Positions 1 to 64,000 are shown, counted from the stretch's first letter. The stretch: DNA of 64,000 bases from Macrostomum lignano (GCA_002269645.1 NIVC01003729.1:16216-80215), one strand, 5' to 3'. Notes: generated by a model not told the origin, from the sequence alone. Program-made: numbers and translations.

Positions 1-3000
1 GAGTGCTTAACTGCAGGTGTCTGTAGAGTTTAACTGCAGGTGTCTGTAGAGTGCTTAACTGCAGGTGTCTGTAGAGTGCTTAACTGCAGTGTCTGTAGAG
101 TGCTTAACTGCAAGTGTCTGTAGAGTGTTTAACTGCAGTGTCTGTAGAGTGTTTAACTGCCTGTCAGAGTGCTTATCTACAAAGAGTCCGTAGAGTGCCA
201 GCTTAACTGCAGGTGTCTGTAGAGTGTTTAACTGCAGGTGTCTGTAGAGTGTTTAACTGCAGGTGTCTGTAGAGTGCTTAACTGCAGGTGTCTGTAGAGT
301 GTTTAACTGCCTGTCAGAGTGCTTATCTACAAAGAGTCCGTAGAGTGCTTAACTGCAGGTGTCTGTAGAGTGTTTAACTGCAGTGTCTGTAGAGTGCTTA
401 ACTACAGGTGTCTGTAGAGTGCTTAACTGCAGGTGTCTGTAGAGTGTTTAACTGCAGGTGTCTGTAGAGTGCTTAACTACAGGTGTCTGTAGAGTGCTTA
501 ACTGCAGGTGTCTGTAGAGTGTTTAACTGCAGGTGTCTGTAGAGTGCTTAACTGCAGGTGTCTGTAGAGTGCTTAACTGCAGGTGTCTGTAGAGTTTAAC
601 TGCAGGTGTCTGTAGAGTGCTTAACTGCAGGTGTCTGTAGAGTGCTTAACTGCAGTGTCTGTAGAGTGCTTAACTGCAGTGTCTGTAGAGTGTTTAACTG
701 CAGTGTCTGTAGAGTGTTTAACTGCCTGTCAGAGTGCTTATCTACAAAGAGTCCGTAGAGTGCCAGCTTAACTGCAGGTGTCTGTAGAGTGTTTAACTGC
801 AGGTGTCTGTAGAGTGTTAACTGCAGGTGTCTGTAGAGTGCTTAACTGCAGGTGTCTGTAGAGTGTTTAACTGCCTGTCAGAGTGCTTATCTAAAAGAGT
901 CTAGAGTGCTTAACTGCAGGTGTCTGTAGAGTGTTTAACTGCAGGTGTCTGTAGAGTGCTTAACTACAGGTGTCTGTAGAGTGCTTAACTGCAGGTGTCT
1001 GTAGAGTGTTTAACTGCAGGTGTCTGTAGAGTGTTTAACTGCAGGTGTCTGTAGAGTGCTTAACTGCAGGTGTCTGTAGAGTGCTTAACTGCAGGTGTCT
1101 GTAGAGTGCTTAACTGCAGGTGTCTGTAGAGTGCTTAACTGCAGGTGTCTGTAGAGTGCTTAACTGCAGGTGTCTGTAGAGTGCTTAACTGCAGGTGTCT
1201 GTAGAGTGTTAACTGCAGGTGTCTGTAGAGTGTTAACTGCAGGTGTCTGTAGAGTGCTTAACTGCAGGTGTCTGTAGAGTGCTTAACTGCAGGTGTCTGT
1301 AGAGTGTTTAACTGCAGGTGTCTGTAGAGTGCTTAACTACAGGTGTCTGTAGAGTGCTTAACTGCCTGTCAGAGTGCTTATCTACAGAGTCCGTAGAGTG
1401 CTTAACTGCAGGTGTCTGTAGAGTGCTTAACTGCAGGTGTCTGTAGAGTTTAACTGCAGGTGTCTGTAGAGTGCTTAACTGCAGGTGTCTGTAGAGTTTA
1501 ACTGCAGGTGTCTGTAGAGTGCTTAACTGCAGGTGTCTGTAGAGTGTTAACTGCAGGTGTCTGTAGAGTGCTTAACTGCAGGTGTCTGTAGAGTGCTTAA
1601 CTGCCTGTCAGAGTGCTTATCTACAGAGTCCGTAGAGTGCTTAACTGCAGGTGTCTGTAGAGTGTTTAACTGCAGGTGTCTGTAGAGTGCTTAACTGCAG
1701 GTGTCTGTAGAGTGCTTAACTGCAGGTGTCTGTAGAGTTTAACTGCAGGTGTCTGTAGAGTGCTTAACTGCAGGTGTCTGTAGAGTGCTTAACTGCAGTG
1801 TCTGTAGAGTGCTTAACTGCAGGTGTCTGTAGAGTGCTTAACTGCAGGTGTCTGTAGAGTGCTTAACTGCAGGTGTCTGTAGAGTGCTTAACTGCAGGTG
1901 TCTGTAGAGTGTTAACTGCAGGTGTCTGTAGAGTGTTTAACTGCAGGTGTCTGTAGAGTGCTTAACTGCAGGTGTCTGTAGAGTGTTAACTGCAGGTGTC
2001 TGTAGAGTGTTTAACTGCAGGTGTCTGTAGAGTGTTTAACTGCAGGTGTCTGTAGAGTGCTTAACTGCAGGTGTCTGTAGAGTGCTTAACTGCAGGTGTC
2101 TGTAGAGTTTAACTGCAGGTGTCTGTAGAGTGCTTAACTGCAGGTGTCTGTAGAGTGCTTAACTGCAGTGTCTGTAGAGTGCTTAACTGCAGTGTCTGTA
2201 GAGTGTTTAACTGCAGTGTCTGTAGAGTGTTTAACTGCAGGTGTCTGTAGAGTGTTTAACTGCAGGTGTCTGTAGAGTGCTTAACTGCAGGTGTCTGTAG
2301 AGTGTTTAACTGCAGTGTCTGTAGAGTGTTAACTACAGGTGTCTGTAGAGTGCTTAACTGCAGGTGTCTGTAGAGTGCTTAACTGCAGGTGTCTGTAGAG
2401 TGCTTAACTGCAGGTGTCTGTAGAGTGTTTAACTGCAGGTGTCTGTAGAGTGCTTAACTGCAGGTGTCTGTAGAGTGCTTAACTGCAGGTGTCTGTAGAG
2501 TGCTTAACTGCAGGTGTCTGTAGAGTGCTTAACTGCAGGTGTCTGTAGAGTGCTTAACTGCAGGTGTCTGTAGAGTGTTTAACTGCAGGTGTCTGTAGAG
2601 TGCTTAACTGCAGGTGTCTGTAGAGTGCTTAACTGCAGGTGTCTGTAGAGTGCTTAACTGCAGTGTCTGTAGAGTGTTTAACTGCAGTGTCTGTAGAGTG
2701 TTTAACTGCAGGTGTCTGTAGAGTGCTTAACTGCAGGTGTCTGTAGAGTGCTTAACTGCAGGTGTCTGTAGAGTGTTTAACTGCAGTGTCTGTAGAGTGT
2801 TTAACTGCAGGTGTCTGTAGAGTGCTTAACTGCAGGTGTCTGTAGAGTGCTTAACTGCAGGTGTCTGTAGAGTGCTTAACTGCAGGTGTCTGTAGAGTGT
2901 TTAACTGCAGGTGTCTGTAGAGTGCTTAACTGCAGGTGTCTGTAGAGTGCTTAACTGCAGGTGTCTGTAGAGTGCTTAACTGCAGGTGTCTGTAGAGTGC

Positions 3001-6000
3001 TTAACTGCAGGTGTCTGTAGAGTGCTTAACTGCAGGTGTCTGTAGAGTGTTTAACTGCAGGTGTCTGTAGAGTGCTTAACTGCAGGTGTCTGTAGAGTGC
3101 TTAACTGCAGGTGTCTGTAGAGTGCTTAACTACAGGTGTCTGTAGAGTGCTTAACTGCAGGTGTCTGTAGAGTGCTTAACTGCAGGTGTCTGTAGAGTGC
3201 TTAACTGCAGGTGTCTGTAGAGTGTTTAACTGCAGGTGTCTGTAGAGTGTTTAACTGCAGGTGTCTGTAGAGTGCTTAACTACAGGTGTCTGTAGAGTGC
3301 TTAACTGCAGGTGTCTGTAGAGTGTTTAACTGCAGGTGTCTGTAGAGTGCTTAACTACAGGTGTCTGTAGAGTGCTTAACTGCTGTCAGAGTGCTTATCT
3401 ACAGAGTCCGTAGAGTGCTTAACTGCAGGTGTCTGTAGAGTGCTTAACTGCAGGTGTCTGTAGAGTGTTAACTGCAGGTGTCTGTAGAGTGCTTAACTGC
3501 AGGTGTCTGTAGAGTGTTTAACTGCCTGTCAGAGTGCTTATCTACAGAGTCCGTAGAGTGCTTAACTGCAGGTGTCTGTAGAGTGTTTAACTGCAGGTGT
3601 CTGTAGAGTGTTTAACTACAGGTGTCTGTAGAGTGCTTAACTGCAGGTGTCTGTAGAGTGCTTAACTGCAGGTGTCTGTAGAGTGTTTAACTGCAGGTGT
3701 CTGTAGAGTGCTTAACTACAGGTGTCTGTAGAGTGCTTAACTGCAGGTGTCTGTAGAGTGTTTAACTGCAGGTGTCTGTAGAGTGCTTAACTAGGTGTCT
3801 GTAGAGTGCTTAACTGCAGGTGTCTGTAGAGTGTTTAACTGCAGGTGTCTGTAGAGTGCTTAACTGCAGGTGTCTGTAGAGTGCTTAACTGCAGGTGTCT
3901 GTAGAGTTTAACTGCAGGTGTCTGTAGAGTGCTTAACTGCAGGTGTCTGTAGAGTGCTTAACTGCAGTGTCTGTAGAGTGCTTAACTGCAGTGTCTGTAG
4001 AGTGTTAACTGCAGTGTCTGTAGAGTGTTTAACTGCCTGTCAGAGTGCTTATCTACAAAGAGTCCGTAGAGTGCCAGCTTAACTGCAGGTGTCTGTAGAG
4101 TGTTTAACTGCAGGTGTCTGTAGAGTGTTAACTGCAGGTGTCTGTAGAGTGCTTAACTGCAGGTGTCTGTAGAGTGTTTAACTGCCTGTCAGAGTGCTTA
4201 TCTACAAGAGTCCGTAGAGTGCTTAACTGCAGGTGTCTGTAGAGTGTTTAACTGCAGGTGTCTGTAGAGTGCTTAACTACAGGTGTCTGTAGAGTGCTTA
4301 ACTGCAGGTGTCTGTAGAGTGTTTAACTGCAGGTGTCTGTAGAGTGCTTAACTACAGGTGTCTGTAGAGTGCTTAACTGCAGGTGTCTGTAGAGTGTTTA
4401 ACTGCAGGTGTCTGTAGAGTGCTTAACTGCAGGTGTCTGTAGAGTGCTTAACTGCAGGTGTCTGTAGAGTTTAACTGCAGGTGTCTGTAGAGTGCTTAAC
4501 TGCAGGTGTCTGTAGAGTGCTTAACTGCAGGTGTCTGTAGAGTGCTTAACTGCAGGTGTCTGTAGAGTGTTTAACTGCAGTGTCTGTAGAGTGTTTAACT
4601 GCTGTCAGAGTGCTTATCTACAGAGTCTGTAGAGTGCTTAACTGCAGGTGTCTGTAGAGTGTTTAACTGCAGGTGTCTGTAGAGTGTTAACTGCAGGTGT
4701 CTGTAGAGTGCTTAACTGCAGGTGTCTGTAGAGTGTTTAACTGCCTGTCAGAGTGCTTATCTAAAGAGTCCTAGAGTGCTTAACTGCAGGTGTCTGTAGA
4801 GTGTTTAACTGCAGGTGTCTGTAGAGTGCTTAACTACAGGTGTCTGTAGAGTGCTTAACTGCAGTGTCTGTAGAGTGTTTAACTGCAGGTGTCTGTAGAG
4901 TGCTTAACTGCAGGTGTCTGTAGAGTGCTTAACTGCAGGTGTCTGTAGAGTGCTTAACTGCAGGTGTCTGTAGAGTTTAACTGCAGGTGTCTGTAGAGTG
5001 CTTAACTGCAGGTGTCTGTAGAGTGCTTAACTGCAGTGTCTGTAGAGTGCTTAACTGCAGGTGTCTGTAGAGTGCTTAACTGCAGGTGTCTGTAGAGTGT
5101 TTAACTGCAGGTGTCTGTAGAGTGCTTAACTGCAGGTGTCTGTAGAGTGCTTAACTGCTGTCAGAGTGCTTATCTACAGAGTCCGTAGAGTGCTTAACTG
5201 CAGGTGTCTGTAGAGTGCTTAACTGCAGGTGTCTGTAGAGTTTAACTGCAGGTGTCTGTAGAGTGCTTAACTGCAGGTGTCTGTAGAGTTTAACTGCAGG
5301 TGTCTGTAGAGTGCTTAACTGCAGGTGTCTGTAGAGTGCTTAACTGCAGTGTCTGTAGAGTGCTTAACTACAGGTGTCTGTAGAGTGCTTAACTGCCTGT
5401 CAGAGTGCTTATCTACAAAGAGTCGTAGAGTGCTTAACTGCAGGTGTCTGTAGAGTGTTTAACTGCAGGTGTCTGTAGAGTGCTTAACTGCAGGTGTCTG
5501 TAGAGTGCTTAACTGCAGGTGTCTGTAGAGTTTAACTGCAGGTGTCTGTAGAGTGCTTAACTGCAGGTGTCTGTAGAGTGCTTAACTGCAGTGTCTGTAG
5601 AGTGCTTAACTGCAGGTGTCTGTAGAGTGCTTAACTGCAGTGTCTGTAGAGTGCTTAACTGCAGGTGTCTGTAGAGTGCTTAACTGCAGGTGTCTGTAGA
5701 GTGTTTAACTGCAGGTGTCTGTAGAGTGCTTAACTGCAGGTGTCTGTAGAGTGCTTAACTGCAGGTGTCTGTAGAGTGTTAACTGCAGTGTCTGTAGAGT
5801 GTTTAACTGCAGTGTCTGTAGAGTGTTAACTGCAGTGTCTGTAGAGTGCTTAACTGCAGTGTCTGTAGAGTGTTTAACTGCAGGTGTCTGTAGAGTGCTT
5901 AACTGCAGGTGTCTGTAGAGTGTTAACTGCAGTGTCTGTAGAGTGTTAACTGCAGGTGTCTGTAGAGTGTTTAACTGCAGGTGTCTGTAGAGTGCTTAAC

Positions 6001-9000
6001 TGCAGGTGTCTGTAGAGTGCTTAACTGCAGGTGTCTGTAGAGTGTTTAACTGCAGGTGTCTGTAGAGTGCTTAACTGCAGGTGTCTGTAGAGTGTTTAAC
6101 TGCCTGTCAGAGTGCTTAACTGCAGGTGTCTGTAGAGTGCTTAACTGCAGGTGTCTGTAGAGTGTTTAACTGCAGGTGTCTGTAGAGTGCTTAACTGCAG
6201 GTGTCTGTAGAGTGCTTAACTGCAGTGTCTGTAGAGTGCTTAACTGCAGTGTCTGTAGAGTGTTTAACTGCAGGTGTCTGTAGAGTGTTTAACTGCAGGT
6301 GTCTGTAGAGTGCTTAACTGCAGGTGTCTGTAGAGTGTTAACTGCAGGTGTCTGTAGAGTGTTTAACTGCAGGTGTCTGTAGAGTGTTAACTGCAGGTGT
6401 CTGTAGAGTGCTTAACTGCAGGTGTCTGTAGAGTGCTTAACTGCAGGTGTCTGTAGAGTGTTTAACTGCAGGTGTCTGTAGAGTGCTTAACTGCAGGTGT
6501 CTGTAGAGTGCTTAACTGCAGGTGTCTGTAGAGTGCTTAACTGCAGGTGTCTGTAGAGTGCTTAACTGCAGGTGTCTGTAGAGTGCTTAACTGCAGGTGT
6601 CTGTAGAGTGTTTAACTGCAGGTGTCTGTAGAGTGCTTAACTGCAGGTGTCTGTAGAGTGCTTAACTGCAGGTGTCTGTAGAGTGTTAACTGCAGGTGTC
6701 TGTAGAGTGTTTAACTGCAGGTGTCTGTAGAGTGCTTAACTGCAGGTGTCTGTAGAGTGCTTAACTGCAGGTGTCTGTAGAGTGCTTAACTGCAGGTGTC
6801 TGTAGAGTGTTAACTGCAGGTGTCTGTAGAGTGCTTAACTGCAGGTGTCTGTAGAGTGCTTAACTGCAGGTGTCTGTAGAGTGCTTAACTGCAGGTGTCT
6901 GTAGAGTGCTTAACTGCAGGTGTCTGTAGAGTGCTTAACTGCAGGTGTCTGTAGAGTGCTTAACTGCAGGTGTCTGTAGAGTGCTTAACTGCAGGTGTCT
7001 GTAGAGTGCTTAACTGCAGGTGTCTGTAGAGTGCTTAACTGCAGGTGTCTGTAGAGTGCTTAACTGCAGGTGTCTGTAGAGTGCTTAACTGCAGGTGTCT
7101 GTAGAGTGCTTAACTGCAGGTGTCTGTAGAGTGCTTAACTGCAGGTGTCTGTAGAGTGTTTAACTGCAGGTGTCTGTAGAGTGCTTAACTGCAGGTGTCT
7201 GTAGAGTGCTTAACTGCAGGTGTCTGTAGAGTGCTTAACTGCAGGTGTCTGTAGAGTGTTAACTGCAGGTGTCTGTAGAGTGCTTAACTGCAGGTGTCTG
7301 TAGAGTGCTTAACTGCTGTCAGAGTGCTTAACTGCAGGTGTCTGTAGAGTGCTTAACTGCAGGTGTCTGTAGAGTGTTAACTGCAGGTGTCTGTAGAGTG
7401 CTTAACTGCAGGTGTCTGTAGAGTGCTTAACTGCAGGTGTCTGTAGAGTGTTTAACTGCTGTAGAGTGCTTAACTACAGGTGTCTGTAGAGTGCTTAACT
7501 GCAGGTGTCTGTAGAGTGTTAACTGCAGGTGTCTGTAGAGTGCTTAACTACAGGTGTCTGTAGAGTGCTTAACTGCAGGTGTCTGTAGAGTGTTTAACTG
7601 CAGGTGTCTGTAGAGTGTTTAACTGCAGGTGTCTGTAGAGTGCTTAACTACAGGTGTCTGTAGAGTGCTTAACTGCAGGTGTCTGTAGAGTGTTTAACTG
7701 CAGGTGTCTGTAGAGTGTTTAACTGCAAGTGTCTGTAGAGTGCTTAACTGCAAGTGTCTGTAGAGTGTTTAACTGCAGTGTCTGTAGAGTGTTTAACTGC
7801 CTGTCAGAGTGCTTATCTACAAAGAGTCCGTAGAGTGCCAGCTTAACTGCAGGTGTCTGTAGAGTGTTTAACTGCAGGTGTCTGTAGAGTGTTTAACTGC
7901 AGGTGTCTGTAGAGTGCTTAACTGCAGGTGTCTGTAGAGTGTTTAACTGCCTGTCAGAGTGCTTATCTACAAAGAGTCTAGAGTGCCAGCTTAACTGCAG
8001 GTGTCTGTAGAGTGTTTAACTGCAGGTGTCTGTAGAGTGCTTAACTACAGGTGTCTGTAGAGTGCTTAACTGCAGGTGTCTGTAGAGTGTTTAACTGCAG
8101 GTGTCTGTAAGTGCTTAACTACAGGTGTCTGTAGAGTGCTTAACTGCAGGTGTCTGTAGAGTGTTTAACTGCAGGTGTCTGTAGAGTGCTTAACTACAGG
8201 TGTCTGTAGAGTGCTTAACTGCAGGTGTCTGTAGAGTGTTTAACTGCCTGTCAGAGTGCTTATCTACAAAGAGTCCGTAGAGTGCCAGCTTAACTGCAGG
8301 TGTCTGTAGAGTGTTTAACTGCAGGTGTCTGTAGAGTGCTTAACTACAGGTGTCTGTAGAGTGCTTAACTGCAGGTGTCTGTAGAGTGTTTAACTGCAGG
8401 TGTCTGTAGAGTGCTTAACTACAGGTGTCTGTAGAGTGCTTAACTGCAGGTGTCTGTAGAGTGCTTAACTGCAGGTGTCTGTAGAGTGCTTAACTACAGG
8501 TGTCTGTAGAGTGCTTAACTGCAGGTGTCTGTAGAGTGTTTAACTGCAGGTGTCTGTAGAGTGTTTAACTGCAGGTGTCTGTAGAGTGCTTAACTACAGG
8601 TGTCTGTAGAGTGCTTAACTGCAGGTGTCTGTAGAGTGTTTAACTGCAGGTGTCTGTAGAGTGCTTAACTACAGGTGTCTGTAGAGTGCTTAACTGCCTG
8701 TCAGAGTGCTTATCTACAAAGAGTCCGTAGAGTGCTTAACTGCAGGTGTCTGTAGAGTGCTTAACTGCAGGTGTCTGTAGAGTTTAACTGCAGGTGTCTG
8801 TAGAGTGCTTAACTGCAGGTGTCTGTAGAGTTTAACTGCAGGTGTCTGTAGAGTGCTTAACTGCAGGTGTCTGTAGAGTGTTAACTGCAGGTGTCTGTAG
8901 AGTGCTTAACTGCAGGTGTCTGTAGAGTGCTTAACTGCCTGTCAGAGTGCTTATCTACAAAGAGTCCGTAGAGTGCTTAACTGCAGGTGTCTGTAGAGTG

Positions 9001-12000
9001 TTTAACTGCAGGTGTCTGTAGAGTGCTTAACTGCAGGTGTCTGTAGAGTGCTTAACTGCAGGTGTCTGTAGAGTTTAACTGCAGGTGTCTGTAGAGTGCT
9101 TAACTGCAGGTGTCTGTAGAGTGCTTAACTGCAGGTGTCTGTAGAGTGCTTAACTGCAGGTGTCTGTAGAGTGCTTAACTGCAGTGTCTGTAGAGTGCTT
9201 AACTGCAGGTGTCTGTAGAGTGCTTAACTGCAGGTGTCTGTAGAGTGTTAACTGCAGGTGTCTGTAGAGTGTTTAACTGCAGGTGTCTGTAGAGTGCTTA
9301 ACTGCAGGTGTCTGTAGAGTGTTTAACTGCATGTCTGTAGAGTGTTTAACTGCAGGTGTCTGTAGAGTGTTTAACTGCAGGTGTCTGTAGAGTGCTTAAC
9401 TGCAGGTGTCTGTAGAGTGCTTAACTGCAGGTGTCTGTAGAGTGTTAACTGCAGGTGTCTGTAGAGTGCTTAACTGCAGGTGTCTGTAGAGTGCTTAACT
9501 GCAGGTGTCTGTAGAGTGCTTAACTGCAGTGTCTGTAGAGTGTTAACTGCAGTGTCTGTAGAGTGTTAACTGCAGGTGTCTGTAGAGTGTTTAACTGCAG
9601 GTGTCTGTAGAGTGCTTAACTGCAGGTGTCTGTAGAGTGTTTAACTGCAGTGTCTGTAGAGTGTTTAACTGCAGGTGTCTGTAGAGTGCTTAACTGCAGG
9701 TGTCTGTAGAGTGCTTAACTGCAGGTGTCTGTAGAGTGCTTAACTGCAGGTGTCTGTAGAGTGTTTAACTGCAGGTGTCTGTAGAGTGCTTAACTGCAGG
9801 TGTCTGTAGAGTGCTTAACTGCAGGTGTCTGTAGAGTGCTTAACTGCAGGTGTCTGTAGAGTGCTTAACTGCAGGTGTCTGTAGAGTGCTTAACTGCAGG
9901 TGTCTGTAGAGTGTTTAACTGCAGGTGTCTGTAGAGTGCTTAACTGCAGGTGTCTGTAGAGTGCTTAACTGCAGGTGTCTGTAGAGTGCTTAACTGCAGG
10001 TGTCTGTAGAGTGTTTAACTGCAGTGTCTGTAGAGTGTTTAACTGCAGGTGTCTGTAGAGTGCTTAACTGCAGGTGTCTGTAGAGTGCTTAACTGCAGGT
10101 GTCTGTAGAGTGTTTAACTGCAGTGTCTGTAGAGTGTTTAACTGCAGGTGTCTGTAGAGTGCTTAACTGCAGGTGTCTGTAGAGTGCTTAACTGCAGGTG
10201 TCTGTAGAGTGCTTAACTGCAGGTGTCTGTAGAGTGTTTAACTGCAGGTGTCTGTAGAGTGCTTAACTGCAGGTGTCTGTAGAGTGCTTAACTGCAGGTG
10301 TCTGTAGAGTGCTTAACTGCAGGTGTCTGTAGAGTGCTTAACTGCAGGTGTCTGTAGAGTGCTTAACTGCAGGTGTCTGTAGAGTGTTAACTGCAGGTGT
10401 CTGTAGAGTGCTTAACTGCAGGTGTCTGTAGAGTGCTTAACTGCAGGTGTCTGTAGAGTGCTTAACTGCAGGTGTCTGTAGAGTGCTTAACTGCAGGTGT
10501 CTGTAGAGTGCTTAACTGCAGGTGTCTGTAGAGTGCTTAACTGCAGGTGTCTGTAGAGTGTTAACTGCAGGTGTCTGTAGAGTGTTTAACTGCAGGTGTC
10601 TGTAGAGTGCTTAACTGCAGGTGTCTGTAGAGTGCTTAACTGCAGGTGTCTGTAGAGTGTTTAACTGCAGGTGTCTGTAGAGTGCTTAACTGCAGGTGTC
10701 TGTAGAGTGCTTAACTGCCTGTCAGAGTGCTTATCTACAAAGAGTCGTAGAGTGCTTAACTGCAGGTGTCTGTAGAGTGCTTAACTGCAGGTGTCTGTAG
10801 AGTGTTTAACTGCAGGTGTCTGTAGAGTGCTTAACTGCAGGTGTCTGTAGAGTGTTTAACTGCCTGTCAGAGTGCTTATCTACAAAGAGTCCGTAGAGTG
10901 CTTAACTGCAGGTGTCTGTAGAGTGTTTAACTGCAGGTGTCTGTAGAGTGTTTAACTGCAGGTGTCTGTAGAGTGCTTAACTGCAGGTGTCTGTAGAGTG
11001 CTTAACTGCAGGTGTCTGTAGAGTGTTTAACTGCAGGTGTCTGTAGAGTGCTTAACTGCAGGTGTCTGTAGAGTGCTTAACTGCAGGTGTCTGTAGAGTG
11101 TTTAACTGCAGGTGTCTGTAGAGTGCTTAACTACTGGTGTCTGTAGAGTGCTTAACTGCAGGTGTCTGTAGAGTGTTTAACTGCAGGTGTCTGTAGAGTG
11201 CTTAACTGCAGGTGTCTGTAGAGTGCTTAACTGCAGGTGTCTGTAGAGTGTTAACTGCAGGTGTCTGTAGAGTGCTTAACTGCAGGTGTCTGTAGAGTGC
11301 TTAACTGCAGTGTCTGTAGAGTGCTTAACTGCAGTGTCTGTAGAGTGTTAACTGCAGGTGTCTGTAGAGTGTTTAACTGCCTGTCAGAGTGCTTATCTAC
11401 AAAGAGTCCGTAGAGTGCTTAACTGCAGGTGTCTGTAGAGTGTTTAACTGCAGGTGTCTGTAGAGTGCTTAACTGCAGGTGTCTGTAGAGTGCTTAACTG
11501 CAGGTGTCTGTAGAGTGTTTAACTGCCTGTCAGAGTGCTTATCTACAAAGAGTCCGTAGAGTGCTTAACTGCAGGTGTCTGTAGAGTGTTTAACTGCAGG
11601 TGTCTGTAGAGTGCTTAACTACAGGTGTCTGTAGAGTGCTTAACTGCAGGTGTCTGTAGAGTGTTTAACTGCAGGTGTCTGTAGAGTGCTTAACTACAGG
11701 TGTCTGTAGAGTGCTTAACTGCAGGTGTCTGTAGAGTGTTTAACTGCAGGTGTCTGTAGAGTGCTTAACTGCAGGTGTCTGTAGAGTGCTTAACTGCAGG
11801 TGTCTGTAGAGTGTTAACTGCAGGTGTCTGTAGAGTGCTTAACTGCAGGTGTCTGTAGAGTGCTTAACTGCAGTGTCTGTAGAGTGCTTAACTGCAGGTG
11901 TCTGTAGAGTGTTAACTGCAGTGTCTGTAGAGTGTTTAACTGCCTGTCAGAGTGCTTATCTACAAAGAGTCCGTAGAGTGCTTAACTGCAGGTGTCTGTA

Positions 12001-15000
12001 GAGTGTTTAACTGCAGGTGTCTGTAGAGTGTTTAACTGCAGGTGTCTGTAGAGTGCTTAACTGCAGGTGTCTGTAGAGTGTTTAACTGCCTGTCAGAGTG
12101 CTTATCTAAGAGTCTAGAGTGCTTAACTGCAGGTGTCTGTAGAGTGTTTAACTGCAGGTGTCTGTAGAGTGCTTAACTACAGGTGTCTGTAGAGTGCTTA
12201 ACTGCAGTGTCTGTAGAGTGTTTAACTGCAGGTGTCTGTAGAGTGTTAACTGCAGGTGTCTGTAGAGTGCTTAACTGCAGGTGTCTGTAGAGTGCTTAAC
12301 TGCAGGTGTCTGTAGAGTTTAACTGCAGGTGTCTGTAGAGTGCTTAACTGCAGGTGTCTGTAGAGTGCTTAACTGCAGTGTCTGTAGAGTGCTTAACTGC
12401 AGGTGTCTGTAGAGTGCTTAACTGCAGTGTCTGTAGAGTGCTTAACTGCAGGTGTCTGTAGAGTGCTTAACTGCAGGTGTCTGTAGAGTGTTTAACTGCA
12501 GTGTCTGTAGAGTGTTTAACTGCAGGTGTCTGTAGAGTGCTTAACTGCAGGTGTCTGTAGAGTGCTTAACTGCAGTGTCTGTAGAGTGTTTAACTGCAGG
12601 TGTCTGTAGAGTGCTTAACTGCAGGTGTCTGTAGAGTGCTTAACTGCAGGTGTCTGTAGAGTGCTTAACTGCAGGTGTCTGTAGAGTTTAACTGCAGGTG
12701 TCTGTAGAGTGCTTAACTGCAGGTGTCTGTAGAGTGCTTAACTGCAGGTGTCTGTAGAGTGCTTAACTGCAGGTGTCTGTAGAGTGTTTAACTGCAGGTG
12801 TCTGTAGAGTGTTAACTGCAGGTGTCTGTAGAGTGCTTAACTGCAGGTGTCTGTAGAGTGCTTAACTGCAGGTGTCTGTAGAGTGCTTAACTGCAGGTGT
12901 CTGTAGAGTGCTTAACTGCAGGTGTCTGTAGAGTGTTAACTGCAGGTGTCTGTAGAGTGTTTAACTGCAGGTGTCTGTAGAGTGCTTAACTGCAGGTGTC
13001 TGTAGAGTGCTTAACTGCAGGTGTCTGTAGAGTGCTTAACTGCAGGTGTCTGTAGAGTGTTTAACTGCAGGTGTCTGTAGAGTGCTTAACTGCAGGTGTC
13101 TGTAGAGTGCTTAACTGCAGGTGTCTGTAGAGTGCTTAACTGCAGGTGTCTGTAGAGTGCTTAACTGCAGGTGTCTGTAGAGTGCTTAACTGCAGGTGTC
13201 TGTAGAGTGTTAACTGCAGGTGTCTGTAGAGTGCTTAACTGCAGGTGTCTGTAGAGTGCTTAACTGCAGGTGTCTGTAGAGTGCTTAACTGCAGGTGTCT
13301 GTAGAGTGTTTAACTGCAGGTGTCTGTAGAGTGTTTAACTGCAGGTGTCTGTAGAGTGCTTAACTGCAGGTGTCTGTAGAGTGCTTAACTGCAGGTGTCT
13401 GTAGAGTGTTTAACTGCAGGTGTCTGTAGAGTGTTTAACTGCAGGTGTCTGTAGAGTGCTTAACTGCAGGTGTCTGTAGAGTGCTTAACTGCAGGTGTCT
13501 GTAGAGTGCTTAACTGCAGGTGTCTGTAGAGTGTTTAACTGCAGGTGTCTGTAGAGTGCTTAACTGCAGGTGTCTGTAGAGTGCTTAACTGCAGGTGTCT
13601 GTAGAGTGCTTAACTGCAGGTGTCTGTAGAGTGCTTAACTGCAGGTGTCTGTAGAGTGCTTAACTGCAGGTGTCTGTAGAGTGTTTAACTGCAGGTGTCT
13701 GTAGAGTGCTTAACTGCAGGTGTCTGTAGAGTGCTTAACTGCAGGTGTCTGTAGAGTGCTTAACTGCAGGTGTCTGTAGAGTGCTTAACTGCAGGTGTCT
13801 GTAGAGTGCTTAACTGCAGGTGTCTGTAGAGTGCTTAACTGCAGGTGTCTGTAGAGTGTTTAACTGCAGGTGTCTGTAGAGTGTTTAACTGCAGGTGTCT
13901 GTAGAGTGCTTAACTGCAGGTGTCTGTAGAGTGCTTAACTGCAGGTGTCTGTAGAGTGTTTAACTGCAGGTGTCTGTAGAGTGCTTAACTGCAGGTGTCT
14001 GTAGAGTGCTTAACTGCAGGTGTCTGTAGAGTGCTTAACTGCAGGTGTCTGTAGAGTGCTTAACTGCAGGTGTCTGTAGAGTGCTTAACTGCAGGTGTCT
14101 GTAGAGTGCTTAACTGCAGGTGTCTGTAGAGTGCTTAACTGCAGGTGTCTGTAGAGTGCTTAACTGCAGGTGTCTGTAGAGTGTTTCACTGCATGTGTCT
14201 GTAGAGTGTTTAACTACAGGTGTCTGTAGAGTGCTTAACTGCAGGTGTCTGTAGAGTGCTTAACTGCAGGTGTCTGTAGAGTGTTAACTGCAGGTGTCTG
14301 TAGAGTGCTTAACTGCAGGTGTCTGTAGAGTGCTTAACTGCAGGTGTCTGTAGAGTGTTAACTGCAGGTGTCTGTAGAGTGCTTAACTGCAGGTGTCTGT
14401 AGAGTGCTTAACTGCAGGTGTCTGTAGAGTGTTTAACTGCAGGTGTCTGTAGAGTGCTTAACTGCAGGTGTCTGTAGAGTGCTTAACTGCAGGTGTCTGT
14501 AGAGTGTTAACTGCAGGTGTCTGTAGAGTGCTTAACTGCAGGTGTCTGTAGAGTGCTTAACTGCAGGTGTCTGTAGAGTGCTTAACTGCAGGTGTCTGTA
14601 GAGTGCTTAACTGCAGGTGTCTGTAGAGTGTTAACTGCAGGTGTCTGTAGAGTGCTTAACTGCAGTGTCTGTAGAGTGCTTAACTGCAGGTGTCTGTAGA
14701 GTGTTTAACTGCAGTGTCTGTAGAGTGCTTAACTACAGGTGTCTGTAGAGTGCTTAACTGCAGGTGTCTGTAGAGTGTTTAACTGCAGGTGTCTGTAGAG
14801 TGCTTAACTACAGGTGTCTGTAGAGTGCTTAACTGCAGGTGTCTGTAGAGTGTTTAACTGCAGGTGTCTGTAGAGTGCTTAACTGCAGGTGTCTGTAGAG
14901 TGCTTAACTGCAGGTGTCTGTAGAGTGTTAACTGCAGGTGTCTGTAGAGTGCTTAACTGCAGGTGTCTGTAGAGTGCTTAACTGCAGGTGTCTGTAGAGT

Positions 15001-18000
15001 GCTTAACTGCAGGTGTCTGTAGAGTGTTAACTGCAGGTGTCTGTAGAGTGCTTAACTGCCTGTAGAGTGCTTAACTGCAGGTCTGTAGAGTGCTTAACTG
15101 CAGGTGTCTGTAGAGTGTTTAACTGCAGGTGTCTGTAGAGTGCTTAACTGCAGGTGTCTGTAGAGTGCTTAACTGCAGGTGTCTGTAGAGTGTTTAACTG
15201 CCTGTCAGAGTGCTTATCTGAGTCTAGAGAGCTTAACTGCAGGTGTCTGTAGAGTGTTTAACTGCAGGTGTCTGTAGAGTGCTTAACTGCAGGTGTCTGT
15301 AGAGTGCTTAACTGCAGGTGTCTGTAGAGTGTTTAACTGCAGGTGTCTGTAGAGTGCTTAACTACAGGTGTCTGTAGAGTGCTTAACTGCAGGTGTCTGT
15401 AGAGTGTTTAACTGCAGGTGTCTGTAGAGTGCTTAACTACAGGTGTCTGTAGAGTGCTTAACTGCAGGTGTCTGTAGAGTGTTTAACTGCAGGTGTCTGT
15501 AGAGTGCTTAACTACAGGTGTCTGTAGAGTGCTTAACTGCAGGTGTCTGTAGAGTGTTTAACTGCAGGTGTCTGTAGAGTGCTTAACTACAGGTGTCTGT
15601 AGAGTGCTTAACTGCAGGTGTCTGTAGAGTGTTTAACTGCAGGTGTCTGTAGAGTGCTTAACTACAGGTGTCTGTAGAGTGCTTAACTGCAGGTGTCTGT
15701 AGAGTGCTTAACTGCAGGTGTCTGTAGAGTGCTTAACTGCAGGTGTCTGTAGAGTGCTTAACTGCAGGTGTCTGTAGAGTGCTTAACTGCAGGTGTCTGT
15801 AGAGTGCTTAACTGCAGGTGTCTGTAGAGTGCTTAACTGCAGGTGTCTGTAGAGTGCTTAACTGCAGGTGTCTGTAGAGTGCTTAACTGCAGGTGTCTGT
15901 AGAGTGCTTAACTGCAGGTGTCTGTAGAGTGCTTAACTGCAGGTGTCTGTAGAGTGCTTAACTGCAGGTGTCTGTAGAGTGCTTAACTGCAGGTGTCTGT
16001 AGAGTGCTTAACTGCAGGTGTCTGTAGAGTGCTTAACTGCAGGTGTCTGTAGAGTGCTTAACTGCAGGTGTCTGTAGAGTGCTTAACTGCAGGTGTCTGT
16101 AGAGTGCTTAACTGCAGGTGTCTGTAGAGTGCTTAACTGCAGGTGTCTGTAGAGTGCTTAACTGCAGGTGTCTGTAGAGTGTTAACTGCAGGTGTCTGTA
16201 GAGTGCTTAACTGCAGGTGTCTGTAGAGTGCTTAACTGCTGTAGAGTGCTTAACTGCAGGTCTGTAGAGTGCTTAACTGCAGGTGTCTGTAGAGTGCTTA
16301 ACTGCAGGTGTCTGTAGAGTGTTAACTGCAGAGTGTCTGTAGAGTGCTTAACTGCAGGTGTCTGTAGAGTGTTAACTGCAGGTGTCTGTAGAGTGCTTAA
16401 CTGCAGGTGTCTGTAGAGTGCTTAACTGCAGGTGTCTGTAGAGTGTTTAACTGCAGGTGTCTGTAGAGTGCTTAACTACAGGTGTCTGTAGAGTGCTTAA
16501 CTGCAGGTGTCTGTAGAGTGCTTAACTGCAGGTGTCTGTAGAGTGTTTAACTGCAGGTGTCTGTAGAGTGCTTAACTGCAGGTGTCTGTAGAGTGCTTAA
16601 CTGCAGGTGTCTGTAGAGTGTTTAACTGCAGGTGTCTGTAGAGTGCTTAACTGCAGGTGTCTGTAGAGTGCTTAACTGCAGGTGTCTGTAGAGTGTTAAC
16701 TGCAGGTGTCTGTAGAGTGCTTAACTGCAGGTGTCTGTAGAGTGCTTAACTGCAGGTGTCTGTAGAGTGTTAACTGCAGGTGTCTGTAGAGTGCTTAACT
16801 GCAGGTGTCTGTAGAGTGCTTAACTGCAGGTGTCTGTAGAGTGTTAACTGCAGGTGTCTGTAGAGTGCTTAACTGCAGGTGTCTGTAGAGTGCTTAACTG
16901 CAGTGTCTGTAGAGTGCTTAACTGCAGGTGTCTGTAGAGTGTTTAACTGCAGGTGTCTGTAGAGTGCTTAACTGCAGGTCTGTAGAGTGCTTAACTGCAG
17001 GTGTCTGTAGAGTGTTAACTGCAGGTGTCTGTAGAGTGTTAACTGCAGGTGTCTGTAGAGTGCTTAACTGCAGGTGTCTGTAGAGTGCTTAACTGCAGGT
17101 GTCTGTAGAGTGTTAACTGCAGGTGTCTGTAGAGTGTTAACTGCAGGTGTCTGTAGAGTGCTTAACTGCAGGTGTCTGTAGAGTGTTTAACTGCAGGTGT
17201 CTGTAGAGTGCTTAACTGCAGGTGTCTGTAGAGTGCTTAACTGCAGGTGTCTGTAGAGTGTTTAACTGCAGGTGTCTGTAGAGTGCTTAACTACAGGTGT
17301 CTGTAGAGTGCTTAACTGCAGGTGTCTGTAGAGTGTTTAACTGCAGGTGTCTGTAGAGTGCTTAACTGCAGGTGTCTGTAGAGTGCTTAACTGCAGGTGT
17401 CTGTAGAGTGTTAACTGCAGGTGTCTGTAGAGTGTTTAACTGCCTGTCAGAGTGCTTATCTACAGGTCTGTAGAGTGCTTAACTGCAGGTGTCTGTAGAG
17501 TGTTTAACTGCAGGTGTCTGTAGAGTGCTTAACTACAGGTGTCTGTAGAGTGCTTAACTGCAGGTGTCTGTAGAGTGTTTAACTGCAGGTGTCTGTAGAG
17601 TGCTTAACTACAGGTGTCTGTAGAGTGCTTAACTGCAGGTGTCTGTAGAGTGTTTAACTGCAGGTGTCTGTAGAGTGCTTAACTACAGGTGTCTGTAGAG
17701 TGCTTAACTGCAGGTGTCTGTAGAGTGTTTAACTGCAGGTGTCTGTAGAGTGCTTAACTGCAGGTGTCTGTAGAGTGCTTAACTGCAGGTGTCTGTAGAG
17801 TGTTTAACTGCAGGTGTCTGTAGAGTGCTTAACTACAGGTGTCTGTAGAGTGCTTAACTGCAGGTGTCTGTAGAGTGTTTAACTGCAGGTGTCTGTAGAG
17901 TGCTTAACTACAGGTGTCTGTAGAGTGCTTAACTGCAGGTGTCTGTAGAGTGTTTAACTGCAGGTGTCTGTAGAGTGCTTAACTACAGGTGTCTGTAGAG

Positions 18001-21000
18001 TGCTTAACTGCAGGTGTCTGTAGAGTGTTAACTGCAGGTGTCTGTAGAGTGCTTAACTGCAGGTGTCTGTAGAGTGCTTAACTGCAGGTGTCTGTAGAGT
18101 GTTAACTGCAGGTGTCTGTAGAGTGCTTAACTGCAGGTGTCTGTAGAGTGCTTAACTGCAGTGTCTGTAGAGTGCTTAACTGCAGTGTCTGTAGAGTGCT
18201 TAACTGCAGGTGTCTGTAGAGTGTTTAACTGCCTGTCAGAGTGCTTATCTACAGTCGTAGAGTGCTTAACTGCAGGTGTCTGTAGAGTGTTTAACTGCAG
18301 GTGTCTGTAGAGTGTTTAACTGCAGGTGTCTGTAGAGTGCTTAACTGCAGGTGTCTGTAGAGTGTTTAACTGCAGGTGTCTGTAGAGTGCTTAACTGCAG
18401 GTGTCTGTAGAGTGCTTAACTGCAGGTGTCTGTAGAGTGTTTAACTGCAGGTGTCTGTAGAGTGCTTAACTGCAGGTGTCTGTAGAGTGTTTAACTGCAG
18501 GTGTCTGTAGAGTGCTTAACTGCAGGTGTCTGTAGAGTGCTTAACTGCAGGTGTCTGTAGAGTGTTTAACTGCAGGTGTCTGTAGAGTGCTTAACTGCAG
18601 GTGTCTGTAGAGTGCTTAACTGCAGGTGTCTGTAGAGTGTTTAACTGCTGTCAGAGTGCTTATCTACAGAGTCTGTAGAGTGCTTAACTGCAGGTGTCTG
18701 TAGAGTGTTTAACTGCAGGTGTCTGTAGAGTGCTTAACTACAGGTGTCTGTAGAGTGCTTAACTGCAGGTGTCTGTAGAGTGTTTAACTGCAGGTGTCTG
18801 TAGAGTGTTTAACTGCAGGTGTCTGTAGAGTGCTTAACTGCAGGTGTCTGTAGAGTGCTTAACTGCAGGTGTCTGTAGAGTGTTTAACTGCTGTCAGAGT
18901 GCTTATCTACAAAGAGTCCGTAGAGTGCTTAACTGCAGGTGTCTGTAGAGTGTTTAACTGCAGGTGTCTGTAGAGTGCTTAACTACAGGTGTCTGTAGAG
19001 TGCTTAACTGCAGGTGTCTGTAGAGTGTTTAACTGCAGGTGTCTGTAGAGTGCTTAACTACAGGTGTCTGTAGAGTGCTTAACTGCAGGTGTCTGTAGAG
19101 TGTTTAACTGCAGGTGTCTGTAGAGTGCTTAACTGCAGGTGTCTGTAGAGTGCTTAACTGCAGGTGTCTGTAGAGTGTTTAACTGCAGGTGTCTGTAGAG
19201 TGTTTAACTGCAGGTGTCTGTAGAGTGCTTAACTGCAGGTGTCTGTAGAGTGCTTAACTGCAGGTGTCTGTAGAGTGTTTCACTGCATGTGTCTGTAGAG
19301 TGTTTAACTACAGGTGTCTGTAGAGTGTTAACTGCTGTCAGAGTGCTTATCTACAAAGAGTCCGTAGAGTGCTTAACTGCAGGTGTCTGTAGAGTGCTTA
19401 ACTGCAGGTGTCTGTAGAGTGCTTAACTGCAGGTGTCTGTAGAGTTTAACTGCAGGTGTCTGTAGAGTTTAACTGCAGGTGTCTGTAGAGTTTAACTGCA
19501 GGTGTCTGTAGAGTGCTTAACTGCAGGTGTCTGTAGAGTGCTTAACTGCAGGTGTCTGTAGAGTGCTTAACTACAGGTGTCTGTAGAGTGCTTAACTGCC
19601 TGTCAGAGTGCTTATCTACAAAGAGTCCGTAGAGTGCTTAACTGCAGGTGTCTGTAGAGTGTTTAACTGCAGGTGTCTGTAGAGTGCTTAACTGCAGGTG
19701 TCTGTAGAGTGCTTAACTGCAGGTGTCTGTAGAGTGCTTAACTGCAGGTGTCTGTAGAGTGCTTAACTGCAGGTGTCTGTAGAGTGCTTAACTGCAGGTG
19801 TCTGTAGAGTGCTTAACTGCAGGTGTCTGTAGAGTGCTTAACTGCAGTGTCTGTAGAGTGCTTAACTGCAGGTGTCTGTAGAGTGCTTAACTGCAGGTGT
19901 CTGTAGAGTGCTTAACTGCAGGTGTCTGTAGAGTGCTTAACTGCAGGTGTCTGTAGAGTGCTTAACTGCAGGTGTCTGTAGAGTTTAACTGCAGGTGTCT
20001 GTAGAGTGCTTAACTGCAGGTGTCTGTAGAGTGTTAACTGCAGTGTCTGTAGAGTGCTTAACTGCAGGTGTCTGTAGAGTGTTTAACTGCAGGTGTCTGT
20101 AGAGTGCTTAACTGCAGGTGTCTGTAGAGTGCTTAACTGCAGGTGTCTGTAGAGTGCTTAACTGCAGGTGTCTGTAGAGTGCTTAACTGCAGGTGTCTGT
20201 AGAGTGCTTAACTGCAGGTGTCTGTAGAGTGTTTAACTGCAGGTGTCTGTAGAGTGCTTAACTGCAGGTGTCTGTAGAGTGCTTAACTGCAGGTGTCTGT
20301 AGAGTGCTTAACTGCAGGTGTCTGTAGAGTGTTTAACTGCAGGTGTCTGTAGAGTGCTTAACTGCAGGTGTCTGTAGAGTGCTTAACTGCCTGTCAGAGT
20401 GCTTATCTACAAAGAGTCCGTAGAGTGCTTAACTGCAGGTGTCTGTAGAGTGCTTAACTGCAGGTGTCTGTAGAGTTTAACTGCAGGTGTCTGTAGAGTG
20501 CTTAACTGCAGGTGTCTGTAGAGTTTAACTGCAGGTGTCTGTAGAGTGCTTAACTGCAGGTGTCTGTAGAGTGCTTAACTGCAAGTGTCTGTAGAGTGCT
20601 TAACTACAGGTGTCTGTAGAGTGCTTAACTGCCTGTCAGAGTGCTTATCTACAAAGAGTCCGTAGAGTGCTTAACTGCAGGTGTCTGTAGAGTGTTTAAC
20701 TGCAGGTGTCTGTAGAGTGCTTAACTGCAGGTGTCTGTAGAGTGTTTAACTGCAGGTGTCTGTAGAGTTTAACTGCAGGTGTCTGTAGAGTGCTTAACTG
20801 CAGGTGTCTGTAGAGTGCTTAACTGCAGTGTCTGTAGAGTGCTTAACTGCAGGTGTCTGTAGAGTGCTTAACTGCAAGTGTCTGTAGAGTGCTTAACTGC
20901 AGGTGTCTGTAGAGTGCTTAACTGCAGGTGTCTGTAGAGTGTTTAACTGCATGTGTCTGTAGAGTGTTAACTGCAGGTGTCTGTAGAGTGCTTAACTGCA

Positions 21001-24000
21001 GGTGTCTGTAGAGTGTTAACTGCAGGTGTCTGTAGAGTGTTTAACTGCAGGTGTCTGTAGAGTGTTTAACTGCAGGTGTCTGTAGAGTGCTTAACTGCAG
21101 GTGTCTGTAGAGTGCTTAACTGCAGGTGTCTGTAGAGTTTAACTGCAGGTGTCTGTAGAGTGCTTAACTGCAGGTGTCTGTAGAGTGCTTAACTGCAGTG
21201 TCTGTAGAGTGCTTAACTGCAGGTGTCTGTAGAGTGTTTAACTGCAGTGTCTGTAGAGTGTTTAACTGCAGGTGTCTGTAGAGTGTTTAACTGCAGGTGT
21301 CTGTAGAGTGCTTAACTGCAGGTGTCTGTAGAGTGTTAACTGCAGTGTCTGTAGAGTGTTTAACTGCAGGTGTCTGTAGAGTGCTTAACTGCAGGTGTCT
21401 GTAGAGTGCTTAACTGCAGGTGTCTGTAGAGTGCTTAACTGCAGGTGTCTGTAGAGTGTTTAACTGCAGGTGTCTGTAGAGTGCTTAACTGCAGGTGTCT
21501 GTAGAGTGCTTAACTGCAGGTGTCTGTAGAGTGCTCAACTGCAGGTGTCTGTAGAGTGCTTAACTGCAGGTGTCTGTAGAGTGCTTAACTGCAGGTGTCT
21601 GTAGAGTGTTTAACTGCAGGTGTCTGTAGAGTGCTTAACTGCAGGTGTCTGTAGAGTGCTTAACTGCAGGTGTCTGTAGAGTGCTTAACTGCAGTGTCTG
21701 TAGAGTGTTTAACTGCAAGTGTCTGTAGAGTGTTTAACTGCAGGTGTCTGTAGAGTGCTTAACTGCAGGTGTCTGTAGAGTGCTTAACTGCAGGTGTCTG
21801 TAGAGTGTTTCACTGCATGTGTCTGTAGAGTGTTTAACTACAGGTGTCTGTAGAGTGCTTAACTACAGGTGTCTGTAGAGTGCTTAACTGCAGGTGTCTG
21901 TAGAGTGCTCAACTGCAGGTGTCTGTAGAGTGTTTAACTGCAGGTGTCTGTAGAGTGCTTAACTGCAGGTGTCTGTAGAGTGCTCAACTGCAGGTGTCTG
22001 TAGAGTGCTCAACTGCAGGTGTCTGTAGAGTGCTTAACTGCAGGTGTCTGTAGAGTTCTCAACTGCAGGTGTCTGTAGAGTGCTTAACTGCAGGTGTCTG
22101 TAGAGTGCTTAACTGCAGGTGTCTGTAGAGTGCTTAACTGCAGGTGTCTGTAGAGTGCTTAACTACAGGTGTCTGTAGAGTGCTTAACTGCAGGTGTCTG
22201 TAGAGTGCTTAACTACAGGTGTCTGTAGAGTGCTTAACTGCAGGTGTCTGTAGAGTGTTTAACTGCAGGTGTCTGTAGAGTGTTTAACTGCAGGTGTCTG
22301 TAGAGTGCTTAACTACAGGTGTCTGTAGAGTGCTTAACTGCAGGTGTCTGTAGAGTGTTTAACTGCAGGTGTCTGTAGAGTGCTTAACTACAGGTGTCTG
22401 TAGAGTGCTTAACTGCCTGTCAGAGTGCTTATCTACAAAGAGTCCGTAGAGTGCTTAACTGCAGGTGTCTGTAGAGTGCTTAACTGCAGGTGTCTGTAGA
22501 GTGTTTAACTGCAGGTGTCCGTAGAGTGCTTAACTGCAGGTGTCTGTAGAGTGTTTAACTGCCTGTCAGAGTGCTTATCTACAAAGAGTCCGTAGAGTGC
22601 TTAACTGCAGGTGACTGTAGAGTGTTTAACTGCAGGTGTCTGTAGAGTGTTTAACTACAGGTGTCTGTAGAGTGCTTAACTGCAGGTGTCTGTAGAGTGC
22701 CAGCTTAACTGCAGGTGTCTGTAGAGTGTTTAACTGCAGGTGTCTGTAGAGTGCTTAACTACAGGTGTCTGTAGAGTGCTTAACTGCAGGTGTCTGTAGA
22801 GTGTTTAACTGCAGGTGTCTGTAGAGTGCTTAACTACTGGTGTCTGTAGAGTGCTTAACTGCAGGTGTCTGTAGAGTGTTTAACTGCAGGTGTCTGTAGA
22901 GTGCTTAACTGCAGGTGTCTGTAGAGTGCTTAACTGCAGGTGTCTGTAGAGTTCAACTGCAGGTGTCTGTAGAGTGCTTAACTGCAGGTGTCTTTAGAGT
23001 GCTTAACTGCAAGTGTCTGTAGAGTGCTTAACTGCAAGTGTCTGTAGAGTGTTTAACTGCAAGTGTCTGTAGAGTGTTTAACTGCCTGTCAGAGTGCTTA
23101 TCTACAAAGAGTCCGTAGAGTGCCAGCTTAACTGCAGGTGTCTGTAGAGTGTTTAACTGCAGGTGTCTGTAGAGTGTTTAACTGCAGGTGTCTGTAGAGT
23201 GCTTAACTGCAGGTGTCTGTAGAGTGTTTAACTGCCTGTCAGAGTGCTTATCTACAAAGAGTCCGTAGAGTGCCAGCTTAACTGCAGGTGTCTGTAGAGT
23301 GTTTAACTGCAAGTGTCTGTAGAGTGCTTAACTACAGGTGTCTGTAGAGTGCTTAACTGCAGGTGTCTGTAGAGTGTTTAACTGCAGGTGTCTGTAGAGT
23401 GCTTAACTACAGGTGTCTGTAGAGTGCTTAACTGCAGGTGTCTGTAGAGTGTTTAACTGCAGGTGTCTGTAGAGTGCTTAACTGCAGGTGTCTGTAGAGT
23501 GCTTAACTGCAGGTGTCTGTAGAGTTTAACTGCAGGTGTCTGTAGAGTGCTTAACTGCAGGTGTCTGTAGAGTGCTTAACTGCAAGTGTCTGTAGAGTGC
23601 TTAACTGCAAGTGTCTGTAGAGTGTTTAACTGCAAGTGTCTGTAGAATGTTTAACTGCCTGTCAGAGTGCTTATCTACAAAGAGTCCGTAGAGTGCCAGC
23701 TTAACTGCAGGTGTCTGTAGAGTGTTTAACTGCAGGTGTCTGTAGAGTGTTTAACTGCAGGTGTCTGTAGAGTGCTTAACTGCAGGTGTCTGTAGAGTGT
23801 TTAACTGCCTGTCAGAGTGCTTATCTAAAAAGAGTCCATAGAGTGCCAGCTTAACTGCAGGTGTCTGTAGAGTGTTTAACTGCAGGTGTCTGTAGAGTGC
23901 TTAACTACAGGTGTCTGTAGAGTGTTTAACTGCCTGTCAGAGTGCTTATCTACAAAGAGTCCGTAGAGTGCCAGCTTAACTGCAGGTGTCTGTAGAGTGT

Positions 24001-27000
24001 TTAACTGCAGGTGTCTGTAGAGTGCTTAACTACAGGTGTCTGTAGAGTGCTTAACTGCAGGTGTCTGTAGAGTGTTTAACTGCAGGTGTCTGTAGAGTGC
24101 TTAACTACAGGTGTCTGTAGAGTGCTTAACTGCAGGTGTCTGTAGAGTGTTTAACTGCAGGTGTCTGTAGAGTGCTTAACTACAGGTGTCTGTAGAGTGC
24201 TTAACTGCAGGTGTCTGTAGAGTGCTTAACTGCAGGTGTCTGTAGAGTGCTCAACTGCAGGTGTCTGTAGAGTGTTTAACTGCAGGTGTCTGTAGAGTGC
24301 TTAACTGCAGGTGTCTGTAGAGTGCTCAACTGCAGGTGTCTGTAGAGTGCTCAACTGCAGGTGTCTGTAGAGTGCTTAACTGCAGGTGTCTGTAGAGTGC
24401 TCAACTGCAGGTGTCTGTAGAGTGTTTAACTGCAGGTGTCTGTAGAGTGCTTAACTGCAGGTGTCTGTAGAGTGTTTCACTGCAGGTGTCTGTAGAGTGC
24501 TTAACTACAGGTGTCTGTAGAGTGCTTAACTGCAGGTGTCTGTAGAGTGCTTAACTACAGGTGTCTGTAGAGTGCTTAACTGCAGGTGTCTGTAGAGTGC
24601 TTAACTGCAGGTGTCTGTAGAGTGCTCAACTGCAGGTGTCTGTAGAGTGTTTAACTGCAGGTGTCTGTAGAGTGCTTAACTGCAGGTGTCTGTAGAGTGC
24701 TCAACTGCAGGTGTCTGTAGAGTGCTCAACTGCAGGTGTCTGTAGAGTGCTTAACTGCAGGTGTCTGTAGAGTGCTCAACTGCAGGTGTCTGTAGAGTGT
24801 TTAACTGCAGGTGTCTGTAGAGTGCTTAACTGCAGGTGTATGTAGAGTGCTTAACTGCAGGTGTCTGTAGAGTGCTTAACTACAGGTGTCTGTAGAGTGC
24901 TTAACTGCAGGTGTCTGTAGAGTGCTTAACTACAGGTGTCTGTAGAGTGCTTAACTGCAGGTGTATGTAGAGTGTTTAACTGCAGGTGTCTGTAGAGTGT
25001 TTAACTGCAGGTGTCTGTAGAGTGCTTAACTACAGGTGTCTGTAGAGTGCTTAACTGCAGGTGTCTGTAGAGTGTTTAACTGCAGGTGTCTGTAGAGTGC
25101 TTAACTACAGGTGTCTGTAGAGTGCTTAACTGCCTGTCAGAGTGCTTATCTACAAAGAGTCCGTAGAGTGCTTAACTGCAGGTGTCTGTAGAGTGTTTAA
25201 CTGCAGGTGTCCGTAGAGTGCTTAACTGCAGGTGTCTGTAGAGTGTTTAACTGCAGGTGTCCGTAGAGTGCTTAACTGCAGGTGTCTGTAGAGTGTTTAA
25301 CTGCCTGTCAGAGTGCTTATCTACAAAGAGTCCGTAGAGTGCTTAACTGCAGGTGACTGTAGAGTGTTTAACTGCAGGTGTCTGTAGAGTGTTTAACTAC
25401 AGGTGTCTGTAGAGTGCTTAACTGCAGGTGTCTGTAGAGTGCCAGCTTAACTGCAGGTGTCTGTAGAGTGTTTAACTGCAGGTGTCTGTAGAGTGCTTAA
25501 CTACAGGTGTCTGTAGAGTGCTTAACTGCAGGTGTCTGTAGAGTGTTTAACTGCAGGTGTCTGTAGAGTGCTTAACTACAGGTGTCTGTAGAGTGCTTAA
25601 CTGCAGGTGTCTGTAGAGTGTTTAACTGCAGGTGTCTGTAGAGTGCTTAACTGCAGGTGTCTGTAGAGTGCTTAACTGCAGGTGTCTGTAGAGTGCTTAA
25701 CTGCAGGTGTCTGTAGAGTGTTTAACTGCAGGTGTCTGTAGAGTGTTTAACTGCAGGTGTCTGTAGAGTGCTTAACTGCAGGTGTCTGTAGAGAGTTTAA
25801 CTGCCTGTCAGAGTGCTTATCTACAAAGAGTCCGTAGAGTGCCAGCTTAACTGCAGGTGTCTGTAGAGTGTTTAACTGCAAGTGTCTGTAGAGTGCTTAA
25901 CTACAGGTGTCTGTAGAGTGCTTAACTGCAGGTGTCTGTAGAGTGCTTAACTGCAGGTGTCTGTAGAGTTTAACTGCAGGTGTCTGTAGAGTGCTTAACT
26001 GCAGGTGTCTGTAGAGTGCTTAACTGCAAGTGTCTGTAGAGTGCTTAACTGCAAGTGTCTGTAGAGTGTTTAACTGCAAGTGTCTGTAGAGTGTTTAACT
26101 GCCTGTCAGAGTGCTTATCTACAAAGAGTCCGTAGAGTGCCAGCTTAACTGCAGGTGTCTGTAGAGTGTTTAACTGCAGGTGTCTGTAGAGTGTTTAACT
26201 GCAGGTGTCTGTAGAGTGCTTAACTGCAGGTGTCTGTAGAGTGTTTAACTGCCTGTCAGAGTGCTTATCTACAAAGAGTCCATAGAGTGCCAGCTTAACT
26301 GCAGGTGTCTGTAGAGTGTTTAACTGCAGGTGTCTGTAGAGTGCTTAACTACAGGTGTCTGTAGAGTGCTTAACTGCAGGTGTCTGTAGAGTGTTTAACT
26401 GCAGGTGTCTGTAAAGTGCTTAACTACAGGTGTCTGTAGAGTGCTTAACTGCAGGTGTCTGTAGAGTGTTTAACTGCCTGTCAGAGTGCTTATCTACAAA
26501 GAGTCCGTAGAGTGCTTGCTTAACTGCAGGTGTCTGTAGAGTGTTTAACTGCAGGTGTCTGTAGAGTGCTTAACTACAGGTGTCTGTAGAGTGCTTAACT
26601 GCAGGTGTCTGTAGAGTGTTTAACTGCAAGTGTCTGTAGAGTGTTTAACTGCAGGTGTCTGTAGAGTGCTTAACTACAGGTGTCTGTAGAGTGCTTAACT
26701 GCAGGTGTCTGTAGAGTGTTTAACTGCCTGTCAGAGTGCTTATCTACAAAGAGTCCGTAGAGTGCCAGCTTAACTGCAGGTGTCTGTAGAGTGTTTAACT
26801 GCAGGTGTCTGTAGAGTGCTTAACTACAGGTGTCTGTAGAGTGCTTAACTGCAGGTGTCTGTAGAGTGTTTAACTGCAGGTGTCTGTAGAGTGCTTAACT
26901 ACAGGTGTCTGTAGAGTGCTTAACTGCAGGTGTCTGTAGAGTGTTTAACTGCAGGTGTCTGTAGAGTGCTTAACTACAGGTGTCTGTAGAGTGCTTAACT

Positions 27001-28440
27001 GCAGGTGTCTGTAGAGTGTTTAACTGCAGGTGTCTGTAGAGTGTTTAACTGCAGGTGTCTGTAGAGTGCTTAACTACAGGTGTCTGTAGAGTGCTTAACT
27101 GCAGGTGTCTGTAGAGTGTTTAACTGCAGGTGTCTGTAGAGTGTTTAACTACAGGTGTCTGTAGAGTGCTTAACTGCCTGTCAGAGTGCTTATCTACAAA
27201 GAGTCCGTAGAGTGCTTAACTGCAGGTGTCTGTAGAGTGCTTAACTGCAGGTGTCTGTAGAGTTTAACTGCAGGTGTCTGTAGAGTTAAACTGCAGGTGT
27301 CTGTAGAGTTTAACTGCAGGTGTCTGTAGAGTTTAACTGCAGGTGTCTGTAGAGTGCTTAACTACAGGTGTCTGTAGAGTGCTTAACTGCAAGTGTCTGT
27401 AGAGTGCTTAACTACAGGTGTCTGTAGAGTGCTTAACTGCCTGTCAGAGTGCTTATCTACAAAGAGTCCGTAGAGTGCTTAACTGCAGGTGTCTGTAGAG
27501 TGTTTAACTGCAGGTGTCTGTAGAGTGCTTAACTGCAGGTGTCTGTAGAGTGCTTAACTGCAGGTGTCTGTAGAGTGCTTAACTGCAGGTGTCTGTAGAG
27601 TGCTTAACTGCAGGTGTCTGTAGAGTTTAACTGCAGGTGTCTGTAGAGTGCTTAACTGCAGGTGTCTGTAGAGTGCTTAACTGCAAGTGTCTGTAGAGTG
27701 CTTAACTACAGGTGTCTGTAGAGTGCTTAACTGCAAGTGTCTGTAGAGTGCTTAACTGCAGGTGTCTGTAGAGTGCTTAACTGCAGGTGTCTGTAGAGTG
27801 CTTAACTGCAGGTGTCTGTAGAGTTTAACTGCAGGTGTCTGTAGAGTGCTTAACTGCAGGTGTCTGTAGAGTGTTTCACTGCATGTGTCTGTAGAGTGCT
27901 CAACTGCAGGTGTCTGTATAGTGTTTAACTGCAGGTGTCTGTAGAGTGCTTAACTGCAGGTGTCTGTAGAGTGCTCAACTGCAGGTGTCTGTAGAGTGCT
28001 CAACTGCAGGTGTCTGTAGAGTGCTTAACTGCAGGTGTCTGTAGAGTGCTCAACTGCAGGTGTCTGTAGAGTGTTTAACTGCAGGTGTCTGTAGAGTGCT
28101 TAACTGCAGGTGTCTGTAGAGTGCTTAACTGCAGGTGTCTGTAGAGTGCTTAACTGCAGGTGTCTGTAGAGTGCTTAACTGCAGGTGTCTGTAGAGTGTT
28201 TAACTGCATGTGTCTGTAGAGTGTTTAACTGCAGGTGTCTGTAGAGTGTTTAACTGCATGTGTCTGTAGAGTGCTCAACTGCAGGTGTCTGTAGAGTGTT
28301 TAACTACAGGTGTCTGTAGAGTGCTTAACTGCAGGTGTCTGTAGAGTGCTTAACTGCAGGTGTCTGTAGAGTGCTTAACTGCAGGTGTCTGTAGAGTGCT
28401 TAACTGCAGGTGTCTGTAGAGTGCTTAACTGCAGGTGTCT
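1..28440. repeat. 25-bp satellite array (GTGTCTGTAGAGTGCTTAACTGCAG), about 1,100 monomers, open at the left edge
   Basis: Continuous tandem monomer with recurrent variants (GCTT/GTTT/GCTC, ACTGCAG/ACTACAG, GCAGG/GCAAG) and a recurring diverged dimer (CTGTCAGAGTGCTTATCTACAAAGAGTCCGTAG). It ends abruptly at 28440. Confidence 0.99.
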
Positions 28441-28755
28441 TCCTTTATACATGTATAGAGCAATAGTTGGTTGTCATTAGATTCAATACTTCAGTTGAGC
28501 AATCTCCAGCAAGAACAAAAATATTTTCCACTTTACATGTAAAAACATTTCCTGAAAAGCTGGAAAATGAAATAAAGCCATAGGATTGGACCTAGGCATT
28601 TGAATTGCGCCAGGGTGCAAATAGAGGTCGAACGACGATATCGAGTAGAAGCCAAGCACCGTCTCTTTGTAGCAGCAAGTTGTAAACTGTATTCTGAGTC
28701 ACCTGTTTGTCACCTTTATCGGTTAATGAAGCTGAGACGACACCCTATGTGAATA

Positions 28756-29770
28756 TCACTCTGGTATCTAGGAAAGAGTCACTCTGGTATCTAGGAGAGA
28801 GTCACTCTGGTATCTAGGAGAGAGTCACTCTGGTATCTAGGAGAGAGTCACTCTGGTATCTAGGAGAGAGTCACTCTGGTATCTAGGAGAGAGTCACTCT
28901 GGTATCTAGGAGAGAGTCACTCTGGTATCTAGAAGAGTCACTCTGGTATCTAGGAGAGAGTCACTTTGGTATCTAGGAGAGTCACTCTGGTATCTAGGAG
29001 AGAGTCACTCTGGTATCTAAGAGAGAGTCACTCTGGTATCTAGGAGAGAGTCACTCTGGTATCTAAGAGAGTCACTCTGGTATCTAGGAGAGAGTCACTT
29101 TGGTATCTAGGAGAGAGTCACTCTGGTATCTAGGAGAGAGTCACTCTGGTATCTAGAAGAGTCACTCTGGTATCTAGGAGAGAGTCACTCTGGTATCTAG
29201 GAGAGAGTCACTCTGGTATCTAGGAGAGAGTCACTTTGGTATCTAGGAGAGAGTCACTCTGGTATCTAAGAGAGTCACTCTGGTATCTAGGAGAGAGTCA
29301 CTTTGGTATCTAGGAGAGAGTCACTCTGGTATCTAGGAGAGAGTCACTCTGGTATCTAGAAGAGTCACTCTGGTATCTAGGAGAGAGTCACTCTGGTATC
29401 TAGGAGAGAGTCACTCTGGTATCTAGAAGAGTCACTCTGGTATCTAGGAGAGAGTCACTTTGGTATCTAGGAGAGAGTCACTCTGGTATCTAGGAGAGAG
29501 TCACTCTGGTATCTAGAAGAGTCACTCTGGTATCTAGGAGAGAGTCATTCTGTTATCTAGAAGAGAGTTACTCAGGTATCTAGGAGAGTCATTCTGGTAT
29601 CTAGGAGAGAGTCACTCAGGTATCTAGGAGAGAGTCACTCTGGTATCTAGAAGAGTCACTCTGGTATCTAGAAGAGAGTTACTCAGGTATCTAGGAGAGA
29701 GTCACTCTAGTATCGAGGAGAGAGTCACTCTGGTATCTGAGAGTCACTCTGGCATCTGAGAGTCACTCTA
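28756..29770. repeat. 23-bp minisatellite (GAGAGTCACTCTGGTATCTAGGA) with shorter 20/21-bp variants
   Basis: GTCACTC recurs at 28801 and 28824 (period 23); the array degenerates near 29530-29770. Confidence 0.97.
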
Positions 29771-30179
29771 AGAGCCCTTCGGGTGCTTCTGTGTCGGACA
29801 GTGAGTTACTTAATAGAATAATTAGACAAAAAGACATTTCCTGAAACAAACCAACTATTAGCATTCTCTAATGTGTTATCAAGGTCAAATTGACTTTCAC
29901 AGAGAACGTTTTCTGCCCTCTAAACTTAAGAGGTAATTTTTTCATTCGAGTGTTGCATAATTGCATGTACATACTAGCTAGAAATCACGTGACTCTTGGC
30001 GAGTAACAGCAATAGGTTAGCAAAACTTAGTCAATTAAATCTTTCACATTTTGCAACCCACTTTTCTAGCCTAACTTTAGCGAGTTCTACAATGGGAGAC
30101 AATAAAACTCGTGGAAAATTTATCCGCGGAAATCTTCCATTTAGACAGGTGGCTTCAGCTTGTAGGACTGAAAATTGCC

Positions 30180-30218
30180 TATAAATTTGGGAGCATGTTA
30201 GAGATTAGGAGTTCAGTT
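30180..30218 (+). promoter_or_regulatory. Candidate core promoter of the knottin gene: TATAAA plus Inr-like TCAGTT
   Basis: TATAAA at 30180-30185 and TCAGTT at 30213-30218, about 70 nt upstream of ATG 30286. Motif match only, and the spacing (about -35) is slightly long. Confidence 0.4.
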
Positions 30219-30285
30219 CGCGCTAAAGGTTTGCTTTGATTTATGTCTAAAACTGCTACAACAGTCTTTTGTAACTTTGGTGACC

Positions 30286-30385
30286 ATGCAAGCGTCCACC
30301 TGTACAATAATTATTGTTCAGTATTTTGGGTTTGCTCTGCTTCTGGTAGCAATGCTGCTGTCTACTGTGCCTGACCTGGTTGAAG
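30286..30385 (+). CDS. Secreted inhibitor-cystine-knot (conotoxin-like) peptide, exon 1: signal peptide MQASTCTIIIVQYFGFALLLVAMLLSTVPDLVE-G
   Basis: Manual translation gives 33 codons + 1 nt with a hydrophobic core. It ends at a strong donor AG|GTAAGT (30386) in phase 1, compatible with exon 2. The exact start Met is less certain. Confidence 0.8.
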
Positions 30386-30419
30386 GTAAGTGCGTTGGAT
30401 TTGAGGTTTATCTACTAGA

Positions 30420-31387
30420 CAACTGAAGGTTATCTGAGAGACACCTGAGGGTTATCTGGAAGACACCTGAGGGTTATCTGAGAGATACCTGAGGGTTAGC
30501 TCAGAGACACCTGGTGACTAATCTGAGACACACCTGAGAGAGTTATCTGAGACACACCTGAGAGAGTTATCTGAGACACACCTGAGAAAGTTATCTGAGA
30601 CACACCTGAGAGAGTAATCTGAGACACACCTGAGAGAGTTATCTGAGACACACCTGAGAGTTATCTGAGACACACCTGAGAGAGTTATCTGAGACACACC
30701 TGAGAGAGTTATCTGAGACACACCTGAGAGAGTTATCAGAGACACACCTGAGAGAGTTATCTGAGACACACCTGAGAGAGTTATCTGAGACACACATGAG
30801 AGAGTTATCTGAGACACACTTGAGAGAGTTATCTGAGACACACATGAGAGAGTTATCTGAGACACACTTGAGAGAGTTATCTGAGACACACATGAGAGAG
30901 TTATCTGAGACACACATGAGAGCTATCTGAGACACACCTGAGTTATCTGAGACACACCTGAGCGAGTTATCTGAGACACACATGAGAGAGTTATCTGAGA
31001 CACACCTGAGAGAGTTATCTGAGACACACCTGAGAGAGTTATCTGAGACACACCTGAGAGAGTTATCTGAAACACACCTGAGAGAGTTATCAGAGACACA
31101 CCTGAGAGAGTTATCTGAGACACACCTGAGAGAGTTATCAGAGACACACCTGAGAGAGTTATCTGAGACACACCTGAGAGAGTTATCTGAGACACACATG
31201 AGAGAGTTATCTGAGACACACTTGAGAGAGTTATCTGAGACACACATGAGAGAGTTATCTGAGACACACATGAGAGCTATCTGAGACACACCTGAGTTAT
31301 CTGAGACACACCTGAGAGAGTTATCTGAGACACACGAGAGAGTTATCTGAGACACACCTGCTGAGAGAGACACCTGAGAGTTATCTG
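30420..31387. repeat. 24-bp minisatellite (AGTTATCTGAGACACACCTGAGAG) filling the knottin intron
   Basis: Period 24 (30541 vs 30565); internal 354-bp duplication marked by the AGCTATC variant at 30921 and 31275. Confidence 0.97.
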
Positions 31388-31416
31388 CTATAACTATAAT
31401 ATTTCACCATCCGCAG

Positions 31417-31502
31417 GGTGCTACAGGAGCGGAGTCTATTGCACCTATCATCGCCAGTGCTGTTCCAGACGCTGCGCTATTCACTTCAGGCAGTGCGCTT
31501 AA
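31417..31502 (+). CDS. Secreted inhibitor-cystine-knot peptide, exon 2: mature CYRSGVYCTYHRQCCSRRCAIHFRQCA*
   Basis: Acceptor CCATCCGCAG| at 31416. The phase-1 join gives VEG|C, a C-x6-C-x5-CC-x3-C-x6-C framework and TAA at 31500-31502. Confidence 0.88.
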
Positions 31503-31787
31503 ACTTCATCGGGAGGATCAATTACAACGTCAAAAAAATCTGAGCTCGATTCGTCTTGGAGCTATTGCAGATGTTCGACTGACATGAATTTTTTAGCCCC
31601 TGAAACAATTCTTTTGTGTTTTCTTTTATTATTAGGTGTTTAACTAATTGATATATTGCACATTCGTACGTGTACATGCACATGGGTATGGCATGGCATC
31701 GTACGTACGTCGATCATGCACAGTATGTAAATGCGTTTTACTGACAACTTCTTCATCTCGTATTAGTAAAATTTTGCATTGGATTTT

Positions 31788-31793
31788 AATAAA
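31788..31793 (+). terminator. Candidate polyadenylation signal of the knottin gene
   Basis: AATAAA about 285 nt downstream of the stop codon, in AT-rich sequence. Confidence 0.4.
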
Positions 31794-32052
31794 TCAAACA
31801 GGAGTTCTTCACATTAAAGGAAATTAGGAAATTGCAGTGTTCGTTTCAATTTCTTAACGGATTATCTACTATATACTCGTACAAACAAGTTGATATACAG
31901 AGCACAATTTTAATTTCACTAAGAACCTATAACAGTGAACTACTGCAAGTAGCGTCGCATGAAGATATCTATAAGTATTCGCAACAGAAAAAGAGATAAA
32001 AAATTAATAATATACGAGTATGAAACTTCAATCGATATCATTGTGCAAATAA

Positions 32053-32215
32053 GGGGTCTGTAGCCCAGTGGTCTGGGACGACGCTGATGTGCCAGCCGCC
32101 CATGCTCGATTCCAATTGCAGTCGCATTAATTTGGGGTTGAATTGGAATCTCGGCTTGGCTCTGCTCGTGCAATTATCGGCCTTGAGGGCCAACCCCCCA
32201 AGGCGCAGTGAAGTG
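32053..32215 (+). mobile_element. tRNA-derived SINE-like element or tRNA pseudogene head
   Basis: Pol III A-box TAGCCCAGTGG (32061-32071), B-box-like GCTCGATTCC (32104-32113) and a partial acceptor stem (GGGTCTG / CAGTCGC). The T-stem pairs poorly, so it is not a functional tRNA. Confidence 0.45.
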
Positions 32216-32217
32216 TA

Positions 32218-33516
32218 CAGTGGCGCACAATGAATTAAGACCAACTAACACAAATTGAACTTTTAACTTCATAACCTACACAGATTGCGGGAGCATTCTG
32301 ATCTAATCAGATATAGAAAACTGTGGTATCAATCAATTAAATTAGTAATGTGTTGGGTAATTACACGCGATTGAGTGTGCATAATTGGAGTCCCTTGTCT
32401 GACTTTCGAATTCGATGAGTCACACAGTAATAAGACCACTTAATTACTTGGGTCTATAAGGTGCTATAAAAGTGTCCCTGCTGATTCTGATTGTCCAAAA
32501 CATAATTCAATACTACTCCAAGCAAAAAGTTATCTCGAACTCTTCTAGAATAGGGAGAGGCAGAGCTCCATCGCCTGAGTCGTGTAGGAAAATCAAGGCC
32601 CTGTTCGACCAAGGAATTTCCCAGCGTGCCAAAGCAGTGGCAGCACAGGCTGTGCCCCAAGACTTGTCAGGGCACCGAAAACTGACCACCGACTGGATCG
32701 CCGCATTGTTCGATTGCCCGAGTCCAACCGTCGGCTCACCGCTGTGGACATCAGCCGTGAACTTTTGCAGTGTCCAGTGGTGTCCAGCTGCACTCCATGA
32801 CTGTCCGCCACCGTTTGATAGCTGCCGGACTACATGGCCGCATTGCTAGGAAGAAGCCATTTATCTCCGACAAAAACCGGAAGCGGCGCGAAGTAGCATG
32901 CAAGCTGGGCACCCCAAGACTGGGCCGAGACCAATTGGAGTGACGAGAGAAAATTTTCTCTCACTGGTTCTGATGGTCGCCGGTATGTGCGCCGCCGAGC
33001 TGGTGAGGAATTCGATCACAGGTGCACCATTGGTACCATTGGTACCATGAAGCATGGAGGTGGCAATGTCATGGTGTGGGCTGCAGTATTCTCCAGAGCT
33101 GGACCTGGGCCAATAACTCGCATTGAGGGCGTCATGGACAGTCAGAAGTACCTTGACATCCGCAGCTGCCACCTACCAGAGGCAGCAGATGCGCCGCCAG
33201 TGAGTCCAATGCACAGCTGGCAGTTTCGGCAGGACAACGATCCCAAGCACACCTCCAAGGTTGTGAAGGCATGGCTTGCTGATAACAACATCCACACCAT
33301 GGACTGGCCAGCGCAGTCACCAGACCTCAATCCGATTGAGAATCTGTGGTCGAGCGGGACATCCAGAGGCAGCAGCCAGCTAATACTATACAAATAACAA
33401 AAAATAATATTTCTACAAGCATTACTTCCAATTTAGTACTTGAATTTACCTTAAAGACCAGTATGGCAAAGAAAAAATAATTTTACTTGGTGGTCTTAAT
33501 TCATTGTGCGCCACGG
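32218..33516 (+). mobile_element. Tc1-family (DD34E) DNA transposon, full length, decayed
   Basis: 26-bp TIRs (CAGTGGCGCACAATGAATTAAGACCA at 32218; reverse complement ending 33516, 1 mismatch) with TA on both sides; 1299 bp. Confidence 0.95.
32550..33397 (+). pseudogene. Tc1 transposase, frameshifted
   Basis: Pieces read (I)GRGRAPSPESCRKIKALFDQGISQR, KHGGGNVMVWA and QDNDPKHTSK...WPAQSPDLNPIENLW, with 34 residues between the second D and E. The start appears mutated (ATA), and there are several frameshifts and a 9-bp tandem duplication. Confidence 0.92.
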
Positions 33517-34419
33517 TACATGCCTAACGATTAATAAAGTTAGGGCAGCTGTACACTCCTCTGCGTATGACTGCGTACGTATCCACGTGCGTGTGTGCCT
33601 GCTCAGGGGAGTCGGCGGAATGAGCAGCAATAACTAGATATATTGTTGTTCTTCTATCTATCGTAGTTTCATGTAAAAAGTAAAAACAACGCAAAACACT
33701 CTACTCAAAGAAAGTAGGATAAGCAGGATTTCATTGGTGCAGGAATAAAATTCAATAATAGCTATAGTTTAGTAGCAATTTTTTGTATTTTAATATTGTA
33801 TACACTGTAGGTTTTACATTATCAACTACATAAAAATTGTAAATTTTTTGCTTTTGTAAAGGCGGCATGCAAATTGTAGAATAAATTAATAATTAGCATT
33901 AATAATTAAAGCACGTGATTCTCCTAAACGATTCAAATATCTACAGTAATAAAATTAACAGCCAAACAGGGGTCTTTGACGGCAAATAAAAAGACAGTAA
34001 AAATGAGTTTTCGGACGGTTTAGCAGAAATATTAAGCAGTTTTGTTATGACGCCAAGGCGAATGAAATTTCAGGACGGGAAAACGAAGATCAGCAGCGAA
34101 GCTGGAATGCACAGTTTTGAAAAAAATTGGACGAATGATGTTTTGTTATAACTTGCTAGCGAGCTAACGTGAATTAGATATTTAATGAAAACAGACGTTA
34201 AACAAAACAATAAAACTATAATTAACTAGTCATAAAAGTGTAGAAAATACAAGTCAGAGAGTTATAAAAGATGCAATTTGTATAATTAAACGAGTGTGAT
34301 CGGTAAAATTGAAAATTGCCAAGGTTAATAAAAATTTGCAGCTAATTAATTACGAGTATTTCGGTAAGCAAAGTACATCAACGTCTGTGGAATGAATTGC
34401 GTAAATAAATTATTAGTTC

Positions 34420-35451
34420 AAAACACACCATCCAGCTGAGTCATTAAGCCCTACTCAACCAAAAACAACCAAAACTACTACTCACTCAGCTGAGCCACTC
34501 AATCCTACTCAACCGAAATACCCAGTCAGCTCAAAAGCTACTCACTCAGCTGAGTCACTCAATCCTACTCAACCGAAATACCCAGTCAGCTCAAAAGCTA
34601 CTCACTCAGCTGAGTCACTCAATCCTACTCAACCAAAACACCCCAGTCAGCTCAAAAGCTACTCACTCAGCTGAGTCACTCAATCCTACTCAACCGAAAC
34701 ACCCCAGTCAGCTCAAAAGCTACTCAATCAGCTGAGTCACTCAATCCTACTCAACCAAAACACCCCAGTCAGCTCAAAAGCTACTCAATCAGCTGAGTCA
34801 CTCAATCCTACTCAACCGAAATACCCAGTCAGCTCAAAAGCTACTCACTCAGCTGAGTCACTCAGTTCTACTCAACCGAAACACCCCAGTCAGCTCAAAA
34901 GCTACTCACTCAGCTGAGTCACTCAATCCTACTCAACCGAAACACCCCAGTCAGCTCAAAAGCTACTCACTCAGCTGAGTCACTCAATCCTACTCAACCG
35001 AAACACCCCAGTCAGCTCAAAAGCTACTCACTCAGCTGAGTCACTCAATCCTACTCAACCGAAACACCCCAGTCAGCTCAAAAGCTACTCACTCAGCTGA
35101 GTCACTCAATCCTACTCAACCGAAACACCCCAGTCAGCTCAAAAGCTACTCACTCAGCTGAGTCACTCAATCCTACTCAACCAAAACACCCCAGTCAGCT
35201 CAAAAGCTACTCACTCAGCTGAGTCACTCAATCCTACTCAACCAAAACACCCCAGTCAGCTCAAAAGCTACTCACTCAGCTGAGTCACTCAACCAAAACA
35301 CTCTAGTCAGCTCAAAAGCTACTCACTCAGCTGAGTCACTCAATCCTACTCAACCAAAACACCCCAGTCTACTCAAAAGCTACTCACTCAGCTGAGTCAC
35401 TCCATCCTACTCAACCAAAACACCCCAGTCAGCTCAAAAGCTACTCAATCA
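34420..35451. repeat. 60/61-bp minisatellite abutting the stop codon of trx copy A
   Basis: Lines 34501 and 34561 are identical (period 60). The unit carries the palindrome ACTCAGCTGAGT; about 17 units. Confidence 0.96.
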
Positions 35452-36203
35452 GTTGAGGAACTTCCTGCAGCTCACGGACCCGCAGTGACAGGCCACCTTG
35501 TCCTCCTCCTTATCAAACCGGTAATCGTACGTCAGCTCCTCTCCAGCCGCGATGTCCCGCCCAGCAACTATCAGAATTCGCTGGTCCATGACTCGAGTCA
35601 CGCAGTTTGGTGAGCAGCTGTGGTTGATGAAGCGCGCTGGGCCACCCTTCATGCTGGCGTCAATCACCCACTGCCAGTTCACCTTGAACAGGTAGCAGTC
35701 AATGTTGCGGCTCTGGTAGAATTTCTCCTTGGCCTCAGACAGGCTGGCTCTGATGAGCTCTCCAGTGTACTCAACTATGAACTCGGCCTTCGCAAACGGC
35801 CGCACAGCGAACAGGCCCAGGCCATGGATACTGGATGGTAGCACCTGGACTCTGCACTGCCAATGCTCACTGCGGGCCACACGAATCTGGTTGCGAACTG
35901 TGGCCACCGCAGCCTCCTCGCTGCACTGCTGCTCAACTGTCGTCACGGGCCTGCGGGCTGAGCTCAGCAGGAAGCTGAAGGTGCGCTTCAACTGCGAGTT
36001 GCCCGCTGAGGCCTCCGGCCTACTGGCTGCCTTGAACGGCTCTGAGCGGGCGCAGCCGCTGGCGTTTGGCGAAGACTCCTGCTTGCGCAGCTGCGCCCAG
36101 CGGTGGATCAGGTAGATGGGGGAGTAGCCGCTGCAGAATCCCAGCTGTTCCAGGCACCACACAACTCTGGGATGGACAATTCCTACTGAACTCCAGCCGT
36201 TGC
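35449..36203 (-). CDS. trx: Trithorax/KMT2A-B-like H3K4 methyltransferase copy A, last exon (FYRC end, WIN motif, SET, post-SET)
   Basis: GCARSEP WIN motif, IHGLGLF, EYTGELIR, RFINHSC, ELTYDY and CxCxxxxCRKFLN*. Acceptor CCCGCAG| at 36204, phase 1. Confidence 0.95.
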
Positions 36204-36417
36204 CTGCGGGAGTTAGGAATTAATGGAGGGGTGAGAAATTTACAATTAATTGATTCGTTAAAAGTGCACAGATCATGAACGCATAAGATCTGTGTGATGT
36301 ACTCGTAGACTATAAAATAAGGAAATATAAATGTTGTTAAAGTAAATAACCGGCATGCTTCAATTTTGGGGAGTGTGGACTTTTTTATAAATAGGTGACT
36401 TTGGCTTTCAGAGGGGG

Positions 36418-36980
36418 GTGCATGGGATTTGAGATGCATGGGATTTGAGATGCATGGGATTTGAGATGCATGGGATTTAGAATGCATGGGATTTGAGATG
36501 CATGGGATTTGAGATGCATGGGATTTAGAATGCATGGGATTTGAGATGCATGGGATTTGAGATGCATGGGATTTGAGATGCATGGGATTTGAGATGCATG
36601 GGATTTGAGATGCATGGGATTTGAGATGAATGGGATTTGAGATGCATGGGATTTGAGATGCATGGGATTTGAGATGCATGGGATTTGAGATGCATGGGAT
36701 TTGAGATGCATGGGATTTGAGATGCATGGGATTTGAGATGCATGGGATTTGAGATGCATGGGATTTGAGATGAATGGGATTTGAGATGCATGGGATTTGA
36801 GATGCATGGGATTTGAGATGCATGGGATTTGAGATGAATGGGATTTGGGATGCATGGGATTTGAGATGCATGGGATTTGAGATGAATGGGATTTGGGATG
36901 CATGGGATTTGGGATGCATGGGATTCGAGATGTTGGGATTTGAGATGAATGGGATTTGGGATGCATGGGATTTGGAATGT
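36418..36980. repeat. 16-bp minisatellite (GCATGGGATTTGAGAT) in the last intron of copy A
   Basis: Period 16 (36421 vs 36437). Confidence 0.96.
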
Positions 36981-37069
36981 AGATCTGATTACTAGCGAAA
37001 ATCTTGGCTATTTTATTGATTTCATACAGTGCAAAAGAGCCTGAATAAATTAACAAAATCAAAACTCAC

Positions 37070-38060
37070 CAACACGCAAAGTCAAACACTCAGCGGGAGC
37101 CTGCTCACTCCAGCACTCGCCCACCATCTGGCACAGCCGCCTCATCACCATGACTGGATGGGAGGCGCACAGTCGCAAGGACTCTTCGCGAGACGCCAGC
37201 ACAAAGCGCACCTTGCCAGACTCAGCCTGCAGTCTCCAGTCGTAGATGCTGATCTTGCCAGCCTCCCGGATGCTCCAGAACTGGCGCTGGGCCCTAAAGC
37301 CCACAGGCAGCAGCACGGTGCCCATGGAGCCGGACTCTGCACGCAGGCAGCCAAGCCGGGTGATCAACAGGCCGCCAATCCTGACGGTCACCTCATCAGG
37401 CGGCAGGGACACCTCGCAGAGGCTCTGGTCCGCTGCACCCACCACCAGCCGCTGGCACAACAGGCGGCCAAAGTCGCTGGGCGGAAGGTCGCAGCCTGCA
37501 AACTCTGCAATGTCGGCGCAGTCGCTGCAGCGGCACTCGCAGAGGTCGCTGAACTGCCAGCCAGACGTCAGGGCGCAGCCAAGGTGACAAACCCGAGGAC
37601 ACGACAGGCTCAGACAATCGATGCTCGCTCCCACCTTGCCGCACTCTGAGCACCTGTTGCCCCGAGCTCTGCGCACAGCAGCCCGAACTCCCTGAATGCA
37701 GTCGCTCTCGTCAACTCGAATCTCCGGCGAGAACAGCGCGCAGCCCGCGTGAATCCAGGAGGTCCGCGCGCTTGGCAGCAGCCGCCCCAGCACCGAGTCC
37801 TGCTTCCTCTGACCGCACAGCTCGCATTCGCCAGCTCCATCAACTGCAGTCGCCTCTCTCAGCTTCCTCACTGACAGCTCCCGGCACTCCTTCACCATCG
37901 AGCAGCTCAACGTGTCAGCGTCAACCGGCTCCGGGCGCTTCGGCGCTGCATCCAGGACCTCCGCGCGGAGATCAGCAAGGCGAAGCCACGAGAACAGCGC
38001 AGCAACTCCTTCTTCCAGGGCCGTTGACAGCAGCGCACAGTCCGGCAACTTCTTCGGAAT
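37070..38060 (-). CDS. trx: trx copy A exon: extended PHD (ePHD), FYRN and start of FYRC
   Basis: CELCGQR...WIHAGCALFSPE...CSECGKVGASIDC...CHLGCA, then VRIGGLLITRLG...LPVGFRAQRQFWS. Acceptor CCATCCACAG| at 38061, donor GTGAGT at 37069; 991 nt, phase 0 to phase 1. Confidence 0.92.
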
Positions 38061-38080
38061 CTGTGGATGGAGAGGTTGCT

Positions 38081-39174
38081 GGTGTCTGCTGCGGTCTGCT
38101 GCTAGTAGCAGAAAAGGATTGCTTATGTAGTGATCCGCTAGTTGGTGTTAGGCGTCGCACTTAGTCAGTCTGCCGCTGGTCAGCTTCCCGCTCCCTCTGG
38201 TCTGCCTGTTTGCTGTTCCCTTTTTTTCTTTTTTCTGCCTCCCTCTTTCCGTTTTCTGCGCTCTCGTTTGCTCCTGTCCTGTGGTCGCTGGTGGCCTGTT
38301 TCCCTTGTCATCATGCGAGCAGTCACATGACAAGTCTTGCCTCCTCGTAGTCTTCAAAGTGCAGTAAACATGTTTACTGTTGGTCCCTGTTTATGTGAGA
38401 GTCACGTGCCTAAGGCTCTTCCCTTCTCTAAGGAAAGGAGTGACTCATGTTTCTAAAAATAGACACTGCGTCACAGTATAGTGCACTCTGCCCGGAGACC
38501 CCAAGTGACGTCAGTTCTAAAAATAGAACAAAGTCACGAGGTCTTGTGCGTTGGGGCAGTGGAGAATCCAGCGCTATGAATATTGGACCCCCCCTTCACC
38601 CTTGTTTCTGTCAGGGATTGATTCATCATTCCAGTTGTTCATCGTTCTCTATGATTCTCTGTTTGAGTGTACGTTCAATTCACTGCTATTGGTCTGAGAC
38701 CCATCTGATGCCAACCCCAAAAGCACGATCTACTGACGAGACGCATTGTTCGTAAGCTGCAAATCTGCACATTGTGCTGTGTTCGCTCGACTTGTTTCTT
38801 TCGTCCCGACAGAAGCTCACCTCACCTAAGGCGGAGACGAGACCAGACGGACTGGTGGCAGCACTACCGACGCTACTAAAGAGTTACTAAGAAGGCTTCC
38901 GCAGGAAGAGGCTCGAGACTTAGAATTGCCACTCGTAAAGCTTCAGTGCCTAAATCGGGAAGCTAAAGCTCTCTACTTCACTTATTAATAGGCGGGGGTG
39001 CTTTTGGGAGTGCAATGGTCTGATGAGGATCTACTGCTAGAAGCAGAAAAGGAGGGCTTCTGGTCACGGTCTGCTTCTAGCAGTACTACAGAATGCTTCT
39101 GGTAGCCCAGGATTACTCTGAATCTGCCCCTGAACCTGAAGAGCGATTCGCTCAGCTAGGGGAAGAAGACTGCC
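38081..39174. other. 1.1-kb intronic segment present in copy A and absent from copy B
   Basis: The introns align at both ends (copy A 1231 bp, copy B 136 bp). The extra segment is bounded by TTGCT direct repeats at 38076-38080 and 39175-39179. Confidence 0.75.
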
Positions 39175-39291
39175 TTGCTTTTGGAAGTGCAATGGTTTGC
39201 TGAGGATCTACTACTAGGAGCAGAAAAGGAAGGCTTCTGCCTAGGGTCTGCGTCTGGCAGTAACAAAGAATGGTTCCCCTTCTCAGCTTAC

Positions 39292-41354
39292 CTTGCAGGC
39301 CTCGATGAGCTCAATGATGATGGCTTTGACCAGGTCGTGTCCCGAGCTGAACTCCTGGTACGGAGGCATCCTGCAGAAGATCTTCTCAGCCGCAGCCTCA
39401 TGCCTGGCCTCATCAATGTCGTCCAGGACGCCGTCCAGCTGCTGAGGCCGAGACGGCAGTCCGAGGCTCTCGCTCAGGGCGCGGATCCTGGCTCGGAGGT
39501 CCTTCACGCAGGCGGCCTTCAGAGCGTGGAAGCCCCGAGAGTCGCAGTCCCGACAGAAAAAGTCCAGCTGCTCGTTCACCAGGTACACGTGGTACAGCTC
39601 GTCATTGATGCCAGCGCAGGTGGCGTGCACCACATTCTTGCAGTCTGGGGTGGAGCACGCCAATGAATTGCCAATCAGAGAGGTGACCCGATGGCACTCG
39701 TGGCAAGTCACCTCCGTGCTCTCGCAGTGCTGGCACAAGTTGTCCCAGTCTGACCAGTCATCGCTGAATACTTTGCCGCAGTGCTTACAGGCTGCACAGT
39801 CGCAGCACAGCTGCCAGTCCTTCACGCTGTACCCTCGACTCTCTTCAAGACAGTCTGGATGGTAGGCAGCCCCGCACTTGATGCAGCTGCGACACGCTGT
39901 CCCAGACCGCTTGCACACTCGGCACACAAGGCAACGGGCGCATCGCCAAGGTGTCAGGCCGGACCACAGAGGCCGCTCGCATACAGACAGGCAGTACAGG
40001 TGAAACTGCTCAGTACAGCAGCTGCATCTCAGCATCAGATCCTGCTCTGCACCACCGCTACCGCACAATAAGCACTGCGGCTGGCTTATATCGGGCACAG
40101 ATCCCTTCCGACCGAATACGGCTACTCCATCACGCCAAGCCTCTTCTCTGTTCGACATCTCCTGCGGCACATCCACTGCCACGGATCCCGTGTCTCCAGT
40201 CACTGCCTGCACGCACTGCCGCAGTTGGCCCCGACTCACCGAGTCATACAGAGAGCCCATTCGCTGAGCTGCTTCAACTGATGGCCTCTTTATCTTTACA
40301 GCTTTCTTGCCACCTGATTCAGCAGAATCAGCCTGAGGCTTTGGTCGCTCTCCGTAGCGACTCACCCAGCTGGGAAAGCCCTTAGCAACTGAGTAGACAG
40401 ACAGATCGATGCCCGATTTGAGCACAGCAACAGCCCTGCACTTGGCACAGCCTCCGCAGTCGCACTCCAAATCGCTCTGCTGACTGGCTGAGCGAAGACT
40501 AGCAGTGAAGGCCGTGTAGCAGGTCTTGCAGATGTCAATCTTGCCCTGCAGCGAGATCAGCAGAGCTGCGCATCCACACACGCTGCAGTAAATCGATCCG
40601 CCCTCTGCCTCCTCAACACTCGAGTCCGCAATCTTCATCTTTGCCTTTCGCTTCGGCTCTGCCACCGCTGCAGTCTCCAGCTTCCCTGCCGCCTCATCAC
40701 CCGCCAGCTGCTCTTCCTTCACTGCCGCCGCCTCAGGCAGAGCGTCGCTCTTCCGCTTTCGCCGTCGCTGCTTTTTCTCTGCTGATGAGGCGCCGCCACT
40801 GCCGGCTGCTCCCTCGCTGGTCGATCGGCGCTTCTGTTTGCCCGCCTTCTTCTTTTGCTGCCGTGACGCCTCCTCCGCCATCACCGGCTGCTGCTGCTGC
40901 TGCGGCTGCTTTCGACGCTCCCCGCCGCTCTCCTCTTCGTCGATGAATCGGCGCGGCTTCTTCGACCTCCGCCTGCCGTCATCAGCTGGTGCCGTCTCGT
41001 CCGCTGCTTCAGAGGCCGCCGCTGCTGGTTCCGCCTTCACAGCCGCTGCCTCATCGCCTGCTGACTCTGCCACCGAATCTTCGGCTGCTGACTCTGCCGC
41101 CTCGGCCTTCTCCGGCTTGACGACCTCCGCGCACTCCTGGCCGCTCCGCTTCGCTGCGCTGTACACAACCACGCCGCACAGGGCTGCCATGTGCTTCTCT
41201 TCCAGGCGCTTCAGTCGCTCCGCCTTTGTGCCTCGCTTGTAAGTCGCATAGCGCTGGCCAGACTTCACCGACTCCTGCAGCACCCGCAGGCTCATGCTCT
41301 GGTGCAGGCGGGCAGTTCTCTTCTCGTTAATCTCCTCTTGTAGCCATGGCATGG
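39292..41354 (-). CDS. trx: trx copy A large exon: basic/acidic low-complexity region, nuclear-receptor-like C4 zinc finger, PHD1-3, bromodomain-like remnant
   Basis: PHD1 CLLCGSGG...CCTEQFHLYCL and PHD3 VHATCAGINDELY match the MLL1/Trx PHD patterns. Acceptor TACCTGCAG| at 41355, donor AAG|GTAAGC at 39291. Confidence 0.93.
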
Positions 41355-41582
41355 CTGCAGGTAATATTAAGTCCTCGAATATTATTCAGAAGCATTAATT
41401 AAAGGTTTGACTTACAAGACGGTTATACTGATACAAGTTCAAACATAAATTCCATGTCTTTAAAGAGTTTATTGGCATACAGTCTTTATAAAAATAGCAG
41501 TTTTGAAAACTAAAAGCATTCCCTGATTATACACGCGCAACACCTGGCTGACCCAGCCAAGATCAGTTGCAAAAGTGCCTAC

Positions 41583-41595
41583 CCGAAGAAGACAT
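41583..41595 (-). CDS. trx: Possible micro first exon of trx copy A (ATG TCT TCT TCG G)
   Basis: ATG followed by donor |GTAGGC in phase 1, compatible with the acceptor at 41355 (MSSSAMPWLQ...). It is short and could be chance; Met 41352 is the alternative start. Confidence 0.35.
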
Positions 41596-44304
41596 AGTAC
41601 TAATTAGATGACGAAGCATTTATCCTTAATAAGACAGTCATAGTTACTCCTGTTATTAACCCAAAAGTGCATAAAATTTGCTTTAGGATTTCTTTCACAC
41701 GTAAGCTGCATTTTTGGTCAAAAAGGAAGTTGGATAGCCAGTGTAAATCAGGTGGGTTGCACATTTATGCCCCTTATTGATGAAAAGACAGTTGATATTG
41801 CATTTGGGGTACTCATGCAAATAAAAAATGTTTCAACTTATTGTATTTCTATTGAAGCTCAATTTGCAATAGGTAAATATAATGACTATTCAATTGTGTT
41901 ACTATGATTATTTTAGTTACTTCTTTTACTAAGAAGTAGATAATTTTGCAAGCTGGCTTATTCTGTGTAAAGTGAATATCATTAATAGCCTAAAGGCCTG
42001 TAAGATCTATCATGGGCACTATCTACTTCTATCATACACTTCATGGTAATGGTATATATAACCCTGTATCTGAATAATAAGAATGCAAAAGAAATGAAAG
42101 TTTTTTTTCCTTATACTCAACTTTTTTATGAATTTTGAATGTATCAAATTTTTTTCTTCAATTATTTTAGCATTTTTCTAAAATTGAAAACCTCAAATAG
42201 CACTTTTAAAACTTTTATATGCATATGCTTGTATAGAAGCAAAATCATTATATTGCCAAATTCATATATTTGTTTACATGAGAAGCTGAAAAAGTTCAAA
42301 TTACTCATAAAAGATAGGCCTATACTTTTTATTCTTTACAATCAACCAAATTCAATGAAGGAAACAATTATAGAGATAACTAGGAAAATGCTACAACTGC
42401 TGAAGCAGTTAGCTATCAAAAGAAAAAGAATTCTTAAGAGCAAGGCTACAAACAAAAGACAATAGAAAAATAAATCATCAATTCATAATCAGACTCAGAG
42501 GCAAAATCTAAATTAGAACAGCTTAATTGGTTAAACAAAATTTGTAAAGAAGGCCATTTTGAGCATGGAAATGATTTAAAACTAAGAGCAGAAATAGATA
42601 GAAATCAGAGGGCACACATCCTATGCTGCCAGCTGCCCTGGGGCCTGTTGCACCTCCCTATCTCGAATCTGCTACTGCATGATAATTTAATGTTTTGCCA
42701 CGCTTAAGCCTAAAGGCAAGGCCCAATCACCCTGTCATCAAACGAGCCATCAAATCACACGACCAATGTAACACAAAAGGACAAAATTTGATGTAAATGT
42801 TGATCACAAAATTGGTCTAAGTCTAATGATTTGCACACCACTCCCCGCTTAAAAAATTGAAGCCGATTCCTGGTTAAATTCCAAGTTAAACTGTGAATAT
42901 TCAAGGTTTATCTAGGAATGAGAGTAAAGATCGCTTCCAAGTTAAACTGGCGTTTGAATTCATTGCACTTTAACAAAGCACGATCAAAAAAGTTGAAAAA
43001 ATGGCTGTTAAACTTAGCTAACTGTAAATTAATTTCAAAGTTTGAAGTTAAAATATTAGGCTGAACTTCTGTACACACATAAATGAAACGCAGCATAAAA
43101 AAGTAATAGATTTGAATGTTATCGCGCGCTGCATGCTCAGTCTATAATTTTTATTTTACAAGCGCGAGCATTCACTTGTACATAAATGAACTATCGAATT
43201 ATCGCGCGAAATCTTTTGGGACATAACTTTCAGACCATAATCTATAAGATTTTACTACAGCCGCATCTGGGGCATGAGTTTAAAATTTTGATGCGACTGA
43301 GACGCGGCTAGCAACATGGAAGTGCGCATTCTCAGTTTTTGCCTCAATCTCGAAATTAGCTTTCTTTTCATTTCTACTATTTAAAGGGTATTAATAACCA
43401 AAAAAATTAAAGATCTAAGCGATAGGTGTGCAACTATACTACTAATTACTGTTTAGTCCTTGGCTTGTGTGTCTTGCTATTTATAAAGAATAGATATTTT
43501 TATTTAATACATCTTTTAAATTCTATCTTGAAACTTTCATAGTAAAAGACACATTGAACACGAATTATGTTTGATAGTTATACTAATATATATATTAGCA
43601 AAATTTTAATTGCATTATTCTAATAAAAAATAAAGTTAGAAAAATCTGTAAAGAAGCATTACTTTTTGTTTCTCTATCCTCAATTTTAGCAGCCAAAACA
43701 TGTAGTTTTTAAATGTAAGAACTATCTCAGCTTTTAGGTAGCTTCATTTTAAAGCGATACTTTTTGTACATATTTGAAATAAACAACTAAAATGGTTCAC
43801 AGTTTTATAGTCACTCAAAATCCTGCTTATCAATGAAAATTCTTTTTAAGGCATCTAGAATTCAGTATTAAATCATTATAAATCAATAAATAACTTTAAA
43901 TCATTAAATCACAAAATTAACCTGTTTGCATGTACTTGCATTTGCAGTTTGAGCTCCCATCATTTGATTTTTATCATCAGTAGTATTTTGTCCTTGTTAT
44001 TTTTTCATAATTTTTTTTAATTGTGATTATTGACTTCTAGCTTTATCATGTCAGATAAAAAGCAATGTATAAGCTGTTGGGCATGTAGAAGCCGTCAAAA
44101 GCGAGCATAATTTTCTTGAATAAAATAGGTATATTTGCCTGGAATAAGTAGAAAGTTTAAGAAGTACTAACTGTAAAGTTGTAAAACTGCCAAAGTTGGT
44201 AGAAGAAACACAAAAGTTAATAAAAAATGTGCTTCACAAAAATAGTGCAGTACCATCGAAAAATATGACTAATTTTATTTTCACTGTCCTTGCAGTTATT
44301 TCAG

Positions 44305-45485
44305 GTTGCACATGGAGCACGAATTAAACAAATGGTTTGTAGTTCGCTTTGCTCAGAATGCGATGCAAGCCGTCAATGAACAGGACTTGTGCGTCATTAC
44401 TGCAGCGAGCAAAGAATTAGAGGCTCCTCTACGTCTATGCTACGGGAGGAAAGTATGGTACATGTAGACGGACGCTCCTCGAGCAGTTTACAACCCGGAA
44501 TTCTGATGGTCCCTGCTTTGCCTACCTTTGCGCTGATCAGGAACTGCCTCCCAATCATGGGAATAGAGACGGTGAGAATTATGATATGCTGGACAGCGCC
44601 TGGCACTTATTTGTTACAGTAGGCGGCTAGCTTGCAAAACTATAGATTAGAAAATGTGGTATTAGCTGTACAGTATTTGTGTTATGTTTTGCTTTATGAA
44701 TTTCCCTAACTTTTTAGGGGCGCCGACAATCGGCAACCGTGCGACTGAAGCAGATGGACAAAAAGCTCGATAAGTTGATCGAATTGTGCAGCGGCCAGAG
44801 TCACGGTGGTAGGACGGTTGGACAGGCTACACAAGAAAACACGCCTGAGGCTGAACCACAGGATAGGTTGATGGAGGAGCAAAATGGCATCGCGACTGGA
44901 CAGGACGGCGATGAGGCGGCATGTACATGTAATCTGGATGATGAGCTCCCGGCTGTAACAATAAACAAACAGCGACTTAACATCGCCATTCAGGCTATAA
45001 TGCTGCGATCGATGCTACGGCAGCCACCAAGCTTTGTTACTAAGGAGCTGCTAATCGAACTAATAGGTATGGAGGCTTTTCAAACTTAATTAACAATGTC
45101 TGTCACTTCCTTGCAAATATAAAGAAATGATTATCATAATTTGAAGTTTTAGGTTTTGCAATTGTATAATAATAAAAGCGCACTAAAGGTTTGCCATTTA
45201 TAAAAGTTAAACTTCAACGGCACATTTATATTTGCTGTTCATTATCATATTTCAGGTCGTGATGCTCTTACATGCGACTCCGGCTCCTATATGCAAGGAC
45301 TACTTAAGTAGAAGGACGGAAGACTCAGAATTGGTGAAAATTTCATTGGAGGCCGATTTTTCAATGTATCTCCTGTGTACGCTATTGATCGACAATCCTC
45401 CGCCAGTACTACTGAGGCCCAGCTTGAAATGGCGAAGACGCTAGCTGTCCGCGGCGACTTACTCGACGAGCTGCTCGCCCCCTAG
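44305..45485 (+). pseudogene. Degenerate spliced coding remnant of unknown function (coiled coil plus helical domain)
   Basis: GC-richer islands bounded by TTTCAG|, |GTGAGA, TTTTAG|, |GTATGG and TTTCAG|. They translate as MEHELNKWFVVRF..., LKQMDKKLDKLIEL... and FVTKELLIELIG|RDALT..., with internal stops and frame inconsistencies. Confidence 0.35.
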
Positions 45486-46747
45486 AAGCTAAGTGTGTCA
45501 GCTAACTGCATTCATTTGCAAAAAAATCTTATAACATAAAAAAATTTGGATATAAATGCGATTCCCAAAAACACACTGCTTTTCTGTTTCTTATTTTCTT
45601 CAGTTTCTACTTATAGACATATTGTGAATACATTCACGCATTCGCTCTTTCCCACGCGCATCTCCAACTGATCACTGTTCATTTTTCTTGCATTATGGTT
45701 AAAATTAAATAAAGAAATAATCGAGATTGGAGACCGTGTAAAAATTAAGAAAAAATTATACGTTTTTGTCATTAAACAGACTCGTATCCGTGATAAGAGT
45801 TATGTACTTTTGTTAAATTTAATAGTGTGAGAGCTAGCGTTGCTACGGCGAGCAAAAAACGGCTGAGATTTGGCGTCAGGGCTTCTAAATATGAAATTCC
45901 ACATTTACTACTACTGCAAAAAACTTTGCGCACTACTAACCGCAGTAGATAAATTCGGACATAACTCCTAAATTTCCGCGACGCTCATTAAATTAAACAA
46001 TTCTTCCGTCTTCCTACTTTTACTAGGAATTTCTTCCGACTTACCTGATTGGCTGGCTAACATGGAAGAATATAGTGATTTTAAACCATGAATATGGCTT
46101 TTATTTTCTATGCGGGTCGACTCAAGCTTTTGGTGGCAACCGTGAATGAAATTCTTATGATCGAATAAATAAATTAGCAAAAATACAGAATATTAACTAA
46201 CGTCTTTTATATATTTTTGCTTAAAATTTAACAGCTTTTACTGTTTAGACTATGCCTAGCTAACTAAGCTTCTAACAGTTAACTTTTGTTTAAAACATTT
46301 TGTATTTGTGTACCTGTTCAAAAAGATTTTTTTTTATTTAAATTTTAGCTACTTGCGCGCGACAGTCTTTTTCTTAAGGTCTGCCATTATAAATAGAGGG
46401 CCTAGTGCTATAAATAGGCAGTGCTTGTCCCATGGTCCTCTGCCAATAACAAAAATATGCACATGGCGCTATGTCAATAATGTGGCTCAGACAAAAATTA
46501 TCATATTCCAAATTAATTGTCCTGTGTTTAACTGAAATAAAGACAAGACATAGACTAATTTAACTAAATTGACATATTTAAATAATTGGCTCCACCCTCC
46601 ACTGTAGAAGATAAATTTTCTAAGTGGTAAGGTCTAGACTAAAGGCTCAAAAACAATATATGCTTCGTTAAAATAGTCGTATATGACTTTCAAGACTTTG
46701 TAGTATAATGACTAGGCCTAATCATTAGGCTAATGTATATAATAAAT

Positions 46748-47149
46748 AAAGGTCGGATGGGATCCAAATCCTGTTGCCGAAATCTCGGGATCCCGAGGAA
46801 AATTTAATTCCTGCGGGACCAGAATCCCGACCCTAAAAAACTTGAGATTCAGGAGCAGGTCTTTTGATTAAAAATTCATAGAATTAGGCCTAGTGATTAC
46901 TTGAGGGTATTTTGCTTTAACTTATACTTGTTATATTATTTAATTTGTTGGTTACAAAACTTCATATCAATTTCATTGTGTTTTACTTCTTGATCTTGAC
47001 AATCTTTTCTCAATTTTTTTTAACTTTATATCAATACACTACACTACACTAAAAGACCTAATCCCGATTCTCAAATCCCGATCCCAATCCCGAGAAAAAA
47101 TATTTCCCCATCCTGATCCTGCCCTAAGATTTCAATCCCGTCCAACCTC
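46748..47149. mobile_element. MITE, hAT-like
   Basis: Imperfect TIRs (AAGGTCGGATGGGATCCAAATC / GATTTCAATCCCGTCCAACCTC), subterminal ATCCCG repeats and an 8-bp flanking repeat TAATAATA (46740-46747, 47150-47157). Confidence 0.7.
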
Positions 47150-49111
47150 TAATAATAAAGGTAAGAGCAGTGTTGCTACAGCTAAATGCTCAAAATTTGA
47201 ATTTTCTGCACAAGTGTGCAAATAGGACCTAATGTGCAAGACCCAAAGACCCTAAATTTCTATGCAAATTAGACTTTTTTGGATTGTTGACAATCTAACA
47301 GTAGCAAAATGTTCAATTTCCACTTCAAATAATGATACATTGATATTTCACTTGTTAGTTATGGCTACTCTTTGTTTGCACTTAAAATTAAACACACTAT
47401 TTTTATACTATTTTTTTATTTTTAAGCATTAAGCATTTGATTTATCATTTTATTCATTTAGCCTAGAAAAGAATTTTTTGGGATTTGAAAGTTTTGAAAG
47501 TTGTGACTAAGAAAAATTTATGACAAAAAAAATTAGACTGAATTTCTTCATTTGTTTCTTTCATTTTACTAACAATAATTAGCTTACATTTCTACCTGCA
47601 CCATTTTTTTGCCTTGCGCAAAAAATGATTTTGTTGTAAATGGCAGTACTAATGAGTAGGTCTAAGTGAGTGTTGAGACTAAGACTGCAACTACAACTAC
47701 AAAGCCTTAACTGAGATGGCTGCTCTGAGTAGATTGATATTTGATAGGTCTACAATATTACAAATTTATAATATAACATATAAGTATTAATTAGGCATAT
47801 TAAGTTTCAATTGACATTATATATGTATAGGCTACTATATATGCCTAGGGCTATTATGGCCTATATAGGGTTAGGCCTAGCTAATAGGCCTAGCTAATTA
47901 TATAAAGGCACAATAAAAGGTTGCATCTAAAAAGATATAGGAGTATGAAACCATATTTTTTAATGCACCATATTCTTTTTAGTTTTTTAAGTAGCAATCC
48001 TACTAGGCTACTATTCCTAGTAGTACTAGGAAAGCAACATGTAGTTTAATATAAGATAATTGCAATACTAGAAAAAATATAATTTTTTATTTTAAAAATG
48101 CTGATAAATGAACAAGTGTCAATGAGTAGATAAGATAAAAGATGTTAATATTTGATAAATAGAACATAGAGTGAATAAAATGTATTTTCAAAGTTTGAAT
48201 TTTATATATACATAAACCAAAGGCAACAAGATAAAAATTGTTGAAATAAAATGTTTTTATCATTGATATTAATAACCTTAGAATTATTTTGGTGGCACTC
48301 TGCAAACTGGTAGACTAGTTAAAGCTATGATCTAATGTAGATCCTTTTTACTTTGCCAAATGAACCTATGAAAAAGAGGCATTTTTGAAAATTAGACTTG
48401 CATCTTTGTTGGCATTGTTATCTATATTCAAATATAAAGTTAAAGAAATTGTGAAAATTATCTAGGCCTATTTGGATTTCTTTGAGTTTGCAATTGACCA
48501 TAGGCCCTACATTAGATAAGACTTGTAAGTCATTAAAAGTCCTTTGATTTTCAGGTCTTTAAAATTGAAAGCCCTCATGTATTTTCAAAAAGAATAGAAT
48601 ATATTTAAATGAGTTAAAATTCTTTAAAATACATTTTAAATTTTTGAAGTTTACATTATAAGTGAATTTATTCACTCACAAAAACTAATTAATTCATTTA
48701 TTAATGTTCTTTGTCCACTCACTGATATCATCAGTAAGTGGGCATTTTGTGCTTTTTTTAATAATATGATGCCTTTCACAAAAATAATTTCAATCAGGCT
48801 CCTATAGTAAAACATTTCATTTTAAAAGAAAGACTTCTATTTTTGGTACAAGAAAAAGGCCCTCCACACATATAAAGGACAAAGTTTAGACAAAGTACAA
48901 AACTTATAGTTTCACTATTTGTGTTTTTATTAAAAGTATTAAATATTTATCAAGTAATGTGTAAAAAGATCTAGCCAAAACAGTTTGATTTTCCATAAGC
49001 ACTGCAGTGAATGTATATTAGAACTATAAATATCAAACAATCAAAAAAGTGAGAATGTATTTTTTCATTTGAAACTACCCCCGTGCCTCACTGCCTCCTA
49101 ATTCCAGTCCA

Positions 49112-51437
49112 ATGTCTGAACTACCAGCATCGCCAGAGTTATCAGGCTCTACAAAAAGAGGCTTGGAAATTGACTGGCACGCTTTCATCAGCGGTCAGAC
49201 GAAGTCGAAGCCAAATCTGAACCAGCCTCAAGAGATCCCTCGCCAGTTGCTGGCGACGCTGCCGCTGAAAACACTGTGGCTGCCACTGCACCCAGCCGAG
49301 GTCGCGGTAGGCCCCGTAAAACTGCCGGTACACCGCCAAGCAGAAGGTTTTCAGTGCTGAAAAACGACTTCAAAAGCTGCTAGAATTCAAAGCCGAAGTT
49401 AACGAAAAGAAGACGACCCGCCTGCACCAGAGCATGAGCCTGCGGGTGCTGCAGGAGTCTGTGAAGTCTGGCCAGCGCTATGCGGCTTACAAGCGAGGCA
49501 CAAAGGCGGAGCGACTGAAGCGCCTGGAAGAGAAGCACATGGCAGCCCTGTGCGGCGTGGTTGTGTACAGCGCAGCGAAGCGGAGCGGCCAGGAGAGCGC
49601 GGAGGTCGTCAAGCCAGAGGAGGCCGAGGCGGCAGAGTCAGCAGCCGAAGATTCGGTGGCAGAGTCAGCAGGCGATGAGGCAGCGGCTGTGAAGGCGGAA
49701 CCAGCAGCGGCGGCCTCTGAAGCAGCGGACGAGACGGCACCAGCTGATGACGGCAGGCGGAGGTCGAAGAAGCCGCGCCGATTCATCGACGAAGAGGAGA
49801 GCGGCGGGGAGCGTCGAAAGCAGCCGCAGCAGCAGCAGCAGCCGGTGATGGCGGAGGAGGCGTCACGGCAGCAAAAGAAGAAGGCGGGCAAACAGAAGCG
49901 CCGATCGACCAGCGAGGGAGCAGCCGGCAGTGGCGGCGCCTCATCAGCAGAGAAAAAGCAGCGACGGCGAAAGCGGAAGAGCGACGCTCTGCCTGAGGCG
50001 GCGGCAGTGAAGGAAGAGCAGCTGGCGGGTGATGAGGCGGCAGGGAAGCTGGAGACTGCAGCGGTGGCAGAGCCGAAGCGAAAGGCAAAGATGAAGATTG
50101 CGGACTCGAGTGTTGAGGAGGCAGAGGGCGGATCGATTTACTGCAGCGTGTGTGGATGCGCAGCTCTGCTGATCTCGCTGCAGGGCAAGATTGACATCTG
50201 CAAGACCTGCTACACGGCCTTCACTGCTAGTCTTCGCTCAGCCAGTCAGCAGAGCGATTTGGAGTGCGACTGCGGAGGCTGTGCCAAGTGCAGGGCTGTT
50301 GCTGTGCTCAAATCGGGCATCGATCTGTCTGTCTACTCAGTTGCTAAGGGCTTTCCCAGCTGGGTGAGTCGCTACGGAGAGCGACCAAAGCCTCAGGCTG
50401 ATTCTGCTGAATCAGGTGGCAAGAAAGCTGTAAAGATAAAGAGGCCATCAGTTGAAGCAGCTCAGCGAATGGGCTCTCTGTATGACTCGGTGAGTCGGGG
50501 CCAACTGCGGCAGTGCGTGCAGGCAGTGACTGGAGACACGGGATCCGTGGCAGTGGATGTGCCGCAGGAGATGTCGAACAGAGAAGAGGCTTGGCGTGAT
50601 GGAGTAGCCGTATTCGGTCGGAAGGGATCTGTGCCCGATATAAGCCAGCCGCAGTGCTTATTGTGCGGTAGCGGTGGTGCAGAGCAGGATCTGATGCTGA
50701 GATGCAGCTGCTGTACTGAGCAGTTTCACCTGTACTGCCTGTCTGTATGCGAGCGGCCTCTGTGGTCCGGCCTGACACCTTGGCGATGCGCCCGTTGCCT
50801 TGTGTGCCGAGTGTGCAAGCGGTCTGGGACAGCGTGTCGCAGCTGCATCAAGTGCGGGGCTGCCTACCATCCAGACTGTCTTGAAGAGAGTCGAGGGTAC
50901 AGCGTGAAGGACTGGCAGCTGTGCTGCGACTGTGCAGCCTGTAAGCACTGCGGCAAAGTATTCAGCGATGACTGGTCAGACTGGGACAACTTGTGCCAGC
51001 ACTGCGAGAGCACCGAGGTGACTTGCCACGAGTGTCATCGGGTCACCTCTCTGATTGGCAATTCATTGGCGTGCTCCACCCCAGACTGCAAGAATGTGGT
51101 GCACGCCACCTGCGCTGGCATCAATGACGAGCTGTACCACGTGTACCTGGTGAACGAGCAGCTGGACTTTTTCTGTCGGGACTGCGACTCTCGGGGCTTC
51201 CACGCTCTGAAGGCCGCCTGCGTGAAGGACCTCCGAGCCAGGATCCGCGCCCTGAGCGAGAGCCTCGGACTGCCGTCTCGGCCTCAGCAGCTGGACGGCG
51301 TCCTGGACGACATTGATGAGGCCAGGCATGAGGCTGCGGCTGAGAAGATCTTCTGCAGGATGCCTCCGTACCAGGAGTTCAGCTCGGGACACGACCTGGT
51401 CAAAGCCATCATCATTGAGCTCATCGAGGCCTGCAAG
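49112..51437 (+). CDS. trx: trx copy B large exon, with an N-terminal AT-hook extension split by two -1 frameshifts
   Basis: From 49434 it is nearly identical to copy A. Upstream frames give MSELPASPEL..., then ...PSRGRGRPRK (AT-hook). Adding 2 nt makes the length 2328 nt (776 codons). Donor AAG|GTAAGC at 51438. Confidence 0.88.
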
Positions 51438-51573
51438 GTAAGCTGAGACGGGGGAACCATTCTTTGTTACTTCTAGAAGCAGACCCTAGGCAGAAGCCTT
51501 CCTTTTCTGCTCCTAGTAGCAGATCCTCAGCAAACCATTGCAATTCCAGAAGCAACCTCCTCTCCATCCACAG

Positions 51574-52560
51574 ATCCCTGACAAGCTGCCGGACTGTGCG
51601 CTGCTGTCAACGGCCCTAGACAAAGGAGTTGCTGCGCTGTTCTCGTGGCTTCGCCTTGCTGATCTCCGCGCGGAGGTCCTGGATGCAGCGCCAAGATGCC
51701 CGAGCCGGTGGACGCTGACGCGTTGAGCTGCTCGATGATGAAGGAGTGCCGGAGCTGTCAGTGAGGAAGCTGAGAGAGGCGACTGCAGTTGATGGAGCTG
51801 GCGAATGCGAGCTGTGCGGTCAGAGGAAGCAGGACTCGGTGCTCGGGCGGCTGCTGCCAAGCGCGCGGACCTCCTGGATTCACGCGGGCTGCGCGCTGTT
51901 CTCGCCGGAGATTCGAGTTGACGAGAGCGACTGCATTCAGGGAGTTCGGGCTGCTGTGCGCAGAGCTCGGGGCAACAGGTGCTCAGAGTGCGGCAAGGTG
52001 GGAGCGAGCATCGATGTCTGAGCCTGTCGTGTCCTCGGGTTTGTCACCTTGGCTGCGCCCTGACGTCTGGCTGGCAGTTCAGCGACCTCTGCGAGTGCCG
52101 CTGCAGCGACTGCGCCGACATTGCAGAGTTTGCAGGCTGCGACCTTCCGCCCAGCGACTTTGGCCGCCTGTTGTGCCAGCGGCTGGTGGTGGGTGCAGCG
52201 GACCAGAGCCTCTGCGAGGTGTCCCTGCCGCCTGATGAGGTGACCGTCAGGATTGGCGGCCTGTTGATCACCCGGCTTGGCTGCCTGCGTGCAGAGTCCG
52301 GCTCCATGGGCACCGTGCTGCTGCCTGTGGCTTTAGGGCCCAGCGCCAGTTCTGGAGCATCCGGGAGGCTGGCAAGATCAGCATCTACGACTGGAGACTG
52401 CAGGCTGAGGCTGGCAAGGTGCGCTTTGTGCTGGCGTCTCGCGAAGAGTCCTTGCGACTGTGCGCCTCCCATCCAGTCACGGTGATGAGGCGGCTGTGCC
52501 AGATGGTGGGCGAGTGCTGGACAGCGCAGGTCAACGGGCGGAAGCCGCTGCTACTGGCAG
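51574..52560 (+). CDS. trx: trx copy B ePHD-FYRN-FYRC exon carrying four single-base deletions relative to copy A
   Basis: Acceptor CCATCCACAG| at 51573, donor |GTGAGA at 52561. It is 987 nt vs 991 nt in copy A, with deletions near 51693, 51751, 52015 and 52329. Confidence 0.85.
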
Positions 52561-52719
52561 GTGAGAGATTTGTCCTGCTGTAGCCTTGATCTGAACTTAT
52601 TGAATGTTGGAAGCATTCCTATTCAAATGGACTTGACAGTGTAGCCAGTTAGTCCTCCGTAACTAATAAACACAACTCATGCTCGATTCAAATCTAATGT
52701 ATCACATCTCCAATTCAAT

Positions 52720-53000
52720 GCATCCTAAATCCCAAATCCTGTAATATTCACATTTATAATCCTACATCCCAAATCCTGTAATATTCACATCTCTAATCCC
52801 CTACATCCCAAATCCTGTAATATTCACATCTCTAATCCCCTACATCCCAAATCCTGTAATATTCACATCTCTAATCCCCTGCATCCCAAATCCTGTAATA
52901 TTCACATCTCTAATCCCCTACATCCGAAATCCTGTAATATTCACATTTCTGATCCCCTACATCCGAAATCCTGTAATATTCAAATCTCTAATCCCCTACA
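52720..53000. repeat. 39-bp minisatellite (CATCCCAAATCCTGTAATATTCACATCTCTAATCCCCTA), resuming briefly at about 54075-54150
   Basis: Period 39 (52765 vs 52804); the array is interrupted by an insertion of about 1.07 kb. Confidence 0.9.
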
Positions 53001-54065
53001 CCTGTTGGAAAAGTGATGCACCTGTGTATATAGGCTTAAAAGGTGAGCGAGGTGCACAAAAGAGGCACTTTGGTGGCCTATTTCGTGCATGTTTTGGAAA
53101 GGCACATGAGTGCACCTTTTATGCCTAAGTGTCACCAATATTTTTGAAAAGAGGCATGAAAGGTATAAAATCGGTGAAGTGGTCAGGCAGTGGGTGAATT
53201 CTCAATTTTGATTGGTTGCGGCGGTAGGGGCAGTAAAGGTGTGTAAGGGGCACTGGAGGTGCGCAAAAGGTGAAGAGTAGGCTCACAAGTGACGGGAGGT
53301 GCAGAAGGGGCACAGAAAGTGCATGAAAGGTGAATTTGAGGTGGGCGTACATGATTCTAATTATACTACTTCTTTCAGTTTGCCTGAGTAAATAGGTGCA
53401 TACAGGTGCATTTCCAAAACAAGCACGAAATAGGCCACTAAATATAAATGTCTCTTTTGTGCACCTCGCTCACCTTTTATGCCTACGCAGTTGCATAACT
53501 TTCCAATGGGAATTAGTAATAAAAATTAACTGAGAGTTACATACTCGTATATTGCAGGCACAGATTGAACATAGAAAAGCTTTATTTACACCTATACTAA
53601 TCGCGGCTATCCCCTTCCTGATTCTGGCCAACCACGATAGTAAACATTCCCTATACCGATAAGTTCCAATGACTTTCAAATACTGAGGAAAAGTTGCGAA
53701 AAGTGGTGAAAAGTTTTGCATCAGTGTGGAAAAGTTTCGAATCTTTCCAAAGAATAGTGAGGAAAAGTAGCAAAGAAAAGTTGGAATGCCCCTTGCATTG
53801 CTTCTACACCTAAAGTGCCCACTGTGCACCTTTTGTTCACCTTTTGTGCCTCCAATGCACACACTGCACCTTTAATGCACCTAACTCCCCTATGACACCT
53901 GTGCCCCTACCGCATATTTCATGCCTTAAATTCACCTTTTGACCCTGCAGAGGCACTCAGGTGAACACGCGGTGCACAAGTGGAACAAAATAGGCATAAG
54001 AGAGGCGAAAGTGAGGCAAAAGGTGCAAAACTCTTCACCTTTTATGCCTACTTTAGAAAATCAAA
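53001..54065. mobile_element. Foldback/MITE-like non-autonomous insertion rich in GCACCT/AGGTGC motifs
   Basis: Inverted arms of about 80 bp at 53031-53110 and 53405-53485. CACCTTTTATGCCTA recurs near 53113, 53471 and 54036, and the segment splits the 39-bp array. Confidence 0.6.
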
Positions 54066-54233
54066 ATCCAACGGGACATCCCAAATCCTAAATCCTGTAA
54101 TATTCACATCTCTAATCTCTTCCATTCCAAATCCCAAATCCTATACATTTAGATTCGCAATGCAGTGCTTACTAAATGATATTTCCTCATTCCCTAGTAT
54201 CTACCACCTAGTATTTCTCCCTCAATTTCACAG

Positions 54234-54988
54234 GCAACGGCTGGAGCTCAGTGGGAATTGTCCATCCCAGAGTTGTGTGGTGCGTGGAGCAGCTGGGATT
54301 CTGCCGCGGCTACTCTCCTAAGTATTTAATCCACCGCTGGGCGCAGCTGCGCAAGCAGGAGTCTTCGCCAAACGCCAGCGGCTGCGCCCGCTCAGAGCCG
54401 TTCAAGGCAGCCAGCAGGCCGGAGGCTGCAGCAGGCAACTCGCAGTTGAAGCGCACCTTCAGCTTCCTGCTGAGCTCAGCCCGCAGGCCCGTGACGACAG
54501 TTGAGCAGCAGTGCAGCGAGGAGGCTGCGGTGGTCACAGTGCGCAACCAGATTCGTGTGGCCCGCAGTGAGCATTGGCAGTGCAGAGTCCAGGTGCTACC
54601 ATCCAGTATCCATGGCCTGGGCCTGTTCGCTGTGCGGCCGTTTGCGAAGGCCGAGTTCATAGTTGAGTACACTGGAGAGCTCATCAGAGCCAGCCTGTCT
54701 GAGGCCAAGGAGAAATTCTACCAGAGCCGCAACATTGACTGCTACCTGTTCAAGGTGAACTGGCAGTGGGTGATTGACGCCAGCATGAAGGGTGGCCCAG
54801 CGCGCTTCATCAACCACAGCTGCTCACCAAACTGCGTGACTCGAGTCATGGACCAGCGAATTCTGATTGTTGCTGGGCGGGACATCGCGGCTGGAGAGGA
54901 GCTGACGTACGATTACCGGTTTGATAAGGAGGAGGACAAGGTGGCCTGTCACTGCGGGTCCGTGAGCTGCAGGAAGTTCCTCAACTGA
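54234..54988 (+). CDS. trx: trx copy B last exon (FYRC end, WIN motif, SET, post-SET), intact
   Basis: Acceptor TTTCACAG| at 54233; 755 nt as in copy A; SET and post-SET protein sequence identical to copy A. Confidence 0.95.
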
Positions 54989-55525
54989 TTGAGTAGCTTT
55001 TGAGCTGACTGGGTGTTTTGGTTGAGTAGGATTGAGTGACTCAGCTGAGTGAGTAGCTTTTGAGCTGACTGGGGTGTTTCGGTTGAGTAGGATTGAGTGA
55101 CTCAGCTGAGTGAGTAGCTTTTGAGCTGACTGGGGTGTTTTGGTTGAGTAGGATGGAGTGACTCAGCTGAGTAAGTAGCTTTTGAGCTGACTGGGGTGTT
55201 TCGGTTGAGTAGGATTGAGTGACTCAGCTGAGTGAGTAGCTTTTCAGCTGACTGGGGTGTTTTGGTTGAGTAGGATTGAGCGACTCAGCTGAGTGAGTAG
55301 CTTTTGAGCTGACTGGGTGTTTTGGTTGAGTAGGATTGAGCGACTCAGCTGAGTGAGTAACTTTTGAGCTGACTGGGGTGTTTTGGTTGAGTAACTCAGC
55401 TGAGTGAGTAGCTTTTGAGCTGACTGGGGTGTTTCGTTTGAGTAGGATTGAGTGACTCAGCTGATTGAGTAGCTTCTGAGCTGACTGGGGTGTTTGGTTG
55501 AGCGACTCAGCTGATTGAGTAGCCA
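54985..55525. repeat. 60/61-bp minisatellite after the stop of copy B (inverse of the 34420-35451 array, about 9 units)
   Basis: Same unit, reverse-complemented; shorter than in copy A. Confidence 0.95.
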
Positions 55526-56303
55526 GCGTTTTTGCAGCTGTTTTGTTTTTAGTACATCTGAAATTGTGCATAACTGCGACTTCAAATATTACCTTTGCAC
55601 GTCTGCTTGATTTGTATTTGTGCTCTCGTGTAACCCTATAAACATTCTGTACAGTTTAGTGCAAGCTGAAGCTAGATTAGCAGCTTGAACTTGTACGCTA
55701 ATCTTCATTATTATGCTAGTATTCCAAGTATTAAATTAATAAAAATAATCATGTTTGTTGTGCAATCGCTTATTACTTTCGGGGAATAGTTTCTGTTGTA
55801 TTTCTCAAATAAATTAATTTGTAGCTGGTGTATGTATTGTCTTATTCATCATGTTAATGATGTCAACAATAGTTAGCTATGAACTATTTTTATCAAGAAG
55901 ACTACTTTGTGTAATTTTTGTTGCTTGTATATTTCAATATGTGCATATGCTATCTCAGCGCTTGTCAATAGTAGCACGAATAGCAAATTTAATTAACTTT
56001 AACTTTTTGTTAAAATACAATCAAATACATTTATCTGCGTGGCGTCTTGCCCTGATTTCTGGTTGCAAGGCAAAGTTTTTTACTTTATAATGGCAATAGA
56101 TATTTTTAACAGGATTTGTTAAACTTTTTTGTGTTATTTTACTGGGTGCAGTCTGTAAACTGGATTCTACTGACTTATGAATGCTTCATAAACTCAAGAA
56201 CGTGCTTTTTAAAAGTAAGTCAGTTGTGGCTACCAATCTAGTGCCCCCCTCGGGGTGCCCAATAGGCAAGGGACAAATTATTTTAAATTAGGAAAACTAT
56301 CCT

Positions 56304-56912
56304 ATTTGCCTTGACACCTAAGCAATTCCCCCAGTAAGCCTCGACATCTTAGCAATTCCCCAAGTAAGCCTTGACATCTTAGCGATTCCACAAGTAAGCC
56401 TTGACATCTTAGCGATTCCCCCAGTAAGCCTTGACATCTTAGCGATTCCCCAAGTAAGCCTTGGCACCTTAGCGATTCCACAAGTAAGCCTTGACATCTT
56501 AGCAATGCCTTGACATCTTAGCGATTCCACAAGTAAGCCTTGACACCTTAGCGATTCCACAAGTAAGCCTTGACATCTTAGCAATGCCTTGACATCTTAG
56601 CGATTCCACAAGTAAGCCTTGACATCTTAGCGATTCCACAAGTAAGCCTTGACATCTTAGCGATTCCACAAGTAAGCCTTGACATCTTAGCGATTCCACA
56701 AGTAAGCCTTGACATCTTAGTGATTCCACAAGTAAGCCTTGACATCTTAGCAATGCCTTGACATCTTAGCGATTCCACAAGTAAGCCTTGACATCTTAGC
56801 GATTCCACAAGTAAGCCTTGACATCTTAGCGATTCCACAAGTAAGCCTTGACATCTTAGCGATTCCCCCAGTAGGCCTTGACATCTACGCAATTCACCCA
56901 GTAAGCCTCGGC
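56304..56912. repeat. 30-bp minisatellite (GATTCCACAAGTAAGCCTTGACATCTTAGC) with truncated 19-bp units
   Basis: Direct tandem periodicity; explains the 10-aa-repeat ORFs in the track. Confidence 0.95.
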
Positions 56913-58052
56913 ATGTTTATTACGAGCTACATTTTGCGGCAAAATATTCTGCTTTTGGCGGTTCCTGTCGAAGATAAGATGCGAGCCTAGTTTCTCACGA
57001 ACGCCATAAATAAGCGTACGCACTTGAAAATATTGCTGTAGCTAATTTAACTCATTACGTAGTTATTATTGTCTAAGAAAATGCTAAATGAAAAGAAAAA
57101 AAGAACAGTGAGGCGAAGCATTCTGTGAATTCGCAATAGCTGTAAAATTACACTCGTACAAGTACAACTAAAACTGCATAATTTAGAAATGCAAACCAAA
57201 AAGTTTATTCATCTCTAGATACTCTTCAATACTCCAATCTTATAGAATACGAGGCCAACTCCTCCGTTGGAGGAAAAAGGGAATAGAACTCCCATCGCCA
57301 GAATTCCATTCCCTGAAATCCATCAGCTGAATCCCATGACCGGAATCCTATCTTCCAAATGGCCTCCGCGAAACAAATCCTATCCGTGAAACAGAACTTC
57401 ATCATCTCTTCATGAAACTGAAATCTATCAAAATCCCCTCTGTTAAACGACATCTAACAATATCATCTCCGTCAACCAATACTAATAAATTTAAATTTAA
57501 ATCACTGGTTAGAGTTATAAGGTTAGGGTTAGGGATACACAGAGCAGCCTGTTAAAAGGCGCTGATAATAAAAAATTGAACCAATTGATGGCGTAATCGA
57601 TTTCTCCGCCAGTCAGTATCATTCTCAGTTAAAGTTACAAAAATGGTTACGCAATCTAAATCAACTTAACCCTCCAATACACAACGATCCCCTTCCAATA
57701 CACAGAGCCAGTTTAGAAGTTGAACCCCTTCCCAAATTTATCTATTACGTCTCGCAAAAATGAGTACAATCTTTGCAAAAAGGTAAAACTATGAAAAGTG
57801 ATTTTGAATGATGTGCTTTCTGTTTTCATATTTAAAGCAAACAACTTAGATCACCGAACTCAGCGTAGAAAGCTGCAAATAAAGCTATGGACCAAAAGGT
57901 GAATGCTTGTTGCACCAAATTAAATGCCGCTGAACCAACTTTGCTACCACAGACAAAAACTCCATTTTGATAAATCTTACTCATTTTTGTTTCGCTTGAT
58001 CTTCACTTTTAGCATTCTTCACTTTTCACACCATCGCTGAGGCAGTTCTGCC

Positions 58053-58501
58053 CATGGAGGAAAGAATAGAATGGAGTGCTAATCTGAGCCAGTTATTTTT
58101 ATCTCGCTCGATTTTCGCTTTTAACATCCCTTTCCCCCCGTTCCTTCCTATTGGCAGGATTCTCACATTGGATGGCTTTTTATCACTTTGCTTATCCTTT
58201 ATAGTATATGGCCCATAGACTAAGGCTGCACGCAGCCAGGCCCTTCGCAGTCAGCGTAGGCAGGATTCTCACTTTGGATGGCTTTATTCTCAGTTAGGCT
58301 GACAAAACCAATACTATGCTGGGACAGACCTTTCAGAGGGGAACGAAAACGAAAACGAGACGAAAAATACTTTGTCTATGGCAGTCACGAGCCAATAGGA
58401 AAGAACGGGGGGGGGGGGGGAAAGGGATGTTAAAAGTGAAGATCGAGCGAGATAAAAATAACTGGCTCAGATTAGCACTCCATTCTATTCTTTCCTCCAT
58501 G
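58053..58501. mobile_element. MITE with about 105-bp TIRs and 8-bp TSD (hAT- or P-like)
   Basis: CATGGAGGAAAGAATAGAATGGAG... at 58053 and its reverse complement ending 58501; GTTCTGCC duplicated at 58045-58052 and 58502-58509. Confidence 0.9.
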
Positions 58502-58634
58502 GTTCTGCCCATTCCGCTGAATCCTGGGACCGATTTCATGAGCAACTGGTAAATTACCAGTTAGCAGCAGCTACAATAACCGCGGATATTCAGCAGTCTG
58601 CTAAAATCTGATTTCATGAAGGAACTGGTAAATA

Positions 58635-59286
58635 CACTCAGCAACATTTAAAACGCAACACTCTGACTAGAAGAAAAATCAACTCACTCAGAAGAGTCAA
58701 AGCGCATAGTCTATGGTTCAAATCGAGCTTCAGAAACGCGTGTAGCCTCCTCTCGCAAGTAACAGGGCGTTGACTCGACGTGGCATTCCCAGAACAAGGC
58801 GTCGAAAAAAGTCCTGGGGAATTTCCTGCCACGCGTTAGCAACAGCGTTTCGCAGTTCAGCGACTGTCTGCGGCGGATTCTGCCGTTGAACACTCCGCTT
58901 GATAAAGTCCCAGACATGTTCAATTGGGTTCATATCAGGGGATCTTGAAGGCCACCGAAGAGTACGCAGGTGCAGCTGGTCCTTGAGTTCGCTGACTCTT
59001 TGTTGAAGGCGACCTCCCGAAGTGGTTCGCAACTGTTCGAAGAGTACAACCTGCTTCCAACATTCCGACTGCTCGCCATCTTTCCGCGTCTGTCATCTGT
59101 TGAACCATTCTCTCAGCTGGATCACTCTATCTGAAAACAGTCCATAGTCATCGCCCTGTTACTTGCGAGAGGAAGCTACACGCGTTTCTGAAGCTCGATT
59201 TGAACCATAGACTATGCGCTTTGACTCTTCTGAGTGAGTTGATTTTTCTTCTAGTTAGAGTGTTGCGTTTTAAATGTTGCTGAGTG
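58635..59286 (-). mobile_element. Internally deleted Tc1/mariner element with 135-bp TIRs
   Basis: TIRs at 58635-58769 and 59152-59286 (2 mismatches) with TA flanks. It retains the N-terminal HTH (MTDAERWRAVGMLEAGCTLRTVANHFGRSPST) and the C-terminus (WPSRSPDMNPIEHVW...GGYTRF*) in different frames. Confidence 0.93.
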
Positions 59287-60122
59287 TATCTGCTGGTAAA
59301 TATCAGTACTGCTATTCTCCCTAGCATAGAATTCGTGCCATAGACATGCGTTCTGCAGCAGAAGAAGCTGAGAGTTGGAGAAAGAGAAAGAGAAGGAGCG
59401 GGTAGTATATAAGGCTCTAGTCTCGCTAGCTTAGAAGTCAAAACTGAAAAGATTTTAAAAGTGCACAACCATGTGACCCACGCCGGAACAAAAGCTCCTC
59501 TTTCTGTCTCTCATGCGAGACAAAAAGGCCGTTTTGTTCGGTAGTTTTGCGGATCGAGTACCTACAAACGCATCATCCAATACCGTGCGACCTTGAATGT
59601 TGCAACTGCATGTTTTGTCCACTAATTTCGCACCAGATAGCCCCTCCCAAGTTGAAAATCTGTATCATCTCTCGCTCGCTTACTAAAAAAAGTTTATTCG
59701 AAACCAGTCTGCGGGCTATGAGCTATGACGATTTAAAACTGAAGTCGAGTTTGAACTGCATTGAGCTTCGAGATAGAATCGTACTGTGGTGATAAGACGG
59801 ACGTGCGTGATTATACCTTGATAAAAAATGTCGTCGCAATCTGCATAAATTACCAACTGAAATATAACTGCAAAATCTACAATACGTCTTGTCGGGCAAG
59901 AAAATGAGGGGGGGGGTAGCACTTTAAAAATCTTTTGCAAGGTCTACCTGTCTAGGTCTCCTCACTTATCAAGCGCTGCACCCTTGCATAAATACTGCGC
60001 GCAATAATATAATTTGGTCTTTATTATTCAACTCATCTTCTATATAAATTGGTCTACTATAAGCACTTTGCTAAAGAAACTATAGCTTCTCCTACGTGCA
60101 GCAGGCAAAGTATTCATAGAAA

Positions 60123-60434
60123 ATGCCGACAGTTTCGGAGCCGAACCAACAACAACTGCAGCAGCAACAAGGAGGCAGCAATATGGAGCATCCCAGCCTG
60201 CCAGCCAGCGAGACACACTGCGCTTTCAATCCCATCGGCTGTCCGTTTGTCACCGGCGACCGGCAGCAGATGAGTCGGCACTACGCCGACGAGAGCGAAA
60301 GCCATGCCCAGTACACTGTCTGTCTCATCGCCGAACTCAAGCAGGAGAACAGTCGACTGAGCGACCGGGTCAAGACACTGTCGGAGAAAGTGGACGGACA
60401 CGAGCAGCGAATTCAGCGGCTGGAAGCAATTTAG
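60123..60434 (+). CDS. TRAF-type zinc-finger half plus coiled coil (exon or fragment)
   Basis: CAFNPIGCPFVTGDRQQMSRHYADESESH is followed by a heptad run (LKQENSRLSDRVKTLSEKVDGHEQRIQRLE), as in the last TRAF finger and coiled coil. No RING or MATH domain is seen. Confidence 0.5.
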   Translation: MPTVSEPNQQQLQQQQGGSNMEHPSLPASETHCAFNPIGCPFVTGDRQQMSRHYADESESHAQYTVCLIAELKQENSRLSDRVKTLSEKVDGHEQRIQRLEAI

Positions 60435-61419
60435 CAATGCTCTATATGCCTTGGCTTAACAATAGCGGCATGAACAGTCATCCATAAGTATTGAATCGCT
60501 TAACTTATCTGCAGAGCAGCTAATTCTGCTGTCTGACTGTCGAGTCTCCAGCTACGACCCTGGTTCGCTTCCGTACGCGGCTATTTGGGACTTGTGTGCA
60601 CAAAAAATTGCCCAGGGGGTCGTCATGCGATTCACACGATCGGGCCAGTACATTAGAAAGTCAATTAGAAAGACGATTAGAAAGTTAAAGGGCTATTGTA
60701 CACCCTGCGTGTGAGCGCGTGTGTATGATTGCGTGCCTGTGTACAATTTTCGCGCGCTTGTATGTGCCCAGGAGTCGGCCGAATGGGCCGAATTGCCGCC
60801 AGCGCTGGTTGTGAGACGATGTCGCCGAAAGCGGATTGCCCAGAGTTGTCAAACTTCGGCTATACATGTACACCAGGGCCAAGAAATCCATTGCTCGCAA
60901 ATGCATGTTGAAATGAAATTTGGCCTTCTAATAATTAGGTAACTCCCATGTTTTAAGTTTTACATGTATACTTTTATTTGCCCCTATTACAAGGAGGTCA
61001 CCCTAATTGTCTCGAGTGCCTGGCCTCTGGTACTCAGCGAATGAAGCTTTGAGCGCGTTTTTCTGTAAGCTTAGCACAGAACCTGAAATTATATATAAAT
61101 GCATAGTATGCATGTGTGACTGTATGATCAAATAACTTTATTAATCATCATTATCTGTTGCGAATTCAATCGTCTTTCTTTCATATTTGGCTTATATGAA
61201 AAAAATAAATATATAAATTATTGTATTGCTTCGAACAATATCAATGCTCAAGCTAATTTTGACGAGATTAATAGATGGATTGTAGATCTGAGAGCCTTGA
61301 CTATGCAAATTACCACTTAGAAATTTACGGGGGGACACCATAGCAAATATCCCCATTCACTTTTCCTTTGTTGTCCTGTTATGCATGGGAATCAATAATT
61401 TTGCTTCAGGGTGACAAAA

Positions 61420-61780
61420 CATGAGTGCCTGCGGCGCTAAAATGAGTGCCTGCAGCGCTAAAATGAGTGTCTGCGGCGCTAAAATGAGTGCCTGCGGCGC
61501 TAAAATGAGTGCCTGTGGCGCTAAAATGAGTGCCTGTGGCGCTAAAATGAGTGCCTGCAGCGCTAAAATGAGTGCCTGCGGCGCTAAAATGAGTGCCTGC
61601 AGCGCTAAAATGAGTGTCTGCGGCGCTAAAATGAGTGTCTGCGGCGCTAAAATGAGTGCCTGAAGCGCTAAAATGAGTGTCTGCGGCGCTAAAATGGTGC
61701 CTGCAGCGCTAAAATGAGTGTCTGCGGCGCTAAAATGAGTGCCTGCGGCGCTAAAATGAGTGTCTGCGGCGCTAAAATGA
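61420..61780. repeat. 21-bp minisatellite (CTGCGGCGCTAAAATGAGTGC)
   Basis: Tandem period 21; explains the 7-aa-repeat ORFs. Confidence 0.96.
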
Positions 61781-62467
61781 TCGCTGACAACACCGATTCG
61801 GAAAAGAATGTACATGTAGGAATTTAGTCATGTACATGCACATGTACAATTCTTGGCCTTGTCCCCTCCACCATAAAATCCATGGCGAGGCCCCTGGATG
61901 CTATATAAATAGTGAATTCTCGAAATTTTTAAACAGCTCGACAACTTCAACAGATTAAATTATCCTAAAAGCCATACGGATTACGGAAGTTTAATAGATG
62001 GATTCGTTAGATTGAGTAGCCTTATGCTTATAGAAATTAACTTAGAAATTGGCTACGGACAAGGAGAGTATCACCTATAGCAAATATCCCGCATTCACTA
62101 TTTCATTTATTGCCAGTTTGGGCTGAGGCTAATACTAAACATTTTATGATGCATTATCTGCATCAAAAGCATGCATTGACTGGACTCAATCCTGCGATGG
62201 TTATATTGCAGGACATTCTCCTCTCTTTCATTGCCTGAATTGCCATTTGTTTGAGCAATGAGCACGCACAATGAGTGAGCAGTTCTGTGTCTCAGTAAGT
62301 GTCTCAGTAAATTATTTTTGCATGATGGGGGAAAGAGAGAGCTGGTAACTCATGAAAATGGGATCCCACATCAACTGTGGGAATAAAATACGCCCTCTAG
62401 TTTGGCATTCTGGCGCTATATAGCTCTGCTCATTTCATAAATCAAATGGTATAGCTAGGGCTCAGAG

Positions 62468-62720
62468 ATGCCGTCAGACGCTAATGCCAAAGCGCCATCG
62501 TCCGTCTCTTTGGCAGCAGCCACCAGACGTCGACGCGATATCTACTTTCGACAGCTTGGCCAAACTAGAACTGCCGCGACTTCTCCGTCTACTACTGCCG
62601 TTGTGCAGCAGCAGCAGCAGCAGCAGCAGCAGCGGCGGCGGCTGGAGCGGAGGAGACAGCAGCGGCAACCTCAGCCGAGCGCAAGGTGCAGTACTCACAA
62701 ACTTGTTTGGATTCTTGCAG
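62468..62720 (+). other. GC-rich exon-like island with (CAG)9 at 62606-62632; frame unresolved
   Basis: Two open plus-strand frames, composition like the other exons in the window, and a possible donor GTAATT near 62720. Confidence 0.3.
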
Positions 62721-62799
62721 TAATTTAAGAGCGCTGCAGGTTTCAGGCTCGACTGTCGATGTTGATTGTAAACTTTTCTCTGAGGCTTCGGTGTGACAC

Positions 62800-63440
62800 T
62801 TGTTTTTTAGGCTGGTTTCCTGTGTACTTTTATTATTTTGTTTGAAGGTCATGGTATCTTTCAGGCTTGTTTTTGAGGCTCTCATGCAGTGTCTCCTGAC
62901 CGTGCTCTTGAGGCAATTTTGGTATCTTTCAGGCTTGTTTTTGAGGCTCTCAGTGCCTTTTGACAGTGCTCTTGAGGCTTTTGATATCTTTCAGGCTTGT
63001 TTTTGAGGCTCTCAGTGCCTATTGACCGTGCTCTTGAGGCTTCTGGTATCTTCAGGATTGTTTTTGAGGCTCTCAGTGTCTCTTGACCGAGCTCGTGAGG
63101 CTTTTAGTATCTTTCAGGCTTGTTTTGAGCCTCTCAGTGTCTTGACCGTGCTATTGAGGCTTTAGGTATATTTCAGCTTTGTTTTATGAGGCTCTCGACG
63201 CATCTTGACCGTGCTGTTGAAGTTTTTGGTATCTTTCGGGCTTGTTTTTGAGGCTCTCAGTGTTTCTTGACCGTGCTCTTGAGGCTTCTGGTATCTTTCG
63301 GGCTTGTTTTTGAGGCTCTCGGTGTTTCTTGACCGTGCTCTTGACGCTTCTGGTTTCTTTCAGGCTTGTTTTTGAGACTCTCATGCAATGCCTCTTGACC
63401 GTGCTCTGGAGGCTTTTGGTATCTTTCGGGCTTGTTGTGA
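62800..63440. repeat. Degenerate minisatellite of about 60-63 bp (TTGACCGTGCTCTTGAGGCTT...GAGGCTCTCAGTG)
   Basis: TGACCGTGCTCTTGAGG-like cores recur about every 60-63 bp. Confidence 0.9.
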
Positions 63441-63673
63441 GGCTCTTGGTGCCTCTTGGCTGCCTGAAGACTTTCAGCATCTCCTGGACTCGCTGTTGCG
63501 TATTCTCTGTGTGTTTATCGCTCCGTACATGCGTCTTATGCCAGTTATATCGCCCTACAAGTGAAGAGGGGCTCCTAGCTAACTTTAGAAAGATACTTCT
63601 GTATTAAAATCAAGTACTGACGACTTATTGAACGTCTTTTAACCCGTAATTTCTCATTCTCTTAGATTTACAG

Positions 63674-64000
63674 GTCAAATCTCTTTAGAACGGAAACAGC
63701 AGCAGCAGGGTCACAGCTCGCCTAGGCAATATCCTCTGCCATCTCTGCTGCTTCTGTTACCAGCAAAAGCGGATAACAGCAAGTCGGCTCCTGCAGGTCC
63801 CGGCGGTTTCTGGCGGCCTTCTCCAACCAGACATTCGACGCCAGGTGCTGCTGCTGCTGCTACCGCCGCGGCTGCCGCAATCAAGCATCAACAAGAGCCG
63901 CCACCGCCAATGCTGGCGTTGCCAAGGCTGCCTCCACCTCCGCCAATTTCTGGGTCTCAGCCGGTGACGTCACGAGCCAGCCGCATCTCAAGCAATTTGT
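63674..64000 (+). CDS. Internal exon of an unidentified Gln/Ala/Pro-rich protein, running off the window
   Basis: Acceptor ATTTACAG| at 63673. The frame GQISLERKQQQQ...AAAAATAAAAAIKHQQEPPPP... stays open to 64000. Confidence 0.5.

What the first reader, a model, noticed from the sequence alone, without database searches (positions are those of the whole stretch)
35449..54988. Head-to-head inverted pair of Trithorax genes with a gene-conversion signature
Two trx copies diverge from a 7.7-kb AT-rich spacer. Exon cores are almost identical: only three amino-acid changes in about 670 aa of the large exon, and an identical SET domain. Divergence rises sharply at exon edges (IPKK/IPDK, ALEEG/ALDKG, SPIYL/SPKYL with many synonymous changes), and the last intron, N-termini and flanks barely align. 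A recent duplication would be uniformly similar. This mosaic fits old inverted paralogs homogenised by arm-to-arm conversion, as in palindromic gene pairs. Most invertebrates have a single trx.
Basis: partly seen in the sequence, partly recalled or inferred. Interest (0 to 1): 0.75.

Follow-up and report, generated by a model that had tools for sequence, protein, structure and literature searches.

The report
Inverted KMT2 gene pair, exon-limited conversion
Two head-to-head copies of an MLL-family histone methyltransferase gene in the flatworm Macrostomum lignano are old duplicates whose exon interiors are kept identical by copying between the copies, a real but ordinary case of a well-known process.

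Summary
The window is Macrostomum lignano contig NIVC01003729.1. It carries two divergently oriented copies of a roughly 1,250-1,350 aa PHD/ePHD/FYRN/SET gene around an 8,050-bp AT-rich spacer. Homology falls into three exon-centred blocks.

Synonymous divergence between copy A and an intact copy B is 0, 0.005 and 0 in the exon cores. At the exon edges it is 0.13-0.62, and it is saturated in the last 13 codons of exon 2. Introns and the spacer do not align.

A second contig carries the same inverted pair. A third, B-type copy differs from B by dS 0.027 in the cores where A and B are identical. That copy also has an A-like tract running into intron 1. This tree incongruence supports DNA-templated gene conversion after the subgenomes split.

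- Copy B as assembled has six 1-bp deletions. An overlapping contig lacks them, so they are probably consensus errors.
- The 3' flanks do align, through a shared 61-bp minisatellite.
- The gene looks MLL3/4 (Trr)-like rather than Trithorax proper.

M. lignano is a neopolyploid, so extra copies are expected. This is a known kind of event and of modest interest.

The parts
39292..41352 (-). Copy A exon 1. ATG at 41352 (MPWLQEEINEK...), second Met at 41295. Encodes a low-complexity region and three PHD fingers. It lacks the roughly 93-aa AT-hook N-terminus of B.
   Evidence: ORF; donor AAG|GTAAGC; Pfam PHD; NCBI PAA50043.1 maps to window 35154-41382
38061..39291 (-). Copy A intron 1 (1,231 nt). 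The first roughly 117 nt and last roughly 67 nt are homologous to B's 136-nt intron. Positions 38128-39174 are A-specific sequence flanked by a roughly 65-bp duplication.
37070..38060 (-). Copy A exon 2 (ePHD and FYRN). The last 13 codons (37070-37108) are unrelated to those of B.
36204..37069 (-). Copy A intron 2, mostly a 16-bp minisatellite (36419-36974). It does not align with B's intron 2.
35449..36203 (-). Copy A exon 3 (end of FYRC, Win motif GCARSEP, SET, post-SET, stop codon).
34478..35457 (.). 61-bp minisatellite (about 16 copies) directly 3' of copy A. It is homologous to the array 3' of B.
41340..49389 (.). Non-homologous AT-rich spacer between the arms (8,050 nt). On the sister contig it carries an extra 11.2 kb at about window 43120.
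49112..51437 (+). Copy B exon 1. Probable ATG at 49112 (MSELPASPELSG..., AT-hook RGRGRPRK). Homology to A begins at 49390. Carries 1-bp deletions at 49198 and 49333 relative to sister contigs.
51438..51573 (+). Copy B intron 1 (136 nt).
51574..52560 (+). Copy B exon 2. Four private 1-bp deletions (about 51702, 51751, 52015, 52329), three of them in G or T runs, break the frame. The NCBI model PAA50044.1 (718 aa) stops at 51726.
52561..54233 (+). Copy B intron 2 (1,673 nt), containing a 39-bp minisatellite at 52724-53000.
54234..54988 (+). Copy B exon 3 (end of FYRC, Win motif, SET, post-SET, stop codon).
54980..55523 (.). 61-bp minisatellite (about 9 copies) directly 3' of copy B.
39716..41108 (.). 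Longest stretch with no difference between A and B in the window (1,393 bp; partner 49621-51013). Against the intact B on the sister contig the run is 1,821 bp (41112-39292).

Best explanation
An old inverted duplication of an MLL-family (KMT2) gene produced a full-length copy B and a 5'-truncated copy A that lacks the AT-hook N-terminus. Neutral sequence (introns, spacer, the last 13 codons of exon 2) has diverged beyond alignment and been reshaped by minisatellites and insertions.

The exon interiors are repeatedly overwritten by non-reciprocal, DNA-templated gene conversion between the two copies in cis.

Inferred mechanism: break repair uses the inverted paralog as template. Heteroduplex can only form inside uninterrupted homology, so tracts start and end within the three exon-centred blocks. 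Block interiors are converted often and block margins rarely, which gives the divergence gradient at the exon edges. Unrelated introns act as barriers.

What is shown: the mosaic, the tree incongruence, and tract boundaries that differ between subgenome copies. What is inferred: the repair mechanism, the direction of individual events, and that both copies are functional.
For: 1. Synonymous divergence, A against the intact B2: 0 over 423 synonymous sites (exon 1 core), 0.005 (exon 2 core) and 0 (SET region). The edges give 0.13, 0.18 and 0.62, and the exon 2 tail is saturated.
2. The third B-type copy, B3 (NIVC01001821.1), is B-like at the edges, introns and flanks. It differs from B2 by dS 0.027 in the cores where A equals B2. 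So A and B coalesce later than B2 and B3 do in the cores and earlier at the edges. A run of 19 consecutive polymorphic sites has A equal to B2 (permutation P<=5e-6).
3. The 5' edge of exon 2 alternates between the two tree patterns in blocks of roughly 10-50 bp, and B2 against B3 dS there is 0.27, ten times the baseline.
4. B3's intron 1 is A-like for about 190 nt, including 72 nt of A-specific sequence. The template was therefore DNA, and this is an independent tract in another subgenome copy.
5. At 41109, 39715, 39694, 35903 and 35569, window B equals B3 while B2 equals A. All four haplotypes occur at 41133/41109, 24 bp apart.
6. The same head-to-head pair is on NIVC01001822.1.
7. The assembly does keep single-base differences in these cores, both for B3 and for window B.
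Against: - All sequences come from one PacBio read set and one assembly. That assembly was polished with Illumina and RNA-seq reads, in a genome where 93% of read pairs map to multiple loci. No raw reads were examined.
- The A-type partner of B3 is not available because of a scaffold gap, so homogenisation within each locus could not be tested in the third block.
- No site groups window A with window B against A' with B', because the two A copies are identical.
- One zero-to-6% transition lies within 12 nt of the exon 1 donor site. This would also fit an exon-specific process.
- No related species could be examined.
Confidence: 0.8

Rival explanations
1. Assembly or polishing artefact. Read correction in Canu, or Pilon polishing with multi-mapping Illumina and RNA-seq reads, overwrote real differences in the exon cores. 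Alternatively, the second copy is a false duplication.
For: - The assembly was polished with RNA-seq as well as DNA reads, which acts only on exons.
- 93% of read pairs map to multiple loci.
- This region has about one indel error per 350 bp, and an unmerged 16.6-kb contig overlap.
Against: - The same pipeline preserved 18 substitutions in the exon 1 core of B3. It also preserved private single-base variants of window B, which the overlapping contig shares.
- Exon edges, which are equally covered by RNA-seq, remain divergent.
- Homology extends past the annotated transcript end into the 61-bp array.
- The pair is assembled twice, with different spacers of 8 kb and 19 kb.
- A-type and B-type proteins from the older ML2 assembly show the same pattern.
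Confidence: 0.09
2. A recent whole-gene duplication, with fast turnover of introns and flanks by minisatellites and insertions, and no conversion.
For: - The introns are dominated by minisatellites of different unit lengths.
- A's intron 1 has a 1,047-bp insertion.
- The cores are identical.
Against: - It cannot explain point-substitution dS of 0.13-0.62 at the exon edges, or 13 unrelated codons, next to cores with dS 0.
- It cannot explain A and B being closer in the cores than two B-type subgenome copies, when both types are present in the third block.
Confidence: 0.03
3. Homogenisation templated by RNA or cDNA. Spliced transcripts of one copy serve as the repair template for the other, which would explain why homology tracks the exons.
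For: - Homology blocks coincide with exons.
- One boundary lies at the exon 1 donor site.
Against: - Exon ends are the least homogenised parts.
- The introns are retained.
- B3's A-like tract runs about 190 nt into intron 1.
- The 3' homology extends beyond the annotated transcript.
Confidence: 0.04
4. Purifying selection at the nucleotide level (codon usage, RNA structure) keeps the cores identical without any exchange.
For: The cores encode the conserved PHD, ePHD and SET domains.
Against: - The largest identical stretch also covers a low-complexity, poorly conserved N-terminal region.
- B3 carries 11 synonymous and 7 non-synonymous changes in the same core, so these sites are free to vary.
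Confidence: 0.02

Closest known systems
Arm-to-arm gene conversion in large palindromes (for example human Y-chromosome ampliconic palindromes; from my own knowledge)
   Same: Inverted gene copies in cis around a unique spacer, with sequence identity maintained by intrachromosomal non-reciprocal exchange.
   Different: Here the arms are not uniformly identical. Homology is three blocks of 1-2 kb separated by unrelated introns. The spacer (8 kb) is as long as an arm, and identity decays inside the exons.
Partial (mosaic) conversion between old duplicated genes, where tracts are confined to coding regions because the flanks have diverged (for example primate gamma-globin genes; theory of Teshima and Innan; from my own knowledge)
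   Same: Synonymous divergence near zero in the converted segment, high divergence outside it, gene trees that disagree between segments, and introns or flanks acting as homology barriers.
   Different: Inverted rather than tandem orientation. It is replicated in at least two subgenome copies of a neopolyploid, with different tract ends.
KMT2C/KMT2D (MLL3/4), Drosophila Trr plus Lpt, and planarian trr-1/trr-2 plus LPT (Hubert et al. 2013, PMC3549883)
   Same: - ePHD-FYRN-FYRC-Win-SET-postSET is collinear with KMT2D.
- FYRN and FYRC are adjacent near SET.
- The PHD cluster resembles that of KMT2D/KMT2C.
- Flatworms already have two Trr-type paralogs.
   Different: - The protein is compact (about 1,350 aa).
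- The PHD cluster and the catalytic half sit in one gene, not split as in Drosophila and Schmidtea.
- SET-only scores barely separate KMT2C/D from KMT2A/B (139 against 136 bits).
- Database names of trematode hits say 'trithorax' or 'MLL'.
Three-copy paralogous blocks of the M. lignano Mlig_3_7 assembly (S, L1 and L2 subgenomes; PMC10733133)
   Same: The locus exists in about three versions. Substitution differences run from about 0.1-0.3% (window contig against NIVC01001822.1) to about 2% (third block), with large indels.
   Different: The A/B inverted duplication is a much older, local duplication nested inside each block.

Membership tests
KMT2 (SET1/MLL) H3K4 methyltransferases | C-terminal SET plus post-SET domain of the KMT2 type | tested here: met
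   Pfam SET at 1.7e-25. The best PDB matches are all KMT2A-D and SET1, at 118-139 bits.
KMT2 (SET1/MLL) H3K4 methyltransferases | WDR5-interaction (Win) motif upstream of SET | tested here: met
   GCARSEP aligns to the identical GCARSEP of KMT2D in the 9yl3_K alignment. Binding itself was not tested.
KMT2 (SET1/MLL) H3K4 methyltransferases | FYRN and FYRC domains | tested here: inconclusive
   FYRN scores 26.1 bits against a cut-off of 24 on the exon alone, and 23.8 on the full protein. FYRC is not called by Pfam, but the region aligns to the FYRC part of KMT2D.
Trithorax / KMT2A-KMT2B (MLL1/2) | FYRN and FYRC far apart, separated by a long region containing the taspase site | tested here: not met
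   FYRN ends about 185 aa before SET. The ePHD-to-SET span equals that of KMT2D (490 against 491 residues).
Trithorax / KMT2A-KMT2B (MLL1/2) | CXXC zinc finger, and/or a bromodomain between PHD3 and the ePHD | tested here: inconclusive
   No Pfam zf-CXXC or Bromodomain hit at E<=1. No PDB hit to the MLL1 PHD3-bromodomain. The single-sequence AlphaFold model of the linker was too poor to use (pLDDT 39.5). Planarian MLL1/2 also lacks the bromodomain.
Trithorax-related / KMT2C-KMT2D (MLL3/4, Trr plus Lpt) | [quoted passage not shown] | tested here: met
Trithorax-related / KMT2C-KMT2D (MLL3/4, Trr plus Lpt) | PHD cluster of the MLL3/4 type | tested here: met
   The best PDB hits for exon 1 are KMT2D (4.6e-12) and MLL3 PHD (2ysm, 1.5e-6). 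There is no KMT2A hit.
Trithorax-related / KMT2C-KMT2D (MLL3/4, Trr plus Lpt) | Placement within the Trr/MLL3/4 clade in a phylogeny | not tested
   No labelled KMT2C/D reference set was available offline. SET-only bit scores (139.4 for KMT2C against 136.1 for KMT2A) are not decisive.
Interlocus gene conversion between paralogs | Identical tracts longer than chance, given the polymorphic sites | tested here: met
   Uniform-placement and Sawyer-type permutation tests, P<=5e-6.
Interlocus gene conversion between paralogs | Tree incongruence between tract and flanks, using a third sequence | tested here: met
   Cores give ((A,B2),B3). Edges, introns and flanks give ((B2,B3),A).
Interlocus gene conversion between paralogs | Homogenisation at synonymous sites, so not explained by selection on the protein | tested here: met
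   One synonymous difference in 716 core sites against 34 in 182 edge sites.
Interlocus gene conversion between paralogs | Confirmation on raw reads or an independent assembly at the DNA level | not testable with these tools
   Only Mlig_3_7 DNA and ML2-derived proteins were reachable.
Classical palindrome (Y-chromosome type) | Long arms that are near-identical along their whole length | tested here: not met
   Identity falls to unalignable in intron 2 and most of intron 1.

The most novel reading that the evidence does not exclude
The pair is a functional division of labour kept in step by conversion. Copy B is a full-length enzyme with an AT-hook N-terminus. Copy A is a 5'-truncated enzyme without the AT-hook and with its own start, possibly a trans-spliced 5' end. 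Conversion keeps their PHD/ePHD/SET machinery identical while the N-termini, a 13-codon linker and their regulation stay distinct. Each of the three subgenomes runs this independently, which would make the locus a natural system for measuring interlocus conversion rates after genome doubling.
Probability: 0.3. Interest if true: 0.45.

Novelty: new member of a known kind. Interest (0 to 1): 0.3.

Why it matters
- It is a clean, quantifiable example of exon-confined concerted evolution, with the divergence gradient at homology-block margins that theory predicts.
- It is replicated across subgenome copies of a recent polyploid, with different tract ends, so conversion can be timed against genome doubling.
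- It warns that gene trees and dS-based dating of M. lignano paralogs can be badly misled.
- It shows that near-identical paralogs keep uncorrected homopolymer errors after polishing. Here that truncated the annotated product of copy B from about 1,350 aa to 718 aa.
- It indicates that Macrostomum encodes the PHD cluster and the catalytic half of an MLL3/4-like enzyme in one compact gene. In planarians and flies these are split between two genes.

Tried and rejected
- A single-sequence AlphaFold2 model of the PHD3-to-ePHD linker, made to look for a bromodomain, was unusable (pLDDT 39.5). No fold search was run.
- Looking up the ML2-derived A-type and B-type proteins in the contig index, for independent DNA or transcript contigs, found nothing.
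- Two homolog searches found no Macrostomum relatives outside M. lignano, so copy number in sister species could not be assessed.
- The A-type partner of B3 could not be reached. The scaffold has an N-gap and a Ty3/gypsy-like element 2.2 kb upstream of B3. The A-type fragment on NIVC01001126.1 holds only the last 286 bp of exon 3.
- No site groups window A with window B against A' with B', because the two A copies are identical. That test was uninformative rather than negative.
- SET-only bit scores do not separate KMT2C/D from KMT2A/B.
- A GC bias of the shared alleles in the exon 1 core (11 strong against 6 weak, counted by eye) is not significant.
- Reading copy B as a pseudogene was considered and set aside. 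Its six frameshifts are absent from an overlapping contig of the same haplotype, which has its own different indels.
Full report
WHAT THE WINDOW IS

The window matches bases 16216-80215 of Macrostomum lignano contig NIVC01003729.1 (assembly Mlig_3_7, GCA_002269645.1). The 36.6 kb that I could compare directly (window 25154-61726) is identical, and the window's last base corresponds to the end of that contig. Positions 1-28440 are a 25-bp satellite, followed by several minisatellites.

The finding lies in an inverted repeat. Arm A is about 34478-41339 and arm B about 49390-55523. They are separated by 8,050 nt of AT-rich, non-homologous spacer.

GENE MODELS

Copy A (minus strand):
- exon 1, 41352-39292
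- exon 2, 38060-37070
- exon 3, 36203-35449

Copy B (plus strand):
- exon 1, 49112-51437
- exon 2, 51574-52560
- exon 3, 54234-54988

Splice sites are canonical: AAG|GTAAGC, CACAG|AT and CAG|GC. Pfam finds PHD, ePHD (zf-HC5HC2H), FYRN and SET.

NCBI annotates A as PAA50043.1 (1,273 aa). It annotates B in this contig as a truncated 718-aa product, PAA50044.1.

B-type proteins from sister contigs start about 93 aa further upstream, at MSELPASPELSG..., and include an AT-hook-like RGRGRPRK. A has no counterpart. Homology to B ends at 41339, and A's reading frame opens at the ATG at 41352, just after a CCTGCAG acceptor-like site. A is therefore a 5'-truncated copy.

CHECKING THE OBSERVATION

Every specific claim holds: three amino-acid changes in the large exon, an identical SET domain, and the listed edge substitutions.

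Differences cluster strongly.
- Exon 1 has 14 differences in 41336-41109, then none for 1,393 bp.
- Exon 3 has 12 of its 19 differences in the first 95 nt.
- The last 13 codons of exon 2 are unrelated: SEQAPAECLTLRV against TAQVNGRKPLLLA.
- Intron 2 and most of intron 1 do not align.

- B as assembled carries six 1-bp deletions in coding sequence.
- The 3' flanks share a 61-bp minisatellite.
- The first roughly 117 nt of intron 1 align at about 94%.

ARE B'S FRAMESHIFTS REAL?

Probably not. NIVC01001068.1 overlaps window 47377-64000. It differs by 20 mismatches and 49 gap openings. In the stretch checked base by base (47372-55000) most discrepancies are single-base indels, many of them in homopolymer runs. 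It lacks all six deletions and has its own, different ones. The B copy on NIVC01001822.1 is intact at 1,351 aa.

The assembly is a PacBio/Canu assembly polished with Pilon. In near-identical paralogs, short reads can map to the error-free copy instead, which would leave such errors uncorrected. That last step is my inference.

RELATED COPIES

NIVC01001822.1 carries the same head-to-head pair, with A' (1,274 aa) and B' (1,351 aa, called B2 below). It is 99.6-99.7% identical across the arms and spacer, and has an extra 11.2 kb in the spacer.

NIVC01001821.1 carries a third, more divergent B-type copy, B3. NIVC01001126.1 ends in an A-type 3' fragment whose flank is about 97.5% identical to A's.

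This fits the published picture of Mlig_3_7. About 70% of the assembly lies in three-copy paralogous blocks with 1.9-2.4% SNP divergence (PMC10733133). Both A-type and B-type sequence exist in the third block, so the A/B duplication predates the split of the blocks.

THE TEST FOR CONVERSION

Nei-Gojobori estimates of dS for A against the intact B2:

| Segment | dS |
|---|---|
| exon 1, 5' edge | 0.13 |
| exon 1 core (423 synonymous sites) | 0 |
| exon 2, 5' edge | 0.18 |
| exon 2 core | 0.005 |
| exon 2 tail | saturated |
| exon 3, 5' edge | 0.62 |
| exon 3, middle | 0.08 |
| SET region | 0 |

B2 against B3 gives dS 0.027 in the same cores. B3 has 11 synonymous changes, 7 non-synonymous changes and a 3-bp deletion in the exon 1 core, so these sites are free to vary.

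In the cores, A and B2 coalesce more recently than B2 and B3. At the edges, introns and flanks the order is reversed.

- A run of 19 consecutive polymorphic sites has A equal to B2, from 41109 to 39616 (permutation P<=5e-6).
- The longest identical runs are non-random in each exon (P<=5e-6).
- Synonymous differences, edges against cores, give Fisher P=5.5e-24.

FINER STRUCTURE

- In the 5' edge of exon 2 the two tree patterns alternate in blocks of roughly 10-50 bp. B2 against B3 dS there is 0.27, ten times the baseline. This suggests that B in the window lineage was partly overwritten where B3 kept older sequence.
- At 41109, 39715, 39694, 35903 and 35569, window B and B3 share one state while B2 has A's state.
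- Sites 41133 and 41109, 24 bp apart, show all four haplotypes.
- B3's intron 1 is A-like for about 190 nt, including 72 nt found otherwise only in A. This shows an independent tract in another block. It also shows a DNA template rather than a cDNA template.

MECHANISM (INFERRED)

Repair of breaks uses the inverted paralog in cis and resolves without crossover. Tracts need uninterrupted homology on both sides. Block interiors are therefore converted often and block margins rarely, which gives the observed gradient. Introns that lost homology through minisatellite turnover and insertion act as barriers.

The two haplotypes have collinear spacers, so there is no sign of a crossover-driven inversion.

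RIVAL EXPLANATIONS

An assembly or polishing artefact is the serious rival. Polishing used RNA-seq as well as DNA reads, and most reads map to multiple loci.

Against it:
- The same pipeline kept B3's core differences and window B's private variants.
- The exon edges stay divergent.
- Homology extends beyond the annotated transcript.
- The pair is assembled twice, with different spacers.
- ML2-derived proteins show the same A and B types.

Three other rivals fail: a recent duplication with fast intron turnover, nucleotide-level selection, and cDNA-templated repair.

WHICH FAMILY

The protein is a KMT2 enzyme. Several features point to the Trr/MLL3/4 branch rather than Trithorax proper.
- It aligns collinearly with a KMT2D construct (9yl3_K) from the ePHD through FYRN and FYRC to SET, 490 against 491 residues. 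The GCARSEP Win motif is identical.
- Its PHD cluster best matches KMT2D and MLL3.
- FYRN and FYRC adjacent near SET is described as common to all Trr/MLL3/4 members (PMC3549883).

SET alone is not decisive (139 against 136 bits). Database names of trematode hits say 'trithorax' or 'MLL'. No phylogeny was built. Planarians already have two Trr-type genes.

VERDICT

The conversion interpretation is well supported, at about 0.8. The gene name and the rarity argument are not supported. Gene conversion between inverted paralogs is a known phenomenon, and extra gene copies are the rule in this neopolyploid. This is a good new example of a known kind, not a new kind.

Noticed in passing
window 1-28440: A 28.4-kb array of a 25-bp satellite (GAGTGCTTAACTGCAGGTGTCTGTA, about 1,154 copies, 92% matches) with strong constant GC and AT skew. 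The sister contig region that was fetched has only a few kb of it.
   Followed up: partly
window 28756-29757, 30429-31360, 36419-36974, 52724-53000, 56308-56908, 61421-61780, 62852-63458: A dense series of unrelated minisatellites with units of 23, 24, 16, 39, 30, 21 and 62 bp. Two of them make up most of the non-homologous intron 2 of the two gene copies.
   Followed up: partly
window 47377-64000 and L006 1-16672 (NIVC01001068.1): Two contigs of the same assembly overlap by 16.6 kb at 99.4% identity (20 mismatches, 49 gap openings). In the stretch checked base by base most discrepancies are single-base indels, many in homopolymer runs. This gives a local indel error rate of about 1 per 350 bp and shows an unmerged redundancy at a contig end.
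   Followed up: yes
window 49434-51726: The NCBI protein PAA50044.1 (718 aa) for copy B is truncated at the first assembly frameshift. The true product is probably about 1,355 aa, starting at 49112.
   Followed up: yes
window 32987-33397 (+) and 58730-59032 (-): Open reading frames with Tc1/mariner-type transposase motifs (DWPAQSPDLNPIENLW, WPSRSPDMNPIEHVW) lie outside both arms in opposite orientation. They do not align with each other at the DNA level.
   Followed up: no
window about 43120; NIVC01001822.1 record about 43960-55145: The sister haplotype has an 11.2-kb insertion in the spacer. It carries a long minisatellite and ORFs of 795 aa and 156 aa. Judged by eye only, the 156-aa ORF has a ubiquitin-hydrolase-like C-terminus. 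Probably a mobile element.
   Followed up: partly
L005 1-8054 (NIVC01001821.1): A scaffold gap (run of N) lies 2.2 kb upstream of the third B-type copy. Beyond it is a Ty3/gypsy-like gag-pol element on the minus strand, identified by eye from the ORF translations. This hides any A-type partner.
   Followed up: partly
window 38128-39174: Copy A's intron 1 holds 1,047 bp absent from B, flanked by a direct duplication of about 65 bp, with a third, 82%-identical copy at 38996-39099. B3 retains the first 72 bp of it, so B's short intron may be a deletion rather than A's long intron an insertion.
   Followed up: partly
window 60123-60488 (+): A small gene (121 aa in sister-contig annotation; the ORF begins MPTVSEPNQQQLQQQQGG...) lies about 5 kb downstream of copy B. 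It is conserved downstream of all B-type copies.
   Followed up: no
window 44739-45089 (+): The only sizeable ORF in the GC-richer middle of the spacer (116 aa). It was not searched against any family library.
   Followed up: no
copies A and B, whole protein: The PHD cluster and the ePHD-FYR-SET catalytic half are encoded in one compact gene. In Drosophila and Schmidtea the MLL3/4 function is split between Lpt and Trr (PMC3549883).
   Followed up: partly
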